64,000 bases of DNA from Planctomycetota bacterium. GTDB lineage: Bacteria > Planctomycetota > UBA8108 > JACQVS01. The position numbers were made by a program, and so were the translations under genes. A model generated the notes under the pieces. The model was not told the origin of the DNA and ran no database searches. It saw only the letters and a list, made by a program, of their open reading frames with translations. Shown here piece after piece: positions 1 to 64,000 of the stretch. The stretch spans positions 5,899-69,898 of the forward strand of contig JANQLS010000062.1 of assembly GCA_028280485.1 (NCBI GenBank), read 5' to 3'. Position 1 is the first letter of the stretch. Every line of letters starts with the position of its first letter.

Positions 1-1027
1 CGAGATGGCGAACTCGTCGTTTGGCAATCTCCTCTCGAATCATTGGGTTTGGCATGTCTTTGTGGACTCGCGCTTTGATCCGAGATCGAGGCTGAACGGG
101 TAGCCGCTCCAAGGTAACCTTCATAAAATGATGTTTATTCAGGATGCCTTCCCAAGGATTGGATTGAACGAGTTTGTCAAACTCAGAGGGATCAAATTCA
201 ACGCCTTTGTCTCCCTCTGATTTTTCCTTTTTGGAAGAACCAGCATTCTCGATATAGGAGACATCCACAAAGAAGGTAACCCCTTTGAGAACGAGCTCGA
301 TCCCGGTCGCCCCTTCAGCACCTTCGGGTTGGAGCTCAACTGAATTAGGTTCAGCTGGACTGATTTTAGCTCTTTTAATTTCCCCTGATTGGGCGTGCAC
401 AATAAAGGGGAACGACAAGATCCCTTCGATCTCTCTTTTCTTTTCGGGGGAGAGATGAGATTGCTCATCGAGGCTCGATTTGAACATGCCTCCCAATCCC
501 AAGTTGTCGGTACTCTCACTAAAAATCGAGATATCGTAGAGATTTTCGTTCGAATAACGACTGACGTGAATGGTCGTCTTCTTTCCCAATTGGATCCGTT
601 TGTTCCAACCTTGTCCTAAATACTCTAGCTTATCGAGGAAGACTTGACCGAGGTTTCGCTTGGCGTAGCGGATCTCTGGAACGAGGTATCCATTGATGAA
701 GTAAGCCGAGACCGTAAAGACCAAGCCGATGATCAATGGGGCCATGACGAGTTGGCGATTCGAGATCCCAAAGCTTCGCATGGCGATCACTTCACGATCG
801 GCGATCAACCGACCGAAGACCAAGCTCGAGCCAAACAGGAGTGAAATCGGAATGGAGTGGTAGAGAGCGTAGGCAAAGGTTTGCCAAAAGAGAGGTAGGA
901 TCATGAAGAGATCAAATCCGTACTCTCGAATCGCCTGAATGGTAAAGACCGAGCCGTGAACGACCTCCAGCACGAGGAAGACGAGTCCCGAAACTTTGAG
1001 AATTTCCCCACCGATGTAGAACGACAT
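1..1027 (-). CDS. LptF/LptG (YjgP/YjgQ) family LPS export permease, C-terminus beyond window edge
   Basis: Not in the ORF track because no stop falls in the window. My manual translation of the minus strand starts at ATG 1027..1025 and reads MSFYIGGEILKVSGLVFLVLEVVHGSVFTIQAIREYGFDLFMILPLFWQTF...RSFGISNRQLVMAPLIIGLVFTVSAYFINGYLVPE. It stays open to position 1. The multi-TM N-terminus plus a periplasmic middle domain is typical of LptF/G permeases. Confidence 0.55.
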   Translation of the reverse strand, partial: MSFYIGGEILKVSGLVFLVLEVVHGSVFTIQAIREYGFDLFMILPLFWQTFAYALYHSIPISLLFGSSLVFGRLIADREVIAMRSFGISNRQLVMAPLIIGLVFTVSAYFINGYLVPEIRYAKRNLGQVFLDKLEYLGQGWNKRIQLGKKTTIHVSRYSNENLYDISIFSESTDNLGLGGMFKSSLDEQSHLSPEKKREIEGILSFPFIVHAQSGEIKRAKISPAEPNSVELQPEGAEGATGIELVLKGVTFFVDVSYIENAGSSKKEKSEGDKGVEFDPSEFDKLVQSNPWEGILNKHHFMKVTLERLPVQPRSRIKARVHKDMPNPMIREEIAKRRVRHL

Positions 1028-1375
1028 AGTGGTCGAGAGCTTTCTCTTTTTTCTCACCAACTCTTTCTTCTGGCCCGCGGCCTCATCAGAGGGGAGGACG
1101 GATTCGTTCATACGAGGGAGCTCTAATTTCACCATTTCGTTTGAATTCGATGTGTTGAAACATTCAACCAGAGAGCCTGTTTCAACGGCTACAGGAGATC
1201 AAGATAACGGACGAGGTGTTTCCATCTCATCCAGATTCCCTTCTAGATCGGCTCAGAAAGCCCGATAATTTAGGCCGATAATAAATAAAAGAAAGACTGG
1301 TCTTCGGGAGCATTTATACACTCTTCCCTTCGAACTTCCAGCCCCAGACAGATGCCGGACCTAGAAATCGTTGTA

Positions 1376-2323
1376 TCAGCTTTCACTCTTTGAGGTTGAG
1401 GGCTTGTTAAAAACTGTCAGATCGTGGGGAACAGAACTCTGTTCCTCCTCGGCGAGGATCGATTGAGGGGCGAAATGGTGTTGAATCGCAAGCTTCAATC
1501 CCTTGGAAGTGTGGGGCAGAGCTTCTCCGGTCACTTGGAGGCCACGTTCTCGTATCGCTTGGGAAGTCGTCGGTCCGATGGAGAAGATAGCGATGTTTTG
1601 TTCTCGGATCGCTCTTTCACCGTCGGGCTCGGTCATCGATAAAAAATTATGGAATGCCGAAGGACTGGCGAAAGCGATCGCATGGATGGGCTGTCTCGCA
1701 GTGATGCGGTGAAGAAACGGTTGGGCTTTTTGTCGTTCCTCAGGAAGGGTGCAATAGACGACAATCGGATCGAAAGAAATCCGAGCTTGCTTCAAGCCTT
1801 GGGGAAGCTCTTGGCGTGCGAGATCTCCTTGTGGAAAAAGGCAGCGATCCGACGAGGAAATCAGGGGAGAGCTTCCTTCAGGGAGGAGAAGCTCTTTCAA
1901 AGCTTGCGCGGTCCCCGCGACCACCATGCGCTCAACCTTAATCCCCATCGAAGCTAATTGAGAAGCCGTACTGGGCCCGACGACCCCAAATTTGAAGCGA
2001 CTCCAAATCGAATCGGGAACTTCAAATTCCCGGGCCTTGTCGAAAAATGTCTCTACTGCCACCGAACTCGTGAATAAAATCCATGAGTACTGATCGATTT
2101 GATTTAGGATTTCTTTGAGGGGCGCATCATCTTCAGGAGGGCCAAATCGAATACAGGGGACATTGATTACTTGCGCGCCTCGATCTTTGAGGTCTTTCTT
2201 TAAGACAATCCCCTTCTCTTCAGCGCGAGTGATCACGATGGTGATTCCCTTTAGGGGCTTGTCGATCGCTTCGACTTGGGAATCTCCCTTCGGTTCAACT
2301 GAAGATTTATCTTTAGAATTCAA
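1376..2323 (-). CDS. hemD: uroporphyrinogen-III synthase
   Basis: 315 aa. It has the HemD-like fold signature (ITIVITRAEEKG...FTSSVAVETFF...IGPTTSQAIRERG) and lies immediately downstream of hemC in the same orientation. Confidence 0.7.
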   Translation of the reverse strand: MNSKDKSSVEPKGDSQVEAIDKPLKGITIVITRAEEKGIVLKKDLKDRGAQVINVPCIRFGPPEDDAPLKEILNQIDQYSWILFTSSVAVETFFDKAREFEVPDSIWSRFKFGVVGPSTASQLASMGIKVERMVVAGTAQALKELLLPEGSSPLISSSDRCLFPQGDLARQELPQGLKQARISFDPIVVYCTLPEERQKAQPFLHRITARQPIHAIAFASPSAFHNFLSMTEPDGERAIREQNIAIFSIGPTTSQAIRERGLQVTGEALPHTSKGLKLAIQHHFAPQSILAEEEQSSVPHDLTVFNKPSTSKSES

Positions 2324-2349
2324 ATGCTGCGCTCTCTGCCTACGTGAAT

Positions 2350-3324
2350 TTAGGGTGACCTATCGGAGTGCTGTTCCTCTCGAATCTGACTTAAGATCTC
2401 TTCGGCCCCTCGACCTAAAAGATCTACCGCCAGTTTCTCACCTAAGCGATTGGGGTCATCTTTTTTTCCCGACATCTTACCGCGTAATGTCTTTTTTCCA
2501 TCGGGGGAGGCGACGATGGCTTCTAAATGAAGGTCCTCTTCTTGTTCACCGAAACTCGCCAAAGCCCCGGCAGGAATTTGGCAGCCCCCTCTCAAGCTCT
2601 GCAAGAAGGCTCGCTCACAGTCGACCTGAATACGAGAACGAGCATCCTCTAAACGATGAAGCCGTTGAAGAAGATCTTCGTCGTTTTCTCTTGCGACTAA
2701 ACCCAAAGCCCCTTGAGCGACGGCCGGAATGATCCAACTGGGATCGAGGACCTGTTGTATGAGATCTTGGCGATCGAGCCGCTTCAAACCAGCTTCCGCT
2801 AAGATCGTCCCTGCCAATCCTAGTTCACTCATTTTTCGCAAACGAGTTTGAACATTTCCTCTCAGGGGCACCGGAATTAAATCGGGGCGCCGAGCTAAAA
2901 CTTGTGCTTGGCGTCGGGGACTAGAGGTTCCAAACTTAGAGCCCTGAGGCAATTCATCTAATGAGATTCCCTGAGGGCTGATCCAAGCATCGAAGGGGCT
3001 CTCTCTGGGGGGAACGCAGGCGAGGGTGAGACCAGGAGCATCTTCGGTGGGAAGGTCCTTAAGGCTGTGAACCGCGACATCCACTTTGCCCTCCCGGGTG
3101 GCGAGATCGATGGCGCGAGTGAACACTCCCACCCCGATACTTCTAAAATCCTGATCCGGATAGAGTTCACCATCGGAGCGGATTTCTACGATTTCAACTT
3201 CGAGAGAAGGATCGTCAGCTTGAAGTAAATCGCGGATGTGATGCGCTTGCCAAAGCGCTAAGGGGCTAGCTCGAGTCCCGAGTTTGATCACGGGAGTCCT
3301 CCCCTTGACTCCGTTTCTCTCCAT
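2350..3324 (-). CDS. hemC: hydroxymethylbilane synthase (porphobilinogen deaminase)
   Basis: 324 aa with KLGTRASPLALWQA...AVHSLKDLPTE motifs. The listed ATG overlaps the hemA 3' end by 59 nt, so an in-frame GTG at 3291 (VIKLGTR) may be the true start. Confidence 0.85.
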   Translation of the reverse strand: MERNGVKGRTPVIKLGTRASPLALWQAHHIRDLLQADDPSLEVEIVEIRSDGELYPDQDFRSIGVGVFTRAIDLATREGKVDVAVHSLKDLPTEDAPGLTLACVPPRESPFDAWISPQGISLDELPQGSKFGTSSPRRQAQVLARRPDLIPVPLRGNVQTRLRKMSELGLAGTILAEAGLKRLDRQDLIQQVLDPSWIIPAVAQGALGLVARENDEDLLQRLHRLEDARSRIQVDCERAFLQSLRGGCQIPAGALASFGEQEEDLHLEAIVASPDGKKTLRGKMSGKKDDPNRLGEKLAVDLLGRGAEEILSQIREEQHSDRSP

Positions 3325-4609
3325 CGAGAAACAAACGTTGCAAGAATCGTACTTCAGTGGGGCTTAAGCCATCCCCATCCCGAAGGGATTTGAGTTTTGA
3401 AATCGGAAAGTGAACAAACTTTTTCATCATCGTCTCACTGAAACGATCTAGTAATTTCCAAGTCTCTTCCGGCAAGGTCGAAGATAGATTTTGGAGCTCT
3501 TCTTGCCTCATCTGTTCGAAGCGATCGATCAAATGTCGGATGACCGGATCGAGATGGATCCAATTCATCTGACTGAGGAACGTTCTCAATTCTCTTTGTA
3601 TGATCGATTCAGCTCGAGGAATTTCACTCTCACGGCTTTGAATATTTTTATTTACGATGTTCTCGAGGCTATCGACATTGAAGAGCCTGACCGAAGCAAT
3701 CTCAGAAATACTGGGATCGAAATCCCGAGGGACAGCTAAGTCGATAGCTATGAGAGGGCGATGTTGGCGATGGGTTAGAAGGGCTTCCAATCGATCTTTA
3801 CTGATGATGGGATCAGGAGCAGACGTCGAACTGATAACCACATCTGCCGCTTCCAAAACGCTATCGAGTTCATCGAGCGGACGATAGATCCCACCTCCGC
3901 CGAGTTTTTCAATCAGCAGCTGAGCTGTTTCAGCCGAGCGATTGACCACCGTGAAGGGCGCGACTCCGCGATCCTTAAAAGTTCTTGCGGCCAACTCGGA
4001 GACTTTTCCGGAACCAACGATCACCAGGTGTTTCCCGGAGAGTTTTCCCAATTCACTCTCAGCCGTTAAAACAGCGGCTTGGCCGTGGGTTAAACAACCT
4101 TCACCGAGCTCCGTATCCGTGCGGACCTTTCGACCCGTTTTGATCGCGGCGGGAAATAACTTATGGAAGATCCTTCCCACGGCACCTTCGGACTTGGCGA
4201 ATTCGAAGGCATCCCGGATCTGACCCAAGATTTGGCTTTCGCCAAGAATCTGCGAGTCCAAGCCCCCGGCCAGACGGAAGAGGTGATTCACGGCGTGGGA
4301 GTGTCGGTGGAAATAGAGATGAGCTTGAAAATGATCTTCCTGCCCTTGATGGGTTTCGTAGAAGACCGAGAGCATCCGATTGAGGTGAGGATCGACCTCT
4401 TGACTCGACATCCTGGAATTCAAGGGGAGACGAGCGTAGACCTCAGTACGGTTACAGGTAGACAAGACGACATTTTCGATACTGGAATCGATGTCCTTGA
4501 CCTTTTCAAAGAACAGGCGTGTCTTCGAAGGGTCAAAGACACAACGTTCTCTCAAATCTACCGGAGCTGTTTTATGATTCAGGCCAAAAATGACCAGCTG
4601 ATCAGGCAT
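3266..4609 (-). CDS. hemA: glutamyl-tRNA reductase
   Basis: 447 aa. LVIFGLNHKTAPVDLRE...LSTCNRTEVYA and an NAD-binding GSGK motif. It is the first gene of the hemACD operon. Confidence 0.85.
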   Translation of the reverse strand: MPDQLVIFGLNHKTAPVDLRERCVFDPSKTRLFFEKVKDIDSSIENVVLSTCNRTEVYARLPLNSRMSSQEVDPHLNRMLSVFYETHQGQEDHFQAHLYFHRHSHAVNHLFRLAGGLDSQILGESQILGQIRDAFEFAKSEGAVGRIFHKLFPAAIKTGRKVRTDTELGEGCLTHGQAAVLTAESELGKLSGKHLVIVGSGKVSELAARTFKDRGVAPFTVVNRSAETAQLLIEKLGGGGIYRPLDELDSVLEAADVVISSTSAPDPIISKDRLEALLTHRQHRPLIAIDLAVPRDFDPSISEIASVRLFNVDSLENIVNKNIQSRESEIPRAESIIQRELRTFLSQMNWIHLDPVIRHLIDRFEQMRQEELQNLSSTLPEETWKLLDRFSETMMKKFVHFPISKLKSLRDGDGLSPTEVRFLQRLFLDGEKRSQGEDSRDQTRDSS

Positions 4610-5626
4610 AAGCTAAATCAGAAAGCCTTAATTTTTACTAAACGAACCCGCGTTCCGAACGAGGAATATTTCCCCGGATGGGAAAAATTTGGGTCTGTAT
4701 CAAAATTTAATTTTAATTCTCTCAACAGGTCTCATCGAGAACTTCAAATGTCAGGAACGCCCCTTGCTAACGAATAGGGCGTCCTCTTCATGCTACCAAC
4801 TTAAGCTGATAGCAATCGACCTCCGGCATTTAAAAACACCGAATCGAAAGAACTCGTTAAGCTGCATCCAGAAATTCGTCCTCATCTGGAGATTTCTGAA
4901 CCTCGTTTTAGGTCAGGAAGATTCTAGAAGAAATTCAAAGCCCTGTCACTGGGAAATAGCTCACCCTGAACTCTTTTAATCAGATTTAGGATTATCCCTA
5001 AAAGCTGATTTTAAAATGGTTAAGGTGACCTTTACTCAGTGAAGCTTCCCAGGTTGTTCAATTCTCTTCATTCAGAAGCCCAACTTGTAACTCTCACAAG
5101 TGGGGCAGCTCGAATAGATCCCAGCCTAACAAAGGGTCTTCTGGTTTATCCATTCCATCAAACCTCCGCAAAGCATTTGATGTGAGGTTACCCCCTAAAT
5201 TTTCATCCCCAACCCAGACTCAGGCAGAACCCAGTGTGAGTACCAGTTTGAGTATCTGGGAGGGGACTTCCAAGTTCAGGGAACCGAAAGACCAACACAC
5301 AGTTTAAAAGATTTAAGGCAAAATTCTCCCCTAAATTTTACTCAGCTTACGCAATTAACATTCCATTTTGCCGCAGGTTAGCCCTTCACGACCTAAAAAT
5401 TGAGGTTGAAGTCCTCATCAAAACGAGATTTAAGTCACAAATAAGCGAATTGAGCCTTTTTCGACGTCTACTTAGTGGGTAGTATGCCTGGCTCTCGAAA
5501 TGAGAGCGTCGACGGTGATCGACCCTCCATTGAAGTCCCAGCTCGGGACTCCGGCTCGACAGGATCAGGAAAGACTGACGAACCGGATCATTCCCAGATC
5601 CAGTTATTAACCCCATCAGATTAACA

Positions 5627-6664
5627 TTGAATCGAAAAGAACTCTTTACTCAAGCTCTTCGCGGGCAGAATTCCACCCGCCCACCGGTCTGGCTCATGCG
5701 ACAAGCGGGTCGGTACATGAAGGAATACCGAGACCTCAAAGAAAAATACACCTTTAAAGAGATGTGCGAGACACCGGAGCTCGCTGTCGAGGTCTCTCTT
5801 CTCCCCCATCAACTTCTCGATATCGACGCCCTTATCGTCTTCAACGACATTCTTATTCCTTTGGAACGGATGGGGGCTCCCTTGACCTATGCGGACGGCG
5901 GCCCTCGATTTTTAGAACCCGTTCGCGATCAGGCGGCCTTCGAGAAGCTTCACGATATCGATCCCCGCACCGACAGCTCGAGCATCCTCAACACCATCTC
6001 CGAACTCGTTCGGTTGATGGATGGCGAAAAGGCCGTCTTAGGATTTGCGGGCGCCCCGTTCACCTTAGCCTCTTATTTGGTTGAAGGTAAACTCGGCCAA
6101 GGAGTTGAAACTCTGAAAAAGGTGATGTTTGAAAATCCCAAATTCATCCATCAACTCTTAGAGTCTCTCACCAGAATGACAACCGATTACTTAAGCGCAC
6201 AAGCCGAAGCCGGCGCGAGCGCCGTTCAGCTCTTCGACACCTGGGCGGGCCATCTCGCTCCAGCCGAATACGAAGAATTCGCTTTGCCTTACCACCAAGA
6301 GATCTTTAAGGCCTTAAAAGAAAAGCACGGTGACACCACCGGTACTATTCTTTACGTACGGGACTCGGCGCACCTTATTTCTCAGATGAGTCGCTCGGGA
6401 GCGGATACTTTGAGTATCGAATGGCGAACTTCGATTCGCCAAGTCCGCCAGCAAGTCGGGGATCAATTCTCCCTTCAAGGGAATCTCGACCCGACAGCCC
6501 TCTTTGCTTCACCCGCTGAGGTGGCTCAAAGAACTCAACAAATCTTAGAAGAAAACCGGGGAGACCCGGGCTACATCTTTAACTTAGGTCATGGGATTCT
6601 TCCCAAAACTCCGGTTGAATCCGTTCGCGCCTTAGTCGATACGGTCAAAAATTTTTCACCTTAA
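5627..6664 (+). CDS. hemE: uroporphyrinogen decarboxylase
   Basis: 345 aa with PVWLMRQAGRYMKEYR...FNDILIPLE, the canonical HemE N-terminus. Confidence 0.9.
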   Translation: MNRKELFTQALRGQNSTRPPVWLMRQAGRYMKEYRDLKEKYTFKEMCETPELAVEVSLLPHQLLDIDALIVFNDILIPLERMGAPLTYADGGPRFLEPVRDQAAFEKLHDIDPRTDSSSILNTISELVRLMDGEKAVLGFAGAPFTLASYLVEGKLGQGVETLKKVMFENPKFIHQLLESLTRMTTDYLSAQAEAGASAVQLFDTWAGHLAPAEYEEFALPYHQEIFKALKEKHGDTTGTILYVRDSAHLISQMSRSGADTLSIEWRTSIRQVRQQVGDQFSLQGNLDPTALFASPAEVAQRTQQILEENRGDPGYIFNLGHGILPKTPVESVRALVDTVKNFSP

Positions 6665-6691
6665 ACGAAGCTTAAAACCAAAGATTTCAAA

Positions 6692-7993
6692 ATGAGTTTA
6701 CGCGAATCCCAAGAACTGTTTCAACGAGCCCAAAAAGTCATCCCCGGCGGAGTCAACTCTCCGGTGAGAGCCTTCGGATCCGTGGGAGGAGACCCGGTCT
6801 TCTTCGAACAAGGCCGAGGCTGCCATCTTTACGATGTGGCCGGTCGTGAATATATCGACGTGATGGCCTCTTGGGGACCTCTCATCTTGGGGCACGCCGA
6901 TTCGAGAATTGAAAGCGCCGTACGCCAAGCACTAGAAAAGGGGACGACCTTTGGTGCCTCGACCCAAAAGGAAGTTGAACTCGCCGAATTGATCGTTCAA
7001 TTCGTTCCTTCCATCGAGAAAGTTCGCTTGGTGAGTTCCGGTACTGAAGCGACGATGACCGCCTTGCGCTTAGCCCGAGGAGCCACGGGACGAGATCGCG
7101 TCATCAAGTTTGAAGGTTGTTATCACGGACACAACGACAGCTTCTTGATTAAAGCAGGATCCGGGGCCCTCACCCTGGGCGTGCCTTCAAGCCCGGGAGT
7201 TCCTAAAGCGCTCGCTGAACTCACCTCCAGCGCGAAGTTCAATGACTTAGCTTCGGTTGAAGCTTTGCTCAATGAACACAAAAATGAATACGCGGCGATC
7301 ATCGTCGAACCCATAGCCGGAAACATGGGAGTCGTTCCTCCCCAAGATGGATTCTTGCAAGGCCTCAGAAAACTCTCGACTGAACACGGTACGCTGTTGA
7401 TTTTCGATGAAGTCATCACCGGGTTCAGAGTGGGATCGGGTGGAGCTCAAGAACGCTTCGATATCGCTCCTGATCTCACGACCTTAGGTAAGATCCTGGG
7501 TGGGGGACTTCCGATGGGAGCCCTGGGAGGAAAAGCAGAACTCATGGATCAACTCGCCCCGACCGGACCTGTTTACCAAGCGGGCACCCTCTCGGGAAAT
7601 CCCCTCGCCACGGCTGCAGGTCTGGCGATGCTCAACACCATCAAAGCCGGTGGATCTGAGTTTTATCAAGATCTCGAGCTCAAAGGAAAAAGACTCCATT
7701 ACGGAATTCAGGAGGCGATCCAAGCCACTGGAGTCACCGCGCTCGTTCAGCGAGTCGGCAGTATGATGACGCTCTTTTTCAATGATGTTCCCGTTGTGAA
7801 TATGGATTCTTTGTCGAATCTAAAAACGGAGACGTACAGCAAATTTTTCCATGGCCTCCTCGAACGGGGCGTCTGTTTCCCTCCCTCTCAGTACGAAGCG
7901 TTCTTCGTCTCCCAGGCCCATCGCCTCGAGGATATCGATCGACTGATCGAAGTTATCGGGGATACGCTGAAGATGATTTCGGAAGCGGATTGA
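6692..7993 (+). CDS. hemL: glutamate-1-semialdehyde 2,1-aminomutase
   Basis: 433 aa with SQELFQRAQKVIPGGVNSPVRAF and a class-III aminotransferase PLP region (FDEVITGFRVG). Confidence 0.9.
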   Translation: MSLRESQELFQRAQKVIPGGVNSPVRAFGSVGGDPVFFEQGRGCHLYDVAGREYIDVMASWGPLILGHADSRIESAVRQALEKGTTFGASTQKEVELAELIVQFVPSIEKVRLVSSGTEATMTALRLARGATGRDRVIKFEGCYHGHNDSFLIKAGSGALTLGVPSSPGVPKALAELTSSAKFNDLASVEALLNEHKNEYAAIIVEPIAGNMGVVPPQDGFLQGLRKLSTEHGTLLIFDEVITGFRVGSGGAQERFDIAPDLTTLGKILGGGLPMGALGGKAELMDQLAPTGPVYQAGTLSGNPLATAAGLAMLNTIKAGGSEFYQDLELKGKRLHYGIQEAIQATGVTALVQRVGSMMTLFFNDVPVVNMDSLSNLKTETYSKFFHGLLERGVCFPPSQYEAFFVSQAHRLEDIDRLIEVIGDTLKMISEAD

Positions 7994-8061
7994 TAAGCTT
8001 TTTTTAAATCTAAGATGATTCTGTAGCGCCACCCCGAGACTACGATTTTTTTAACAAACCC

Positions 8062-8214
8062 TTAGTAAGCCCGGAGCGTCAGCGACGGGATCTCGTTGAG
8101 AAAATCCCCTTTGTGGCATGCTTTTATCGACGGCCAAGGCCTTTATGCTCGTCCCATAAAGCCTTTAATCAAAAGTTTAATCGTGTCCCGTCGCTTACGC
8201 TTCGGGCTAGTTAA
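8062..8214. repeat. Palindromic element copy 1 (subfamily B). The 29-bp terminal inverted repeats ttagtaagcccggagcgtcagcgacggga / tcccgtcgcttacgcttcgggctagttaa flank about 95 bp of unique sequence.
   Basis: Read directly from the sequence. The arms are reverse complements with two mismatches or wobbles. The element sits 3' of hemL. Confidence 0.8.
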
Positions 8215-8381
8215 ATTTATCGTGCTGGGACAAGCCCAGGCGCTACAGGCGAAAATCCATTTAAATTTATTGCCGCATCGGAAGATTTCTTGGGAAGATC
8301 CGTCCTCATTTCACTTAAAATAACCGATTAAACATAAGATTAATCCCCCTGAGAACCAAACCCCTCTGGAGCATTCCATCG

Positions 8382-11300
8382 ATGAGCCATCGTTGTTTTC
8401 CTCTTAGCTACCTACTTCTCGTTGCCGTTACTTTTTTAACATTAACGGTCGCCTCCCCACTGAATTCCGATGAACAAAATTATTGGATTCACACCTTTAA
8501 GCACCACGAACTCTCCGACAAGTTCTATTCAGAGGGAGCGACTTTTGGAGACATCGATGGCGATGGGAATAACGATATCATTTCGGGCCCCTTTTGGTTT
8601 GAAGGCCCCGACTTTAAAACTCGACACGAGTTCTACCAACCCAAAGTTTTCAACGTGAAGGGTTACTCCAATAACTTCTTCCCTTATGTCTACGACTTCA
8701 ATAAGGATGGCAAGAACGACATCCTCATCATCGGTTTCCCTGGGCAAGATGCATCTTGGTTTGAGAACCCCGGAAAAAAAACCACTCACTGGAAACGTCA
8801 CCTCGTTGTCGACGAAGTGAGCAACGAGTCTCCCTCCTTCACTGACATCGATAATGATGGTAAACCCGAAATCGTGGGGATTAGTAAGGGACGTTACGGC
8901 TACTCCGAATTCAATTGGGATAAGCCTCACGAGAAGTGTCGCTTCATCGCCATTTCTCCGGATCATAAATACGGCCGCTTCACTCACGGAATGGGAGTGG
9001 ATGATGTTAATGGCGATGGTCGAAAAGACCTTATCGAGAAAAACGGTTGGTACGAACAACCCTCCAAATTAGACGGTTCTTTGTGGAAGCATCATCGCTT
9101 TGACTTCGTCCCGGGTACAGCTCAAAAGGTTGGCGTTCCCGGCGCAGGTGGGGCTCAAATGTACGCTTACGATGTCGATGGGGATGGAGATCAGGACATC
9201 ATCACTAGTCGTAATGCTCATAACTGGGGATTAGTTTGGTATGAAAATTTAGCTTCGAATGGCGCAAAGGTGGGTCAATTTCATCCGCACCTTATCATGG
9301 GACGCCCCGATGAACCCGCCAAGTACTCCTTGCGAATCGCCCAATTGCACGGAATCGACTTAGTCGACATGGATGGTGATGGGCTCAAAGATATTGTTAC
9401 TGGAGTACGCGTCTGGGCTCACTATGGAGACAAATCTGCCGAACCTCCCGGGAAAGTTTATTGGTTCAAACTGGTCCGCCAAAAAGATAAGACGGTGGAT
9501 TGGGTTCCCCAAAAAATTGATCACAACTCGGGAGTCGGTGTCATGGTCAAAGCGGGGGACGTCGATGGAGATCAACTTCCCGATGTCGTCGTGGGAAACA
9601 AAAAAGGGATCTACTATTTAAAACACCAACGAACGAAAGCGACTCGCGCAGCCTGGAAGAGAACTCAACCCAAAGTCTTTCATACGAAAGGACTCTCTCC
9701 TCAACAAGCCGTCGAAGAGATGACTTTTCCCGAGGGCTTCGAAGTGGAATTAGCAGCCGGTGAACCTTTAGTTCACCAACCGGTAGCCTTCACCGTAGAT
9801 TCCAAGGGACGTCTCTGGGTAGCCGAGGCTCACACGTATCCAACCCGCGTCGGAGGCACCAAAGGAAAGTGGAACGCAGGTAAAGATAAAATCGTGATCT
9901 TAGAGGATCGCGATCAAGATGGAAGCTTTGAAACTCGCAAGGTCTTCATCGAGAACGTCAATCTCATCAGTGCTCTCGAAGTAGGATTCGGTGGAGTATG
10001 GGTTGGGGCTGCACCTTACCTATTATTCTTCCCCGATGCCGATAAAGATGATCGCCCCGACGGAGAGCCAAAGATTCTTTTAGATGGTTTCGGGATTCAG
10101 GACACCCATGAAACTCTCAACTCCTTTCGCTGGGGGCCGGATGGGTGGCTCTATTCCTGCCACGGAATCTTCACTCATTCCTTAGTGGGCAAACCGGGTA
10201 CGCCTGTAGATCAACGGACTCCAATGAATGCCGCTTACTGGCGCTACCATCCCCAACGACACGAAGTAGATGTCTTCGCCTGGGGAACGAGTAATCCTTG
10301 GGGCATGGATTTTAATGATTACGGGCAAGCCTTCAGCTCTGCTTGCGTGATTCCTCACCTCTACCACGTTATCCAAGGAGCACGCTACGTACGACAGGCT
10401 GGGCGACACTTCAATAAATACGTTTACGACGATATCAAGACCATCGCCGACCATCTACACTTTGTGGGAAGCCTCCGCGATCACGCTTGGTGGGGCCACG
10501 AACCGAGAACTCCTCAAAACACTTTAGATGCCGGGGGAGGCCACGCTCACTGCGGGATGATGGTTTACCTGGGCGATAGTTTTCCAGATACTTACCGTAA
10601 CCGTCTCTACATGAATAATATTCATGGGAACCGAATCAATGAAGAGATCACCATTAGAAATGGCTCCGGTTATATCGGCACGCACAGCCCAGATATTGTC
10701 ATCGCCAATGATGCTTGGTTTCGAGGTATAGCCTTAAGATTGGGCCCAACTGGAGATTTCTATTTCTCGGACTGGTACGACAAGAATGCGTGCCATCGAA
10801 CGAATCCTCTAGTTTGGGATCGAAGCAACGGACGTATCTATCGCTTGAGTTACGTAGGACCTTCAGGCAAAGCCCGAAGACTTAAAGTTGATCTCCAGAA
10901 AAAGAGCAATCGCGAACTCGTCGACCTTCAACTTCACAAAAACGATTGGTTTGTAAGAACCGCGAGAAGAATTCTTCAAGAACGTCAACCCGACCCGACG
11001 ACTCACAAGAGCTTGATGGGAATCGTATTTAACAACAAAGACACTACGAGAAGGCTTCGAGCCCTTTGGGCCCTCCACGTTACTCAGGGACTTCAAGCAG
11101 GACATCTCGGGGTCCTGCTGAAGGATCAAGATGAATATATCCGAGCTTGGGCGGTACAACTCTCCTTAGAGGAGCCAGGAAAATTCAGCTCACTCTATCC
11201 CAGCATCGCCAAATTGGGAGCTCGTGAGCCATCACCAACAGTAAGACTTTACTTAGCTTCTGCACTCCAGCGCTTACCGGAGAATTTCGGTAAGCAGTTA

Positions 11301-13064
11301 GCTCAGGCTCTTGTCAAGTACGGTGAAGATGCCACCGATCACAACTTACCTCTGATGCTCTGGTACGGAATTGAAAATCTAGTATCCAAAGATCCTCAGT
11401 GGGGCATGAGCATAGCTGCTGAATCCAATGTTCCGACCGTCTCCCGATTTACGGTAAGGCGATTAGCTGCTGAAGTACGCCATCTCGATCAAATCATTCA
11501 AGCGATCAATCGCACTCCGAGTGAATCCTTCCTCCATTTAATTTTGGATGAAACGATCGAAGCGCTCAAAGGGCACGCGACCTTGGGGATGCCGAAAAGC
11601 TGGGGACTCGCCTTCGATAAACTCATCGCTCTCAACGATGCCAAGATCGAGAGCAAGGCTGAAACCATCGCCGTCAAATTTGGCGATAAGAGAATCTTCC
11701 CCCTCCAGAGAAGAGTCTTGGGGGATTCCAGCCGACCGATCGACCGAAGAAGGCACGCATTAAAAGTGTTGCTTACGGGAGATGACCAAGAGAGTATTCC
11801 CATTTTTCATCGAGTTCTTGCGGAACCCGCCCTTCGATCTGAAATTCTTAAGGGATTGTCTAAATTCAATCACGCCCAAACTCCCGCTGCGATTCTTAAG
11901 GTTTACCCCGAACTAACAGTCAAAGAAAAACTGAGCGCCTTAAACACCTTAGCATCTCGAAAACCCTACGCAGAAAAGTTAGTTCAAGCCTTAGAAAAGG
12001 GAGACATCGCCCGGAAAGATTTAAGTGCCTTTATCGTACGTCAAATCGATCAGGTAGCCGACGATACTCTCCGTTCGCGCTTAGAGAAGGTCTGGGGTGC
12101 GATACGAAAAACTTCAGATGATAAGATTCGAGCGATCGCAAAGTACAAAGAGCTCTTCAATAAAAAGGCGTTGGCAGCTGCTGACCTTTCCAAGGGACGA
12201 GATGTCTTCAGTAAAACGTGCCAGAGTTGTCACCAACTCTTCGGGACGGGTGGGAAGATCGCTCCCGACCTCACGGGATCTAATCGAGGGAATCTCGATT
12301 ACATTTTAGAAAACTTGGTCGACCCGAATGCGGTCGTCGGGAAGGATTACCAACTCAATAATTTCATCACCAGGGATGGTCAGTTGATCTCGGGTTTAGT
12401 GGCGAGTGAATCCGACACCGCCTTGACGATTCAAACTCTCGATAAAGAAGTCGTCGTTGCTAAGAACAATCTTCTCCGCCAAACCCTTTCTCCGAATTCG
12501 ATGATGCCGGAAGGCCTCTTAGATGAACTCAAACCCGCCGATGCGGTGAATCTGATCGCGTACTTAGCGAGTCCCATTCAGGTTTTACAACGGGGGAGTG
12601 ATCTCAAGGTCGATCCGAAAACCCATAAGATTCCTGGCGTAATCGAGGGAGAATCACTCAAGATCAGTAAGCCGACGGGAGGCTCGGTCTCCATTCAAGG
12701 AATGAACAATTTCGGGGCTGGCAAATGGAGCGGCAACAAGCATGTTTGGTGGGTTCGAGGTAAACCGGGAAGCAAAATTCAATTTGAGTTCCCCGTCAAA
12801 AACGATGGCTTGTATCGAATCGAACTCGGTATGACGATGGCTGTAGATTACGGCGTATTCAAATTTAGAGTCGATGGTGAAGACATCGGGGGAGCCGTCG
12901 ATTTGTACGATAAAAACGTCATTCCCACCGGCCCCGTCGTCATCGGTGAGAAGAAACTCTCACCCGGCAAACACATCTTGGAAGTCGAGGTGGTCGGATC
13001 CAATCCGAAAGCCGTCAAAGCTCATATGTTCGGCTTGGATTACATTTATTTGAATCGGCAGTAG
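8382..13064 (+). CDS. Secreted 1560-aa multidomain protein. It joins an N-terminal FG-GAP/integrin-alpha-like beta-propeller, a PVC-type putative membrane-bound dehydrogenase domain (TIGR02604-like), HEAT repeats, a CxxCH heme-binding domain (TIGR02603-like) and a C-terminal beta-sandwich.
   Basis: Signal peptide [26 protein letters not shown]. Seven DxDGDGxxD-type repeats ([25 protein letters not shown], and others). Dehydrogenase motif [34 protein letters not shown]. Heme motif [21 protein letters not shown]. Confidence 0.8.
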   Translation: [1560 protein letters not shown]

Positions 13065-13086
13065 TAGGATTGAACTAAAAAATCCT

Positions 13087-13256
13087 TTAGTAAGCCCGAA
13101 GCTTTAGCGAGGGATCGGAACGCCAACCAAATAAAAAAGCGCCCTACCGTCCCAGGACTCGCGTGAGCGAATCCCCGAACAACCCACTTCGCCTAACAAC
13201 GTAATTAAAAAATCAGGTCTTAATTTCGCACTATCCCTCGCTAAAGCTTCGGGCTT
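13087..13256. repeat. Palindromic element copy 2 (subfamily A). Its arms are tttagtaagcccgaagctttagcgaggga / tccctcgctaaagcttcgggctt.
   Basis: The arms are a perfect 23-bp inverted repeat around a ~120-bp unique centre. It lies 3' of the 1560-aa gene. Confidence 0.8.
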
Positions 13257-13454
13257 CCCTGGCGTAATTTGCATTAAAGGTCTATAGAATTTGTTAGTTC
13301 GATGTTGAGCGTTGAGTCCTATTCTCCCTCCAGTCCATCCGATAAACCCCTGAATACCATAAATCAGCCTAGTCAGCTTCATTTCTTTACTCTATGGATC
13401 GATGTATCGATAGAACGGTCTCTATCTCCATTCCCTTAGATAAAGAAGTGATCC

Positions 13455-14666
13455 ATGCCTTCAAGTCCAAGCACTCAGAATCCGAATCCCGACCTCAGGT
13501 CTGAAGCGAGTGAACTCTTAGTTCGCCTCTGTCAGATGATTCGCGGCCCCCTAGTCCAGTTGTTAGAAAGTGAAGATGCGAAAGCGCAAATTCCCGGGAG
13601 CCCCTTAGCTCTGGCCCTACGCGAATCGAGCTACCTCGTCAAACTACTCGGGCCTCTTCAAGATCATTTTGAATTGATCACGGGTTCTTTTTCAGCCGAT
13701 CCTCAAGCGACTTCGATCGTTGAATTGATCAAAAACCTAGTCGAAGACTTTCGAACGGAAGCTGAAAAACGTCAACTTCACCTCGGCTTCTTATGTGATC
13801 TCAATCCCGATCATACAGTCGCCATCTTCGACAGTGGTCGACTCGCTCAAATCGTTTCGGCGTTCATTTCAGCCGCCATTCAAACGACGCGTCAAGGCGG
13901 AGTTCAAATCAAATTGAATCAATTGGAAGAACAATTTCAGATCGAAATTGAAGACACCGGAGAAGGCTGGCCCGTTACCTGGCACTCTTTTTTACAAGAA
14001 CGAGACACGGATTTTTCTGCGGAGAAATTGTTAGAAAGTGAATTGCCCACTTTAAACCTCCTCGTAGCTCAAGCTTTAGCTAAAGCCCTTCATATTGAGC
14101 TCGAATTAAAAACAGATCCTAAGTCGGGAACTTTGGTGAGACTCGTTCTACCCCAGTTAGAAAACGCTACCGATCTCACTTCTTTTGAAGACTCCGTGAT
14201 TGAAAATTCAAATGAACTCGAGCGAGAACCTCACTCTCAGAATTTCCGACCCGGTTTAGCGGCTCGAGTTCTCGTGGTCAATGACACCCGCGAGGATCTC
14301 GATTCCATCTACAAAGCCTTAAGTTCGACGGGCGCTCGAGTCAGCTTGGCGAATTCCGGCTTAAAAGCGATAGAAATCATCGAATCGAGCCAAAAAAATC
14401 AAGAGCCCATCGACGCCATCTTGCTCGACATCGTGATGGAAGGGATGGATGGGCGAGAAGTGACTCAAAAACTTCGGTCCGCCGGATATACTCTTCCGAT
14501 CATCGCGCTCACCGATTATGCTCTACGAGCTGAACGGGAAGCCTGCCTTGAGGCGGGCTGTGATGGCTTCATCACTAGGCCTTATGACTTAAGTAAAATG
14601 GTTTTGATGATCAAAGCGGCTTTAGCGAGACGCAGTTCAGAGTTAGCTCCCGTTCCTGGCACCTGA
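13455..14666 (+). CDS. Response regulator with a C-terminal CheY-like receiver domain and an N-terminal degenerate histidine-kinase-like ATPase domain
   Basis: Receiver motifs VLVVNDTREDL...ILLDIVMEGMDG...PIIALTDY...GCDGFITRPYD. The N-terminal half has a DTGEG G-box-like motif. Confidence 0.7.
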   Translation: MPSSPSTQNPNPDLRSEASELLVRLCQMIRGPLVQLLESEDAKAQIPGSPLALALRESSYLVKLLGPLQDHFELITGSFSADPQATSIVELIKNLVEDFRTEAEKRQLHLGFLCDLNPDHTVAIFDSGRLAQIVSAFISAAIQTTRQGGVQIKLNQLEEQFQIEIEDTGEGWPVTWHSFLQERDTDFSAEKLLESELPTLNLLVAQALAKALHIELELKTDPKSGTLVRLVLPQLENATDLTSFEDSVIENSNELEREPHSQNFRPGLAARVLVVNDTREDLDSIYKALSSTGARVSLANSGLKAIEIIESSQKNQEPIDAILLDIVMEGMDGREVTQKLRSAGYTLPIIALTDYALRAEREACLEAGCDGFITRPYDLSKMVLMIKAALARRSSELAPVPGT

Positions 14667-14712
14667 GCATCAAAGCTGACACTCTTTGAAAGTCCTTGGT
14701 TAAACCACAAAC

Positions 14713-15807
14713 ATGACTCGAAGAACTGAAGAACAAGCACGAGAACTTTTAGAAGAACTCACCCTCTGCCCGGGCATACCCGGTTTCGAAGGCCCCGTGA
14801 GATCTTTGGTCACAAAAACATTAGAGGGACTTTCGAACACCCAGGTCTCAAGAGATGGATTGGGAAGCTTATTGTTCGAAAAATCAGGAACGAGTTCCGG
14901 ACCTCGAATCGCCCTCGACGCTCACATGGACGAAGTGGGTTTTATGGTTCAGAGCATCAGTGAAAACGGAACCATCAAGTTCGTCACCCTCGGCGGCTGG
15001 TGGGGACATGTTCTCTTAGCTCAACGGGTCAACATTCTGACCGACAGCGGCACGATCCCTGGAGTCATCGGAAGTAAGCCCCCTCATTTCCTTTCAGCTT
15101 CCGAACGCAATAAGGTTCAAACCCCCGAGTCGATGTTTGTCGATATCGGAGCTTCCTCCCGAAAAGAAGCCGAGGAATGGGGAGTTCAAGTTGGGGATGG
15201 AATCGTTCCTCACTGTGAATTCATACCGCTTAAAAACGAGAAGATATTAAGTGCCAAGGCCTTCGATGATCGAGTCGGCGTCGGCCTTCTCTTAGAGACG
15301 ATGCTCGGCTTAGAAAATGTAGACCACCCCAATACCACAGTCGGAGTTGCTGCCGTACAGGAAGAAGTGGGTTGCCGAGGTGCCGTGACCTCATCTCATT
15401 TATCCAATCCTGATGTTGGAATTATTCTAGAAGGAACTCCGGCCGACGACACGCCCGGTTTTCCCGTTGATGGTCGCCAAGCGGTTTTCGGCAAAGGACC
15501 TCAGATTCGATTCTTTGATCCCACCGCAATCTCTAATCGTAAGTTGGTACGGAAGGTTCAGGAGGTCGCTGAAGCCAACGAAATCCCGATTCAAATTGCC
15601 GTACGAAGAACGGGAGGGACCGATGCGAAGTCGATCCACATTCACGGCAGGGGAGTTCCCACTGTCGTGATCGGTGTACCAGCACGATATATTCACACCC
15701 ACGTCAGCATGATCCACATGGATGACTACGAAGCAGCCAGGGAACTTTTAGTTGCCTTGGTGCAGTCATTAGACGAAGCGACGGTGAATGCGCTTCATGA
15801 GGATTGA
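14713..15807 (+). CDS. M42-family metallo-aminopeptidase (FrvX/CelM-like)
   Basis: 364 aa with DAHMDEVGFMV, AFDDRVGV and VQEEVGCRGA metal-binding motifs. Confidence 0.8.
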   Translation: MTRRTEEQARELLEELTLCPGIPGFEGPVRSLVTKTLEGLSNTQVSRDGLGSLLFEKSGTSSGPRIALDAHMDEVGFMVQSISENGTIKFVTLGGWWGHVLLAQRVNILTDSGTIPGVIGSKPPHFLSASERNKVQTPESMFVDIGASSRKEAEEWGVQVGDGIVPHCEFIPLKNEKILSAKAFDDRVGVGLLLETMLGLENVDHPNTTVGVAAVQEEVGCRGAVTSSHLSNPDVGIILEGTPADDTPGFPVDGRQAVFGKGPQIRFFDPTAISNRKLVRKVQEVAEANEIPIQIAVRRTGGTDAKSIHIHGRGVPTVVIGVPARYIHTHVSMIHMDDYEAARELLVALVQSLDEATVNALHED

Positions 15808-15832
15808 TGAGGCAGACAACGCCTAAAAATCA

Positions 15833-15988
15833 TTTAGTTAGCCCGAAGCGCTAGCGAGGGGTGAAAGAATAATTCTACTTTAAAGTTTACTAATGATGGT
15901 TTTGAGTCGTCTCCACGAAACGCAGGTTCAAGGGGAATGAATCTTAAATCAACGCTTTGTCCCCTCGCTAGCGCTTCGGGCTAGTTAA
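15833..15988. repeat. Palindromic element copy 3 (subfamily A). Its arms are tttagttagcccgaagcgctagcgagggg / cccctcgctagcgcttcgggctagttaa.
   Basis: Perfect 26-bp inverted repeat with a ~100-bp unique centre. It lies 3' of the M42 peptidase gene. Confidence 0.8.
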
Positions 15989-16126
15989 CACGATGGCTCA
16001 CCTCATAAAAATATCCCCTAAAGGCCATTTCGCAGACGGCGATTGTCCTTTAGGGGATTTTCTTTGGTGGATCTCTAGTAGAGGAAAATCCGTTCAGTGA
16101 TTAAGAGTTAATGCAAAGCTTAACTT

Positions 16127-18394
16127 TTACTTCTCTACATCTAAGCGGAAGACATCCCAACTTTCTCCAGAACGATTGGAGCAGAAGATGATGCCTTCAA
16201 AGTCGAGATCCAACCGACTCGAAGGTACAAATGTGGGGTCGAGATCGTCAGCGAAGGACTTGGTGAGGATCTCTTCTTCTTTCTTTTTGATATCGTAGAG
16301 GACGACATCGTATCCGGTATCACTACGGGCAATTTTTCGAGAAAACGCCAAATGATCTCCATGGGGACACCAGGCGAGACCGCGAATCTGATCGTCGGAA
16401 TCTAATGAAATCGGGAGTTGTTCAATTTCTTGGGTTGCGATGTTCATGATGAAGACCTTCGCTCCTCCCAGGCTGTTCGAAACGAACGCTACATGATCTC
16501 CCTTAGGTGATACTGCGGGATAGCTTCCGATGCGATGGGTTCTGAATTCCGTTCCATCGGTACGAACACTACAGATCAAGGCTTTTTGGCCCTGAGCTTC
16601 AAAGCCTAATCGAGCCTTGATCTTTTCGTTTTGTTCTGCCGAAGTGTATTGTGGTTCCCAACGTCGTTCGAAAAAGAGAGTTTGAGGGTCAGAATTCAAA
16701 CTGAAAGCCAAAGAGTTTACAGCGATGTTCATATTCGCGGGAAGCACGGATTCAAGCTTAGAACTCCAGAGAACATGTTTGTAGATGCTGCCACCAAATG
16801 CGCCCACAAATTGATCCCTCGTACAAGAGATGAAGAGTGTGGGATCTCCCTTACCAGCGGGGGCCCAAGCTAAATCGATATCGTGAGCTAAGAGCAATTT
16901 TTGGCTGTCTTCACGAAGTTTGGCATCCGGAAGAAGTTTAAACTCACCCTTGCCTGATGTTCCCGGTTCGACTTCTTTTCTGAAGAAACTTAGATTCCAG
17001 GCGACATTCGATTCAATGGAATCCTGCGGAAGTGAAGCTACCGCTAAATACTGACCATCATTGGAAAGAGCAAAACGGGCTTCGTTTTGTCCTTCACGGG
17101 CTAAGACCTTCGAGAGAGGATAAATTTCAGCGGGTTCTTCTAAAATTTCAAACTCGACGGCAGGGCTCCAGAATTGTTGATCTTCACTCTTCACGCGTAA
17201 GCGGTATTTATTTCCTCGCGTAAAAATACCAGTCGTCTCGGGAATGTATAAATTACCGACGACCAATTTATTCACGGGATTGATATTCTGACCGGATTCA
17301 TCAAAGGTGGAAATCTCAACAGTGAACGATGTGTTTGCGATATTTTCTTCCAGAGTGGCTTCTGTGAATTGCCACTTGATTCTAGGTCGCTCAGAAACCA
17401 AACGAGCACCTGAAGACGGGCTCATAATCGAAGGGACAGGGGGAGCGAAGCGGAAAGTTCTTTCCGTCATCTCGGACTGAACTTCCTCTCCGTTGTGACC
17501 GGTGATCTCAACTTTATAAACTCCCGGAGAAGGAAGAGGTTCTTCGAGGCGAAGAGAGGTTTGATCCACATCGGTTGTAAAAATACTTTTAACAGGCTCA
17601 CCCTCAGCCCCCGCAGTCTTCACGACAAATGTATATCGACTGGCTCCCGGTACTGGATCCCATTCAAATTGAGGACGAGGTTCCTTCAAGGGGCCGGTTT
17701 CTTCAGAAGGAGTGAGGACGATGGGGGTGGCCAAGATCAATGTATGTTCAGAGATCGACCAGTTTGAAACCAACCTCTCTTGACCTTCGGTTTCTTGACC
17801 TTCCGATCGAATACGAATGAAAAAAGTTTCACCCGCCTGGAAGGGGGGATCGAAGCTCTTCTCAAAAATCCCATCCGATTCATCGGCTGAAGTCAATTGA
17901 TGAGTGAGAACCACCGTATCGAAGGTCATCTTCGAAGAAAGTTCAAAGGTGTAACTTTCTGCACCGGGAACGGATTCCCATTTTAAATTGGCGCTCTCGC
18001 CGTAGACCCAAGATTCTTCGGCATCCCGAATCAACTCAGGAGCAGACAATCCCTCAAGAGTTGTTTCTTGCTGATTCGTATCGAGGACACCTTCAGGATT
18101 TCCTTGATTCTCAGGTTGAGTCGTCGTTGGCGCGCAACTTCCAAGAAAGAGTGCGATAACTAACATGAGCGTGAGAGCGAAGGTTTGCTCGCATCGTCGG
18201 GTGAGAGAGTGGAGGCAGTTCAGACTGCCACTAGCGCTAGTCAAAGCGGCTAAGATTTTGGAGTATCTCATTCTGTTTCTCTTCTTAAGTTCCCCAATCC
18301 AGTTTTGAATGGAGTGCTTGAAAGGGTAAGCTAAATCCTCTGAGGACTGTATATCGCATGATTTCAATAAATCAGTGCATACAGTGAACCGCAT
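16127..18394 (-). CDS. Secreted/lipoprotein-like protein with Ig/FN3-like repeats and a C-terminal TolB-like (PD40) beta-propeller
   Basis: C-terminal PD40-type repeats (YPAVSPKGDHVAFVSN, LAWCPHGDHLAFSRK, IIFCSNRSGESWDVFRL). Hydrophobic stretch LTLMLVIALFLGSC near the N-terminus. The true start is probably the internal Met at about 18271 (MRYSKIL...). Confidence 0.65.
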   Translation of the reverse strand: MRFTVCTDLLKSCDIQSSEDLAYPFKHSIQNWIGELKKRNRMRYSKILAALTSASGSLNCLHSLTRRCEQTFALTLMLVIALFLGSCAPTTTQPENQGNPEGVLDTNQQETTLEGLSAPELIRDAEESWVYGESANLKWESVPGAESYTFELSSKMTFDTVVLTHQLTSADESDGIFEKSFDPPFQAGETFFIRIRSEGQETEGQERLVSNWSISEHTLILATPIVLTPSEETGPLKEPRPQFEWDPVPGASRYTFVVKTAGAEGEPVKSIFTTDVDQTSLRLEEPLPSPGVYKVEITGHNGEEVQSEMTERTFRFAPPVPSIMSPSSGARLVSERPRIKWQFTEATLEENIANTSFTVEISTFDESGQNINPVNKLVVGNLYIPETTGIFTRGNKYRLRVKSEDQQFWSPAVEFEILEEPAEIYPLSKVLAREGQNEARFALSNDGQYLAVASLPQDSIESNVAWNLSFFRKEVEPGTSGKGEFKLLPDAKLREDSQKLLLAHDIDLAWAPAGKGDPTLFISCTRDQFVGAFGGSIYKHVLWSSKLESVLPANMNIAVNSLAFSLNSDPQTLFFERRWEPQYTSAEQNEKIKARLGFEAQGQKALICSVRTDGTEFRTHRIGSYPAVSPKGDHVAFVSNSLGGAKVFIMNIATQEIEQLPISLDSDDQIRGLAWCPHGDHLAFSRKIARSDTGYDVVLYDIKKKEEEILTKSFADDLDPTFVPSSRLDLDFEGIIFCSNRSGESWDVFRLDVEK

Positions 18395-18927
18395 TCTATT
18401 TCCCTAAGAACGCATTTCATTCATTCTCATCTAATTGTCATCTATTAGAAAACGACTTTAATCTTTAGCTACCGGTCTTCACTCCTGCCAAGATTCCCAA
18501 TTGTGATCTCTCTTATTCTCGCACACCTCTTCCTCTCTTAAAGATCCACTCTCCCGAAGTGTCTCTCTCCTGAAGAAAGAGAAGAAAACGAGCTTTATGA
18601 ATAGAGACCATCATCTTGGGCTATATCATATACAAGGAAGGCGAGAGTCTCCACCCTTCAATCTCCTCAAATCTTACTAGGGTGAATTCTGATATAAGCC
18701 GGGATTCAAGGAATCCGGTCCGTAGCAATTTCGAGTGAATCTCCCAAAGCTTGGGATAAGAGCTGGTAATGCTTCTCGACCTTCTATATCTTAAGCTCGT
18801 AGGGAAAAAATAGACTTTTTTCACCGTGATCCGCTCCATATAAGACCCCGAACAGTTCCTGATTCGAATTCCACAGGGCTAAAATGGACCCACAAATGAA
18901 CTCATCTTCCTCGGGAGAGCTCAAGCG

Positions 18928-19803
18928 TTGATGATCACAACTGGTAAATTTCAGAGATGGAACAGAGAGACTTTGTTAAATAAACTATCGCTTCGTTGCT
19001 CGAATTCGTTACTTCATTCGAGGCCGATACCCTTCCTTCTCTTCTTGTTCATTCTTTTAGGCAGCCAATGGTCCTGCCAAAAGAATACTCCTCAAAACTC
19101 ATCGAAGGCCTCTCAGCCCCAAAATGGAACGGATCCTATGAGCGACAAACGAAAGCTGATGGTTCAACAACTTTCCGAGGGCGAAATTGATGATGCCCGA
19201 GTCTTAAAGGCGATGAGCCAAGTTCCCCGCCACGAATTTATCGAAGAGAAGTATCAAGATCGGGCCTACAACGTCAATACTCCGATTCCCATCGGAGACA
19301 ACCAAACAATTTCCGCTCCTGATATCGTTGCGATCATGACTCAAGCTCTCGAACTCGAACCTCATCACAAAGTACTCGAGATCGGTACCGGTTCGGGCTA
19401 TCAAGCGGCTGTTTTGGGGGAGTTGGTCAAGGAGATTTATTCGGTGGAGATTCGACCGACATTAGCCCGACAAGCTCGTAGCCTCTTAAACAAATTAAAA
19501 TCAGAGGGAAAGCTTCATTTTAATAAGATCGAAGTCATCGAAGGGGATGGGTACAAGGGCTTCCCTGACCAAGCTCCTTACGATGCCATCATCGTCACCG
19601 CAGCGCCCAAAAAGATTCCGGTTGAGCTTCAAAATCAGCTCAAAGTGGGGGGGCGCATGATCATCCCCGTCGGGGAATTCTACCAAGAACTTCAACTCCT
19701 CGAAAAAGTCGATGCCGGAAACGGGCAGACTACCTTTAAAGAAAAAATCATCCATGCCGTTCGCTTTGTGCCCATGATCCAGCAACCCCAATCGGATTCA
19801 TAA
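18928..19803 (+). CDS. pcm: protein-L-isoaspartate O-methyltransferase with N-terminal signal/lipobox-like extension
   Basis: VLKAMSQVPRHEFI...VLEIGTGSGYQAAVL...GDGYKGFPDQAPYDAIIVTAA. A hydrophobic leader ...LLFLFILLGSQWSC precedes the catalytic domain. Confidence 0.8.
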   Translation: MMITTGKFQRWNRETLLNKLSLRCSNSLLHSRPIPFLLFLFILLGSQWSCQKNTPQNSSKASQPQNGTDPMSDKRKLMVQQLSEGEIDDARVLKAMSQVPRHEFIEEKYQDRAYNVNTPIPIGDNQTISAPDIVAIMTQALELEPHHKVLEIGTGSGYQAAVLGELVKEIYSVEIRPTLARQARSLLNKLKSEGKLHFNKIEVIEGDGYKGFPDQAPYDAIIVTAAPKKIPVELQNQLKVGGRMIIPVGEFYQELQLLEKVDAGNGQTTFKEKIIHAVRFVPMIQQPQSDS

Positions 19804-19815
19804 GGATATTCTTGG

Positions 19816-20868
19816 ATGGCGCCTATCACCTTCGGGGGAAATGACTATCTCGATCTAGCCCGACATCCTAAAGTGCTCGAAGCTTCAATCGAAGCTCTGA
19901 GTCGTGAGGGATTATCGAGCTGCGCCTCTAGAGTATCGGTGGGAACCACTTCGGATCACGTCGAACTCGAAACTCAATTAGCTGAGTTTTTGGAAGTCGA
20001 AGAAGTTGTGGTGCTCTCTTCGGGATATCTGGCTGTACTCGCCGCTTTTGATGCCATCGATTTAGCTGAGGTTGAGTCCCCAACGGGCTATCTCCATTCT
20101 GATGCTCATCCCAGCTTACTGAAAGGGGTCAAAGCTCGTGGACTTCAGGCGGATCCATTCACCTCGAACACGATCCCCAAATCCCAGCAAAACACGGCAT
20201 TCTTCGCTAGCGATGCCTGTGATGGCTTCAATGGAGTGGTGCGTCCGATCCAAGAATTTACCTTCAGTTCCCCCTTAAGTGCGACCCCTCTTATCGTTGA
20301 TGATTGCCACGGCATCGGAGTCTTTGGACCCAAAGGAAGGGGCACTCTCGCTCATTTTGGCTTCGGAGATGAAAAGATCATCCAAATCGGCTCCTTTGGG
20401 AAAGCATTCGGCTCAGCGGGGGGCTTCGTCGCCGGTTCACATAATAAGATCTCTCAAATTCGATCGGGTCCCAATTACCAGGGGTCGACCGCCCTCTCTC
20501 CCGTTTTAGCGAGTGGCGCCCTGGCCGCGCTGAGAATTTTAGAAGAGGAACCCGAGCGAGCAGAGCAACTGATTCAAAAAGGAATAAAGCTTGAATCCAC
20601 GTTGATCGAAGAAGGACTTCCCGTCATCTCACCCGAAGCCAATGAATGCTCGTTTCCGGCGGTGATCACTCTCTCATTGCCCAATCCAGAAATAGCACAA
20701 GCCCTCGCGAGTGATCTTCAATCGCGAGAAATCGATATAGCCCACTTTACTTACGCCTCTAGTGCGAGTTCTTCGAAACTGCGCATTCCATTGTCGAGTC
20801 GACACACCGAAGATGACTTGGAACGCTTGTTGGAGGGTTTGGTGGCTTGTTACTCGCCGACATATTAG
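19816..20868 (+). CDS. Class-II aminotransferase of the alpha-oxoamine synthase family (BioF/KBL-like 8-amino-7-oxononanoate synthase)
   Basis: 350 aa. PLP-lysine motif GSFGKAFGSAGGFVAGS. The N-terminus FGGNDYLDLARHP is typical of BioF-like enzymes. Confidence 0.65.
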   Translation: MAPITFGGNDYLDLARHPKVLEASIEALSREGLSSCASRVSVGTTSDHVELETQLAEFLEVEEVVVLSSGYLAVLAAFDAIDLAEVESPTGYLHSDAHPSLLKGVKARGLQADPFTSNTIPKSQQNTAFFASDACDGFNGVVRPIQEFTFSSPLSATPLIVDDCHGIGVFGPKGRGTLAHFGFGDEKIIQIGSFGKAFGSAGGFVAGSHNKISQIRSGPNYQGSTALSPVLASGALAALRILEEEPERAEQLIQKGIKLESTLIEEGLPVISPEANECSFPAVITLSLPNPEIAQALASDLQSREIDIAHFTYASSASSSKLRIPLSSRHTEDDLERLLEGLVACYSPTY

Positions 20869-20902
20869 ATCTAAAATCTCGATTAGATTTGGAATACAAA
20901 TT

Positions 20903-20963
20903 TAACTAGCCCGAAGCGCTAGCGAGGGGAAATTTCCTCTCGCTAGCGCTTCGGGCTAGTTAA
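20903..20963. repeat. Palindromic element copy 4 (subfamily A, minimal form). Its arms ttaactagcccgaagcgctagcgagggg / cctctcgctagcgcttcgggctagttaa are separated by only 5 nt.
   Basis: A 61-bp near-perfect palindrome lying exactly between the convergent genes 19816..20868(+) and 21066..22436(-). It probably acts as a bidirectional terminator-like hairpin. Confidence 0.8.
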
Positions 20964-21065
20964 CAGGCTTTGATGTTTTGAATGGATTAAATGAAAAAAC
21001 GCCCTAAATGGTTAGAAACCTTCAGGGCGTTTTTAATCTACATAGAACCTTAGAACTCCGATCGA

Positions 21066-22436
21066 TCAGAATCTCATGATCTTACGTTTCCTAGTGTTCC
21101 AAATCTTGATCGTACCGTCTTGGCTACCACTGACAACGGTGTTGCCGTCGGGGGTATAAACCAACGACCAAATGGCACTTTCGTGGCCATCTAAACTTTT
21201 GACTTCTTTCCCGGAGCTGACTTCCCAAACTTTGATAAGTTTATCGTAGCTACCAGAAGCTAAGGATTGCCCGTCAGGACTGAATGCAACCGAAGTAACC
21301 CAGTTTTTATGACCAGCGATCTTCTTGATTTCTTTTTTCTCTGCGAGATTCCAAATACGGATCGTGCTGTCAGCTGAACCGGTGGCTAAGGTTTTTCCAT
21401 CGGAGGAAAGGCTCATACTGAAAATACCGTCTTCGTGACCCGCTAAGGCGCCAACTTCTTTCTTCTCAGCGACGTTCCAGATCTTAACTGTTTTGTCTTG
21501 GCTTCCACTGTAGAGCGTTTTGTCGTCTTTACTGAAGGCCAAGGATCTAACTGTCGCTTTATGCCCAGCCAAAGTGCCAATCTCTTTTTTAGCGGCGATA
21601 TCCCAAAGCTTGATCGTGGCATCTTCACTACCCGTCGCCAGGATTTTTCCGTTATTTGAAAACTGAACGTAGGTAATCCAGTTTTTGTGGCCGGCTAAGG
21701 TAGCGAGCTCTTTACCACTTTTTACATCGAAGACTTTAACTTCCTTCTTGTAGGAACCGGTGGCTATCTTAGTTCCGTCAGGGCTGAAGGCGACAGCCCA
21801 TACGAGGCTGGCTTGAGCAGGAAGTTGACCCACTTCTTTCCCAGTATTGATATCCCAAAGGGTTACATTTCCGGGGCGGAAGGGAAGAGACTGACCACCA
21901 CTGGCGGCCAAGATTCCAGAACCATTGGCTAAAGCTAAACCCGTAACGCGCTCGGCTTTTCCTTTGAGGCTAGCTTTGTAGGCTTTTGGTTTTTCAACTT
22001 TCTCAACTTTAGCGACTTCTGACCATGGAAGGCCTTGATCGATCCAAGCTCTCAACAAGCCGATTTCTTTATCGGTGAGGGGATCTCCACTCGGGGGCAT
22101 TTCGATATCTTCATCCAAGCCAGCTACGTACTTGATGAAGGGGCTCTCAGCACTTTTACCCAATACGATAGAACCACCGATTTCACCACTTTTGAGGGTA
22201 GCTTCCCGTGAATCGAGGCGGTAATCACTCTTTTGCTTCTTTTCGCCGTGACAGCGGATGCAAGCTTTTTTGAGGATCGGTTCGATATGCTCAGCGTAGT
22301 TGATCTTCACCTTCGCAGCAGGCGGAAGCTCGAGAGCAGAAGTAGAAGAAGGAGAAAGAATAACTGCGAGGAGTAGAGCGAAAGAACTCCACTTCAGGGA
22401 AGTGGATCGAAGGGTGTCTACAAAGTTGTGTTGCAT
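21066..22436 (-). CDS. Secreted Planctomycete cytochrome-C (PSCyt1) domain protein with WD40 repeats
   Basis: Signal peptide. CIRCHGEKKQKSDYRLDS heme motif. At least 6 WD40 units (GHKNWITYVQFSNNGKILATGSEDATIKLWD and others). Confidence 0.85.
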   Translation of the reverse strand: MQHNFVDTLRSTSLKWSSFALLLAVILSPSSTSALELPPAAKVKINYAEHIEPILKKACIRCHGEKKQKSDYRLDSREATLKSGEIGGSIVLGKSAESPFIKYVAGLDEDIEMPPSGDPLTDKEIGLLRAWIDQGLPWSEVAKVEKVEKPKAYKASLKGKAERVTGLALANGSGILAASGGQSLPFRPGNVTLWDINTGKEVGQLPAQASLVWAVAFSPDGTKIATGSYKKEVKVFDVKSGKELATLAGHKNWITYVQFSNNGKILATGSEDATIKLWDIAAKKEIGTLAGHKATVRSLAFSKDDKTLYSGSQDKTVKIWNVAEKKEVGALAGHEDGIFSMSLSSDGKTLATGSADSTIRIWNLAEKKEIKKIAGHKNWVTSVAFSPDGQSLASGSYDKLIKVWEVSSGKEVKSLDGHESAIWSLVYTPDGNTVVSGSQDGTIKIWNTRKRKIMRF

Positions 22437-22726
22437 TTGGAGATTCCTCTGTGGATCTTCGGGTAGCTTCGACGTAGCTAAAGTACAAATAACTCAACTT
22501 CTCATTTGAGAAGCCTTTGCGCATAGGACTCTTGAGTATCGTTCCAATCTTAATATCCTTTTAATCGGAACAGCAAGAGTCTGAGTTGACGATATATCAA
22601 CTGACTATTCTACTCTTTGAAGGCGTCTTATCGGAACCCCAAGATTGAAAAGTCTTTAAGATTTCTTGAGGATTTGAAGATCTCATTTGTCTAAACCGAG
22701 CTTTCGCGAGTAAGCTAAGATCAGTT

Positions 22727-23725
22727 ATGGACCCCTCTCAACGACCGAATCCCAACACTGATCCCGCCTCCGAGAGCCTTGAAGAGAACTCTGCCCCAAA
22801 TTCTCAAGGTCCCACGGAAGGCGCAAATTCCGCTTCTGAGAATGAAGAAGCCGGGGGGATCGATGATGCAAACCCTTTAATAGACAAGAATTCGAAGACT
22901 TCTCCAGCCTCTTTTGAAGATCTATTGGACGACGAAAACCACCCGCACGATACTTTTCAAATCGAGGACATCTCCGATTATGAATTCTTCGATTCTGAAG
23001 ATGAGCATGAAGAAGGGGAAGCACTTATAGAAATCCCCCTTTCGGAAGCCGCTGCGACATTTTTTCCCGGTATCGATGGCTTACTCAATAGTACCGATGA
23101 GCTCCCTCTGATCGAATTACCTCCGGGAGAAGATTTGGTCGCCATCGGAGGAGACCTCAGCCCCGAACGTCTTCTCCAACATTACTCCAATGGCTTATTT
23201 CCTTGGTTTGAAGACAACTCCCCGATTTTGTGGTGGTCCCCGGATCCCCGCGCGATCCTGCCCCTCGACGGAGTCCATATCTCTAAGAGCCTCAAAAAAA
23301 CTTTGCGCCAAAAAAAGTTCAAAGTCACCATCGATCAGGCTTTTTTCGAGGTCATCCGCGGCTGCCAGGTCGCTCGCCGGGACGGAACTTGGATCACCGA
23401 GTCGATGATTCAAGCCTACTGCGAAATGCACCGCCTCGGATTCGCCCACTCGGTAGAAGTCTGGCAAGACGGAAAATTGGTGGGAGGGATCTACGGGATC
23501 GCATTGGGGGGATTTTTCGCAGGTGAATCGATGTTTTATAAAGTCAGTAACGCTTCAAAAATAGCCCTGATCGGTTTAGTGGATCATCTGAATGCCCAGG
23601 GCTTTGAACTCTTCGATCTCCAAATTATCAACGACCACACCCAAAGCATGGGGGGTATCGAGATCCCCAAGGCAAAATACTTCGATCTTTTACACAGCGC
23701 CCTCAGCTCACAAGTCAAATTCTAA
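22727..23725 (+). CDS. aat: leucyl/phenylalanyl-tRNA--protein transferase with ~130-aa acidic N-terminal extension
   Basis: C-terminal 200 aa: LLQHYSNGLFPWFEDNSPILWWSPDPRAILPL...GESMFYKVSNASKIALIGLVDHL. The N-terminal D/E-rich low-complexity region is not found in typical Aat proteins. Confidence 0.8.
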   Translation: MDPSQRPNPNTDPASESLEENSAPNSQGPTEGANSASENEEAGGIDDANPLIDKNSKTSPASFEDLLDDENHPHDTFQIEDISDYEFFDSEDEHEEGEALIEIPLSEAAATFFPGIDGLLNSTDELPLIELPPGEDLVAIGGDLSPERLLQHYSNGLFPWFEDNSPILWWSPDPRAILPLDGVHISKSLKKTLRQKKFKVTIDQAFFEVIRGCQVARRDGTWITESMIQAYCEMHRLGFAHSVEVWQDGKLVGGIYGIALGGFFAGESMFYKVSNASKIALIGLVDHLNAQGFELFDLQIINDHTQSMGGIEIPKAKYFDLLHSALSSQVKF

Positions 23726-24060
23726 TAAGCCCTTCAGTCAAATCCCCACCCTGATTAACAGCCACTTTTCAACATCTTTTTCAGAGTTAATAACTAGTTA
23801 AAAACCACATTTTCGAGAGTGTTGATATTTCGGCCAAAATTCCGTAAGGTGTTCGGCTTCAAAATATTGTCCGAATGTAACAACTCAGGTACCCAGGCTT
23901 AAGCCACTATTCTTTGCCGGAACGCTCGGGAGGAGAATGGGGGAAAAGTCTCGCTCTAGAGTTACATTTCTTACATGGAGTGGGGGATAGGTGTGCATCA
24001 CACAATCACTCCAATCGATTAATCTTACCTTTGAACGTCAACGTTTCAGGAGGAGAGTTC

Positions 24061-25644
24061 ATGGATAATGGCGCCAATGCCGGTTCCGGAATCGGAGCTA
24101 AGGAAAAGTGGCTCTTTTGGGGTTGTTTTATTTCACTCATTACAACTGCGTTTGGTTTTATGATAAGAGCCGACCTCATCTTAACTGGGGTTTGGACTGC
24201 AGAATTTAACCTATCTCAAACAGAATCAGGGCAAATCTTCGGAGTAGGTCTCTGGCCGTTTGCTATCAGTATCATTCTCTTCAGCCTTATTATCGATAAG
24301 ATCGGTTATGGTTGGGCGATGGTCTTTGCCTTTATCTGTCACATACTCTCCGCTGTACTGACAATTATGGCAGATAGTTATTCGGGGCTCTATTGGGCAA
24401 CTTTCATCGTTGCATTAGGGAATGGAACAATCGAAGCGGTGATCAACCCCGTTGTTGCTACGCTATTCAACAAAGAAAAAACAAAGTGGCTGAATATCCT
24501 TCATGCGGGTTGGCCCGGCGGATTGGTTTTGGCTGGTTTTATCATGTTGGCTATGGGAGAAGGCGTAGACTGGCGTTGGAAAGTGGGTAGTATTATTGTC
24601 CCAGCAGTCGTATACGGCGTAATGCTAGCAGGAAGAAAATTCCCGATTAACGAAAGGGTCGAGGCTGGAATTTCCTATCGAGAAATGTGCAGCGAAGTTG
24701 GCTCTTTAGGAGCCCTCATCTTGGTCTTCCTAATCGTAACTGAACTCACGAATGTTTTCTTCGGCGCGACTTTTCAAGAAAATCAATGGAGTCCTTGGGC
24801 AATAAGAGGTCTAAACCTTGGTATTTCTATTGTCGTCTGTATTCCGTATGCAGCCTTCGTAAAGGGCGCGATCGGAAGGTGGATGTTCATTTTCTTGATG
24901 CTCATCATGATTCCCTTGGCAACTACGGAATTGGGAACAGATAGTTGGATTGGTGATCTAATGAACCCAGAGATGCAAAAATTAGGTCTCTCTGGTCTGT
25001 GGGTTTTGATCTACACCTCAGCCATCATGATGATCTTGCGTTTCTTTGCAGGACCGATCGTCCACAGACTTTCTCCATTAGGGTTACTAGCAATCAGCTC
25101 CCTGATCGCAGCAGCTGGATTGATCTTCTTATCAAAAGCTTCTGGATTCAGCATCCTTATCGCTGCAACCCTCTACGGATTCGGAAAGACATTCTTCTGG
25201 CCCACGATGCTCGGAGTAGTCGCCGAACAGTCACCCAAGGGTGGAGCACTATCTCTTAATGCTATCGGTGGAATGGGTATGTTAAGCGTAGGGATCATCG
25301 GAGCCGCTCTTCTTGGAAATATTCAAGATAAACAGGTGGATAAAGAGCTTAAAAGCGCGAATGAAGCCCTCCACGCAAAAGTTGTGGGGGACAGCAAGAT
25401 GTCGGTTTTTGGTTCTTACCAATCAGTTGAACCTAAAAAGCTAGAAACTGTAACCGCCGATGAAAAGAAAGAGATTGAAGGGATTCAAGGGAAGGCCAAA
25501 AAGAGCGCCCTTATGACCGTTGCAATCCTTCCTATCATCATGTTGGTTTGCTACATCCTCATGATCTTCTACTTCAAGTCGAAGGGTGGATACAAAGCCA
25601 TCGAACTCTCAACCGGTGGTGGAGGAGATTCAGGAGGTCACTAA
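24061..25644 (+). CDS. MFS-type membrane transporter (about 12 TM)
   Basis: The ORF track begins at 23914. The internal ATG at 24061 has an AGGAGG RBS (caggaggagagttcATG). The protein is hydrophobic throughout and has a C-terminal GGGDSGGH tail. Confidence 0.65.
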   Translation: MDNGANAGSGIGAKEKWLFWGCFISLITTAFGFMIRADLILTGVWTAEFNLSQTESGQIFGVGLWPFAISIILFSLIIDKIGYGWAMVFAFICHILSAVLTIMADSYSGLYWATFIVALGNGTIEAVINPVVATLFNKEKTKWLNILHAGWPGGLVLAGFIMLAMGEGVDWRWKVGSIIVPAVVYGVMLAGRKFPINERVEAGISYREMCSEVGSLGALILVFLIVTELTNVFFGATFQENQWSPWAIRGLNLGISIVVCIPYAAFVKGAIGRWMFIFLMLIMIPLATTELGTDSWIGDLMNPEMQKLGLSGLWVLIYTSAIMMILRFFAGPIVHRLSPLGLLAISSLIAAAGLIFLSKASGFSILIAATLYGFGKTFFWPTMLGVVAEQSPKGGALSLNAIGGMGMLSVGIIGAALLGNIQDKQVDKELKSANEALHAKVVGDSKMSVFGSYQSVEPKKLETVTADEKKEIEGIQGKAKKSALMTVAILPIIMLVCYILMIFYFKSKGGYKAIELSTGGGGDSGGH

Positions 25645-25680
25645 TCCTTCCTTCTGAACCTTACTACTAAAAACAAAAAA

Positions 25681-25717
25681 GGCGACTCTCTTCGAGAGTC
25701 GCCTTTTTTGTTGGTTT
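25681..25717 (+). terminator. Rho-independent terminator
   Basis: ggcgactctcttcgagagtcgcc hairpin followed by a TTTTTTGTTGG run, 35 nt after the transporter stop codon. Confidence 0.8.
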
Positions 25718-25976
25718 CAAGTTCACCCCCGTAGGGGCAGGGCCCATTAACGGCTAACGCCAAGAAAGGGCCTGCCCGATTCCTTGATAGCCGAATTCAA
25801 TCCCCAAACATTTCATAATGCTCGGGAAACGGGCGCCCACGAGGGGTACCCGTAGCCGAACTTGTCAAAGTTTGGCTGAATACGTTAGCTGGCCAAATTT
25901 TTACAAATTCGGCTACTACGAAAGACATTGATTTTAAGTTAATTCACAAGGACGGTTGTGGAGTTTAAGCAATCCA

Positions 25977-26119
25977 TTAATGAGCCCGGAGCGTAAGCGA
26001 CGGGATCCGTCATCGTGATAAATTCACATTAGACATTTTTTAGGTGAGCTAAGGAGTTTACTATCCAACCGCGAAATACTCTAGCAAAGTCCCGTCGCTC
26101 ACGCTCCGGGCTAGCTAAT
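25977..26119. repeat. Palindromic element copy 5 (subfamily B). Its arms are attaatgagcccggagcgtaagcgacggga / tcccgtcgctcacgctccgggctagctaat.
   Basis: It lies between the convergent transporter(+) and metX(-) genes and has a unique ~85-bp centre. Confidence 0.8.
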
Positions 26120-26127
26120 AACAGTGC

Positions 26128-27243
26128 TTATTTCCGCTTGAAATACTCCAAACCATCCCTCAACGCCACATTGATCTTCTCAGTCTCGATCAAAAAGGCA
26201 TCGTGACCGTGGATACTTTCGATGCAAGTGTGGCGAACGGGGCGTCCCGCTTCGTAGAGGATTTTGCGAACTTCTTCTACTTGATAAGGAGGGCAAAGAA
26301 TATCGGAGGAAAAGGAGATGAGCTCTAAGGGACTCTCGATCCTTAATACGCCTTCTTCGTAACTTTCACAATCACCGGTCAGGTCGTGAAGATCCATTGC
26401 GCGGGAGTAATTGAGGTAAGTATTGGCATCGAAACGCCCGACAAACTTTTGGCCTTGATAGCTCAGGTAACTCTGAACTTGATAGCTCCCGCGACTGAAA
26501 TGAAGATCGGGGTCTTTAACGTCTCGCTGAAATCGCTGAGTAAACTCTTCATCGCTTCGATAAGTGATCATGCCGATCTGACGAGCTAAACTCAATCCCT
26601 TTTGAGGGGGATTGGCGGGGGAGTATCGTCCTTCATTCCAGTTGGGATCATCCATGATGGCTTGACGCTGAACGTGCCTCAACGCGATGGTTTGAGGAAA
26701 GGATCTCCCCGGCGCGCCCAGACTGATGGCTCGTTGAACTTCAGCGGGATACTTCGCCGCCCACTCCATCGCGATCATGCCTCCCATCGATCCTCCGATG
26801 AGCTGAATAGGACCTGTCTTATCCGGCCCCAAACCGATACCGCGAAGGAACAATCGAATAGATTCGATCAGATCACCGAGGACGAGTTGAGGAAAATCAG
26901 CTGAATAGGGTTGGGCAGTTTCAGGGTGGACTGAGATGGGTCCCGTCGAACCGTAACACCCTCCTAAGAGGTTGGGGCAGATCACCAAGTGACGGTCGTA
27001 ACCGAGGGGAGCCTCGGGAACAAATAGGTCTTCCCACCAGCCTTTCTCTTCCTCTCCCTCGCGACTAACGACTCGACTCAATCCGCTGAGTGCATGAAGA
27101 ACGAGAACAACATTCCCACCTCCCTCAGCGAGCTCTCCCCACGATTCATACGCGAGATGAAAGCCCGGTAAGGTCTCTCCTGAACTCAGTTCAAAAACGG
27201 AGTCGTAATTCCAGGTTTTCCAAGTGGGAGGTATAGGATTCAC
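26128..27243 (-). CDS. metX: homoserine O-acetyltransferase
   Basis: 371 aa alpha/beta hydrolase with VVLVLHALSG and IGGSMGGMIAMEWA nucleophile-elbow motifs and MetX-type overall length. Confidence 0.8.
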   Translation of the reverse strand: MNPIPPTWKTWNYDSVFELSSGETLPGFHLAYESWGELAEGGGNVVLVLHALSGLSRVVSREGEEEKGWWEDLFVPEAPLGYDRHLVICPNLLGGCYGSTGPISVHPETAQPYSADFPQLVLGDLIESIRLFLRGIGLGPDKTGPIQLIGGSMGGMIAMEWAAKYPAEVQRAISLGAPGRSFPQTIALRHVQRQAIMDDPNWNEGRYSPANPPQKGLSLARQIGMITYRSDEEFTQRFQRDVKDPDLHFSRGSYQVQSYLSYQGQKFVGRFDANTYLNYSRAMDLHDLTGDCESYEEGVLRIESPLELISFSSDILCPPYQVEEVRKILYEAGRPVRHTCIESIHGHDAFLIETEKINVALRDGLEYFKRK

Positions 27244-27607
27244 AGTGTTCGATTTTATCAGGCGGTTTTATCTTACTGAGGTTCATCGGGATGAGCTTGA
27301 TCAAGGGCTTCTCCTGGGGAGGGATGAATTCCCCGGCCCGATGAGCCAAACCCTGAATCATACCATTGTTGAAACCGATCAAAACAGTAAATTACCGCCG
27401 GTAATTCGGGTTCTTTGGCCGTTCTGTAATTTGATGCTATCCTTCTATAGCGGAAAATTTAGATTTTTATTCGGGTGAAATCTCATGGCAATAGCAAAGC
27501 GACCTCAGACTGATCATGAGGATTGAACTCAACCTTCCGCCTAAGTTCCTGTCCAATTAAATTTATCGGAGCATAAGGCTAAACTGCCCAAATCATTCAG
27601 AGCGATC

Positions 27608-28087
27608 ATGACAAGATCTTTACGATCCTTCACTCACAACTCCGGTTTCAAATTCGATAGATTCTGTCTTGTCGGTGGATTTACTCTGTTGGAACTGATG
27701 ATTGTGGTCGCCGTCATCGCCATCGTAGCCGCAGTGGCTCTCCCGAGCTTAACCAATGCGCGAATGGCCGCGAATGAGTCTTCAACTCTGCAAACGCTCC
27801 GTACTCTGGTTTCAGCTAACGAGCAGTATCGAACTCGCTTTGGTGGCTTTGCCGATTCCCTAGCCAACATCGAAAGTGCTGGTTATACAGACGCCGGCTT
27901 TAGTTCTGGAAACTCAAAATCAGGGTATACATTCAGTTATACCGGAACTCGCTGGGCCTACTCGATCAACTCGAATCCTACCACTCACAATTCGAGCGGG
28001 CGACGCTACTTCTTCGTGGATGAATCAGGAGTCATCCGCGCCGATGAATCAGCTCAAGCAACGACCACCAGCCCTCCCATCGAATAA
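27608..28087 (+). CDS. Prepilin-type N-terminal cleavage/methylation domain protein (type IV pilin / T2SS pseudopilin-like)
   Basis: G^FTLLELMIVVAVIAIVAAVALPSL class-III signal motif. The leader is unusually long, with 24 residues before the Gly. Confidence 0.7.
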   Translation: MTRSLRSFTHNSGFKFDRFCLVGGFTLLELMIVVAVIAIVAAVALPSLTNARMAANESSTLQTLRTLVSANEQYRTRFGGFADSLANIESAGYTDAGFSSGNSKSGYTFSYTGTRWAYSINSNPTTHNSSGRRYFFVDESGVIRADESAQATTTSPPIE

Positions 28088-28332
28088 TCCCACTGAGTAA
28101 TTTTCCCAACATTTCACCCCCCTCCGAAGCCTGAATCCTCACCTTAAATAGCCGGCCATCGGATCAGCTCCCATCTTGATAAAGATATTCCTTTTCCTTC
28201 ATTGATTCTCTGAGAATCCTAGGTTCGATTCGTTTATACTCTATCGCTTGTGCCCATCGTTCGGCGGGCAATCATCAAGCAGCTTGGACCATCTGGCTCA
28301 ATCGACCCCGGTCAACTCGGAGAATAGCGTAC

Positions 28333-29160
28333 ATGCCTTCAAATTCGCAGGGTGAATTCGAACAGATCAACGGCGCGTGGATCCATCCTGGAGCCAAGAT
28401 CGGAGAAAATGTCAGCATCGGACTGGGAGCCATCATCCACGACCAGGTCACCATCGGAGATGACTGCTTCATCGGTGAGTATGCCATCATCAAAGGGCCG
28501 ACCGTCATCGGTAGTAAAAACAAAATCTACTCTCACGCCGTGATCGGCGAAGCCCCTCAAGACCTCAGCTATCAAGGTGAACCCACGCGACTTGAAATTG
28601 GGGACAACAACGTCATTCGAGAACACGTCACCATCAATCGAGGATCCGTTAAGGGCGGGGGGCTCACCAAGGTGGGAAGTCATAACTTTTTAATGATCGC
28701 TTCTCATATCGCTCACGACGTTCAGATGGGAAACCACGTTATCATCGCCAATGCTGTATTGATCGCCGGTCATTGCCACGTTCAAGACTACGTCAACATG
28801 TCGGGTGGGGTAGCCATCGGTCAATTTATTACGGTGGGAAGACACGCATTTTTGGGAGGTATGACGGCTTCTTCCAAAGACATCGAACCCTTCATGATTC
28901 ATTCAGGCCATCCAGCCTCGCCTAAGGGAGTCAATAAAATCGGCTTGCAACGAGCGGGTGTCGATGAAGATGCGATTCAAGCTTTGAAAGTAGCGCACCG
29001 AAAGATATTTGCCGCAAAAGAAAGGCCGGTCAGCCTTCCTAAGGTGAAAGAAGAGATGACAGAGAGGGGCATGCTCACCCCGAGAGTCCAAGAACTATTC
29101 GATTTCATCGATCGATCACGAAACGGCAAATTCGGCCGGATGATTCAAACGAAAGAGTGA
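28333..29160 (+). CDS. lpxA: UDP-N-acetylglucosamine O-acyltransferase
   Basis: Left-handed beta-helix hexapeptide repeats (AWIHPGAKIGENVSIGLGAIIHDQVTIGDDCFIGEYAIIKG...) and LpxA-like length with a C-terminal helical domain. Confidence 0.8.
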   Translation: MPSNSQGEFEQINGAWIHPGAKIGENVSIGLGAIIHDQVTIGDDCFIGEYAIIKGPTVIGSKNKIYSHAVIGEAPQDLSYQGEPTRLEIGDNNVIREHVTINRGSVKGGGLTKVGSHNFLMIASHIAHDVQMGNHVIIANAVLIAGHCHVQDYVNMSGGVAIGQFITVGRHAFLGGMTASSKDIEPFMIHSGHPASPKGVNKIGLQRAGVDEDAIQALKVAHRKIFAAKERPVSLPKVKEEMTERGMLTPRVQELFDFIDRSRNGKFGRMIQTKE

Positions 29161-29239
29161 GCGAAAGAACGTTCAACATCGAAATCAAAGGCTCGCCGAA
29201 CCTTAAACACCTTTTACGCCAGGGAAGCCCGAACCTTTA

Positions 29240-29442
29240 GGGAGTGCGTTAGCCGAAGGCTAACTTGCACGATGGAGCGAAGCGACCATTATTACTGCGG
29301 GAGTGCGTTAGCCGAAGGCTAACTTGCACGATAGAGCGAAGCGACCATTATTACTGCGGGAGTGCGTTAGCCGAAGGCTAACTTGCACGGAGCAACGCGA
29401 CCATTGGTACTGCGGAGCGAAGCGACCATTATTACTTCTGCG
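29240..29442. repeat. Tandem array of a 59-bp unit, about 3.5 copies (gggagtgcgttagccgaaggctaacttgcacgatggagcgaagcgaccattattactgcg)
   Basis: Copies begin at 29240, 29299 and 29358 (period 59), followed by a degenerate partial copy. Each unit has a gttagcc-GAAG-ggctaac hairpin. The last unit overlaps the stop codon of the minus-strand gene 29432..30043. Confidence 0.85.
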
Positions 29443-30043
29443 GTTCCCACAACGTCTCATCTTTGCCGTCAATCTTTGAAGCTTGCCTAGCTGCAACGAA
29501 GAGGAAATCCGAAACGCGATTGATAAACTTTAATGCCTCTTCGCTTAAAGCCTCTTCTCGATGAACTTTAAGGGCTAATATTTCGGCTCGTCGCGCCACC
29601 GTTCGACTGTGATGAAGTCTCGCCGCTAACTCACCTCCACCCGGCAATACAAAACTTTTAAGCTCGGGTAAATCAGGCTGCCAACGATCCATGCCCTTTT
29701 CTAATCGTTCGACATCCGAAGCGCTCACTGTAGGCATGCCTTCGGTAAATTGTTGAGGGGGAGTTGCGAGATAAGCTCCGAGATCGAAGAGCTTGTTTTG
29801 CAACCAAAAGAGCTCGAACTCTAAGAACTGAAGCTCATCGCGGGGAGAAGACTTCGATTCAGAATCTGAATTTTGAACTCTTTCGAGTTCCATTCGAGCC
29901 AGCCCCAAGGTCGAGTTCAACTCATCGAGACAGCCGAAGGCTTCGATTCGAAGAGTATCTTTAGGAACTCGTTTTCCACCCACCAAAGAGGTCTCACCTC
30001 CATCCCCGGTTTTGGTATAAACCTTATTGATCCTGATGCTCAT
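29432..30043 (-). CDS. PduO-type ATP:cob(I)alamin adenosyltransferase
   Basis: 203 aa beginning MSIRINKVYTKTGDGGETSLVGGKRVPKDTLRIEAFGCLDELNS, the hallmark N-terminus of PduO/MMAB-type adenosyltransferases. Confidence 0.85.
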   Translation of the reverse strand: MSIRINKVYTKTGDGGETSLVGGKRVPKDTLRIEAFGCLDELNSTLGLARMELERVQNSDSESKSSPRDELQFLEFELFWLQNKLFDLGAYLATPPQQFTEGMPTVSASDVERLEKGMDRWQPDLPELKSFVLPGGGELAARLHHSRTVARRAEILALKVHREEALSEEALKFINRVSDFLFVAARQASKIDGKDETLWEPQK

Positions 30044-31554
30044 CGTGAATCTCTACGGTTCCTGGGTTTGGTGCTTTTCTTTTTGGTTCTCTTTTTCTTG
30101 GATTGAAATGAACCTCGTTGAGGCTTCTTACCTTTTTTAGACTTCTTGCTCGTTGATGATCCCCGCGAGGATGAAGATCTCTGAGAATCTTTTGAACCCC
30201 CTTTTCCCCGACGACCTAAACGGCGACGACGAGAACGCCAACCGCGACGTTTGGGGGGAGCGACCAGCACCTTGACGTAATCTCGACGCCACTCGGGAAT
30301 GAGATCGGTAGATTCTCCTTGAGATTCAAGATCGATCTCTAAAAAGTCTAAGGCTTCAGAAAGGTAAGTTTTCTTTTGGTAAGAAGGTATCAATTCACCC
30401 CGTTGAATACAGTAACGAAGCTTTCGGTAAGCGAGAAGAACTTGCGAGACTCTCTCTTGGTCACGCTTCGAAACTCGCATGCATTCACCGACGGATTCAT
30501 AGCCAGCTTGAAGTAATTTCCACACTCCTTTGGGATGGGCCTTAGAGCTAACCCAATTCTCTTCCTGAGGAATTAAAACCGTATGTAGCAGAACGCAAAG
30601 CATCACCGCATTGGTGTAGCGTTCAGCAGAAGATTCTTGAATTTTTTGATCGAGAACCTTTAAGCGATTCAGGAATGGATGCTCATCGCCCTTGTCTTTA
30701 ATTTGTTGGGCTAAACTCGGCAAGAAGGCGTCGAGCAATTCTGAATCGATGAGCTTGAGGAAAAACTTGTAACCACAACCTGAACGTAAATCTTTAAAGA
30801 TCTCCTCCATCAAGCGGGAGATATTCGTTTTTTGAATCTCGATTCGGTTACGTTGAATGCCTTCGAACGTCTCTTGCTCCACTTGAAAATCAGTTCGAGC
30901 GGCATGTCTCAAGGCGCGAATCATTCGAACGGGATCTTCTTGAAAGCTCGCATCGGGATCTTTGATGGTTCGGACGATTTGATTCTCGAGGTCTTCAACC
31001 CCGCCCACGTAATCGATGATGGAGAAGCTACCGATATCGTAGAACAAACCGTTGATGGTTAAATCTCGACGTTTGGCATCCTCTTCAGGACTGCCGTATT
31101 TGTTATCTAAGAGGATGACCGAGTCGTTTTTCTGAATGGCGTGAACTTCACCTTGCCTGAAGGTCGCCACTTCGATGATGTCTTCACCCGGAAAGTAAAT
31201 GTGGGCGATTCGAAAACGCCGGCCGATGATTCGACAGTTTTTAAAGAGCTTCTTGAGTTTAGAGGGCTTGGCATCCGTTCCGATGTCAAAGTCTTTGGGT
31301 GTCTTTCCCAAGTAAAGGTCTCTTACACCTCCTCCCACGAGGTAGCCTTTAAAACCCTTGTTGTGTAAACGGTAGAGGACTTTAAGTGCGCCCTTGGAGA
31401 TGCGGTCTCTCGATATATTGTGTTCTTGGCGAGAAAGAACTCTCGGGTTGCCCTGTAAATCTGCAGGCTCACTCTGTACCGGTCCCTCATTCCCTGGAGA
31501 TGAATCTTTCATCTCAGATTTTTGAGGGAAAGTAGATTCAGAGTCAGAATTCAC
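30040..31554 (-). CDS. pcnB: poly(A) polymerase I / tRNA nucleotidyltransferase family protein (PcnB-like) with Lys/Arg-rich C-terminal tail
   Basis: GYLVGGGVRDLYLGKTPKDFDIGTDA nucleotidyltransferase head. The ~80-aa basic tail (RRGWRSRRRRLGRRGKG...KKSKKGKKPQRG) is characteristic of PcnB. Confidence 0.75.
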   Translation of the reverse strand: MNSDSESTFPQKSEMKDSSPGNEGPVQSEPADLQGNPRVLSRQEHNISRDRISKGALKVLYRLHNKGFKGYLVGGGVRDLYLGKTPKDFDIGTDAKPSKLKKLFKNCRIIGRRFRIAHIYFPGEDIIEVATFRQGEVHAIQKNDSVILLDNKYGSPEEDAKRRDLTINGLFYDIGSFSIIDYVGGVEDLENQIVRTIKDPDASFQEDPVRMIRALRHAARTDFQVEQETFEGIQRNRIEIQKTNISRLMEEIFKDLRSGCGYKFFLKLIDSELLDAFLPSLAQQIKDKGDEHPFLNRLKVLDQKIQESSAERYTNAVMLCVLLHTVLIPQEENWVSSKAHPKGVWKLLQAGYESVGECMRVSKRDQERVSQVLLAYRKLRYCIQRGELIPSYQKKTYLSEALDFLEIDLESQGESTDLIPEWRRDYVKVLVAPPKRRGWRSRRRRLGRRGKGGSKDSQRSSSSRGSSTSKKSKKGKKPQRGSFQSKKKRTKKKSTKPRNRRDSR

Positions 31555-34223
31555 TTAATCAACCTGCTATTAATGGGGGCTTGGAACTCCCGAAGGAATT
31601 TGTGGTAAAAAGAAACTGATTTTAAAGTCGCGCTGTCGTTATCGAAGTTACTCTCAGTAAAACATACGCCTTCAGTTCCGATAATAAACCAAAGTAACAG
31701 TATGTTCTGGAATAATTTCATAGGCGTCGAATATCCCTTCAATCCGCCTTAAGGAGAGAAGATCCTTCACTTCATTCACTTTGTTAAAAAAAGGTAGCCT
31801 CATCGTTGTTGAATCTGGCTGAAAAACGTGAACTTAAGGAACGAATTCACCCGTTAATCAAAACGATTTCAGAAGAGGAGTGAGAATACTTTTCTTAAAT
31901 GAACCTTTTGACCGGCAAGAAAATACCATAAGCATCCGTGGTTCTCAAGCTCGCCACGCGATGTGAGAAAATGATTTTTTTCATAAGTCTAAATTGTATC
32001 GAGGTCCGGAAATAAATTCTAGGAGTGATGCTTGACGTGACAACATATTGTAGTAGGTTGGCTGTTCACATGAGACATATTGTGGTTTACCCGAATTCAG
32101 ATTCATTTTCGTTTCATTCTTCTGAACTATTCTGAATCGGTATTATCGCTACCCTGGTCAGGAAACTCACCCCGGTAACAACGGTCTTAAAAATGGCATC
32201 TAAACGGGAAATTCTCCAGTAAAGACGCCTTATTCCGCCCAATCCGGCGGGGACCCAACAGGCTGAGACCTAAACAGACTGAGTCCTAAACAGACCGGGA
32301 TCGATCGAGGCGGGTAGGCCATTGTGTCGCATGGCTGAAGAGGTCATTTTTCCAGGCACTCCTGGGAAAATTTCTTTCAGCATCTTTAAAAAAGAAGAGT
32401 CAATGGACGAACAGGCCTTCAAGAAGAGCAGGCCCATTGGAAGAAGAAATAGAGGAGAATCAAAAGGTCTTTCAAAAGTCCTCAGCACCCTGAAGACTTT
32501 GAAGGATGACCGACCGACTCAATCACGGTCCAAAGAGAAAAGAAGCCCAAAAGAGAAAATACGTTAGAGAAACGTACCAGCAGGCCCTACCCACAAGATA
32601 CATATTTCATAATATCCGGGAAGGTCTCTGGAGAGAACAACGAGGTTTTAACCTATTTAAGGTCATCATTCACTTTAGACTCATTTAACGACTGGCGTGG
32701 GAGATTCATCTCCTCGGTCAGATCTAAAGTGCTCACCCCGACCAGAGTTCTTTTTTACTCGCCTTCTACAGCCGAATTTCTGGCTGCCTCTCAGGTCCCA
32801 TTGTTCAGATCCTATGATTTGACTGAACGGTGTTTGAGTTCAAGACGTCCGATCTCAAGAAGATCCCTTGCCTTCGCCTCATTCTTCTCGCCAAGCCGCC
32901 TCTTCACTTCAGCCAAGTTCTTGAAAGACGAACTCTTCAATGACGAGTCCTCAGAAAAACTGGGCCTTTATGGGTTTCGGTCTTGTGTCTTTCACTTGGG
33001 GATTGGTGAAAGATGGTTTTAGGCATTAACGCATTTTATGAGTCTCTGTAATTCAACAGAAACTCATTGGAGTGTGTTGGAAGAAGCTCCTACGGAGCAG
33101 GTTTCAACCCGTTCTAGTCAATCAAAGATGTGCTTTCACTCTGCTAATAGTGTTAGAAGCAAAAGCCTTACCGTTTAGAGAAAGGGGAATTTAAAGATTA
33201 AAGGAATTCAGAATTTCGTTCAGTAAGCTTTGTAGAGGGGGATAGCTAAGATTCGGGCGGTGTCACACTTCCCAATAGAGTTGAAGCCCCTTTAATAAGT
33301 GTCCTGATGATCACAAGCAGTGATGATCGGAATCTGAATGTTCGACTTTGAAGTCGTGATAAGCGGGGGAGGTCCATCCCCTAAATACTGTATTCGCTCA
33401 TGATTAAATCCTGCGGCTGCTATCGATTCCTGGTACGGGCATTGATAAGCGCGGATTTAAGCGAGCGGGCCTTCGAGGAGCAGCAAAAGTTCACTTTTGT
33501 TGTGAAGGCAAGGCACTACCGACGATTTAGATGATGATGCTTCATTCGTCGAGTGCTGGTGGCCGACTATCTCCTGATTTTTATCTACGACGAAAATTCA
33601 AACAAAGTTGAATATTGGAAAAGACATCAAGCTCAACCTCACTGAACTTCACCGAGAAGAACTCCTGATAAGCTGATCGTTGAACACCAACATCAAAAGC
33701 AGGGGTCTTCAAAGAAAAGTTACTGAATTCCGCCCAAAAGAGAGATTGAAGAGAAACAGATCGATTCTTCGGATCATTTCACCCTGACCAAGCTCTCTCA
33801 TAATTCCAATTAATTTTGAGAGAAGCTTGTAGAGCCTCCTACCAAACCCGGTGAAAATAATCTTTACCACCGGATGTTGAACCCTCCGAAAGGAGGGCCT
33901 GGAACTTCGCCCGATTTTTTTCGAGCGCAGCAGGGCTCTCGGCACCCCTGATGCCAAAGTGAACGGATCCCTCCCGTCTCCAAGATATTTGACTCAGAGA
34001 TACTTGATTCAAATATCCATGGGAGCCACGATTCGAGAGCCACTGAAGCCCACTCTCCAGTGAGTTTTTTTCTCTTCTTTTTCCTCGAAGCTGAGCGACC
34101 CATCAACGGCTGCAACTGAGCGATAACGCCTCCTGAGCCGGGGATCTCTCTCTAAACTCAAAAACACGATGGTTCAATGAGTTTATTAAGGTGTTAAAGG
34201 ATAGATAACTCAAGGGATAGATG

Positions 34224-34239
34224 AGAACACGAATGTTCT
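34224..34239. promoter_or_regulatory. Perfect 16-bp palindrome AGAACAcgaaTGTTCT 40 bp upstream of the nrdJ ORF start; candidate operator
   Basis: Read from the sequence. It has GAAC-N6-GTTC architecture, reminiscent of LexA/NrdR-type dyad operators, but its identity is unknown. Confidence 0.25.
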
Positions 34240-34279
34240 AGTCTTTGGATAAGGTGAAAAGGTGAAGGGTAAGTAGATT

Positions 34280-37200
34280 ATGGTTTTCGATTTAGAATCA
34301 AACGTAGGGCCCACAGGAAATTCTAAAGAACTCCCATTCCCCAACCCCGCTTCGAATCAAGGAAGCAATGGATCAGGAGCCAGCCACATGGCAGCTAAAT
34401 CAAATTCGCAGAATGACGCAGTCCATGGCACGAATAGTAATAAGGGTGCGGGCAACAGCAATGGTGTAGGCAGTACAGGAGTCCTCAGCGACACGAACTC
34501 AGCGACCGACTTCTCCTCCCGTACGACACGCCCTCCGATTACCAGCAGCCATTCGGGTTCTGCTCCAGCAACCCCGTCTGCATCACCCCCATCTCCCTCA
34601 CCACAGGGACGCGGGATGGGCTTAGATATTCAACGCCACTTCACCTTGGATGAAAACGGGGGCCCCTTCAATCCTTACCAAGCTGTCCGCTGGGCTCTGA
34701 GATCCACGAAGATCACCAATCCCGATGGAAGTGTCGTCTTCGAAGCTGATGACATCGAAGTCCCCGAAGACTGGTCTCAAGTTGCCGTCGACATCATGGC
34801 TTCTAAATACCTCCGTAAAGCAGGAGTTCCCGTCCTCGACGAAAACGGCGCGCCCGTCCTCGATGAAAACGGCCAACCTCAAACCACTCAAGAAACCAGC
34901 GTCCGACAGGTCGTTCATCGTCTCGTTCACTGCTGGAGACACTGGGGAGAATCCTACGGTTACTTCTCTTCACCTGAGGCCGCCGACAACTTCGAGCTCG
35001 AACTCGCTCATATGCTCCTCCATCAGATGGCTGCCCCCAACTCACCTCAGTGGTTCAACACCGGCCTTCACCAAGTTTATGGAGTCAACGGACCTTCCCA
35101 GGGTCACTTTTACGTCGACCCGACGACCGAAGAACTCAAAAAATCAGTCGACGCCTACAGTCGCCCTCAACCTCACGCATGCTTTATTCAGTCGGTTTCC
35201 GATGACCTCGTCAACGAAGGCGGGATCATGGATCTCTGGACTCGCGAAGCTCGCTTGTTCAAGTATGGCTCCGGAACGGGAACCAATTTCTCTGGCTTGA
35301 GAGGTGAAGGTGAACCTCTGTCAGGTGGGGGAGTCAGCTCCGGCTTGATGTCGTTCTTAAAAATTGGTGACCGCGCTGCCGGCGCGATCAAAAGCGGAGG
35401 AACGACCCGACGTGCCGCTAAGATGGTCTGCCTCGATCTCGACCACCCCGACATCGAAGGCTTTATTTCTTGGAAAGCTCAAGAAGAGCGCAAAGTCCAA
35501 GCTATGATCGATGCCGGTTACGCCTCTGACTTTAACGGCGAAGCCTACGCCACGGTCTCCGGCCAAAATTCAAACAACTCGGTTCGTATCCCCGACAACT
35601 TCTTCCGTTCTTTGGAAAAGGATGGAGACTGGAATTTAACCTGGCGTACCGACGGCTCGGTCTGTAAAACGCTTCCCGCCAAAGATCTTTGGAAAAATAT
35701 CTGTGAAGCTGCCTGGAGTTGCGCTGATCCGGGAGTTCAATACGACACCACGATCAACGATTGGCACACCTGCCCCCAAGACGGAAAAATCAACGCCTCC
35801 AATCCCTGCTCAGAATACATGTTCCTCGACGATACCGCCTGTAACTTGGCTTCGTTGAACCTCATGAAATTCTACGATGACCAGACGGACACCTTCGATA
35901 TTCAGTCTTACACTCACGCGATTCGCCTCTGGACGATCGTTTTGGAAGTCAGTGTGTTGATGGCTCAATTCCCCAGTGAACCGATCGCTACCAAAAGTTA
36001 CGAATACAGAACTTTAGGATTGGGATACGCCAACCTCGGTACCCTTCTCATGGTGAAAGGGCTCCCTTACGACAGCCCCCAAGGACGCGCACTTTGTGCA
36101 TCTTTAACTTCGATTCTCACCGGAGAATCTTACGCGACTTCAGCCGAGATGGCGCGCGAGCTCGGTCCCTTCCCGGCCTTCGGGCGCAACCGCAACGACA
36201 TGCTGCGCGTGATTCGCAACCATCGCCGAGCTGCCTACAACGCTAGCCCCGACGAATACGAAAAGCTCTCGATCTCGCCTCAAGGAATCGACCAAGAATT
36301 GGCTCCCGGCAGTCTTTTAGACGCTGCGAAAACCTCTTGGGATCGCGCTTTGGAACTCGGTGAAAAATTCGGTTACCGAAACGCTCAAGCCACCGTGATC
36401 GCCCCGACCGGAACGATCGGTTTACTGATGGACTGCGACACCACCGGAATCGAACCTGATTACTCATTGGTCAAGTTCAAGAAACTCGCTGGTGGTGGCT
36501 ACTTCAAAATCGTGAACAATTCGGTCGAAAAAGCCCTGCGTCACTTTGGCTACAACGATAGCCAAATCCAAGAGATCATCGAATATCTCAAGGGAACGAA
36601 TCGCTTCGCCCAAGACGGTGGCCCCGGCGAAATTCACCGAACTTCTCTGATGGCAAAAGGTTTAACCTCGGAAGATCTCGATTCGATCGAATCGAACCTC
36701 CCCATGAACTTCGACCTTCATTCAGCCGTATCTCCCTGGAACATCAAAGAAGGAACCCTGAAGAACCTCGAAATCAGTTCTGAAGAGTCCTCCAAACCTT
36801 CATTCAATCTCCTCAAGGCTCTCGGTTTCAACCAGGATGCGATCGATCGGGCGAACGACGTCATCTGCGGTCGCCAAACCTTGGAAGGTGCTCCTTACCT
36901 CACTGAAGACCAAGTCGAAGTGTTCGATTGCGCTAACCGTTGCGGTAAGCACGGTAAACGATTTATCGCTCCCTTGGGTCACGTGAGAATGATGGGCGCC
37001 GCCCAGCCTTTCATCAGTGGTGCGATCTCCAAAACGATCAACCTTCCCAACGAAGCGACCGTTGAAGGTATCAGCGATGCCTACCGTGAAAGTTGGCGCT
37101 TGGGACTGAAAGCTAACGCCCTCTATCGTGACGGTTGTAAGCTCTCTCAACCCCTCTCTTCTCAATCGGATGATTCCGAATCAGAAGATGCCACCCAGAC

Positions 37201-37915
37201 AACGGGTGAGACCTCTTCGAGTTCATTCAAGCCGATGCGCCGCCCTCTTCCTTCACTGAGAATGGGCTTTACCCAAGAAGCGAGAGTGGGGGGACACAAG
37301 GTTTACCTCCGCACGGGTAACTACGAAGATGGAGCCCTGGGCGAGATCTTTATCGATATGCATAAAGAAGGTGCCGCGTTCCGAGGCGTCATGAACTGTT
37401 TCGCTATCGCGATTTCGAAGGGCTTACAGTACGGGGTTCCGCTGGAGGAATTCGTCGACACCTTCACCTTCACTCGGTTCTCACCCTCGGGTATGGTTCA
37501 AGACCAAGAAAATGTGAAGATGGCAACTTCGATCCTCGACTACGTCTTCAGAGTTTTAGGCATCAAATATCTGGATCGTCACGATCTGGCTCACGTCAAA
37601 CCCAGTGAGTTCAACGCTGATGATCCCTCTGAAAGCCATCTGCAAGCTTCTTCCGGACAAGCTTCTTCCGGAAATAGCACCACTCCGACTCAGGCCTCAC
37701 CTCAAGCCTCCATGGCGAGTCCGCCGGCCGTTCCTGCGAGTCACGCCCAAGAGTTAGCTGATCCTACCGCCTCAAGCGATGAATCTGCCGCCAACCGACA
37801 GATGGCGGAATTTATGGGGGATGCCCCTCCCTGTGAAGTTTGTGGTCACATCACCGTGAGAAACGGAGCTTGCTACAAATGTCTCAACTGCGGAACTTCC
37901 GCCGGTTGTTCGTAA
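34280..37915 (+). CDS. nrdJ: Adenosylcobalamin-dependent (class II) ribonucleoside-diphosphate/triphosphate reductase with low-complexity N-terminal extension and C-terminal Cys4 zinc ribbon
   Basis: [11 protein letters not shown]...[31 protein letters not shown] catalytic-core motifs. C-terminus [21 protein letters not shown]. An alternative start at ATG 34616 ([10 protein letters not shown]) would drop the S/N/G/P-rich first 112 residues. Confidence 0.85.
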
Positions 37916-37948
37916 CGCTCCCGGAAATCACATTAAAAACATAAAAAA

Positions 37949-37980
37949 AGCGCTCCTCATTCAGAGGAGCGCTTTTTTTC
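37949..37980 (+). terminator. Rho-independent terminator of nrdJ
   Basis: agcgctcctc-attca-gaggagcgct hairpin followed by TTTTTTT, 34 nt after the stop codon. Confidence 0.8.
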
Positions 37981-38196
37981 TTAGGTAATCGGTTCAAAGT
38001 AATCCGCACATACTTATTCCAAGCGCGAAGCGTAAGCGAGTGCCATGCGTTTAACTCATCATCGAGGCTTGTGATGGATTTCAGTTCGGCGTGAAACCTG
38101 GTTTTTGGGTTAGTTTGATTTTATTTACGTTGCGGCTTGCCAACCCTCGTTGACACTTCGGGCTTGAAATTGATCACTAAGTGATTCATTGGGCTA

Positions 38197-38958
38197 CTAA
38201 CCCCGCTTCACCGCGTCCTCAAAATCCGGGATCAAATTTAACAAGCCCACTCGGCCGCCTTCCTTTTCCTCTTCCTCATCCACCAAGATGTGATCTGGGA
38301 TCAGCCCCTTTCCCACATCGTTATACAAACTGTGGCAGAAGTCAGCCAGAGGATCCGGATGGGGAGACGTAATACTCGCGCAATAAAAGCGCTCTAATTG
38401 CTGACAGGCGTAATCGTAAGTTTCCTCCAAGCTGACTTGAAGCTTTCCTAAGCGCTCAAAGTTCATCGAAATCGCACAAGGGGGATCGAGTGTAAATTCT
38501 TCAAGCAGAGCTCCGTAATTTTTAAGCTGAGAACACTCTGGACCCACTTCAAGAGGTTTATCCCGACCTTTTTCGCTCTTTCTCACCTCTAAGGAGCACT
38601 GCTCAAATACGTAAAAGCTTTCGATGTTTCCACTGATTTCTCGGCAGCTTTCAAGAAGCTGGGCCGTCACGCCCAGTACCTCTAATTGATTTCGAGCCCC
38701 GACCAAGAGGTTGCAGCCCAAAATTAACTGTTGGCATCCATAGAGAATGGAGCCTCCACCGATAGCCGCTGGTTCAATCAGAACGGGATGGACTTCGTGG
38801 AGCGCCAGTAATTGTCGAAAGACCGTCTGGAAAGCATTCTTTGGATTGGCTTGAAGCACGACGGGTGCATCGAGCCCCGGCTCTAGGAGGTGCCGATTGG
38901 GGAAGAACAGGAACTGCTGCTTAGAAGGATCCACCGGATCGTTTGGATTATCGATCAT
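38197..38958 (-). CDS. Hypothetical Cys-rich protein (253 aa), apparently co-transcribed with the upstream methyltransferase gene
   Basis: Long ORF with a 26-nt gap to the upstream gene. It has 10 Cys and I do not recognise a family. Confidence 0.5.
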   Translation of the reverse strand: MIDNPNDPVDPSKQQFLFFPNRHLLEPGLDAPVVLQANPKNAFQTVFRQLLALHEVHPVLIEPAAIGGGSILYGCQQLILGCNLLVGARNQLEVLGVTAQLLESCREISGNIESFYVFEQCSLEVRKSEKGRDKPLEVGPECSQLKNYGALLEEFTLDPPCAISMNFERLGKLQVSLEETYDYACQQLERFYCASITSPHPDPLADFCHSLYNDVGKGLIPDHILVDEEEEKEGGRVGLLNLIPDFEDAVKRG

Positions 38959-38984
38959 GCTTTTAATGGGGGTAAGGTCTTTAT

Positions 38985-39656
38985 TCAGGAAGTTAAACCA
39001 CCTATGACCGCAACGTGGCGATCCGATATAACTTGAACCTTGACGTCAAATCCTCCGACAAACTCGATTTGCTGACGGATTTCCTCAACTGTAAAGGCGG
39101 AATAGAGTGATTGCTCAAAGAGCTCTTTGAGCAATTTACTCTCTCGACCGCAGTGCCGCTTCACTAAATCTCGAATTTCACGAGAAGAACTGGGACGAAA
39201 GAGATCTTGGACTACCATCAATCCGTCAGCTCTCAAAAGATGCTTCGATGCCTCCCACAAGGAGAGAGGATCGGGCAAATGATGAAGTAAACTGTTTGAA
39301 AAAACTAAATTAAATCGCCCTAAACCCCGGGGAATGGACTGAATTTTGGCCTCTAAGGTTTCAATATTCTTAGTGAGCTTTGCTTTTCGAATGTTCTCTT
39401 TCGCCTTCTTGAGCATCCGAGGACCGGCATCCATAGCCACGACCCGCCATCCGGGGGCTAAACGACAGAGCTCAAGGGGAATGGAGGCTGGCCCCGTCCC
39501 GAGATCGATAGCCTTTCCTACGGGGCCCGCTAAAGCGATCAACCGCTGGGCGAGTTGGCGATTGACCTCGCTGAAATCACTCTCATCGTAAGCTTGGACT
39601 TCGCGGGGATCGTCCATCAATTCAGGTTCAGGTAAACGCGGGATCCAAGATTTCAT
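38985..39656 (-). CDS. class I SAM-dependent methyltransferase
   Basis: Rossmann motif I AIDLGTGPASIPLEL; post-I acidic residue VVAMDAGPRM; motif IV-like LVFSNSLLHHLPDP. Confidence 0.75.
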   Translation of the reverse strand: MKSWIPRLPEPELMDDPREVQAYDESDFSEVNRQLAQRLIALAGPVGKAIDLGTGPASIPLELCRLAPGWRVVAMDAGPRMLKKAKENIRKAKLTKNIETLEAKIQSIPRGLGRFNLVFSNSLLHHLPDPLSLWEASKHLLRADGLMVVQDLFRPSSSREIRDLVKRHCGRESKLLKELFEQSLYSAFTVEEIRQQIEFVGGFDVKVQVISDRHVAVIGGLTS

Positions 39657-39835
39657 GATTTAAGAATAGGTTTGTTCATTAGTAAGAAGTTCTAACGGTA
39701 TCGATGAGAAGCTCAGCGATTACAAAGTAAGGGGAAAACCCTATCACGCACGTGTAGGTAACTCCATCAATCTTTTTATAGTAGTCGGCTCAAGGTAGTC
39801 CACACACGCTGAGGCTGTGAGATTTTTCGAAATAC

Positions 39836-39968
39836 ATTAGTAAGCCCGGAGCGTAGGCGACGGGATACGTCATTGCGATGAATCCGCATAGGTACGTCCT
39901 CAGGGATTAAATTCCCACCCACGCATTACTTTAGCATTGTCCCGTCGCTTACGCTCCGGGCTTATTGA
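39836..39968. repeat. Palindromic element copy 6 (subfamily B). Its arms are attagtaagcccggagcgtaggcgacggga / tcccgtcgcttacgctccgggcttattga.
   Basis: Lies in the 1.25-kb intergenic region upstream of the A2M gene. Its centre is a unique ~75-bp sequence. Confidence 0.8.
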
Positions 39969-40906
39969 TATTGATTCTTAACTCTTTAACCTATTTTCCC
40001 AATGAACTGATTCCCATCACAAGCCTTGATTTTAAGTCAAACGCGTGGCACCCGCTAAGGCTTCGTGCGAGGAATGAGATATTGAAATACTGTTCCGGCT
40101 CACGGGATCAGCTGACTACTTTGCAACGTTTACCCGTAGTTATTTCAAAAAATCTGAATCATAAGTGAACCTAAAAAAATATCGACATCCTATAAAGTTA
40201 ACTCTTTAACGAAGCCGAAAATGACATCGTTTTAAGAAATAAAAACTTACGTCATCAATTGAGCGTTTCGGAATCGAACGCTTAAACCGAACTCATTTTT
40301 TGACATTGAAACAGAACGAAATAACGTTAGGATCTTTTTTGTGAAGTGAAGAGAAGGGTCTCCCTCCAGTCACCTTCTCACCTTGCTATGCTTATATTTT
40401 GTTTCTGTTCATCAATAGGAACAAATTCGTGCGCCAGTAAGAGAACGCACAAAAGCACCCGTGCTCATTTGCACATCCTATTAGATTTACTTTGTAGATT
40501 TCTCACCCCGCTTTGTGAGTCACAGCTCAGCTTGTGCCTCGTATTGATAGTTTTTTGGTGAGTTACTCCATAGTTGTCTACAAACACGCATTTTTTCTAG
40601 CTAAGTCTCTTTGCCAGTCTCTTCGTCTACGCTGTCTTGGTAGGCACTGCTTTCGCTGGCTGATCTGCTGATCTATTGTCAATAAGGCAGCTAAAGCTGC
40701 ACTTAGCGATATTCGTATCTGTATTTCCGTTCTCCGCCCGGATCTACCCAAGAAGGGCTTGAGTGCTCACAACTGAGGCTCGAAATCCATCTCAGGAGAT
40801 CCCATTGGACTGAGGGGGGATAGGCACATGTCTATCGTCGTTCTATCCCCCCAAAGCCCATATTTCGAAGAAGATTGAAGATTGAATTTCAGAGGAGTGA
40901 GCTCTC

Positions 40907-43900
40907 ATGATTGAGACTCGAAGAACCCATACGCTTAAAAATCCCTGGTTTCACATTTCTCTACTCTTTTTAACTTTTAATGTGATTACCGCTGGAATTT
41001 GGCTTTGGCAATCCCGTCAAAGACAACCCACCCGATTGATTCGGGCTCAACCGGAACGTCTCGATTCTCTTTTCGATCCTCTCATCCTTTCATTCGATCG
41101 AGATCTCATCGCTCCCGATGGCCAGGGAGATCTTCCTTCGATCGATCAATTTGATATCAGTCCTCAAGCGGACCTTCATTTCAATTGGAAATCACCTCGC
41201 ACCTTAGAGGTTCGAGCCAAAGATGGTTTTCAAAAAGCCCACGAGTATCGCCTGAAACTCAAAGATAATTTCCTCGACCGCGACGGATACCCTCTTCAGG
41301 AAGGCCAATCGGTCACCTTTAGAACTCCCGAATTGCATTGGTTAGGCTTACGCCAAATCGCCTATTCCAAAAACCACCAATTAACTCTCGCTCTCAAGTT
41401 TGATGACCGCATCAACTTAGAAAAACTCGACACTCTCCTCGATTTCTCCAACTCGGAGGGCCAATCCCTCGAAGCTAAGCGCCTGAGTCGTCAACTCATT
41501 CCGGTGAACACGCCCTCACGGGCGTATCAGCCCCAAGACCGGGGATCTCACTACGAAGCTCATTACCGCTTGAATGCTCAATTTCAAAAGCAAATCTTCG
41601 TGAACCTTGCTCCGGGCCTCGTAGGTGTCTCTGGCCCCTTGGGTATCTATCATGAACAAAAGAAAGTCCTCAACATCACCTCCGGGCTCTCCCTGAGAAG
41701 ATACTACACCTACAGCGAAGGGCCGAACGAGGGAAGCCTCCGCTTAAACTTTGGAATGAGGATCGACCCCGAACAAGCCAAGCCCTTCTTCAGCTTTGAC
41801 CCACCCGTAAAGTTCAGCTTGAATTCAGAGTATTCCTACTTGAAGGTTCGGGGAAATTTCCAACCCGGGAAACGCTATCTATTGAAAATCGCTCCCGGGC
41901 TCCAAGGTACGAACGGCCGCTTTTTAGCTTCCCAAATTGAGCGTACTCTAGATATGCCCAATCTCTCTTCTACATTCAGTTTAGTCGGAGAAGGAAAGTA
42001 CTTAGTCACCGACAGTCCGCGAGAGTTGATGCTGAGGACGATCAATACCGAAAAACTTAAAATCAAAGTTCAAAAGATCTTCCCCAACAATATTCTTCAG
42101 ATGCTGCAACACCACAGCCCTGTGGGGTACACGGTGGGGAAAGACCATACAGTAGAGATCGCCAATCAACCGAACAAAGAAGTTTTCACTCGCGTTCGAC
42201 TCGATGATCTCCTCGGCGACGATCATTTTGGTCCTTACCAACTCAGCATCAAAGATCCCAGCCGATACTGGTCTGAGGAAGACCACGTCTTAACCCTAAG
42301 TCAGTTGGGAATCCACAGCCGCCTCTACCATGATGAACTTCTAGTTTGGGTCAACGACCTCGTCAGCGCACAGCCCAAAGAGGCTGTTAAAATCACGGTT
42401 ATCTCAAATCGCAATCAAATCCTAAGTGAGGGTTGGACGGACTCGACGGGGCTCTTAAAGGTAGCCGTCGACCGCGAAGGTTTCAGTAAACAAGGAAAAC
42501 CTCTTTTAATAACGGCTGAGTACGAAAACGATATGACTTACCTCTCTCTCACCGAAGGTAAGCTCTCAACTCAAGACCTCGATCTGTCGGGCAATCCCTA
42601 TCCTCAACAATCTTATGAAGCCTTTGTCTACACAGAAAGAAACGTCATCCGCCCCGGTGAAAAACTCCACCTACGAGGTCTCGTACGTGACACCTTAGGT
42701 CGAGTGGCACCTCGAGGGATGCCCTTAGAGTGGGAAATCTCCCGCCCCGATTCCCAAACTCTCCCCGTTATCACCAAAGAAGTCTCAGAATTTGGGACAA
42801 CCGAATTTCAGTTAAAAACAGAATCTTTCTTTCCCACCGGAAAGTACCGGGCCCGACTCAAAATCCCCGATGAAAATAAGACAGTCGTCTTAGGCTCCAC
42901 TTCCTTTCGAGTGGAAGAATACCTACCGGTGACTCTCAAAGTCGATTTGGAATTAGAAGACCAAGCCTACTCTCCCGGTGACACAATCACCCTGAAGGTC
43001 CGAGGTGAGCATCTCTTTGGGGGAGCCGCCAAAGGCCTAAAAGCGAAGGCGAAGTTTAAGTACTTAAGTCGCAAAAAAGTCTTTAAAGGGTACGAAGGAG
43101 TTCGCTTCAGTAGCTTCAACCTCAGTCCACCCAACGCTCCGATCCCACTGGACGCACTCACTCTCGACGAGGATGGTCGAGGTGAATTTAAGTTCCAGCT
43201 TCCTTCGGAACTCAAAGCTCACGCCGCTCTTGAGGGTTTATTTACGGTCGAAGTGTTCGAAGTGAGTGGTCGCGCGATCACACGCCATCAGAAATGCAAA
43301 ATTGATCCCAGCCCTTGGTATTTAGGGGTTCGGAGAATCGATACCCAAAAACTCCCAGAAGTCTACTCCTTCGACTGCTTAGCTCTAAGGGCCGACCTCC
43401 AAGCCATCACACGAAACCTCCAAGCTGAAGCCCAGCTTTTCAAAGTAACCTGGAATCATAAGCTCGAAGAAAGTTCCGGCCGATACCGTTGGATCAGTGA
43501 AAAAGTTGAAGAGAAAGTTTCCAAAGAAACGATTCCATTGACCGACGGGCAACGATCGATCGACTTTAAATTAACTTCTACCGGCGAATACCGCTTGGAG
43601 CTTCGCGCCATCGATCCTGAACTCAATTGGCCCCTTCAAGTGAGTCACACCTTCCATACATTCGGTCACTCCCATCAACGAAGTGGCTCCTTAGAAATCC
43701 CGAGTCGCATCACCCTGACCCCCGATAAAAAAACCTACGCCAGTGGGGAGACGGTTAAGCTATCGATCGAGTCACCTTATACCGGCGAAGCCTTACTGAC
43801 CTTTGAATCGAACAAACTCCACGAAACTCGACAATTTCAACTCAATTATTCTTCGAGTGTCATCGAGTTCCCATTTCCAAAAGAGATGATCCCTCATGGT

Positions 43901-46831
43901 TATGTCACCCTGACCGTACTTCGAGGTAAATCTCCAGTTAAAAGTTCGGAGGATCCATCCCTCGACTCACCGCAACAGGCCGAGGCGAATAACTTAAATC
44001 TCGGAATCCCATTACGGGCCTACGGCGCGGTCGCCTTAGAACGATCTAAAGAAGAACGACAGACGAGTATCGACTTAGAAGTTTCAGACCTCGTTCAACC
44101 AGGTAAAACTTTAGACGTCCGCCTTCAACTTAAAGACCACAGTGGAGAAGCCGTCGATGGTGAAGTGGCCATCGCCTTTGTCGATGCCGGAATTTTAGCC
44201 CTCACTCCCTTCGAACTTCCGGATCCCTCCGCTCATTTCAATCAAAAGCGAGCTCTCAAAACTCGAGTTCACGATCTCTACGAACAGATCATCGCCGACC
44301 CTGAGGCTTTTTTAGCGCGCGCCGACGCCACTCCCGGTGGGGGAAGCTTTGGATCGTCCCGTTACCTCAACCCGATTCAAGCCACCCGAGTCCGCTCCGT
44401 ATCCCTATGGAAGAGCGGACTCATCGCCGATGCCCAAGGCCAGATTCAAACGAGCATCCAAGCCCCCGATTTCGACGGGGAACTCGTACTGATCGCTGTT
44501 CATTCAGGAACGAAATCGACGGGTGCGACTCAAAAATCGATTAAGGTGAGGCGACCCATCATCATTCAACCCAGTTGGCCGCGATTTTTAGCTCCGGGAG
44601 ATGCCTTCGAAGTGCCGGTGACGGTTCACAATCGATCTCCCTTAGAAGTTGAGGGTCAGGTGCACCTTGAATTAAATACCCACCTAAAACTACGCTCAGC
44701 TTCAAAGAGCTTTTACCCGCTTCGTTTAAAGCCAGAGGCTTCCAAAATCTTACGGTTCCAATTGGTTGGTACTCAGTCGGGGGTGGCTCAAGCCAAAGTC
44801 ATCGCCCGGCTGTCTCCACTGTCAACCTCGAGGACCTCTTCAGCTCATACAAATCAAGATTCTGAATCGTCCGCTTCTATAAAAGAAGGTCCTGAAAATA
44901 ACAAGTCCTTCGATTTAAGTTCGCTGGATCAGCCCATTGTTAAATCCATCGAATTTCCCCTCCGTCCTACCGCGAACCGTGAACTTCAAAGCGAGGTGAG
45001 AATCGTTAAGGATCGAGAGAATTCTGAGTTTCAGATCGATAAAAGTTATCTTTCCTCGACGGTCGAAACGGAGTTGGTTCTCTCATCTTCCTTACTCCCA
45101 TCGATCGAAGGCAGTATGAGTTACCTTTTAAGGTATCCTTACGGTTGTGTCGAACAAACCTCCAGCCGTTTATTACCGTGGATCGTTTTAAAACAATATT
45201 TAGATTCAGGGAATACGGTAGCTAAAACGGAAACAGAAATCGAAGAACACCTTCACCACGGTGTGGAACGCCTGTTCAGCATGCAGACCTCAAGTGGAGG
45301 ACTGGCCTACTGGCCAGGGCAACGCAGAGCTTCAAATTTCGGGAGTATTTATGCTGCGTCCGTACTCCTTGAAATTGAAGAAGCTGGATTCCCTGTGGGT
45401 AAAGAACGGCTCGATAAGCTTTATAAGTTCTTGGAGAAAATCGTCCTCAACCCTAAAAGTCCCAAGAACTCTACCTTCAAACACATCGGTACACTCAAGG
45501 CTTTTGCCCTAGAAGTTTTAGCTCGTAAGGGAAAGGCAAAAGACCACTGGATTCAAAACCTTCTAGAAAGAGAAGAGGAACTCCCCTTAGAAGCGCGATG
45601 CAAACTGCAAATCGCAAAACTCCTCAATGGGATCCAGTCAGAAAATCAAAAGAGCTCAGAAATGCTTTCTGAAAATCCCTTCAATGCCGAGCCAAAAGAA
45701 AATTCAAATTCAGACCAGCGAGAACGAGAATTGTCGGGAACTCTCTACAGTCAAACTCGCGAACTCTCGATCTTGCTGGGAACTCTATGCGATCTCGGGC
45801 GCCCCGCGAATCAAATATTGCCCTTGATCCACCGATTATTAAAAAACCAGAAGAAAGGGCGTTATCGCTCGACTCAAGAAGATGCCTTCGCCCTGTTGGC
45901 GATAGCCAAAGCCTCGCGGAGATTCCCAGCCCCGTCCAATGATCAAAACGTCATCCTTAAAATAAAATCAGAGGATGGTGCCATCACCGAAGAAAACATC
46001 ACCGTCGGTAAAGGAAGAACCATCATCCGCTGGCCTCTAAAGGAGCGACATCGCCTCTCACCTGGGGCAACCCTCTCCATTCAACCTCAGGAAGGTGAAG
46101 TCGTTTACGCTTTCTGGAAAGCCAGTGGCATCCCCGATCATTCGGGCGCGTTACATTCCGATGGATTGCAACTTTCAAAGGCAGGAACTTCGAAGCGAGC
46201 TCAGCCCAGCCCTGCGATTCAAAACCAGAAAGATTCAAAATCGGGAGCTAAGAAAGCTTCGTTCACTCAACCCTTAGCCAATCAAGAAAACTCCGATGGA
46301 AGCCCCGACTTTCAACCGACTCAAAGCAATTTAGATGAATTGACAGCAGAGAGGTCGGATACGGAATTAATGAATACTGAGATCAAGGATTCTGGGATTG
46401 TCGATCAAGGGCTCAAGATCCGCAGGGCCTACTTCGACCGAAATTTAAGCCCGATCAAGTCCTTTAAGAACTTGACTCAAGGCCAATCCTTGATCGTTCA
46501 ACTCACCCTGAATTGCACCCAGGCCACCGATAACGTAGTGATCGTCGACAAACTCCCAGCGGGATTCGAGATTGAGAATCCCGCCTTCAAAACTTCTGAC
46601 GGTCACTCTCAAGGCAGCAGAAACATGCGAGTCTTCAGAAAGGAAGTTCGTGATGATCGACTGATCATCTTTGCTCATCCCCGAGCAGGTGAATCGACGT
46701 TCAAATACGTAGCGCGCGCCGTAACGGTTGGGGAATTCAACCTGCCTCGTACCGAAGCTGAATGTATGTACGATTCAGAGTTACGAAGCTCTGGCCCATT
46801 AAAGGGTAAAATTAAAATTTCCCAACCCTAA
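40907..46831 (+). CDS. Bacterial alpha-2-macroglobulin family protein (1974 aa) with intact thioester motif
   Basis: N-terminal signal anchor; many MG-like beta-sandwich repeats. Thioester site LRYPYGCVEQTSSRLLPW (CxEQ). It is followed directly by pbpC, as in yfhM-pbpC. Confidence 0.85.
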   Translation: MIETRRTHTLKNPWFHISLLFLTFNVITAGIWLWQSRQRQPTRLIRAQPERLDSLFDPLILSFDRDLIAPDGQGDLPSIDQFDISPQADLHFNWKSPRTLEVRAKDGFQKAHEYRLKLKDNFLDRDGYPLQEGQSVTFRTPELHWLGLRQIAYSKNHQLTLALKFDDRINLEKLDTLLDFSNSEGQSLEAKRLSRQLIPVNTPSRAYQPQDRGSHYEAHYRLNAQFQKQIFVNLAPGLVGVSGPLGIYHEQKKVLNITSGLSLRRYYTYSEGPNEGSLRLNFGMRIDPEQAKPFFSFDPPVKFSLNSEYSYLKVRGNFQPGKRYLLKIAPGLQGTNGRFLASQIERTLDMPNLSSTFSLVGEGKYLVTDSPRELMLRTINTEKLKIKVQKIFPNNILQMLQHHSPVGYTVGKDHTVEIANQPNKEVFTRVRLDDLLGDDHFGPYQLSIKDPSRYWSEEDHVLTLSQLGIHSRLYHDELLVWVNDLVSAQPKEAVKITVISNRNQILSEGWTDSTGLLKVAVDREGFSKQGKPLLITAEYENDMTYLSLTEGKLSTQDLDLSGNPYPQQSYEAFVYTERNVIRPGEKLHLRGLVRDTLGRVAPRGMPLEWEISRPDSQTLPVITKEVSEFGTTEFQLKTESFFPTGKYRARLKIPDENKTVVLGSTSFRVEEYLPVTLKVDLELEDQAYSPGDTITLKVRGEHLFGGAAKGLKAKAKFKYLSRKKVFKGYEGVRFSSFNLSPPNAPIPLDALTLDEDGRGEFKFQLPSELKAHAALEGLFTVEVFEVSGRAITRHQKCKIDPSPWYLGVRRIDTQKLPEVYSFDCLALRADLQAITRNLQAEAQLFKVTWNHKLEESSGRYRWISEKVEEKVSKETIPLTDGQRSIDFKLTSTGEYRLELRAIDPELNWPLQVSHTFHTFGHSHQRSGSLEIPSRITLTPDKKTYASGETVKLSIESPYTGEALLTFESNKLHETRQFQLNYSSSVIEFPFPKEMIPHGYVTLTVLRGKSPVKSSEDPSLDSPQQAEANNLNLGIPLRAYGAVALERSKEERQTSIDLEVSDLVQPGKTLDVRLQLKDHSGEAVDGEVAIAFVDAGILALTPFELPDPSAHFNQKRALKTRVHDLYEQIIADPEAFLARADATPGGGSFGSSRYLNPIQATRVRSVSLWKSGLIADAQGQIQTSIQAPDFDGELVLIAVHSGTKSTGATQKSIKVRRPIIIQPSWPRFLAPGDAFEVPVTVHNRSPLEVEGQVHLELNTHLKLRSASKSFYPLRLKPEASKILRFQLVGTQSGVAQAKVIARLSPLSTSRTSSAHTNQDSESSASIKEGPENNKSFDLSSLDQPIVKSIEFPLRPTANRELQSEVRIVKDRENSEFQIDKSYLSSTVETELVLSSSLLPSIEGSMSYLLRYPYGCVEQTSSRLLPWIVLKQYLDSGNTVAKTETEIEEHLHHGVERLFSMQTSSGGLAYWPGQRRASNFGSIYAASVLLEIEEAGFPVGKERLDKLYKFLEKIVLNPKSPKNSTFKHIGTLKAFALEVLARKGKAKDHWIQNLLEREEELPLEARCKLQIAKLLNGIQSENQKSSEMLSENPFNAEPKENSNSDQRERELSGTLYSQTRELSILLGTLCDLGRPANQILPLIHRLLKNQKKGRYRSTQEDAFALLAIAKASRRFPAPSNDQNVILKIKSEDGAITEENITVGKGRTIIRWPLKERHRLSPGATLSIQPQEGEVVYAFWKASGIPDHSGALHSDGLQLSKAGTSKRAQPSPAIQNQKDSKSGAKKASFTQPLANQENSDGSPDFQPTQSNLDELTAERSDTELMNTEIKDSGIVDQGLKIRRAYFDRNLSPIKSFKNLTQGQSLIVQLTLNCTQATDNVVIVDKLPAGFEIENPAFKTSDGHSQGSRNMRVFRKEVRDDRLIIFAHPRAGESTFKYVARAVTVGEFNLPRTEAECMYDSELRSSGPLKGKIKISQP

Positions 46832-46854
46832 AACCTCTGATCGACTGTTCTGAA

Positions 46855-49134
46855 ATGATCGAAGTATTGAATAGATTTAAGTTCCGCAAGAACTCAAAGA
46901 CTAAGAAGATCTCTATCTATTCCTCCGATCCCACACCCCCTCCAATCCCCAGCTCAAGATCTTCTCTTCCCGGAAGATTTCTCCGCCTGAGCTCGAGGGG
47001 GTGTGGCTTTTTACTAATTGTTTTCGTTTCACTTTTCATCATCGAATGGATTCGGCTACCAGATCTCAATCAGCTTTTAAGGTCCAAATCCAGCTCCCTC
47101 ATCATCACCGATCGCTGGGGAGAATTTATCGATTTAACTCTTACCCCAGATGATCGCTTAGCGATGTGGGTCTCTCTCGAGGAGATCCATCCTAAAGTTA
47201 TAGAGGCCACCCTCACCGCAGAAGACCAACGGTTTTACGATCATGGAGGAGTCGATCTCCAAGCCGTCAGTCGAGCGGCTTACGACAACCTCAGCAACCA
47301 ACGGATTATCAGCGGCGCTTCAACGGTCACCATGCAGCTCGCAAGACTCTTGCGACCTCTCCCCAGAAGTTTCTACGGAAAGTTCCGCGAGATGGTTTTA
47401 GCCCTTCATATCGAAAACAATTGGGATAAAGAAACGATCTTAGAGTATTACCTCAACTTCGCACCTTACGGGGGAAATGTCTACGGAGTGGAAGCTGCCT
47501 CGAGAAGGTACTTCGGAAAGTCAGCCAAGGAACTCACATTGAGCGAAGCCGCTTTAATTTCAGGGCTTCCTCAATCTCCCTCGCGCTTGAGGCCGGATCG
47601 GTATCCTCAGGCCGCGAAGAAACGAAGAGATTGGATTCTCATGCGTTTGTACGAACTCAAGAAAGTGACTCAAGCTCAGTACGAACGATCCCTTCAAAGA
47701 GAGGTCAGACCTCGATTTCACTCAATTGATAAAACGGCTCCCCATTTTTCACGTTGGTTAGCCTCGAAGATGCCCAGGATTTCGAATCAAGCTAATATTC
47801 ACTCCACGCTCGATCCAGACCTACAAACATTAGCTCAATCCGTGTTGAGCGAGGAACTGGAGCGCATGTCATCCGACGGGATTCAAAACACAGCCTTGAT
47901 CTTAGCTGAAACTCAATCGGGAAAAATCAGAGCTTGGATTGGTTCTCAAGATTTTAACGACCCTGAAGCCGGCCAAGTGGACGGAGCCATCAGTGAACGA
48001 TCACCCGGCTCCCTTCTTAAACCTTTCCTCTTTACCCTCGCCTTTGAAAAAAATTGGATTGATGAGAACACCTTACTCGATGATTCCCCGCGTTATTATC
48101 GCGACGGTTACCGACCCGAAAATTTTTCCCGCTCCTTTAAAGGAAAAGTGACTGCGAGCGAGGCACTTAGAGATTCCCTCAATATCCCTACCTTAGATCT
48201 GTTGAAGTCGATGGGGCTCGGAGAGGTGATCGAAAAGCTAAAAGACTCCGGCTTGGTCAGTTTAAGAAAGAATGCTCAACTCAGTGGGTTGACTTTGGGA
48301 TTAGGCGGAGTGGATGTCACTCTCTATGAACTGATGGAAGCCTACCGTACTTTAGGGAATGGGGGAGTTTACTCTCCCTTAGTCGCTACCGAATCTTCGC
48401 TACAAAAATCTACTCATGACAGTAGAACCCAGAGCAAGTCGAGAATCACTCTAAGCCCTAATCATCGCGTGTTTTCTCAGGAGGCGGTAGAAAAAGTGAC
48501 GAGCATCCTTCAAGAGGTGGGTTTCAGCACGCAAGAGAGGCTCGCCCCGTTAAAGCTACCGGATTTAGCTATCAAAACGGGAACTAGCTTCGGCTTACGG
48601 GATGCCTGGGCTGTCGGCTACAATCAAGATTGGACGATCGGAGTTTGGCTTGGAAATTTTGACGGCTCGGCTTCTAAAGAATTAGTGGGAAGAAAAGCCG
48701 CCGTGCCCTCAATTCTCTCTCTATTCAGATTGCTCCCAGAATTAAACTCCAAAAGATCAAGCACTCCATCAAATCTTGCGTCGACCTCGAAGGACAACCA
48801 ATCCTTAAATCTTAATTCCTTAACTACACCCAAAGCTCCTTATTTCTCCCCAAAAGAATCCTTTAACAACCCTTCAACTCCCTCGATTCAGTGGGTGACG
48901 CCTCCCCATCGAGCCACCATCCTTCACACTCAGCGAGAAGGCGGCGACAAGCTCATCCTTCGGGGAACTTCTTCCATTCCTGAAATCAAATTAAATTGGT
49001 TCATCGATGGGAGTTACCAAGGGCAAACTCGCTCCGGCGAAAACCTCAGCTGGCTCTTAAAATCTGGCGCCCACACCATCACTCTTTCAACAAACACTGG
49101 GCACACCGAAACTCGCACCATTTTTGTTAAATAA
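46855..49134 (+). CDS. pbpC: penicillin-binding protein 1C (glycosyltransferase GT51 + transpeptidase)
   Basis: EDQRFYDHGGVDLQAVSRAAYDNL...ASTVTMQLARLL transglycosylase motifs. A C-terminal beta-sandwich domain is typical of PbpC. It lies 24 nt after the A2M gene. Confidence 0.85.
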   Translation: MIEVLNRFKFRKNSKTKKISIYSSDPTPPPIPSSRSSLPGRFLRLSSRGCGFLLIVFVSLFIIEWIRLPDLNQLLRSKSSSLIITDRWGEFIDLTLTPDDRLAMWVSLEEIHPKVIEATLTAEDQRFYDHGGVDLQAVSRAAYDNLSNQRIISGASTVTMQLARLLRPLPRSFYGKFREMVLALHIENNWDKETILEYYLNFAPYGGNVYGVEAASRRYFGKSAKELTLSEAALISGLPQSPSRLRPDRYPQAAKKRRDWILMRLYELKKVTQAQYERSLQREVRPRFHSIDKTAPHFSRWLASKMPRISNQANIHSTLDPDLQTLAQSVLSEELERMSSDGIQNTALILAETQSGKIRAWIGSQDFNDPEAGQVDGAISERSPGSLLKPFLFTLAFEKNWIDENTLLDDSPRYYRDGYRPENFSRSFKGKVTASEALRDSLNIPTLDLLKSMGLGEVIEKLKDSGLVSLRKNAQLSGLTLGLGGVDVTLYELMEAYRTLGNGGVYSPLVATESSLQKSTHDSRTQSKSRITLSPNHRVFSQEAVEKVTSILQEVGFSTQERLAPLKLPDLAIKTGTSFGLRDAWAVGYNQDWTIGVWLGNFDGSASKELVGRKAAVPSILSLFRLLPELNSKRSSTPSNLASTSKDNQSLNLNSLTTPKAPYFSPKESFNNPSTPSIQWVTPPHRATILHTQREGGDKLILRGTSSIPEIKLNWFIDGSYQGQTRSGENLSWLLKSGAHTITLSTNTGHTETRTIFVK

Positions 49135-49159
49135 CTAATGTAGTCCACACGCAAAGTGG

Positions 49160-49183
49160 TCGGCTCAGAGCCCTCTGAGCCGA
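49160..49183 (+). terminator. Stem-loop after pbpC (tcggctcagag-ccc-ctctgagccga); possible terminator, no T-tract
   Basis: An 11-bp perfect stem 26 nt after the stop codon, with no poly-T run. Confidence 0.3.
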
Positions 49184-49426
49184 TCCTGCATGAATTTCAA
49201 TTCTTATAAATGAACAATACTAAATCGGCTAAATAGCTCTTCGATGACTTTGAATGCCTCTTTGAATTTTATTTCCTACTCACTGGGCGAACCGACTACT
49301 TAGGCTGAAACTTTCAAAATAATATTGATTTTAAATACACGATTGATAACCCTGGTGCTGAATAAAAACAGGGGATTTCAATCTCCTATCCAGAGGCTTT
49401 ACATCGAATTCAATATATCTATTTCC

Positions 49427-51133
49427 ATGAAAAAAATTATCCTTGGAATATTCACATTAATGATCCTGGCCTTCGTTGGTTTATATTTCCTCCTACCTTA
49501 CATCAAAGGTGAGGCCAGGCTCTCAGCAACTCGAGAAGGGCGCGTGATTAAGGATTTCATGGAGGAAAAAATTGACTTTACTGATGCATACAAACAATTC
49601 TCAGCATGGGGAAATGAAGCTTTACCCAACTTAATCAATCTCTCCATCAAAGTGGAAAAGCCCGAACAGGCAGAAGCCATATCTTCAATGTTTAGCGCAA
49701 TTCAAACATTTGAGTGTTTGGAGGCGTACTTCAAAATGTATATCAAACGACATGAGATTCCGGTCAGGGAGATGTCCGATGATTTCAACCTATCTAATCA
49801 ACATTTCTCAAATGGACTATCAGCCGTAAAATATCAACTAGCTGAAAAAAGAAAGCAATTTACTGAAAGTCAGCTGAACAGGATCAAAAATTTATTGATC
49901 TCAGGCTTAGACCATCATTCTGAAGAAATAAGAGGGGAATGCCTTTATACCCTTGCTGAATTCAAAGATCCTGCAACCGTTAAAATTTTTATAGATTATT
50001 ACCATCGAAACCAAAAAAAGGATTCCTATGTCTATAGCGGTGTCCCCGACATCCTTGGGGATATCGGGGGAAATGAAGCTGAAAAATTCTTGTTAGATTT
50101 AGTCAACAAAAATGGCGATCGCCTGGATGATGATGCCATCGACGCCTTGGCTAAAACGGGTACTCCTCTAGCCATAAAAACGATCATTGATGGCTTAATT
50201 AACGAGCCCGATCAACGAAAACATTTAATGTGGTTAAGTGGCTTAGCTATCTCTGCTGATTCTAGCTGTGAGCTTCCTCTTCTAAATATAGCCAAAGATG
50301 TTAACCATCCCTACCGAGAATATGCCGTACAAGCACTAGGCAATTTAAAGAGCGAAGAATCCTTAAACACCATCATCGATTTTGGAATGACTGAATTAGA
50401 CTTAAATAAGGTTTACACTGATTTAGAAGATGCTTTAGAAGCTTTGATCAAGAGACCCGATCCTCGATCGATTCCCTTTTTAAAAGCCGTGCTCGAAAAA
50501 GAAAAAATTAAAGTTTCTCATAAAGAGATCGCGAATATTTCAAGGTATAAGTCTGAAAGTGAAAAGAAGAGAGAAATCAGAAAAATTCAAGATAGGTATG
50601 ATTTTTCGGATCAAAAGAAAAGAGACAAAGCTCTCATTGCTTTAGCTAAAATTGGAACACCAGAAACACTCAAGATCATTTTAAAAGGATATGTGGATCA
50701 TCCGCATCTCAATCCCAAAGATTTTCGTGTATCCGACTTCCCCTTACAATTCATCGATCTCAAATTGATTGTTGAAGAAGTTCAAACTCAAGTTCAAGAA
50801 CAGGAATATCCCAAGGGGTTAGCCGTTGCACTCCTTCTTTTCAATCTTCTTTACCTTGAAGATGCTTCAACCGATTATCTCACTTTAATCAAATCCTTAC
50901 TCCAAGCCCCAGACTGTGAATTATTTAAATATCACTCTTCCAATCAGGCCCATTTTTTAACGAAGTTCATTGTCGCCGAACCCGAAAACGCACTCCTTTT
51001 TATTCCATACCTCCCTAAGAGTCCCTATGGTTGGGCAAGGAATTTTTGGTCGACAGTGAGGCTCGAAAAAATCCCAGAAGAAGTTAAATCAAAAATCGAA
51101 AAGAAGCTACCTTTCAATACCCACCCGAAATAA
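49427..51133 (+). CDS. Membrane-anchored HEAT/PBS-lyase-like repeat protein, paralog A
   Basis: The ORF track starts at 49325. The likely start MKKIILGIFTLMILAFVGLYFLLPYIKGE (ATG 49427) gives an N-terminal TM helix. Repeated ...LGDIGGNEAEKFLLDLV..., ...LAKTGTPLAIKTIIDGL... and ...LAKIGTPETLKIILKGY... units follow. The neighbouring paralog B (51801..53600) is about 600 aa with the same architecture. Confidence 0.6.
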   Translation: MKKIILGIFTLMILAFVGLYFLLPYIKGEARLSATREGRVIKDFMEEKIDFTDAYKQFSAWGNEALPNLINLSIKVEKPEQAEAISSMFSAIQTFECLEAYFKMYIKRHEIPVREMSDDFNLSNQHFSNGLSAVKYQLAEKRKQFTESQLNRIKNLLISGLDHHSEEIRGECLYTLAEFKDPATVKIFIDYYHRNQKKDSYVYSGVPDILGDIGGNEAEKFLLDLVNKNGDRLDDDAIDALAKTGTPLAIKTIIDGLINEPDQRKHLMWLSGLAISADSSCELPLLNIAKDVNHPYREYAVQALGNLKSEESLNTIIDFGMTELDLNKVYTDLEDALEALIKRPDPRSIPFLKAVLEKEKIKVSHKEIANISRYKSESEKKREIRKIQDRYDFSDQKKRDKALIALAKIGTPETLKIILKGYVDHPHLNPKDFRVSDFPLQFIDLKLIVEEVQTQVQEQEYPKGLAVALLLFNLLYLEDASTDYLTLIKSLLQAPDCELFKYHSSNQAHFLTKFIVAEPENALLFIPYLPKSPYGWARNFWSTVRLEKIPEEVKSKIEKKLPFNTHPK

Positions 51134-51353
51134 ATGCAGTCGAATCCAGCCGGCCTCCATTTCAAGCCCGAAGTGTTAACGAGGGATATCTTCCTTATAC
51201 CCTCAATAGGCCAAATGCTTGAGGAGTGATTCATCGACGAGTTGGAAAAATGGATCGCACCACGATTCCAAGACGTTCTTCAATATTAGAGCGAAACGAG
51301 GCACTCGCTGACGCTGCATGCTTAAAATCATTGTCTATAAGCGACAATACACT

Positions 51354-51577
51354 CAAGGGCTGTAAGCCCGCAACTTCATAGCCCAGGGCAGAGCGAAGCG
51401 TCGCCCTGGGTAAAGGTAGAGTCGAGCTCAAGAACAAAGCACTGTGGAGCGAGATTAACCTCTTAATTTTTAATGCAATAATCAACGGCATGAATTGCGA
51501 CTCAAGTCAATCCAAAAGCCAAGGGCTGAAAGCCCGCAACATTATAGCCCAGGGCAGAGCGAAGCGTCGCCCTGGGT
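51354..51577. repeat. Two direct copies (51354..51410 and 51521..51577) of a 57-nt double-hairpin repeat: aagggctgWaagcccgcaacWtYatagcccagggcagagcgaagcgtcgccctgggt
   Basis: Read from the sequence. Each copy carries hairpins gggct-gtaa-agccc and cccagggc-agagcgaagcgtc-gccctggg. The copies are 167 bp apart, in the gap between the two HEAT paralogs. Confidence 0.8.
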
Positions 51578-51800
51578 TGAATTAGAGGAAAGAGCCAAGC
51601 CCTGTAAGGGCGGCAGTATTTGAAACACGTTTAAATTGGCTGCATCTTTCTAAGATCAACGATCAATGCATCTGAATATCTATTGATTTTAGTTCTTAAT
51701 TCTAAGAAGCTATCTCCTCACTTATCACAACATCAAAACCAGTTAGTGGGAAATCACTTCTCCGTCGGTAATTCCCGACCCACATATTGAATATTTCAGA

Positions 51801-53600
51801 ATGAAAAAATTCATTTTCGGACTCACTATTTTCTTCCTAGCATCTTTCGTCGGACTGTATCTAATCCTCGGATACATCAAGAAGGATGAACGTGATTTAA
51901 GTACAAAGGAAATCAATTCGAGGGATACAGAAGGTAATTTAAAGACACATATAAAAGAATTAACTGCTGAGGAAGAAATCAAATTAAGAAATTCGAGGGA
52001 AGGGAAAATCTTATTTCCATTTTTGGACAATCGTGAGCCCACTGTATCTTATAAACAACGCCATAAGCTCTTTCAAGAATGGGGTGATTCAGCTCTTCCA
52101 AACTTAAAGAAAATAGCTCTCATGGTAAAAAAGCAAGAATCAGCATACCATGTTCACTTTGTATTTCTTTCCATAGGCACATTAGAAGCTTACCGAGTCT
52201 ATTTAGAAGTTTTATATGAACGCTGCCTGATCCCTCAAAATAAACAAAGTGAGGAATCCTTAGAAGCCCTAAACTTATTTCGTTCAAATAGAGAAGAATT
52301 CTTTACAAAGGTCAAAGAACAATTTTTTAAAGCGAAAGATTCAGATCGAAAAGAGTTCATTCAACTAGCTCTAAAGGGAATACAACTTGAAGATCCTACT
52401 TTCAGATTGGGATTCTTGTATCTTCTTGGAGAATTTAAAGCCAGAGAAACCACAACTCAGGTCATTGATTACTTTAATAAATACGAAAAAAATTTAGACA
52501 AACACTATCAAGTCTTAGCCCCAACAGTACTCGGTTTAATTGGGGGAGCAAAAGCTGAGCAATTCTTAATCGAATTGCTTCATTCAGACTTAAAGGTAGC
52601 AAAAAGCGCAATTTCTCCACTTGGAGACCTTGGTACAAAAAAAGCACTTGCTGAATTTATAAAGAGGGTAGCTTCTACTTCCGACAACTGGGAACAAGGC
52701 AGATGGCTGAATGCATTCAGTGGCTCCGTAGACAACTCATGCGAAGATGTTTTAATTAAAATTGCCTCTCAGGAAGGAGGCAGTCAACATTCTGCCATTG
52801 GATTACTCGGACAGCTTACTACTCAGAGCTCAGAAGATTTCATTATTAAATGGGGGATACAACAGTTCAAAGAAGATCCAGATGAATACTCGACTTTTTT
52901 AAGAGTGCTAAGAGAAAGGAAAATCAATAACCCTCGAGTGATTTCGTTTTTAAAAACTATCTTGGATGCTCCTAACTTTAAATTCGATGAAGATAAATTC
53001 GCGGAACACTCCAAAGGTTGGACCGCCGAAAGAAAGGAGAGTGTTACTGCCAAGCTGAAACAAAACGCGATCAATCGTTCAATCAGGAGAAGGATAACCG
53101 TCTTAGGAGTTTTAGGAGACACCGGGACTCCAGAAGCTATCAACATGGCGCTCCAAGGTTTTGTGAGTTCAGAAATCTTTGGGCCTAAAAACATTAAGTA
53201 CCTATTCAATTGGCCGTTTGTCAGAACCGACATAGATCTTTTATCTAAACTCACTACCGCTCAGATTAAAAACAAAACACTCCCTCCCGAAATCGGGGCT
53301 GTCATATTGATAAAATCGAATCCTGAGTCAGAAACCATCTCGAAAGCCTACAAAGAGGCCCTCATCTATGCCTTGAGTTTCAAAAAAGGCATCAGCGAGC
53401 ATTTCGACTACTCTGGGCACTTTAGCCAAAAACGTTTCAAATTGATAATATCCGATGCGGATATTGCTTTATCACTCGCCACAAATTCAAAGGGCGCACC
53501 AGCGAAAAAGATTATGTCTTTTAGGAGAGCTATAAGGGAGAGTGATTACCCAAAAAACATCAAAGACCAAATCGAAGAAGAACTCTCAAAATTAAAATGA
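51801..53600 (+). CDS. Membrane-anchored HEAT/PBS-lyase-like repeat protein, paralog B
   Basis: Starts MKKFIFGLTIFFLASFVGLYLILGYIKKDE, followed by HEAT-like repeats (LGLIGGAKAEQFLIELL, LGDLGTKKALAEFIKRV, LGVLGDTGTPEAINMAL). It is paralogous to 49427..51133. Confidence 0.6.
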   Translation: MKKFIFGLTIFFLASFVGLYLILGYIKKDERDLSTKEINSRDTEGNLKTHIKELTAEEEIKLRNSREGKILFPFLDNREPTVSYKQRHKLFQEWGDSALPNLKKIALMVKKQESAYHVHFVFLSIGTLEAYRVYLEVLYERCLIPQNKQSEESLEALNLFRSNREEFFTKVKEQFFKAKDSDRKEFIQLALKGIQLEDPTFRLGFLYLLGEFKARETTTQVIDYFNKYEKNLDKHYQVLAPTVLGLIGGAKAEQFLIELLHSDLKVAKSAISPLGDLGTKKALAEFIKRVASTSDNWEQGRWLNAFSGSVDNSCEDVLIKIASQEGGSQHSAIGLLGQLTTQSSEDFIIKWGIQQFKEDPDEYSTFLRVLRERKINNPRVISFLKTILDAPNFKFDEDKFAEHSKGWTAERKESVTAKLKQNAINRSIRRRITVLGVLGDTGTPEAINMALQGFVSSEIFGPKNIKYLFNWPFVRTDIDLLSKLTTAQIKNKTLPPEIGAVILIKSNPESETISKAYKEALIYALSFKKGISEHFDYSGHFSQKRFKLIISDADIALSLATNSKGAPAKKIMSFRRAIRESDYPKNIKDQIEEELSKLK

Positions 53601-53635
53601 GAAATTAGTATATTCCTGAATTACAATCCCCACCC

Positions 53636-54748
53636 ATGAACCCAACCACCCACCAAATTCACTTCAACACCGCGGAAGACATGTCACCCTTAGCCGATGC
53701 CAGCGTGCAATTGGTGGTGACGTCACCTCCTTACCCAATGATCGAAATGTGGGATGGGATCTTTGGGGAACAAGACTCTGAAATTGAGAAAAGTCTTGAG
53801 GCGGGGGAAGGCTACAGAGCCTTCGAAGCGATGCACCAAATTTTGGATCGCGTTTGGAGTGAATGTGAACGCGTCCTCGCTCCGGGAGGCATCGCGTGTA
53901 TCAATATTGGGGACGCAACCCGTACGATCGATTCGAAATTTGAGCTCTATCCCAATCATTCTCGAATTCAGACGGCTCTCCTGAAACTGGGCTTTTCAGT
54001 TCTACCCGGTATCTTATGGAGAAAACCTACCAACGCTCCCAACAAGTTCATGGGATCGGGGATGTACCCACCGGGAGCCTACGTCACTTTAGAACACGAA
54101 CACATCTTGGTCTTCCGAAAAGGAAATAAGAGAGTCTTTAATTCAGAAAAAGAAAAAGAGAATCGACGCCAAAGCGCTTACTTCTGGGAAGAGCGCAATT
54201 CTTGGTTTTCAGACGTCTGGTTCAAGCTCTTGGGAACTCGCCAGGATCTTCTCAATCCCAAGTTGAGAGCCCGTTCTGCGGCTTACCCCTTCGAACTTCC
54301 ATACACATTGATTCAAATGTTCTCTGTCATGGGAGACACCGTCCTGGATCCTTTCTTGGGGCTCGGAACCACTCAGTTCGCTGCGATGGCAACAGGAAGA
54401 AATAGCGTTGGCTTCGAAATCGATCCAAAACTGAAAGAGAGCATCGAAAGTAGCCATGCCCCCTTGCCCGATTTTGCCCAATCTTTAGTTCGAGGTCGCC
54501 TGGAAGAACACACCAACTTTATAAAGCAACGGTTCGAGAAGAAGGGGGCTTTTAAATACTCCAGTCGATACTATGAGTTCCCAGTTGTAACAAGGCAGGA
54601 AATCGAAATTCAATTTCCTGTTCTCGAAAAAATTGAAGGAACCAGTAAAGAAAAGTTCATCGCTGAATATACACATTCCTTAGCTTGGCAAACCGACCTC
54701 ACCCAAGATTGGGCTTCTTTTATGAAGGAAACGGAGACGACCGAATGA
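53636..54748 (+). CDS. beta-class N4-cytosine/N6-adenine DNA methyltransferase (motif IV SPPY before motif I)
   Basis: VVTSPPYPM (motif IV) followed, after about 200 aa, by VLDPFLGLGTTQFAAMATGRNSVGFEIDP (motif I, FxGxG). This domain order defines the beta class. No adjacent endonuclease gene was recognised. Confidence 0.75.
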   Translation: MNPTTHQIHFNTAEDMSPLADASVQLVVTSPPYPMIEMWDGIFGEQDSEIEKSLEAGEGYRAFEAMHQILDRVWSECERVLAPGGIACINIGDATRTIDSKFELYPNHSRIQTALLKLGFSVLPGILWRKPTNAPNKFMGSGMYPPGAYVTLEHEHILVFRKGNKRVFNSEKEKENRRQSAYFWEERNSWFSDVWFKLLGTRQDLLNPKLRARSAAYPFELPYTLIQMFSVMGDTVLDPFLGLGTTQFAAMATGRNSVGFEIDPKLKESIESSHAPLPDFAQSLVRGRLEEHTNFIKQRFEKKGAFKYSSRYYEFPVVTRQEIEIQFPVLEKIEGTSKEKFIAEYTHSLAWQTDLTQDWASFMKETETTE

Positions 54749-54842
54749 GCAAAACAAGCCCTCTGGATATCTTGAAATGCCTCATTGATTATCGTGGAGA
54801 GGTCAATTAAACTCTTCCTGAGTTCTACTTAACTCCTTCAAA

Positions 54843-54914
54843 GCCCCCGTAGTTCAACGGATAGAATATAGGTTTCCTAAACCTGAGATAGAGGTTCGAT
54901 TCCTCTCGGGGGTA
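54843..54914 (+). tRNA. tRNA-Arg (anticodon CCU)
   Basis: Manual cloverleaf. Acceptor gcccccg/cgggggt (G1-U72), D-stem gttc/gaat, anticodon stem taggt/acctg with loop ttCCTaa, 4-nt variable loop, T-arm agagg-ttcgatt-cctct, discriminator A. CCA is not encoded. Confidence 0.8.
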
Positions 54915-55015
54915 CTCCTCTCCTCACCTAAACGATCACTTCAAAATGGATCTTTCTACAAATGATGCTTCCTGGTGGAAGTGAACTTTTAGAATAATTT
55001 ATTTTCCAACCTTTC

Positions 55016-55039
55016 AAGCCCGAAGCTTTGGCGAGGGAT
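55016..55039. repeat. Solo arm of the palindromic element family (caagcccgaagctttggcgaggga) with no partner arm
   Basis: Matches the subfamily-A left arm. No reverse-complement arm lies within 300 bp downstream. Confidence 0.6.
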
Positions 55040-55803
55040 CACCACTTGGAAGGCGAGAATCCCCTCTGGAAAAACCAGTATCTAATACGGGCTCAATGGA
55101 GCTAAAGCCTGAAAAATATTCAGACTCTTAGGGTTAGGGTTATCCGTAGTCCCAATTTCATTTTTTCCAATAGAGAAAACTTTGACGCCAAGTCGTTTTA
55201 CATTGAAAATCTTGGAGTGAGGGACTGCGCTAAAGGGAAATTCAAACCAGCCAGTGTGAGCCTTCCGTCTATCCACAATTCTAAAATCTCCGAACTCTCT
55301 GGTGAATACCAGAAAAGCAAACCTAGAAGGAGCTACAAGCCTCGTGGACAATTTATTCTAAAGACTTCTAAATTAATGATTTAGACTGAATAAGTTTCCA
55401 TTTATGCTCGTCGTAAATGAAACATAGACTTTAGAATGAACCCTCCAACTTCTTCATTGAGATGGGTCGAGATTTAACTGAGTGAGTGAGGATACTGGAT
55501 TCACTCCTAGGGATAGAATCCAAAATTCCTCCTGGAACTAGCTTCGATACTTCCCCGTTATTTATGGTAAGATCAATGGATTCAAAGATTTAGAAGGAGC
55601 TTCAGCTTTCTGATTCCCCGAGTAGAATCGGAGTTTAAGTTCAGCGAGAAGCGATCCCTAATTCTAAAATCTAAGACAACAACGCGGTTGGTGGTGGGTT
55701 GGGCGCGAGCGGAAATTAAAACTATAGGGATTTTCCATTTAGAATTTCCCGAGTCAGTCACTTCAAATTTGGGTTTTTCCCAAGATCAATAAAGGTCTCA
55801 ACC

Positions 55804-57054
55804 ATGCAAAGAATACTAAGTTTCACCTTTGCTTTCTTATTGTTGTTCCAAGGTCTAAGTACGGCCAAAGAGGTCAAGTCCTCGGATGTGAGTAAGTATA
55901 AAAAGCGCTTAGCCGTTCTCGTTAAGGGTGAACGGGTTGATGCTCTTTACCAATTGATTGTTGAGATCAGCAACCTCGACAACGAAAAGGTCGCCGTTCT
56001 GCTTCCTCCTGCCGGAACTCTCGTTCCCAACTTCAAGAATTACCAAGCTGCCGTTAAAGGTATCGCTAAGTTGAAGAATGAAAAGGCCATCGAAGCTCTC
56101 AATAAAATTTTGGCGAAAAAGAGCGGAGATTTCCGGGCCAAGGTTTTAATCATCGAGGCCTACGGGCAGCGTAAAGATGAGCTGAGTGGTAACGCCATCG
56201 TCGAACGGATCGACAAGACGGTGAGCCACATCAAAGTCTCAGCCATTCGTGCCGCAAGAACTCGCAAATTCAAAAATGCCATCCCCGCACTCATCAAAAC
56301 AGTTGAGAAACACTGGGGGGCTCGTGATCGCGAATTCTTTGAAGCCCAAATGGCGCTCATCGATATGACCGGGCTCAACTTCGAAAGTATCGACGACTGG
56401 AACAAATGGTGGGAAGCTTCGAAAGACAGCTTCGATCCAACTAAGGTTAAGAAAAAGGGTTCTGGAACATCGATCGAAATTAAGAAGGCCGAAGATTCGG
56501 TAGAATTCTTCGGCAAAGAGGTCTTCAGTAAAAACCTTCTCTTTATTATCGATGTATCAGGAAGTATGCGAGCTAAAGACCCTTCAGATCCTGACAACAC
56601 TCGCTTGGAACGAGCAAAAGCTCAATTGAACAAAGCGGTTAAACGCCTCAGAAGAGGTACGAAATTCAATATCATCGCCTACTCCAATACCGTGAGATCT
56701 TGGCAAAAGAAGATGCAGATCTCTAAAAAGTCAGCACTTAAAAAAGCCTCTGACTTCGTTAAAGGACTGCAACCGATCGGCTTGACTCACACCGACGATG
56801 CGATCGAAAAAGCATTTCAAGATATTCGAGTCGACACCATTATTCTTCTCAGCGATGGAGTTCCCGCCAAACAGAACCAACAAAACCCTCAAGTTCTGAT
56901 TGAGAAGATTCTCAAATGGGTTAAAGACAACAACTCCAGTCGTAAAATTAAAATCGACACCTTCGGATTTGAAGGAGGAGGCGCCGGTGGCTTAGGTGGT
57001 TTCTTAAAGAAACTCGCCGAAGATAATGGTGGAACTTATAGCCCCATTCCATAA
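55804..57054 (+). CDS. Secreted von Willebrand factor type A (vWA) domain protein with N-terminal HEAT-like repeats
   Basis: Signal peptide MQRILSFTFAFLLLFQGLSTA. MIDAS motif LLFIIDVSGSMRAKD...AYSNT...THTDDAI...LLSDGVP. Confidence 0.75.
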   Translation: MQRILSFTFAFLLLFQGLSTAKEVKSSDVSKYKKRLAVLVKGERVDALYQLIVEISNLDNEKVAVLLPPAGTLVPNFKNYQAAVKGIAKLKNEKAIEALNKILAKKSGDFRAKVLIIEAYGQRKDELSGNAIVERIDKTVSHIKVSAIRAARTRKFKNAIPALIKTVEKHWGARDREFFEAQMALIDMTGLNFESIDDWNKWWEASKDSFDPTKVKKKGSGTSIEIKKAEDSVEFFGKEVFSKNLLFIIDVSGSMRAKDPSDPDNTRLERAKAQLNKAVKRLRRGTKFNIIAYSNTVRSWQKKMQISKKSALKKASDFVKGLQPIGLTHTDDAIEKAFQDIRVDTIILLSDGVPAKQNQQNPQVLIEKILKWVKDNNSSRKIKIDTFGFEGGGAGGLGGFLKKLAEDNGGTYSPIP

Positions 57055-57080
57055 TGGAGCACCTCTGAACGCTCGATTAA

Positions 57081-57120
57081 TAGCTAAAAAAGCAGGAGTA
57101 AATTCAGTAGAATTTACTCC
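57081..57120 (+). terminator. Rho-independent terminator after the vWA gene
   Basis: agcaggagtaaattc-agta-gaatttactcctgct, a perfect 15-bp stem, followed by TTTTTTA. Confidence 0.85.
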
Positions 57121-57288
57121 TGCTTTTTTATGCTTGTAGACCTTTAATTCAAATCATTGCAATTTTGATAACCATTATTATAAATTATCTTTTATATATA
57201 TCATCATTAGGCGTTGAACGTGGGCTATAGATCCTACCGATTTCGCATTAAAGAAAACTGAAAGCATTGATTCAAAAGAAACGGTTAA

Positions 57289-58218
57289 ATGATTTTATTA
57301 AGTCTAATGGCTCAAAGCTCCTTCAATCTATCCACTGGATTGATATGGAAGCTAATTGCCATAATCCTCATCTCTATAAGCTTGCTTAGCCTTAAAAAAA
57401 CCAATGTCAGTACAAAGTGTGTGTTGGCATTAGCAATGGTACTCGCAGGATATCTAATCCCTGTTGTAGACGGGTGGCCTATAAGCTTAACCTTAACACT
57501 GGGAATAATAAAGGTAGCTTTATGGTTAATGGGGGGGGGATTAGCTATTAAGGGTCTCGTTGAGATCAACGCAAATCCAAAGTTAACCGCGGGGAAAAGT
57601 TCAGGCTGGAGCGCAATTGTTATATCGATAGTTTTATTACTTCTTTTTGGAAGAGGATTCATCTTGGGCTTCCAGCGTGGATTTAATTCGACTCAACTCC
57701 ATTTGTTAGAACAAAAGGATTCTTACGAGTTCGAAGACTTTAATTTAATGATCAACCTGCCTGAAGATTTCCTCAATCGAGATCCCAAAAAACTTAGTCC
57801 TGAACCATCCATTATCTTTTTTGCCTCGAAAAAGAATTCGTCCCTCGGCATTCTTGTTATGGCAGAGAAGCTAGGAGTTGAATACGAAGTTGACTATCCG
57901 GAGGCTGCTCAGACCATCGCTCAAAAAATGGAAAAATCGACCCAAGGCAAGGTCAGGATGATCTCTGATCCAAAACTCGTTAATACAGCCCAATTTCCTG
58001 GAATTCAATTCAAGTTCATTAATGAAATTCCTAAAAAACCCTACATAGGAACCAACTGGATCGTTTTCTCAAACGGATATGTTTATCAATGTCGGGTCAC
58101 TGGGTTAAAGGAAATTGAGAGCGAGGTTCTTGAGGCCTCGAAAACCCTGATTGAAGGACTCAGTCATTTGGACAAACTCAAAGAGTACAGTGATCCCAAT
58201 CCCACTTTCGATGAATAG
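57289..58218 (+). CDS. Hypothetical membrane protein (4 N-terminal TM helices + ~190-aa soluble domain)
   Basis: The first ~120 aa are hydrophobic; the remainder is hydrophilic with no recognised motif. AT-rich gene. Confidence 0.5.
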   Translation: MILLSLMAQSSFNLSTGLIWKLIAIILISISLLSLKKTNVSTKCVLALAMVLAGYLIPVVDGWPISLTLTLGIIKVALWLMGGGLAIKGLVEINANPKLTAGKSSGWSAIVISIVLLLLFGRGFILGFQRGFNSTQLHLLEQKDSYEFEDFNLMINLPEDFLNRDPKKLSPEPSIIFFASKKNSSLGILVMAEKLGVEYEVDYPEAAQTIAQKMEKSTQGKVRMISDPKLVNTAQFPGIQFKFINEIPKKPYIGTNWIVFSNGYVYQCRVTGLKEIESEVLEASKTLIEGLSHLDKLKEYSDPNPTFDE

Positions 58219-58293
58219 GGTTTTGATTATAAACACCGACATCATTTCAAAAAGTAGAAGTGATGTCCATCTAAACGAATTTGTAGCAAACCA

Positions 58294-60156
58294 ATGATAA
58301 TCAATCCAAGAACTCTGATCGGTTTATTAACTCTCATCCTTTTCAATTCGCAGATTCTTTATGGCTTTCCTCAGGATGACTCAAATAAAACCAAGGTCGT
58401 TAAATCTAAAAAATACAACTATTTGATCGAAATCCCTGTCTCCCTCAGTTACGACGAGAACCAAAAAGAAGCGGAGGCATTCAATGCGACCAGAGCGAAT
58501 CCTTACCTCGAAGTGATGGTGTTTACCGACCTCAGGGGAATTGAAAGTGAAATCAATGCCAAAGACTTAGCTCAACACATCATCAATGAATTCAAAAAAA
58601 CTTTTAAGAAAGAACAAAAGGCCAAGCTCAAAGAAAAAACTATTAATGGCCTCAAGGGATTTGAATTTTCACTGGAAGGAGATTTAACCGGAACTCCGAT
58701 GATTCTTCATTATTGGGTATGCTGTCACAATGGATTTCACTATAGAGTCATCGTCCAGGGTGAATCTAAAAGAATTAAAGAATTGGAAAAAGAGAAAGAA
58801 AAAATCCTGTCGACTTTCAAACCTCTTGATCCTAAGAAAATACAACACATCGACAAGGAGAGATTATTCGGGCTCTATAAATCAAAACACTTTGGCTTTG
58901 AAATTGATTTAAGAAAAACCCAATGGATCAAAAAGGAAAAAGCCAGCCGGAAAATGAATGGTGAAATTCATGGGATCTATAGCGATCAATACTTTTTTAT
59001 CTTCACCCCACTCTATGTAGGGGACTTAGGGGCTGCTTCTGAAAACATCCAAAAGGCTCTTCTTCAATGGCATCAACGAGCGTACGTTATTGAAAGAAAA
59101 ATTTTAAAAACCGGCACCCTGAATGAAATGAAATGGAACATCCGTGAATTGGTACATTTCATCAATGACCGGCAATTAAAAACCAGATACACCATCTTTT
59201 TAGGGAAAGACGTGGCTTACTTAGCGAGCTTTCATGCATTCCCATCCCCCAATGGAAATTTTGAAGGCTTCGAAGAAGCCGCAGACTCCTTTTTCAAAGC
59301 TATAAAAGTCCCGCAAGGTGGTAAATATAATATTAATCGAAGTCAATTAACCCCCTCAGAACTACACTTTCAATCGATGATGGTGAATGTTCTCGGAGTC
59401 TTCGCTTTCCAAAGAGGAGAATTTCAACAGGCGATAAAGTTTTTTGATGTAGCTATTCGGCACCAACCTCACAATGCGCAATACGTCATCAATAAAATGT
59501 TTACTCACAATCGCCTGGGTCAACACGAAGAAGCAGCTAAATTTTTCGATCAACCCAATCTTCCGGACTGGAAAAACAATGAACTCGACTCCTGGAAAGC
59601 TTTCCACTTTTACAGAAGCTTTCGTCATGATGAAGCGAGCAAGGTCTACGAAAGCCTCTTCAAACGAGGCTATCGTAATGACGGGGCATTTCACGCTTAC
59701 CTCTCCATACTTACGTTCAACAAAGAATGGAAGACCGCCTACAAGGCTTTAAAAGCCTACTCCAATAAAAACAATACGGAGATGATTCAAACTCTCTGGG
59801 CCGATACCAAGTTCACCGAAGGAAAAAAAGAAGAGGCTCACCAGCGTTTAGATGCACAGCTTAAAAAGAACTTTTCAATCGATGTGGCTCTCATGAAGTT
59901 GGGCTTCTACCAGAGAGATAACGATTACAAATCAGCACACAAAAAGGTTCAGGAATTTATTAAGGCCAAACCTCGACTCCCCATGCTCTATCGAGAAAAA
60001 GCTGATATAGAGAGAAGCCTAAAAAGAATTCCCGATGCGATTCAGTCGATAAAAAAAGCAATCGAGTTAGATCCCAAAAATGAAGGCTATAAAGCCTTCC
60101 TCAAGCATTTAGAAGAACGAAAGAAGAGCCAAGAATCTGAAGAAGAATCTTCTTAA
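58294..60156 (+). CDS. Secreted TPR-repeat protein (620 aa)
   Basis: Signal peptide. C-terminal half has TPR-like repeats (AIKFFDVAIRHQPHNAQYVINK..., AIQSIKKAIELDPKNEGYKAFLKHLE). Confidence 0.6.
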   Translation: MIINPRTLIGLLTLILFNSQILYGFPQDDSNKTKVVKSKKYNYLIEIPVSLSYDENQKEAEAFNATRANPYLEVMVFTDLRGIESEINAKDLAQHIINEFKKTFKKEQKAKLKEKTINGLKGFEFSLEGDLTGTPMILHYWVCCHNGFHYRVIVQGESKRIKELEKEKEKILSTFKPLDPKKIQHIDKERLFGLYKSKHFGFEIDLRKTQWIKKEKASRKMNGEIHGIYSDQYFFIFTPLYVGDLGAASENIQKALLQWHQRAYVIERKILKTGTLNEMKWNIRELVHFINDRQLKTRYTIFLGKDVAYLASFHAFPSPNGNFEGFEEAADSFFKAIKVPQGGKYNINRSQLTPSELHFQSMMVNVLGVFAFQRGEFQQAIKFFDVAIRHQPHNAQYVINKMFTHNRLGQHEEAAKFFDQPNLPDWKNNELDSWKAFHFYRSFRHDEASKVYESLFKRGYRNDGAFHAYLSILTFNKEWKTAYKALKAYSNKNNTEMIQTLWADTKFTEGKKEEAHQRLDAQLKKNFSIDVALMKLGFYQRDNDYKSAHKKVQEFIKAKPRLPMLYREKADIERSLKRIPDAIQSIKKAIELDPKNEGYKAFLKHLEERKKSQESEEESS

Positions 60157-60172
60157 ACGAGCGACAGAAAAA

Positions 60173-60883
60173 CTACTTCCGCCCCAACTCGTTTTCAAGA
60201 ATGACAATCTTCTGCCAAATCTTGCGGGATAAGCCCGTAGTTAAATTTTCGATCTCATTGACAATGCTGATAGCGACGGGATCGTCGAAATCCTGAGCGT
60301 AGATCGCAGCCAGCTTGCCGGTTAAGGAAAGCATTTCTCCACAGTAATCTAAATAGCGATTGAGCAGAAACGGAGTGAGATCCCGCTTGGGAGAGGAAGC
60401 CGTATCGGATCCAGGATGGAGGATACTTTCGGGATCTTTTGTCAATTGATGCATATCGATGATATGAGCCACCGCCCGCAGGTGGTGGAGAGCTCCCACC
60501 GCTCTTTTCCTCTTAATTCTGTTTTCGACGGTAATTAAAAACAGAATTAAGATCCCTAAATAAACAACAATATTCAAGCTGGGCTCGACGAATTGAATCA
60601 GGGTGTCGAGACTCCAAGATTGAGTGGACATCTTCATCGTAAAGACGACGACGACCAAACCGGCAATAATGAGAGCGATTAAAAAAACAACGCCAACTCG
60701 AACGGCCAAAATCGGCTGTGAAATATACCGCGCTGTCTTGTGGGTATCTTCCGCGAGTTGGGATAGTCCGCTGCAGACATTACTCAAACCCGATTCTGGA
60801 AATCGCTCATCAATTCGGTGGTTAAGCCTTGTCAGAGTTTTATGAATCTCGTTCGGGTCGAGGCGATTGATGCGATCGGGCAC
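60173..60883 (-). CDS. Hypothetical inner-membrane protein (2 central TM helices), third and last gene of the SPFH-SPFH-membrane operon
   Basis: 236 aa. TM helices VGVVFLIALIIAGLVVVVF and LNIVVYLGILILFLITV. It starts 4 nt after the stop of the upstream SPFH gene. Confidence 0.55.
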   Translation of the reverse strand: MPDRINRLDPNEIHKTLTRLNHRIDERFPESGLSNVCSGLSQLAEDTHKTARYISQPILAVRVGVVFLIALIIAGLVVVVFTMKMSTQSWSLDTLIQFVEPSLNIVVYLGILILFLITVENRIKRKRAVGALHHLRAVAHIIDMHQLTKDPESILHPGSDTASSPKRDLTPFLLNRYLDYCGEMLSLTGKLAAIYAQDFDDPVAISIVNEIENLTTGLSRKIWQKIVILENELGRK

Positions 60884-60886
60884 TTT

Positions 60887-61711
60887 TTATAACTCACTTT
60901 TATTTTCTGGTTCTTCCTCATCGAGCACTAAGACTCGGGGAATCATGCTTTTCAAGAATGAGTCTTTGTTTTTATCTCTTAAGAGCCGGAATTGGAATTC
61001 ATTTCTTAAGGCTCGATTCATTCGATTCCGATAAAACCTTCGCGAGCCTAAAAGCGTCAGGGCTTCGAGTTCGGGGATCCCTCCAGCCACCAATTTCAGA
61101 AAAGCTTCTTTCTTCTTGTCCATTAGAGTTTGAAGCTGAAGAAGCTTCGTCGTCTTCTGGCTAGGGCTGATGTTGACGAAATCCGCTTCCAAGATTTTAA
61201 CTCCCCACATGGAGCACATTTCTTGCATTGTTGTGAGCAAGCGGTTGCCCAATTCTTCTCGATCGTTTAGCTCTTCTCGATTGAGAGTTACCATCACTTT
61301 TTGGATCGAGATCGTCAAGGCGTTCTTCATACCTTCGGTCAAGTCATCGATTTGGATCAAAGCCAGCTGGACATCCTCAATACGGTAAACAAGACTCACA
61401 TCCAATTGATAAACGAGCCCATCCCTCGTCACAATTTTTTGCTTCTCTAAGTCTAAAGTTTTTGAGCGAATGGTGACTAAGCGAATCTTCTGAACGAAGG
61501 GGATCATGAAATGAAATCCAGGCTCAACCACTTTCCGAACTCTACCGAAGCTGTACTTCAATCCCCTCTGATCTTCATCTACAGTCTTAGAAATGGCGAA
61601 GATGGTGGCGGCTACGAGGAAATACAGACCATACTTCAGACTGTCTTTGTACTCATCAAAGAGTTTGAGGATGAATTCCCAAATCCAATCGATTATGAGC
61701 AAGAAATCCAT
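60887..61711 (-). CDS. SPFH/band-7 domain protein (stomatin/HflC-like), second of a tandem pair
   Basis: N-terminal TM then SPFH core (GLKYSFGRVRKVVEPGFHFMIPFVQKIRLVTIRSKTLDLEKQKIVTRDGLVYQLDVSLVYRI). Confidence 0.7.
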   Translation of the reverse strand: MDFLLIIDWIWEFILKLFDEYKDSLKYGLYFLVAATIFAISKTVDEDQRGLKYSFGRVRKVVEPGFHFMIPFVQKIRLVTIRSKTLDLEKQKIVTRDGLVYQLDVSLVYRIEDVQLALIQIDDLTEGMKNALTISIQKVMVTLNREELNDREELGNRLLTTMQEMCSMWGVKILEADFVNISPSQKTTKLLQLQTLMDKKKEAFLKLVAGGIPELEALTLLGSRRFYRNRMNRALRNEFQFRLLRDKNKDSFLKSMIPRVLVLDEEEPENKSEL

Positions 61712-61716
61712 GGTGA

Positions 61717-62496
61717 TTATTTCTTCTTATCTTCAGATCCAGGCAAATCATCCATGGGGTCATCGAACTCATCTTCGAAGGACTCATCGAGATCTTCGAC
61801 CATCTCATCGAGTGCATCATCAAGCGTTCCTTCTCCGTCCTCGTTCTTTTTAGATTTCACCATTCGACGAGGATGACCCGCCATCGATTGAGGATGAGTG
61901 GCGACCACGGCTCCGGTTAACAGGACGATTGCAGAATCTTCAGAGAGGCCCTCTTCTTTTAAGTGTTCATAGAGATGGAGGCGTTCCTTAGCCAAAAGAT
62001 CGAGCTGAGTGATCTCTAAACTGGCCGGAGTGGGGGAGAGGTTGGAGAAACCAAATTTTAAAATTCGAACTCCCCATTCCGTTTCGATAGACGTTAGTTC
62101 TTCGTGAATGAGTTCGACCATCTGATCCGTATCTTGAATCGTATCTCGATCCCTCGACCTAACGACCCGCTGAATCGACATCACCACGCGGTTCTGTAAT
62201 CCTGTTTCCAGATTATCGATTTCGATCTCAGCCTTTTTCAAATCGACGATTTGATAGAGCACCTTGGCCTCGACTTCGTAGATCAAGTCATCGGCGAGCT
62301 GAATCAATTGAGGTTCCAAGTCTAAGGTCGTGTGCTTCGTGTCCTTGACTCTGAATTTTTGAATGATCGGCCACTTGAAGTGAACTCCGGGCCCCACGAC
62401 ATCTCGAGCTCTTCCCAAGTGAAATTTTAAGGCGTGTTGACCGTCGTACACGACCACAAACATCCCCGTAAAAAACTGAAGTGTCTCTAAAAACAT
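61717..62496 (-). CDS. SPFH/band-7 domain protein, first of a tandem pair, with acidic C-terminal tail
   Basis: SPFH core (ALKFHLGRARDVVGPGVHFKWPIIQKFRVKDTKHTTLDLEPQLIQLADDLIYEVEAKVLYQI). C-terminus DDALDEMVEDLDESFEDEFDDPMDD. Confidence 0.7.
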   Translation of the reverse strand: MFLETLQFFTGMFVVVYDGQHALKFHLGRARDVVGPGVHFKWPIIQKFRVKDTKHTTLDLEPQLIQLADDLIYEVEAKVLYQIVDLKKAEIEIDNLETGLQNRVVMSIQRVVRSRDRDTIQDTDQMVELIHEELTSIETEWGVRILKFGFSNLSPTPASLEITQLDLLAKERLHLYEHLKEEGLSEDSAIVLLTGAVVATHPQSMAGHPRRMVKSKKNEDGEGTLDDALDEMVEDLDESFEDEFDDPMDDLPGSEDKKK

Positions 62497-62629
62497 TCAA
62501 GGTCCTTATGAAAAAGTAAATTGCGAGTGCATCAATTCAAGCAAAGTCACGACTCCATCTTGCATCAAAAAAATCCTGGTACTCAATAGAAAGTACCAGG
62601 ATTTGAAAGTTTCTTTCGAGATGCAAATC

Positions 62630-64000
62630 TCAGAATTTAAACTGAGCTTCGATACGCCCACCGTTGAGAGTATCGCGACTCTCTTGGGCTCCGACGAATC
62701 CATCGACGATCAAAAGCCAGTGGAAATTACCGTGATGGAAGGCCTTTTGATAGCGCACTCCGAAGGCAGCCGCTCCTGAGCCTCGAACATTTTTAGTTTG
62801 GTCGCGACCACCAAGCTCAAAGATCAATTGACTCTGTTTCTCTTTGTCTAAAAACCATTGGTAACCCAAAGCTGCGCCAACGGCGTTATCTGCATCATTA
62901 CCCAGGGGAGCCCCGTACCTTCCTAAGCCGACCGCAGCAAACAGGATTCCGGTCCGCCCTAGAGGTCCACCCACGGCGTCATCACGGGCGGCTGAGGAGT
63001 ACTCCTCGATGCCTAAGAAAGCGTTGAGATAAAGAATGTTATCCGTGTGGTGGGGCCAGTGGGGAGTGGTTGACACTTGAGCGAAGAACAACGTCCCGAA
63101 TTCGGTTTCATTCCGTTGAGCTCCAATCGGAGACGATAAGTTGATTCTGAAATCGGTATTGAACGCCCCGATGCGTTGAGTCCCTCCGATCCCGGCAAAG
63201 AATCCATCCGCTGTGATATCGCCTTCAGAGATCACGACAGCTGCATCTAAGGTCATCGTCGAAAAGGGGAAGTCGAATTCATTAAAAATACCGAAGAGAT
63301 GAGCCCGAGGATCTCGACTGTTTCTCGTCGGAACACCATTGACTCGCGTTCGTCGACCCACTTCGTTCCAGCCGTAAAATCCCATGATTCTCCAATTGGA
63401 AGCATCCCAGGGGAGGAGGGTGTTCTTAACGATTCCTAAACCATCGAGTCGATCGTTGATCATGATCCCTTCTTGAATCAAGAGGCCTTGTCGACCGATG
63501 CTAAAACCGATGTCGAGAATGTCAAAATCATCCGGATCCAAATTGGGAAAGATCTCACCGATATCCCCTTCGAAGAAAAGGTTACTCACTCGAAGGTTGA
63601 ACTCATCCTGGTAACCATCATCGGTACTGGGATGAAAGTTATACCCGGTGAATTGCCCATCTTTATCGAGGGGGCGAAATCCAAAGAGAATTCTTTCGGT
63701 CCCGGAGAGCTGTAAATTCCCGAATAGGTCCAATCGGTTCGCCCATTCGGAACGGGTCCCCAATCCATTGTCAAAGGATTGAAGTCCAGATCTTAGAGTT
63801 CCGAATGCAAGGAAACTAGGATGCCACACGGCTCCTGTAGGCAATTCGAAGCCCTCATAGTTTTCACCTCTTCCCAAAAACGGGTTTCCCAGTTCTAAGG
63901 TTAAGGGGCGTTCGAAAACGGCATCTTCCTGCATAGGAATGTAGGTATCCGGTACCCGACTCGCACCGTTCTCATCCTTAGCGTCTCCTTCCTTCTTCAC
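62630..64000 (-). CDS. Probable outer-membrane beta-barrel protein, N-terminus beyond window edge
   Basis: The ORF runs off the window edge. It is rich in alternating aromatic/Gly beta-strand patterns and ends in ...IEAQFKF (C-terminal Phe, OMP signature). Confidence 0.5.
   Translation of the reverse strand: MKKEGDAKDENGASRVPDTYIPMQEDAVFERPLTLELGNPFLGRGENYEGFELPTGAVWHPSFLAFGTLRSGLQSFDNGLGTRSEWANRLDLFGNLQLSGTERILFGFRPLDKDGQFTGYNFHPSTDDGYQDEFNLRVSNLFFEGDIGEIFPNLDPDDFDILDIGFSIGRQGLLIQEGIMINDRLDGLGIVKNTLLPWDASNWRIMGFYGWNEVGRRTRVNGVPTRNSRDPRAHLFGIFNEFDFPFSTMTLDAAVVISEGDITADGFFAGIGGTQRIGAFNTDFRINLSSPIGAQRNETEFGTLFFAQVSTTPHWPHHTDNILYLNAFLGIEEYSSAARDDAVGGPLGRTGILFAAVGLGRYGAPLGNDADNAVGAALGYQWFLDKEKQSQLIFELGGRDQTKNVRGSGAAAFGVRYQKAFHHGNFHWLLIVDGFVGAQESRDTLNGGRIEAQFKF

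Follow-up and report, generated by a model that had tools for sequence, protein, structure and literature searches.

What are the palindromic elements that recur among the genes of this planctomycete DNA? The window, that is the whole 64-kb stretch analysed, was first described as carrying six full copies and two solo arms of a dispersed family, in which conserved inverted arms enclose variable centres. Motif and inverted-repeat scans find the six copies and both solo arms where they had been placed, but a seventh, degraded doublet at 38016-38170 had been missed.

The arm motif and its small hairpin

The 22-nt motif AGCCCGRAGCGNNAGCGASGGG has 16 matches at three or fewer mismatches in the window, compared with 0.03 expected from 100 shuffles. 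A nhmmer profile and a covariance model each return exactly the same 16 arms and nothing further. They comprise seven inverted doublets and two solo arms. The six pairs reported originally are the six strongest inverted repeats of the window, with arms of 23-34 nt, complementarity of 87-100%, and a separation of 0-117 nt. The features are as follows.

Doublet e1: 8062..8214, arms 8068-8089 (+) and 8187-8208 (-), centre 97 nt; 68 nt past the hemL stop, with co-directional genes on either side.
Doublet e2: 13087..13261, arms 13093-13114 (+) and 13234-13255 (-), centre 119 nt; arms of 24 nt, 100% complementary and of the rare 'GCTTTAGC' subtype; 22 nt beyond the stop of a 1560-aa gene.
Doublet e3: 15833..15988, arms 15840-15861 (+) and 15961-15982 (-), centre 99 nt; identical 22-mers in both arms; flanked by convergent genes, with a terminator-like palindrome at 16007-16064.
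Doublet e4, the tight-hairpin form: 20902..20963, arms 20908-20929 (+) and 20936-20957 (-), spacer 6 nt; the neighbouring genes converge, and a terminator-like palindrome lies at 20995-21034.
Doublet e5: 25976..26119, arms 25983-26004 (+) and 26091-26112 (-), centre 86 nt; the metX stop is 8 nt away, and a bidirectional terminator lies at 25672-25712.
Doublet e6, degraded: 38016..38170, arms 38022-38043 (+) and 38143-38164 (-), centre 99 nt; each arm has 3 mismatches to the consensus, and the subtypes differ; convergent genes on either side and a terminator at 37943-37979.
Doublet e7: 39836..39969, arms 39843-39864 (+) and 39941-39962 (-), centre 76 nt; in the 1250 nt that separate two divergent genes, 179 nt ahead of a gene start.
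Solo arm AGCCCGAAGTGTTAACGAGGGA: 51160..51187 (+), 26 nt past the stop of the gene at 49325-51133; inner stem GT/AC in place of GC/GC.
Solo arm AGCCCGAAGCTTTGGCGAGGGA: 55012..55039 (+), 97 nt past tRNA-Arg(CCT).
Degenerate arm and tandem array: 29221..29436 (+); the arm at 29221-29250 is CAGGGAAGCCCGAACCTTTAGGGAGTGCG, with a foot identical to that of e2's right arm, and three 59-nt tandem units follow downstream, each with a hairpin GTTAGCC-GAA-GGCTAAC and one GGAGCGAAGCGACC box; judged by a partial resemblance in sequence, probably a rearranged relative of the repeat family.

Published counterpart: Quentin, Siguier, Chandler & Fichant 2018 (BMC Genomics 19:475; PMC6006769) describe the REP-like sequences of class-3 TnpA_Y1 (HuH-Y1) genes. 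Table S1 of that paper contains ACGAGCCGGAAGCGTCAGCGACGGGCATTT and CACGAGCCGGAAGCGTGAGCGACGGGT, which adjoin the class-3 gene ADG69454.1 of P. limnophilus and are drawn as (((..((....))..))). The window arm GTAAGCCCGGAGCGTCAGCGACGGGA differs from these entries at about 4 of 25 positions. From the 5' foot inward, it is built of a stem of 3-4 bp, a GA/GA internal loop, a second stem of 2 bp, and a loop reading G-Y-N-A. In sequence and fold the arms agree with the class-3 type, a weak hairpin whose purine internal loop is 2x2 or 3x2 and whose tetraloop is GNNA. The original prediction had argued against REPs. This argument fails because a 22-nt arm on its own already counts as a REP-like motif, one that has been listed for a planctomycete (PMC6006769), and because a spaced inverted pair of REPs is what defines REPINs and BIMEs (PMC3337134, PMC3333891). 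A match to a REP or MITE family catalogued in this genus had been named as the result that would overturn the prediction; such a match has largely been found, except that the catalogued example comes from another genus.

Support for the fold: Twenty-five arms were compared, drawn from the window, P. limnophilus, Legionella, and Solibacter. Two-sided changes occur in four of the six proposed pairs, three of them C-G to G-C and one C-G to T-A. Paired cells make up 83%, compared with 65% in shuffles and at most 46% with partners slid, although this covariation has few independent events behind it, essentially two clades. Pair 6-19 is G-C in 158 planctomycete copies and C-G in 16. The loop reads G(99%)-Y(92%)-N-A(95%) in 237 copies outside the window, and two linked subtypes, G7/C19 and A7/G19, occur side by side. 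The fold of the type-1 arm is weak (-5.2 kcal/mol, z = -1.4), and the minimum-energy fold of the remaining three arm types differs from the small hairpin. Quentin et al. 2018 likewise remark on the weak energetics of the class-3 fold (PMC6006769).

Foot: The published CnGA foot is not kept in the window, where feet read TTARYW-A. The six bases ahead of AGCC are TTAGTA, TTAGTT, TTAACT, TTAATG or TTTCA, with only the final A constant. Other planctomycete loci have C (34%) or A (41%) at position -3 and G (40%) at position -1, which is a partial fit to CnGA. The GTAG foot of the class-2 RAYT type is absent from the window arms, and the published listing assigns the motif to class 3 and not to class 2.

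Doublets and their centres

Layout: Across all loci, 80 pairs have their feet outward and 8 have them inward. The spacer has its mode at 8-13 nt and a tail to 119 nt, ranging over 2-119 nt in the loci and 6-119 nt in the window, so that the long centres of the window (74-119 nt) are the upper tail of the planctomycete spacer distribution. The two arms of a pair are concerted: they have the free loop dinucleotide in common in 50 of 80 pairs, compared with 15 expected and a maximum of 26 in 1000 partner shuffles, and they are of the same subtype in 54 of 80 pairs (30 expected) and in six of the seven window doublets. The doublets behave as units. Solo arms and same-strand tandem arrays also occur, for example five copies with a 31-nt period at one locus (L077), which indicates that the 22-nt motif is the unit, and not the long hairpin.

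Centres: Folding of the elements as single-stranded DNA had been proposed as a check. It gives a strong hairpin for e4 (-35.5 kcal/mol, z = -11.4), but not for the centres, whose fold-energy z-scores lie only between -0.5 and +1.4, and a structured centre was rejected for this reason. The long centres behave like ordinary unstructured intergenic DNA. They were described as unrelated to one another, and this is true for most: 19 of the 21 pairings of window doublets are unrelated in either orientation, and 2 of 30 pairwise comparisons over both orientations reach p <= 0.05, uncorrected. The exception is e5 and e7, which share an in-register 19/25 match adjoining the left arm; it is weak (p about 0.03, uncorrected, in 30 comparisons). 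The only other related centres are three same-locus or near-locus pairs. The arms of e3 and e4 are identical, around centres of 99 and 6 nt.

Flanks: A TTAA or TA target duplication had been suggested as something to look for. The flanks of the elements have no target-site duplication, and the outer TTAR ends are mutually inverted, not direct, and therefore belong to the arms.

These features bear on a reading of the elements as MITE-like deletion derivatives of a TIR transposon, with either a DDE transposase or a TIR-associated tyrosine transposase ('TIRtron'), in which the differing centres would be differing remnants of the parent element. The inverted arms over 24-34 nt, the lengths of 60-175 bp within the MITE range, and the in-register stretch of e5 and e7 beside the left arm are in line with it, and Di Nocera et al. 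2013 report tyrosine-transposase genes flanked by long TIRs, with dispersed TIR repeats as dimers and clusters. It is nevertheless quite improbable. The original prediction already argued against a classical MITE, and it is borne out by the lack of both a conserved interior and direct flanking repeats, since the inverted TTAR belongs to the arms. The same arms enclose a 99-nt and a 6-nt centre in e3 and e4. Solo arms and head-to-tail arrays occur as well, which is unlike TIR ends, and the arm corresponds to a REP-like hairpin from the literature, not to an IS end. In the loci examined, distant arm pairs do not enclose a transposase gene.

Genomic setting and spread

Position: All loci are intergenic, though the intergenic share of the window is only 19.5%. 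Seven of the nine window loci sit 8-68 nt from a stop codon, and four of the five convergent gaps are occupied, or all five if the array at 29221..29436, which takes up the fifth, is included. The copies had been placed at gene 3' ends or between convergent genes. Their intergenic location holds throughout, but e7 lies between divergent genes. The neighbourhood is a housekeeping one as described, the 34 scanned ORFs of the window being housekeeping or unknown. Of six proteins looked up as exact copies, five have no record; the sixth led to a further 3.3 kb beyond the left end of the window, which contain neither an arm nor a transposase. At E <= 1e-30 the 755-aa neighbour matches nothing but itself.

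Terminators: A structured-terminator role was one of the functions first proposed, and it is unlikely. An intrinsic terminator is a G+C-rich hairpin followed by a T-run, and a T-run follows none of the elements. The inverted-repeat scan instead finds classical terminators, with A-tract, stem, and T-tract, separate from but beside e3, e4, e5, and e6. A terminator scanner flags no element, although its terminator and promoter totals do not exceed shuffle expectation and are uninformative. The proposed comparison with Rfam yields no family on the elements: the gathering-threshold scan of the window returns only tRNA-Arg and Acido-Lenti-1, both off the elements, and a permissive scan of e4 returns only generic long-hairpin (plant miRNA) matches far under threshold.

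Integron-type sites: Imperfect inverted arms around a variable 60-170-bp spacer resemble attC sites, and the elements could on this basis be integron-type or other site-specific recombination targets. The resemblance is formal only, as was originally stated, and this reading is extremely improbable. None of the 34 scanned window ORFs is an integrase or recombinase, and the elements lie dispersed between housekeeping genes of both orientations instead of forming a one-directional cassette array. The attC core boxes are GTTRRRY and RYYYAAC, and the outer ends GTTAGCC, GTAAGCC or ACTAGCC misfit them. The same motif also forms hairpins with 8-13-nt loops and tandem arrays in more than 100 planctomycete loci.

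Spread: An exact-motif scan of reference genomes finds more than 115 loci, of which 107 are labelled Planctomycetota, from both classes and including Gemmataceae, Pirellulales, Planctomycetaceae, Isosphaeraceae, and Phycisphaerae. Most of these copies are tight hairpins with 8-13-nt loops and outward feet. The other loci among 115 include four of Acidobacteriota, which fits the published class-3 host range, and three from one MAG labelled Alcaligenaceae. This agrees with a class-3 distribution over Planctomycetes, Acidobacteria, and some Proteobacteria, possibly at high copy. Four loci on viral contigs carry the motif. A metagenome scan with the lineage-specific foot finds five loci, all from high-GC planctomycetes and none of the source lineage, while a plasmid collection searched with e3 and e4 gives no match or chance 24-nt matches only. 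Legionella adelaidensis has a solitary sister motif, intergenic among housekeeping genes. In independent Logan contigs of the source organism, all three observable ends fall inside arms, and from these ends the copy number in the source organism is high. The arms, at which short-read assemblies of these genomes break, can serve as a simple marker.

Enzyme: No class-3 HuH-Y1 gene is found among the 34 ORFs scanned in the 64-kb window. A regular expression built from the published class-3 signature, not a class-3 protein profile, matches none of the six-frame ORFs of the window and the 115 genome loci, and the signature is also absent once the four viral loci are counted (119 related loci); the viral loci have no HuH gene. 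When nine RAYT/TIRYT sequences that Di Nocera et al. provide in Additional file 5 serve as queries, phmmer gives a single match, a class-2-like RAYT domain 3.5 kb from a motif (L012). Pfam scans of genes adjoining motif arrays at five loci (L025, L077, L101, L056, L084) return sigma factors, a helicase, an AAA ATPase, and similar proteins, and the Legionella adelaidensis records with the sister motif have housekeeping neighbours only.

Host function: The setting is also relevant to a different reading, in which the elements are host-selected RNA or DNA structures of gene 3' ends and the HuH-Y1 link is incidental. Their role would be that of a hairpin that stabilises or attenuates transcripts, or of a site bound by a conserved nucleoid protein or RNA-binding protein, and selection, not transposition, would maintain them. 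The strong conservation of the core across the whole phylum argues for this, as does the tandem G.A and GNNA architecture, which is typical of protein-recognised RNA motifs. Complementarity is retained between partner arms, and most copies lie 8-68 nt past stop codons. Four convergent gaps hold an element between a stop codon and the shared terminator, where it is probably transcribed into the 3' UTR. E. coli REPs and BIMEs are known for secondary roles of this type (see the references in PMC8266576). On the other side, the neighbours are unrelated housekeeping genes of no particular pathway, and the site downstream of hemL is not conserved, because the element is missing behind hemL in a relative that keeps the hemE-hemL-large-gene order; its HemL, 77% identical, is the closest in the databases, and this relative is too diverged for defining insertion boundaries. 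The doublets are symmetric and have no fixed sense relative to a transcript. One of them, e7, is upstream of a gene, same-strand tandem arrays and degraded copies resemble repeat dynamics, and no Rfam family is matched. As a primary explanation a host role is unlikely, but it is compatible with the reading preferred below as a secondary, co-opted function.

The preferred reading and known systems

The doublets are best explained as REPIN- or BIME-like pairs of a class-3 REP-like motif, with a probability of roughly 0.7. Judged by sequence, the elements are an ordinary member of a published REP-like kind, because their arms are the published REP-like hairpin paired back-to-back. Of the possibilities first offered, a substrate for a DNA-hairpin-binding protein is essentially the one that the evidence favours.

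Each arm would be a copy of a REP-like single-strand hairpin motif, and the feet-outward doublet would give either strand of the element one sense copy at its 5' end. Such doublets would be non-autonomous, made and maintained by a single-copy class-3 HuH-Y1 enzyme encoded elsewhere, which would cut and rejoin single-stranded DNA at the hairpins. The centre would vary freely because it is outside the recognised unit, and the missing target-site duplication is expected for HuH-Y1 elements. Doublets would persist at harmless sites, directly past stop codons and above all between convergent genes. What the analysis shows directly is the identity of the motif, its layout and polarity, the concerted arms, their location, and the taxonomic spread; a HuH-Y1 enzyme whose gene lies at another place in the genome and which mobilises the doublets, the single-strand mechanism, and any effect on transcripts are inferred. 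Quentin et al. 2018 state that class-3 enzymes still call for experiments (PMC6006769).

Several points speak against this explanation: the lack of a class-3 gene in the DNA searched, the departure from the CnGA foot, the weak fold of the small hairpin, the few independent events behind the covariation, and a 22-nt core kept across the whole phylum, which is unusual for REPs. REPs normally differ from species to species. A joint reading, which is doubtful, takes the core as a phylum-frozen 22-nt module of an ancient class-3 HuH-Y1 partnership, with a spacer-capturing loop and/or 3'-UTR co-option. A doublet loop that accumulates or captures unrelated DNA would explain the identical arms around 6-nt and 99-nt centres. 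If this joint reading is true, the partnership was largely vertical through the Planctomycetota radiation, with relatives in Acidobacteria and Legionella, and was longer-lived, with less sequence drift, than any described REP/RAYT pair, and both subtypes (G7/C19 and A7/G19) were maintained together.

IS200/IS605: The arms resemble the subterminal hairpins of this family and of its MITE-like derivatives in being imperfect hairpins whose 5' foot is guide-like and which a HuH-Y1 enzyme presumably recognises in single-stranded form, and in lacking a target-site duplication. In contrast, the left and right ends of IS200/IS605 share one strand instead of being inverted copies of one another, and these elements carry or derive from tnpA/tnpB.

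REPINs: In a REPIN family the spacer has a nearly fixed length of its own and a sequence that can be recognised, whereas spacer length and sequence vary freely here. The GTAG foot is missing, the presumed enzyme is of class 3 and not a class-2 RAYT, and the core is kept across a phylum while REPIN sequences usually differ from one species to another. The seven window doublets and the 80 to 8 excess of outward pairs do comprise two inverted, pairable REP motifs, and like REPINs they are non-autonomous, intergenic, and high in copy number, with partner arms most alike. Two inverted REP-type motifs with a spacer and long-hairpin potential are the layout given by Bertels & Rainey 2011 (PMC3337134).

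E. coli BIMEs: BIMEs (Ton-Hoang et al. 2012, PMC3333891) likewise have two inverted REPs with a variable linker and are sometimes clustered. They also share the positions at gene 3' ends and between convergent genes. BIMEs have few defined linker types and lengths, whereas the centres here are mutually unrelated, and the REP sequence and foot are unrelated. Binding of gyrase, IHF, and Pol I is documented for the BIMEs themselves.

Class-3 REP-like sequences: A novel class had been proposed, but the arm has about 21 of 25 bases of the P. limnophilus entries, the "atypical REP-like" hairpins of Quentin et al. 2018, and an identical architecture. The hosts are mainly Planctomycetes, plus Acidobacteria, and the paper describes class-3 genes flanked by such motifs in Planctomycetes, Acidobacteria, and Legionella, and about 600 copies in Solibacter usitatus, so that high copy is possible (PMC6006769). 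Unlike the published sequences, the CnGA foot is replaced by TTARYW-A, no class-3 gene is found in the 64-kb window and the additional 3.3 kb, and the copies are mostly feet-outward inverted doublets with spacers of 2-119 nt rather than copies flanking the gene. The accessible portions of Quentin et al. 2018 make no mention of a 22-nt core spanning both Planctomycetota classes. The elements are neither a new structured-terminator class nor an integron-like site. What the analysis adds is modest: a class-3 motif known from a handful of genomes has an almost invariant 22-nt core in both Planctomycetota classes, and that its usual form is the feet-outward inverted doublet, in which any spacer is tolerated. 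With these arms, a candidate substrate is at hand for testing class-3 HuH-Y1 proteins biochemically for the first time.

Arms and doublets in the window

The 22-nt core AGCCCGRAGCGNNAGCGASGGG, one copy of which is termed an arm, matches the window at 16 sites with no more than 3 mismatches, where shuffles predict 0.03. The same 16 arms, and no others, are retrieved from the window both by a profile HMM and by a covariance model. They make up seven doublets (e1 to e7), in which two inverted arms enclose a centre or spacer, and two solo arms.

Elements in the window
8062-8214, e1, doublet
13087-13261, e2, doublet
15833-15988, e3, doublet
20902-20963, e4, doublet, tight hairpin
25976-26119, e5, doublet
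38016-38170, e6, doublet, degraded
39836-39969, e7, doublet
51165 and 55017, solo arms

The original prediction listed six full copies and both solo arms, and all of these are present where it placed them; its six pairs are the top six inverted repeats of the entire window. The count of six was incomplete, as it missed the degraded e6. The centres are 6-119 nt long and were described as unrelated between copies, which is true of most, the exception being a weak in-register match of 19/25 between e5 and e7. Their fold energies show no structure above that of shuffled sequence (z-scores from -0.5 to +1.4). Doublets e3 and e4 have identical arms and differ by 93 nt in centre length, with the longer centre in e3.

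The stretch 29221-29436 contains a strongly degenerate arm followed by three 59-nt tandem units. The units share 92% identity (29240-29415), have no further occurrence in the window, and are continued to 29436 by a related 25-nt repeat. A GGAGCGAAGCGACC box and a hairpin with seven perfect base pairs, GTTAGCC-GAA-GGCTAAC, are present in every unit. By its sequence, the array looks like a rearranged relative, and one guess is that the unit hairpin represents the outer ends of a doublet fused after loss of the interior.

Genomic setting

The source organism, a planctomycete of about 47% G+C, is uncultured and sparsely sampled. The NCBI contig that contains the window measures 79,677 bp, and SRR20820735 contains the reads. 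For its HemL, the protein collection offers no more than 77% identity, with Planctomycetota as the named matches. The 34 ORFs scanned in the window are housekeeping genes, including those for haem synthesis, B12-dependent ribonucleotide reductase, PBP1, MetX, and CCA/poly(A) polymerase, or have no family match. No integrase, transposase, or HuH protein was found among them. This is in line with the earlier remark that the neighbours are housekeeping genes without intI, and the likeness to attC is indeed only formal: the elements are not integron recombination sites.

The element loci are 100% intergenic, against an intergenic share of 19.5% for the window, and 7/9 lie 8-68 nt past a stop codon. 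Doublets occupy four of the five convergent gaps, and the remaining one contains the tandem array. The claim that every copy is intergenic is thus borne out, while its placement of all copies at gene 3′ ends or between convergent genes fails for e7, which lies between divergent genes. The elements probably sit within 3′ UTRs. A family of structured terminators was among the possibilities first offered, but classical A-tract/stem/T-tract palindromes adjoin e3, e4, e5, and e6, and the elements themselves have no T-run; the elements are therefore not the terminators.

Other features of the window include a match to the Acido-Lenti-1 RNA (RF01687) at 51356-51410 on the reverse strand, 170 nt downstream of the solo arm at 51165. 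It covers the full model and, at 38.8 bits, narrowly exceeds the gathering score of 37. The name of the family points to Acidobacteria and Lentisphaerae, and the host here is a planctomycete. The first hairpin of this match has a 13-nt insertion, AGAGCGAAGCGTC, resembling the box of the 29240-29436 array. The 2.5 kb at 31743-34279, between a poly(A)/CCA polymerase-like gene and a class II ribonucleotide reductase gene, comprises no ORF of at least 100 aa on either strand, no Rfam match at E ≤ 0.1, and no REP-like arm, an unusually long non-coding gap for an otherwise dense window. The region 48001-60000 has 41-42% G+C, against 47-50% elsewhere in the window; within it, a stand-alone gene for an N6/N4 DNA methyltransferase (53636-54748) immediately precedes tRNA-Arg(CCT) (54843-54915). 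The region may be an island; no integrase was seen in it.

Identity of the arm and the proposed enzyme

Quentin et al. 2018 (PMC6006769) describe a small class 3 of HuH-Y1 proteins, chiefly from Planctomycetes, Acidobacteria, and Proteobacteria, of about 178 aa and with the signature NHVH ... W[TA] ... YV[VI]xEQ. For Planctomyces limnophilus, whose class-3 proteins include ADG69454.1, their Table S1 has two structures, CACGAGCCGGAAGCGTGAGCGACGGGT and ACGAGCCGGAAGCGTCAGCGACGGGCATTT. In both drawings a short stem leads through a GA/GA internal loop to a second stem of 2 bp, closed by a GNNA loop. With about 21/25 bases shared, the arm GTAAGCCCGGAGCGTCAGCGACGGGA of the window represents this same motif. 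The Legionella and Solibacter entries have equal architecture with the stem letters swapped. Across 25 aligned arms, the share of paired cells is 83%; shuffles reach 65% and slid controls no more than 46%. Both-sided change occurs in 4/6 pairs, with a small number of independent events because the changes fall between two clades. The small hairpin is energetically weak on folding, a weakness that the source paper also remarks on (PMC6006769). The arms very probably belong to the class-3 REP-like motif family (probability about 0.85). The proposal of a new class of element does not survive this match: the elements are a REPIN/BIME-like arrangement of a class-3 REP-like motif, which is already a known kind.

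The Legionella form, CCGAGCCGCGACCGTNAGGGAGCGG, is found in single intergenic copies, each at the 3′ end of a housekeeping gene, in Legionella adelaidensis NCTC12735 (loci L123 at 12003, L129 at 3003, and L131 at 3003). These records are filed as plasmids but carry lysS, prfB, mutS, and the atp operon, and look like chromosome fragments labelled as plasmids.

In independent Logan contigs of the same organism, 3/3 observable ends fall inside arms (window 8088, 15962, and 20926), as would be expected of a high-copy repeat in a de Bruijn assembly. The nearest relative retains the gene order hemE-hemL-large gene but carries no element behind hemL; it is too diverged for an empty site to be delimited. 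The outer-end TTAR is in inverted rather than direct orientation. The resulting lack of a target-site duplication is consistent with HuH-Y1 chemistry and speaks against a DDE-type MITE. Together with the unrelated centres, this upholds the earlier rejection of a classical MITE.

Among the options first offered, a substrate for a hairpin-binding protein is favoured: by its match to the class-3 motif, the arm would be a substrate-type hairpin for a DNA-hairpin-binding enzyme. Neither the window, a further 3.3 kb of flank, nor 119 related loci (115 from reference genomes and four viral) yielded a class-3 gene in searches with the published class-3 signature and with RAYT/TIRYT queries (phmmer). 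No biochemical activity is yet reported for class 3 (PMC6006769). The link from arm to class-3 enzyme in this genome rests on a motif nearly identical to that published for P. limnophilus, and the full mechanism, enzyme included, is likely, with less confidence than the family assignment.

At one related locus (L012), a class-2-like RAYT domain lies 3.5 kb from a motif. The ORF, at 1066-2379 on the reverse strand in the Planctomycetota MAG ACE_PLA33, has a FabZ-like N-terminus, a RAYT/TIRYT-like HuH-Y1 domain (MPNHVH ... FWQ ... KYTLDNP; phmmer E = 3e-9), and a FabZ-like C-terminus. In this arrangement, a fabZ-like gene seems to contain a tyrosine-transposase-like domain in frame.

Spread and layout across Planctomycetota

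Scanning one genome per species for exact matches gives at least 115 loci. Of the 115 matches listed, 4 are labelled Acidobacteriota and 107 Planctomycetota, the latter from Gemmataceae, Pirellulales, Thermoguttaceae, Planctomycetaceae, Isosphaeraceae, and Phycisphaerae. IMG/VR has four matches only. Among the matches listed, 80 pairs are inverted with the feet (the bases 5′ of the arm hairpin) outward and 8 with the feet inward, and the spacers peak at 8-13 nt with a tail to 119. This peak and the mostly feet-outward pairs make the tight hairpin, as in e4, the usual form. Doublets with long centres predominate within the window but represent the tail of the spacer distribution.

Partner arms in the matches listed share the two free loop bases in 50/80 pairs (15 expected, maximum 26 in 1000 shuffles) and the subtype in 54/80 (30 expected). 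Linkage between motif positions 7 and 19 is tight, with G/C in 148 copies, A/G in 77, and 24 discordant among the matches listed; therefore two subtypes coexist across the phylum. The G7...C19 and A7...G19 subtypes occur side by side in single genomes and even in single loci, and simple Watson-Crick pairing does not account for the linkage.

The 22-nt motif also forms same-strand tandem arrays in MAGs of Gemmataceae and Planctomycetales (L077 5393-5540, reverse strand; L101 896-1008; L025 7698-7898). The array of L077 repeats every 31 nt with five copies, and a 90-nt period with three copies is seen as well. Such arrays are incapable of folding into the long hairpin, and their neighbours are ordinary genes, e.g., for a sigma factor and an XPB-like helicase.

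Two features appear to go further than the published accounts: a near-invariant 22-nt core in both classes of Planctomycetota, and a spacer that varies freely between concerted arms. Both are noteworthy, and they leave the classification of the elements unaffected.

Follow-up and report, generated by a model that had tools for sequence, protein, structure and literature searches.

We found that each arm of the palindromic repeats in the window (the whole 64-kb stretch of DNA analysed) is an independent unit, since solo, tandem and doublet forms all occur, and that the two "subfamilies", A and B, are two folds of the same small hairpin and not the outcome of compensation across one long RNA stem. 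We think it reasonably probable that the palindromes are REPIN-like doublets of a REP-like family, i.e. a known kind of bacterial repeat, present in many Planctomycetota lineages.

Repeat unit, its copies and its arrangements

The core of the unit reads AGCCCG[A/G]AGC-NNNN-GCGA[G/C]GG, about 21 nt, and is represented in the window by seven inverted doublets and three solo copies (Table 1), hence 17 units per 64 kb, all of which (17/17) are intergenic. When AGCCCGAAGCNNTAGCGAGGG was searched with at most three mismatches, 16 matches were obtained in the window, against 0.01 expected from shuffles. Large housekeeping genes of either orientation, including 20 flanking genes subjected to Pfam scans, surround these copies, and for most copies the distance between the stop codon and the start of the copy is 23-70 nt. 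The doublet interiors are mostly unrelated to one another, the single homologous pair being the spacers of 25976-26119 and 39836-39969 (55/78 positions identical, z 8.3). All the copies named in the first-pass annotation were present where it placed them, with strongly complementary inverted arms, but its list was incomplete, lacking the doublet 38017-38168 and the solo units 51165 and 29226. The two subfamilies that it described were also found, with the same variants (CTTTAG; CGCTAG; and CCCGGAGCGTNAGCGACGGGA, which is read in the copies 8062, 25976 and 39836).

Table 1. Doublets and units of the repeat in the 64-kb window and their surroundings
Feature	Position	Strand	Structure and sequence	Surroundings
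Type B doublet	8062-8214	.	arms 23 nt, 91% complementary; cores 99 nt apart	aminotransferase gene and giant DUF7133/FG-GAP gene, both + strand
8062 doublet, left unit	8068-8090	+	CCCGGAGC-GTCA-GCGACGGG	
8062 doublet, right unit	8186-8208	-	CCCGAAGC-GTAA-GCGACGGG; hybrid, A7 with C19	
Type A doublet	13087-13256	.	arms 24 nt, 100% complementary; cores 121 nt apart	begins 23 nt past stop of + strand gene 8382-13064
13087 doublet, units	13093-13113 / 13235-13255	+ / -	rare TTTA loop in both; both arms CTTTAG	
Type A doublet	15834-15988	.	arms 34 nt, 88% complementary; cores 101 nt apart	between convergent genes, 27 nt past stop at 15807
15834 doublet, units	15840-15860 / 15962-15982	+ / -	GCTA loop in both; both arms CGCTAG	
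Type A doublet, no spacer	20902-20963	.	arms 31 nt, 97% complementary; both arms CGCTAG; near-perfect palindrome of 62 nt; folding energy as ssDNA -35.8 kcal/mol (z -13)	begins 34 nt past stop at 20868; followed by separate A-run/T-run hairpin 20995-21034
Type B doublet	25976-26119	.	arms 30 nt, 87% complementary	end 9 nt from stop of - strand gene 26128-27243
25976 doublet, units	25983-26005 / 26090-26112	+ / -	loops GTAA and GTGA	
Degenerate solo unit	29226-29246	+	AGCCCGAACCTTTAGGGAGTG	runs into 59-nt tandem repeat (3 copies, 29240-29415), with second TRF array of period 25 up to 29436; more small hairpins in this tandem-repeat region
Degenerate doublet	38017-38168	.	left unit AGCGCGAAGCGTAAGCGAGTG; right unit AGCCCGAAGTGTCAACGAGGG, upper 2-bp stem T10-A15 in place of C10-G15	
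Type B doublet	39836-39969	.	arms 30 nt, 90% complementary	divergent intergenic region
39836 doublet, units	39843-39865 / 39940-39962	+ / -	loops GTAG and GTAA	
Solo unit, T10-A15 variant	51165-51185	+	AGCCCGAAGTGTTAACGAGGG	32 nt past stop of + strand gene 49325-51133
Solo type A unit	55017-55037	+	AGCCCGAAGCTTTGGCGAGGG	103 nt downstream of tRNA gene 54843-54914

The core was scanned against the GTDB species genomes, in which at least 118 loci matched, the taxon being assigned by record title. By this title, 97 of the 118 core-matching loci listed belong to Planctomycetota, and they span Planctomycetia, Gemmatales, Pirellulales, Isosphaeraceae and Phycisphaerae. Among the loci listed the unit occurs solo, in direct tandem arrays and, most often, in inverted doublets. 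These doublets face inward: 82 seeds had a downstream partner with at most three mismatches versus 8 with an upstream one. Solo arms represent about 37% of the seeds of these loci, in which by chance alone 10-15% per direction reach 6-7 mismatches.

Such arrangements are foreign to classical MITEs, i.e. deletion derivatives of insertion sequences with terminal inverted repeats read by a DDE transposase, in which arms would not be expected solo or in direct tandem arrays. We considered this explanation as largely refuted and highly improbable, even if inverted arms of 23-34 nt, elements of 60-170 bp, an invariably intergenic position and the interior homologous between two B copies speak for it. 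In fact, inspection of the sequence revealed no target-site duplication at the ends of any window copy, the other interiors are unrelated, and in none of the loci listed did a transposase gene lie between facing arms spaced by 0.5-3 kb; moreover, DDE terminal repeats do not have the internal hairpin and covariation described below for each arm.

Two folds of one small hairpin

The unit is a module of 22-23 nt, 5'-AG-CCC(G)-GA(A)-GC-[G-Y-N-A]-GC-GA-(C)GGG-3', whose top strand folds into a small irregular hairpin. A G-C stem of 3-4 bp forms its base, followed by tandem G·A/A·G mismatches and by a 2-bp GC stem capped with a GNNA tetraloop. Type B (CCCGGAGC..GCGACGGG) is paired as C3-G22, C4-G21, C5-G20 and G6-C19, followed by G7·A18 and A8·G17. 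In type A (CCCGAAGC..GCGAGGG) the register is shifted by one, with C3-G21, C4-G20, C5-G19, G6·A18 and A7·G17, and A8 is bulged. The folds computed with ViennaRNA for the top strand are exactly these two. As RNA, type B has a folding energy of -12.1 kcal/mol (z -3.0), the complementary strand being weaker; computed as DNA, it is only marginally stable, with energies between -2.3 and -5.2 kcal/mol and z values that are not significant.

Among the loci listed, the bases at positions 7 and 19 change together inside each arm, also in solo units (A7/G19 in 118 units, G7/C19 in 80, mixed in 20, divided 14/6), and position 22, which was outside the pattern used to collect the units, is G in 64 of the 76 B units and shows no constraint in type A. 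The changes that define A and B had been interpreted as compensatory between the two arms of a copy; they covary instead inside each arm, and this covariation, together with a G22 needed by type B alone, argues that the small hairpin is what is kept in each arm. More generally, "compensatory arm changes" in palindromic repeats can stem from a fold inside each arm combined with the copying of doublets.

Since the unit sets were gathered by sequence pattern, most stem positions were not free to vary. Precisely, for the loci listed, and with covariation represented by a modest number of variants, some of which may be single events copied many times, 95.8% of the cells are paired in the B register versus at most 41% in slid registers; the 6-19 pair is G-C in 71 units and C-G in 9, and double-change cells are 11 versus 2.0±1.2 in shuffles (0/500). 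For the A register, whose alignment also included two published P. limnophilus rows, 96.9% of the cells are paired; the 5-19 pair is C-G in 106, U-A in 3 and G-C in 2 (the latter being the two added rows), the 10-15 pair is C-G in 116 and U-A in 2, and double changes occur at three pairs (0/500 shuffles). One unit carries C-G/G-C where the others have G·A/A·G.

Both the within-arm compensatory covariation and the register shift fit a folded single strand, not a duplex. They bear, therefore, on an explanation to which we assign little probability, namely that a host protein (e.g. a nucleoid-associated protein or a topoisomerase) binds the arms as double-stranded DNA, or the doublets as cruciforms, in the manner of the BIMEs of E. 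coli, the host keeping them for chromosome organisation. A core conserved over many Planctomycetota lineages, with flanks and spacers that vary, and the strictly extragenic position of the window units are points in favour of such a site, but the two strands fold unequally and no candidate protein was found.

Doublets of unlike units were also present among the loci listed, i.e. a B unit with a C-type one in five genomes and an A unit with a T5-A19 variant. In these doublets the long stem has 2-4 mismatches, yet each arm retains its own fold. The long stem is, hence, not the conserved thing, and the structural selection on it that the first-pass annotation had offered as one of two options did not survive the larger sample.

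Arm matching, wobble pairs and transcription

The statement that both arms of a copy carry the same variant is correct for the type, since in the window there are four A/A, three B/B and no A/B doublets (about 1/35 under random assortment), but not for the whole arm: in the B copies the two arms have unlike tetraloops (GTCA/GTAA, GTAA/GTGA and GTAG/GTAA), and 8062 has a hybrid right arm. Loop variants match within 3 of the 7 window doublets versus 11 of the 113 comparisons between elements (about p=0.03); outside the window the loop matches in 59% of doublet arms versus 66% for any two units of the same locus. The other of the two options, i.e. that elements are copied as whole units, fits the REPIN model and the sharing of one type by both arms in the window.

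Several arm mismatches are G·T, as previously noted: on the + strand of the window we counted 10 G·T and 6 A·C, besides 7 transversion mismatches. An excess of G·U pointing to an RNA hairpin was, however, not confirmed. In the window, 10 versus 6 corresponds to a p of about 0.45, and two wobble positions are a single GT/AC flank difference common to 8062 and 15834, so that they are not independent events; outside the window, on the strand sense to the upstream gene, G·U were 27 and A·C 25 (p=0.89).

These counts weigh against a transcribed 3' UTR element, either a GNRA-type hairpin or a long doublet hairpin, that would block exonucleases, attenuate read-through or bind an RNA-binding protein, as proposed for E. 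coli REPs, and whose arm complementarity would be kept by selection on RNA structure. We regard this reading as unlikely. It can account for the start of most window copies shortly past a stop codon, for the three window solo units being all sense relative to the upstream gene, for a top strand that gives the GNNA loop and G·A pairs, with a B hairpin that is stable as RNA, and for G·U exceeding A·C on the window + strand. However, solo units among the loci listed are as often antisense as sense (8 versus 7 relative to co-directional genes, 6 versus 6 where a single neighbour is known), the units are devoid of a U tract, separate A-run/T-run hairpins resembling canonical terminators were recognised by eye near elements (20995-21034, 25672-25712 and 37943-37979), nothing in Rfam matches the unit, and the long stem is interrupted wherever a doublet joins unlike units. 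An RNA role may be a secondary function acquired by the unit.

Candidate enzyme partner and known repeats

We read the elements as REPIN-like doublets because near-identical hairpins have been published beside a class 3 HuH-Y1 gene of P. limnophilus. In Table S1 of Quentin et al. 2018 (PMC6006769), ..AGCCGGAAGCGTGAGCGACGGGT hairpins flank the class 3 TnpA-Y1 gene ADG69454.1. The hairpin AGCCGGAAGCGTGAGCGACGGGT is identical to window type B at 20/23 positions, and its stem differs from that of type A solely at positions 5 and 19, with G5-C19 for C5-G19, a compensatory pair; overall, the P. limnophilus examples (AGCCGGAAGCGTGAGCGACGGG) match window units at 19-20/23 positions. The class 3 TnpA-Y1 hairpins (Quentin, Siguier, Chandler & Fichant 2018, BMC Genomics 19:475, PMC6006769) share with the unit a 3-4 bp stem, a 2-bp stem, the GA/GA internal loop between the two stems and a GNNA loop, and they have the same taxon range, i.e. 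Planctomycetes, Acidobacteria and some Proteobacteria; Legionella and Solibacter hairpins share the architecture of the P. limnophilus ones, with about 600 copies in Solibacter. That work covers gene-adjacent copies in few genomes only, whereas the window units have no such gene nearby, form inverted doublets, extend to many Planctomycetota lineages and include A, B and C isoforms. The 5' foot CnGA of the class 3 hairpins is found as CAGA-G before the stem in several genomes (e.g. the loci L003, L007 and L030) but not in the window (GTAAG / ACTAG) or in many other genomes, which have other feet. In the sample of loci listed, the foot is NNAG (A1 94%, G2 90%), preceded by a weak A-T/C-A-C, and the 5' flanks appear to differ between genomes.

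The basic module is the 22-23-nt hairpin unit, either solo, in tandem or in an inverted doublet with the GGG ends inward and a spacer of 0-120 nt, variable in sequence. In the mechanism that we propose, by analogy with IS200/IS605 TnpA and RAYTs, a candidate class 3 HuH-Y1 enzyme would recognise the top strand when it is single-stranded and folded, and would cut and join beside the hairpin. A doublet would in this way be spread or retained as one unit, moved probably as single-stranded DNA, which would explain the same type on both arms and the same loop in the A copies. Compensatory changes on both sides are common in REPIN hairpins (Bertels & Rainey 2011, PMC3116915).

No HuH-Y1 gene of any class was found in the window, and motif and profile scans revealed no class 3 HuH-Y1 motif (NHVH ... 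YV[VI]xEQ) in the window, in the 118 loci or in 80 metagenomic loci encoding relatives of the Planctomycetota RAYT in L041. These 80 loci, which represent one RAYT lineage, contained no unit with two mismatches or fewer. The L041 RAYT (NF047646, 81.6 bits) is class-2-like by its YxxNP-type Y motif, an assignment of our own.

It is possible, though in our opinion rather doubtful, that one 22-nt hairpin with tandem G·A and a GNNA loop is under structural selection across many Planctomycetota lineages, with the same architecture in Acidobacteria and Legionella, as the partner of uncharacterised class 3 HuH-Y1 enzymes. REP-type repeats are usually genus- or species-specific. Such a partnership, if true, would be by far the most widely conserved association between a REP-type repeat and an enzyme, and the repeat might serve the host, in chromosome or mRNA 3'-end biology, instead of merely spreading selfishly. 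Judging from sequence, the published hairpins would tie a repeat family of many genomes to class 3 HuH-Y1 enzymes, for which we found no experimental work in the literature. A core common to Planctomycetia and Phycisphaerae, with two interconvertible folds, also provides a natural dataset on hairpin recognition by a HuH-Y1 enzyme or another reader.

The REP, BIME and REPIN sequences associated with RAYT (TnpA-REP) in E. coli and Pseudomonas (Ton-Hoang 2012, PMC3333891; Bertels & Rainey 2011, PMC3116915; Di Nocera 2013, PMC3733652) are likewise short imperfect palindromes, extragenic and multi-copy, that occur as singlets, arrays and inverted doublets giving long hairpins, with tail-to-tail dimers and variable spacers; dimers of unlike units, such as the Y/Z REPs of E. 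coli, resemble the unlike-unit doublets described here. Unlike them, the window units are without an unpaired 5' GTAG or CGTC tag and have conserved tandem G·A mismatches in the stem, and their core is common to many lineages of a phylum instead of one genus. REPs and REPINs flank a RAYT gene (REPtron), whereas the class-2-like RAYT loci tested here had no unit alongside. As far as the encoded peptides in the supplement allow a judgement, the R. baltica REP families GTAG-20 and GTAG-21 are apparently other sequences.

The subterminal hairpins of IS200/IS605 (IS608, ISDra2) are likewise irregular, and the reading of one strand by HuH-Y1 on single-stranded DNA is proposed here by analogy with them; however, they bracket a transposase gene as its left and right ends, in the same orientation, while in our case there is no gene between units and doublets are inverted. 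Correia/NEMIS, ERIC and RPE-type palindromes are also small intergenic inverted repeats that give long hairpins when transcribed, but in their case the entire element is copied and the interior is conserved, whereas here conservation is limited to the 22-nt unit, and the TA duplication carried by Correia elements has no counterpart visible at the window copies.

Two further candidates were discarded. The R''/R' core sites of an integron attC site (RYYYAAC / GTTRRRY) fit only occasionally, the surroundings consist of large housekeeping genes of either orientation instead of an array of small same-strand cassettes, and no integrase was present in the Pfam scans of 20 flanking genes. As for a curated structured RNA, the covariance-model scan with Rfam 15 gave no match at gathering score at the element, where only generic miRNA-hairpin matches below threshold were obtained; tRNA and Acido-Lenti-1 were the only models at gathering score in the window, both away from the elements.

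The repeat breaks short-read Planctomycetota assemblies and is a possible phylum marker; a short-read contig from the same organism ends exactly at two of the window elements.

Copies of the element and their genomic context

The first-pass annotation had described a palindromic element, with both arms of a copy carrying the same variant, and direct reading of the sequences at 13087, 15833 and 20903 found them as described. Allowing at most 3 mismatches, AGCCCGAAGCNNTAGCGAGGG matched 16 arms in the window, against 0.01 expected from shuffles, and the pattern of the second type (B) matched 8 times, against 0 expected. Six clean doublets, i.e. pairs of inverted units, were returned by the inverted-repeat finder, with arms of 23-34 nt that were 87-100% complementary and 0-117 nt apart. 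The identity of the two arms also held (TTTA/TTTA at 13087, GCTA/GCTA at both 15834 and 20902), and to the earlier description we add the copies at 38017-38168, 51165 and 29226, noting also that the arm on the right of 8062 is a hybrid. The loops of the B copies read GT[C/A/G][A/G].

Copies of the element in the window
Feature	Position	Detected by
Clean doublet	8062-8214	inverted-repeat finder
Clean doublet	13087-13256	inverted-repeat finder
Clean doublet	15834-15988	inverted-repeat finder
Clean doublet	20902-20963	inverted-repeat finder
Clean doublet	25976-26119	inverted-repeat finder
Clean doublet	39836-39969	inverted-repeat finder
Degenerate doublet	38017-38168	
Solo arm	51165	
Solo arm	55017	
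Solo arm	29226	

The window has a G+C content of 47%, and every copy is intergenic, next to genes of ordinary chromosomal functions (aminotransferases, a 1560-aa DUF7133/FG-GAP/cytochrome c protein, PCMT, Leu/Phe-tRNA-protein transferase, an MFS transporter, LpxA, a class II ribonucleotide reductase and an alpha-2-macroglobulin). No transposase was present among the window genes scanned. We rejected an IS or MITE, given the absence of arms facing each other over kilobases and of visible target-site duplications, and an integron attC site, suggested by the GTTAA-like ends, was ruled out by the gene context. In most cases the element starts 23-70 nt past a stop codon, and several copies lie between convergent genes. 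A terminator was discarded, since the elements lack a T run and are not picked up by a simple terminator scan; separate A-run/T-run hairpins resembling canonical terminators are found near elements at 20995-21034, 25672-25712 and 37943-37979. Within the spacer of 13087-13256, there is a terminator-like hairpin with a T run at 13141-13158 (-), both flanking genes being on the (+) strand.

Among Logan short-read contigs, one from the same organism corresponds exactly to window positions 13239-15988, starting within one element and ending at the final base of the next, which we attribute to the effect of a dispersed repeat on assembly.

Three other regions were recorded. At 29226-29436, a degenerate unit precedes three tandem copies of a 59-nt repeat (92% matches), in an array flanked by an lpxA-like gene and one for cobalamin adenosyltransferase; every copy includes a perfect hairpin, GTTAGCC-GAAG-GGCTAAC, together with a piece resembling the unit, TGGAGCGAAGCGACCA. 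The 2.7 kb at 31554-34280, flanked by a CCA/poly(A) polymerase-like gene (-) and the class II ribonucleotide reductase gene, hold no long ORF and gave no match in an Rfam E-value scan. An Acido-Lenti-1 RNA (RF01687; 38.8 bits, gathering score 37) was detected at 51356-51410 (-), with the solo unit 51165 about 170 nt away.

Distribution and arrangement of units in other genomes

One genome per GTDB species (596 Gb) was scanned for AGCCCGRAGCNNNNGCGASGG, which gave at least 118 loci. By label, 97 of the 118 listed loci belong to Planctomycetota lineages, including Planctomycetaceae, Pirellulales, Gemmatales, Isosphaeraceae, Thermoguttaceae and Phycisphaerae; this occurrence across many lineages of the phylum is new here. 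Since we estimate that a pattern of such size has a few hundred single matches by chance in 596 Gb, isolated matches in other phyla carry little weight. The paired matches are real. The core is conserved among these genomes, and the 10 nt or so preceding it (5') appear, by eye, to vary between them.

For about 37% of exact seeds, the search over 300 nt yielded no partner (chance alone would bring 10-15% in each direction to 6-7 mismatches). Among the exact seeds in the loci, a partner with at most 3 mismatches was on the 3' (GGG) side in 82 cases and on the 5' side in 8. Direct tandem arrays of the unit were seen at three loci (L024, L041 and L063). The spacer is mostly 3-40 nt in other genomes, and the window is unusual in its long core-to-core distances, 78-121 nt in 6 of 7 doublets.

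At another locus, L068 (3364-5395), an ORF at 3909-5240 (+) is bracketed by two identical GGAA-loop units, both (-). By its YADD-type motifs, recognised by eye, this ORF resembles the reverse transcriptase of a group II intron. Domain V of such introns was considered for the units beside it and dismissed, their length and sequence being unfit.

Folding of the unit and composition of the doublets

We numbered the core A1 G2 C3 C4 C5 G6 R7 A8 G9 C10 N11-14 G15 C16 G17 A18 S19 G20 G21, and the search pattern permitted all four combinations of R7 and S19. Two of them prevailed, A7/G19 (type A, 118 units) and G7/C19 (type B, 80 units), with 14 A7/C19 and 6 G7/G19, and the association was present in solo arms as well as in paired ones. 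At position 22, which is outside the search pattern, G was found in 64/76 B units and the base was unconstrained in A units. These counts fit a hairpin inside each arm. In type B the pairs are C3-G22, C4-G21, C5-G20, G6-C19, G7·A18, A8·G17, G9-C16 and C10-G15, with a G-Y-N-A loop; in type A the stem is shifted by one (C3-G21, C4-G20, C5-G19, G6·A18, A7·G17) and A8 is bulged. Exactly these two folds were predicted by ViennaRNA on the AGCCCG strand, with RNA energies of -12.1 kcal/mol for B (z -3.0) and -7.6 to -8.0 for A, and the complementary strand gave a weaker or different fold. With DNA parameters both folds were unchanged and their stability was marginal.

Further stem variants agree with the fold inside the arm: C6-G19 instead of G6-C19 (CCCCGAGC..GCGAGGGG and CCCCAAGC..GCGCGGGG), T5-A19 (CCTGAAGC..GCGAAGG), G5-C19, which is the published Planctomyces limnophilus form, and T10-A15 in two window units (38144 and 51165). 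In one unit of the doublet at 4812-4918 of locus L095, AGCCCCCGGCGGAAGCCGGGGG, the tandem G·A/A·G of the B unit is replaced by Watson-Crick C-G/G-C. In the B register 95.8% of cells were paired, with 11 double-change cells where shuffles gave 2.0±1.2 (0/500), and slid registers reached at most 41%; in the A register 96.9% were paired, with double changes at 3 pairs (0/500 shuffles), the unit sets having been gathered by sequence pattern and some variants possibly being a single event copied several times. The two subfamilies with compensatory arm changes of the first-pass annotation stand as two types, for which a better description is that one 22-nt hairpin has two structural isoforms and that doublets are made of like units. 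The register-shift pair A/B is new here.

The annotation had also offered structural selection on the long stem between the arms, to be refuted by arms varying independently, or copying of whole elements. Among 82 doublets of the wider sample, 32 were A/A and 15 B/B, the rest were combinations with rarer variants, and a clean A/B never occurred. B/C doublets, in which C is a rarer type, recur across five genomes, and one array contains A/T5-A19 doublets; their arms differ at 2-4 positions, so that the long stem is mismatched while the own fold of each arm is intact. Such doublets of unlike units, new here, are an outcome of the sort that, in the annotation, would refute selection on the long stem. 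In loci other than the window, 59% of doublets had the same loop on both arms, against 66% for units of different elements in the same locus. In the window the same loop was found on both arms in 3/7 doublets, against 11/113 random unit pairs (p about 0.03), and types are never mixed within doublets (chance about 1/35); this likeness is in favour of doublets having been copied, or having formed from sister units, in this genome. In a shuffle test the spacers proved unrelated, except for the B copies 25983 and 39843 (z 8.3) and, marginally, 8068 and 25983 (z 2.7); a general homology of the window spacers, an impression from the MAFFT alignment, failed this test.

An RNA hairpin had been proposed from arm mismatches compatible with G·U pairing. 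On the (+) strand of the window we counted 10 G·T and 6 A·C mismatches (p about 0.45) besides 7 transversions; copies 8062 and 15834 have one GT/AC difference of the outer flank in common, which is hence not independent. For the loci, doublets were oriented by the upstream gene, with gene calls from a crude GC3-based ORF picker, and the sense strand had 27 G·U and 25 A·C mismatches (p=0.89) besides 48 transversions. With no excess in either set, the G·U argument lends no support to an RNA hairpin, and the RNA inference drawn from it is not supported; the unit may still have an RNA role. Solo units between co-directional genes showed no orientation bias, 8 being sense and 7 antisense, approximate figures given the same crude gene calls. 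Where a locus had several solo units, all had the same direction (7/7 loci: L002, L015, L017, L034, L068, L086, L105), without consistent sense orientation to genes, which may point to some local cue unrelated to transcription, e.g. replication strand or local duplication.

Relation to REP-type repeats and candidate enzymes

The element had no family in Rfam (gathering-score scan of the window, E-value scan at 20850-21050), the exact unit sequences had no match in the literature searched by sequence, and BLAST of the consensus doublet against a plasmid collection gave none. The R. baltica REP families (Di Nocera 2013) appear to be different sequences, since their encoded peptides differ.

Table S1 of Quentin et al. 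2018 reports hairpins flanking genes of the class 3 HuH-Y1 family, whose members occur for the most part in Planctomycetes, Acidobacteria and some Proteobacteria; the hairpins are described as atypical secondary structures, reminiscent of REPs, with about 600 copies in Solibacter (PMC6006769). Those of P. limnophilus ADG69454.1 are CACGAGCCGGAAGCGTGAGCGACGGGT and ACGAGCCGGAAGCGTCAGCGACGGGCATTT, and those of Solibacter and Legionella CCGAGCCGCGACCGTAAGGGAGCGGA (PMC6006769). The P. limnophilus hairpin is identical to window type B at 20/23 positions, and its sole stem difference from type A is the compensatory pair 5/19; the Solibacter and Legionella hairpins have the architecture of the unit in common (stem, GA/GA, 2 bp, GNNA). 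Doublets, singlets, arrays and tail-to-tail dimers with variable spacers are also features of REPs and REPINs, for which compensatory changes across the hairpin have been described as well (PMC3733652, PMC3116915). The repeat family is best classed as REP/REPIN-like, its unit matching the published hairpins beside class 3 HuH-Y1 genes.

No class 3 HuH-Y1 gene was detected in the window or in 198 loci, when all ORFs were searched with a regular-expression motif and a custom Y1 profile. A RAYT gene (NCBIfam REP_Tyr_transpos) lies 620 bp from a unit cluster in locus L041; a link of the unit to this class-2-like Planctomycetota RAYT lineage was rejected, as 0/80 metagenomic loci with its relatives were flanked by the unit. 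In this region of L041 (6677-6813 and 7433-7999), three direct units with 33-nt spacing and one inverted unit are found downstream of the RAYT gene, at the distance of about 620 bp given above, and this gene is flanked by another GC-rich hairpin, GCGGCAGCCCTGCTGCCGC. In a Planctomycetota MAG (locus L023, 1066-2379, (-)), a RAYT-like ORF (PF01797; NF047646, 69.5 bits) lies in frame inside a FabZ gene, with the N- and C-terminal halves of FabZ on its two sides and Ala/Gly/Pro-rich linkers between.
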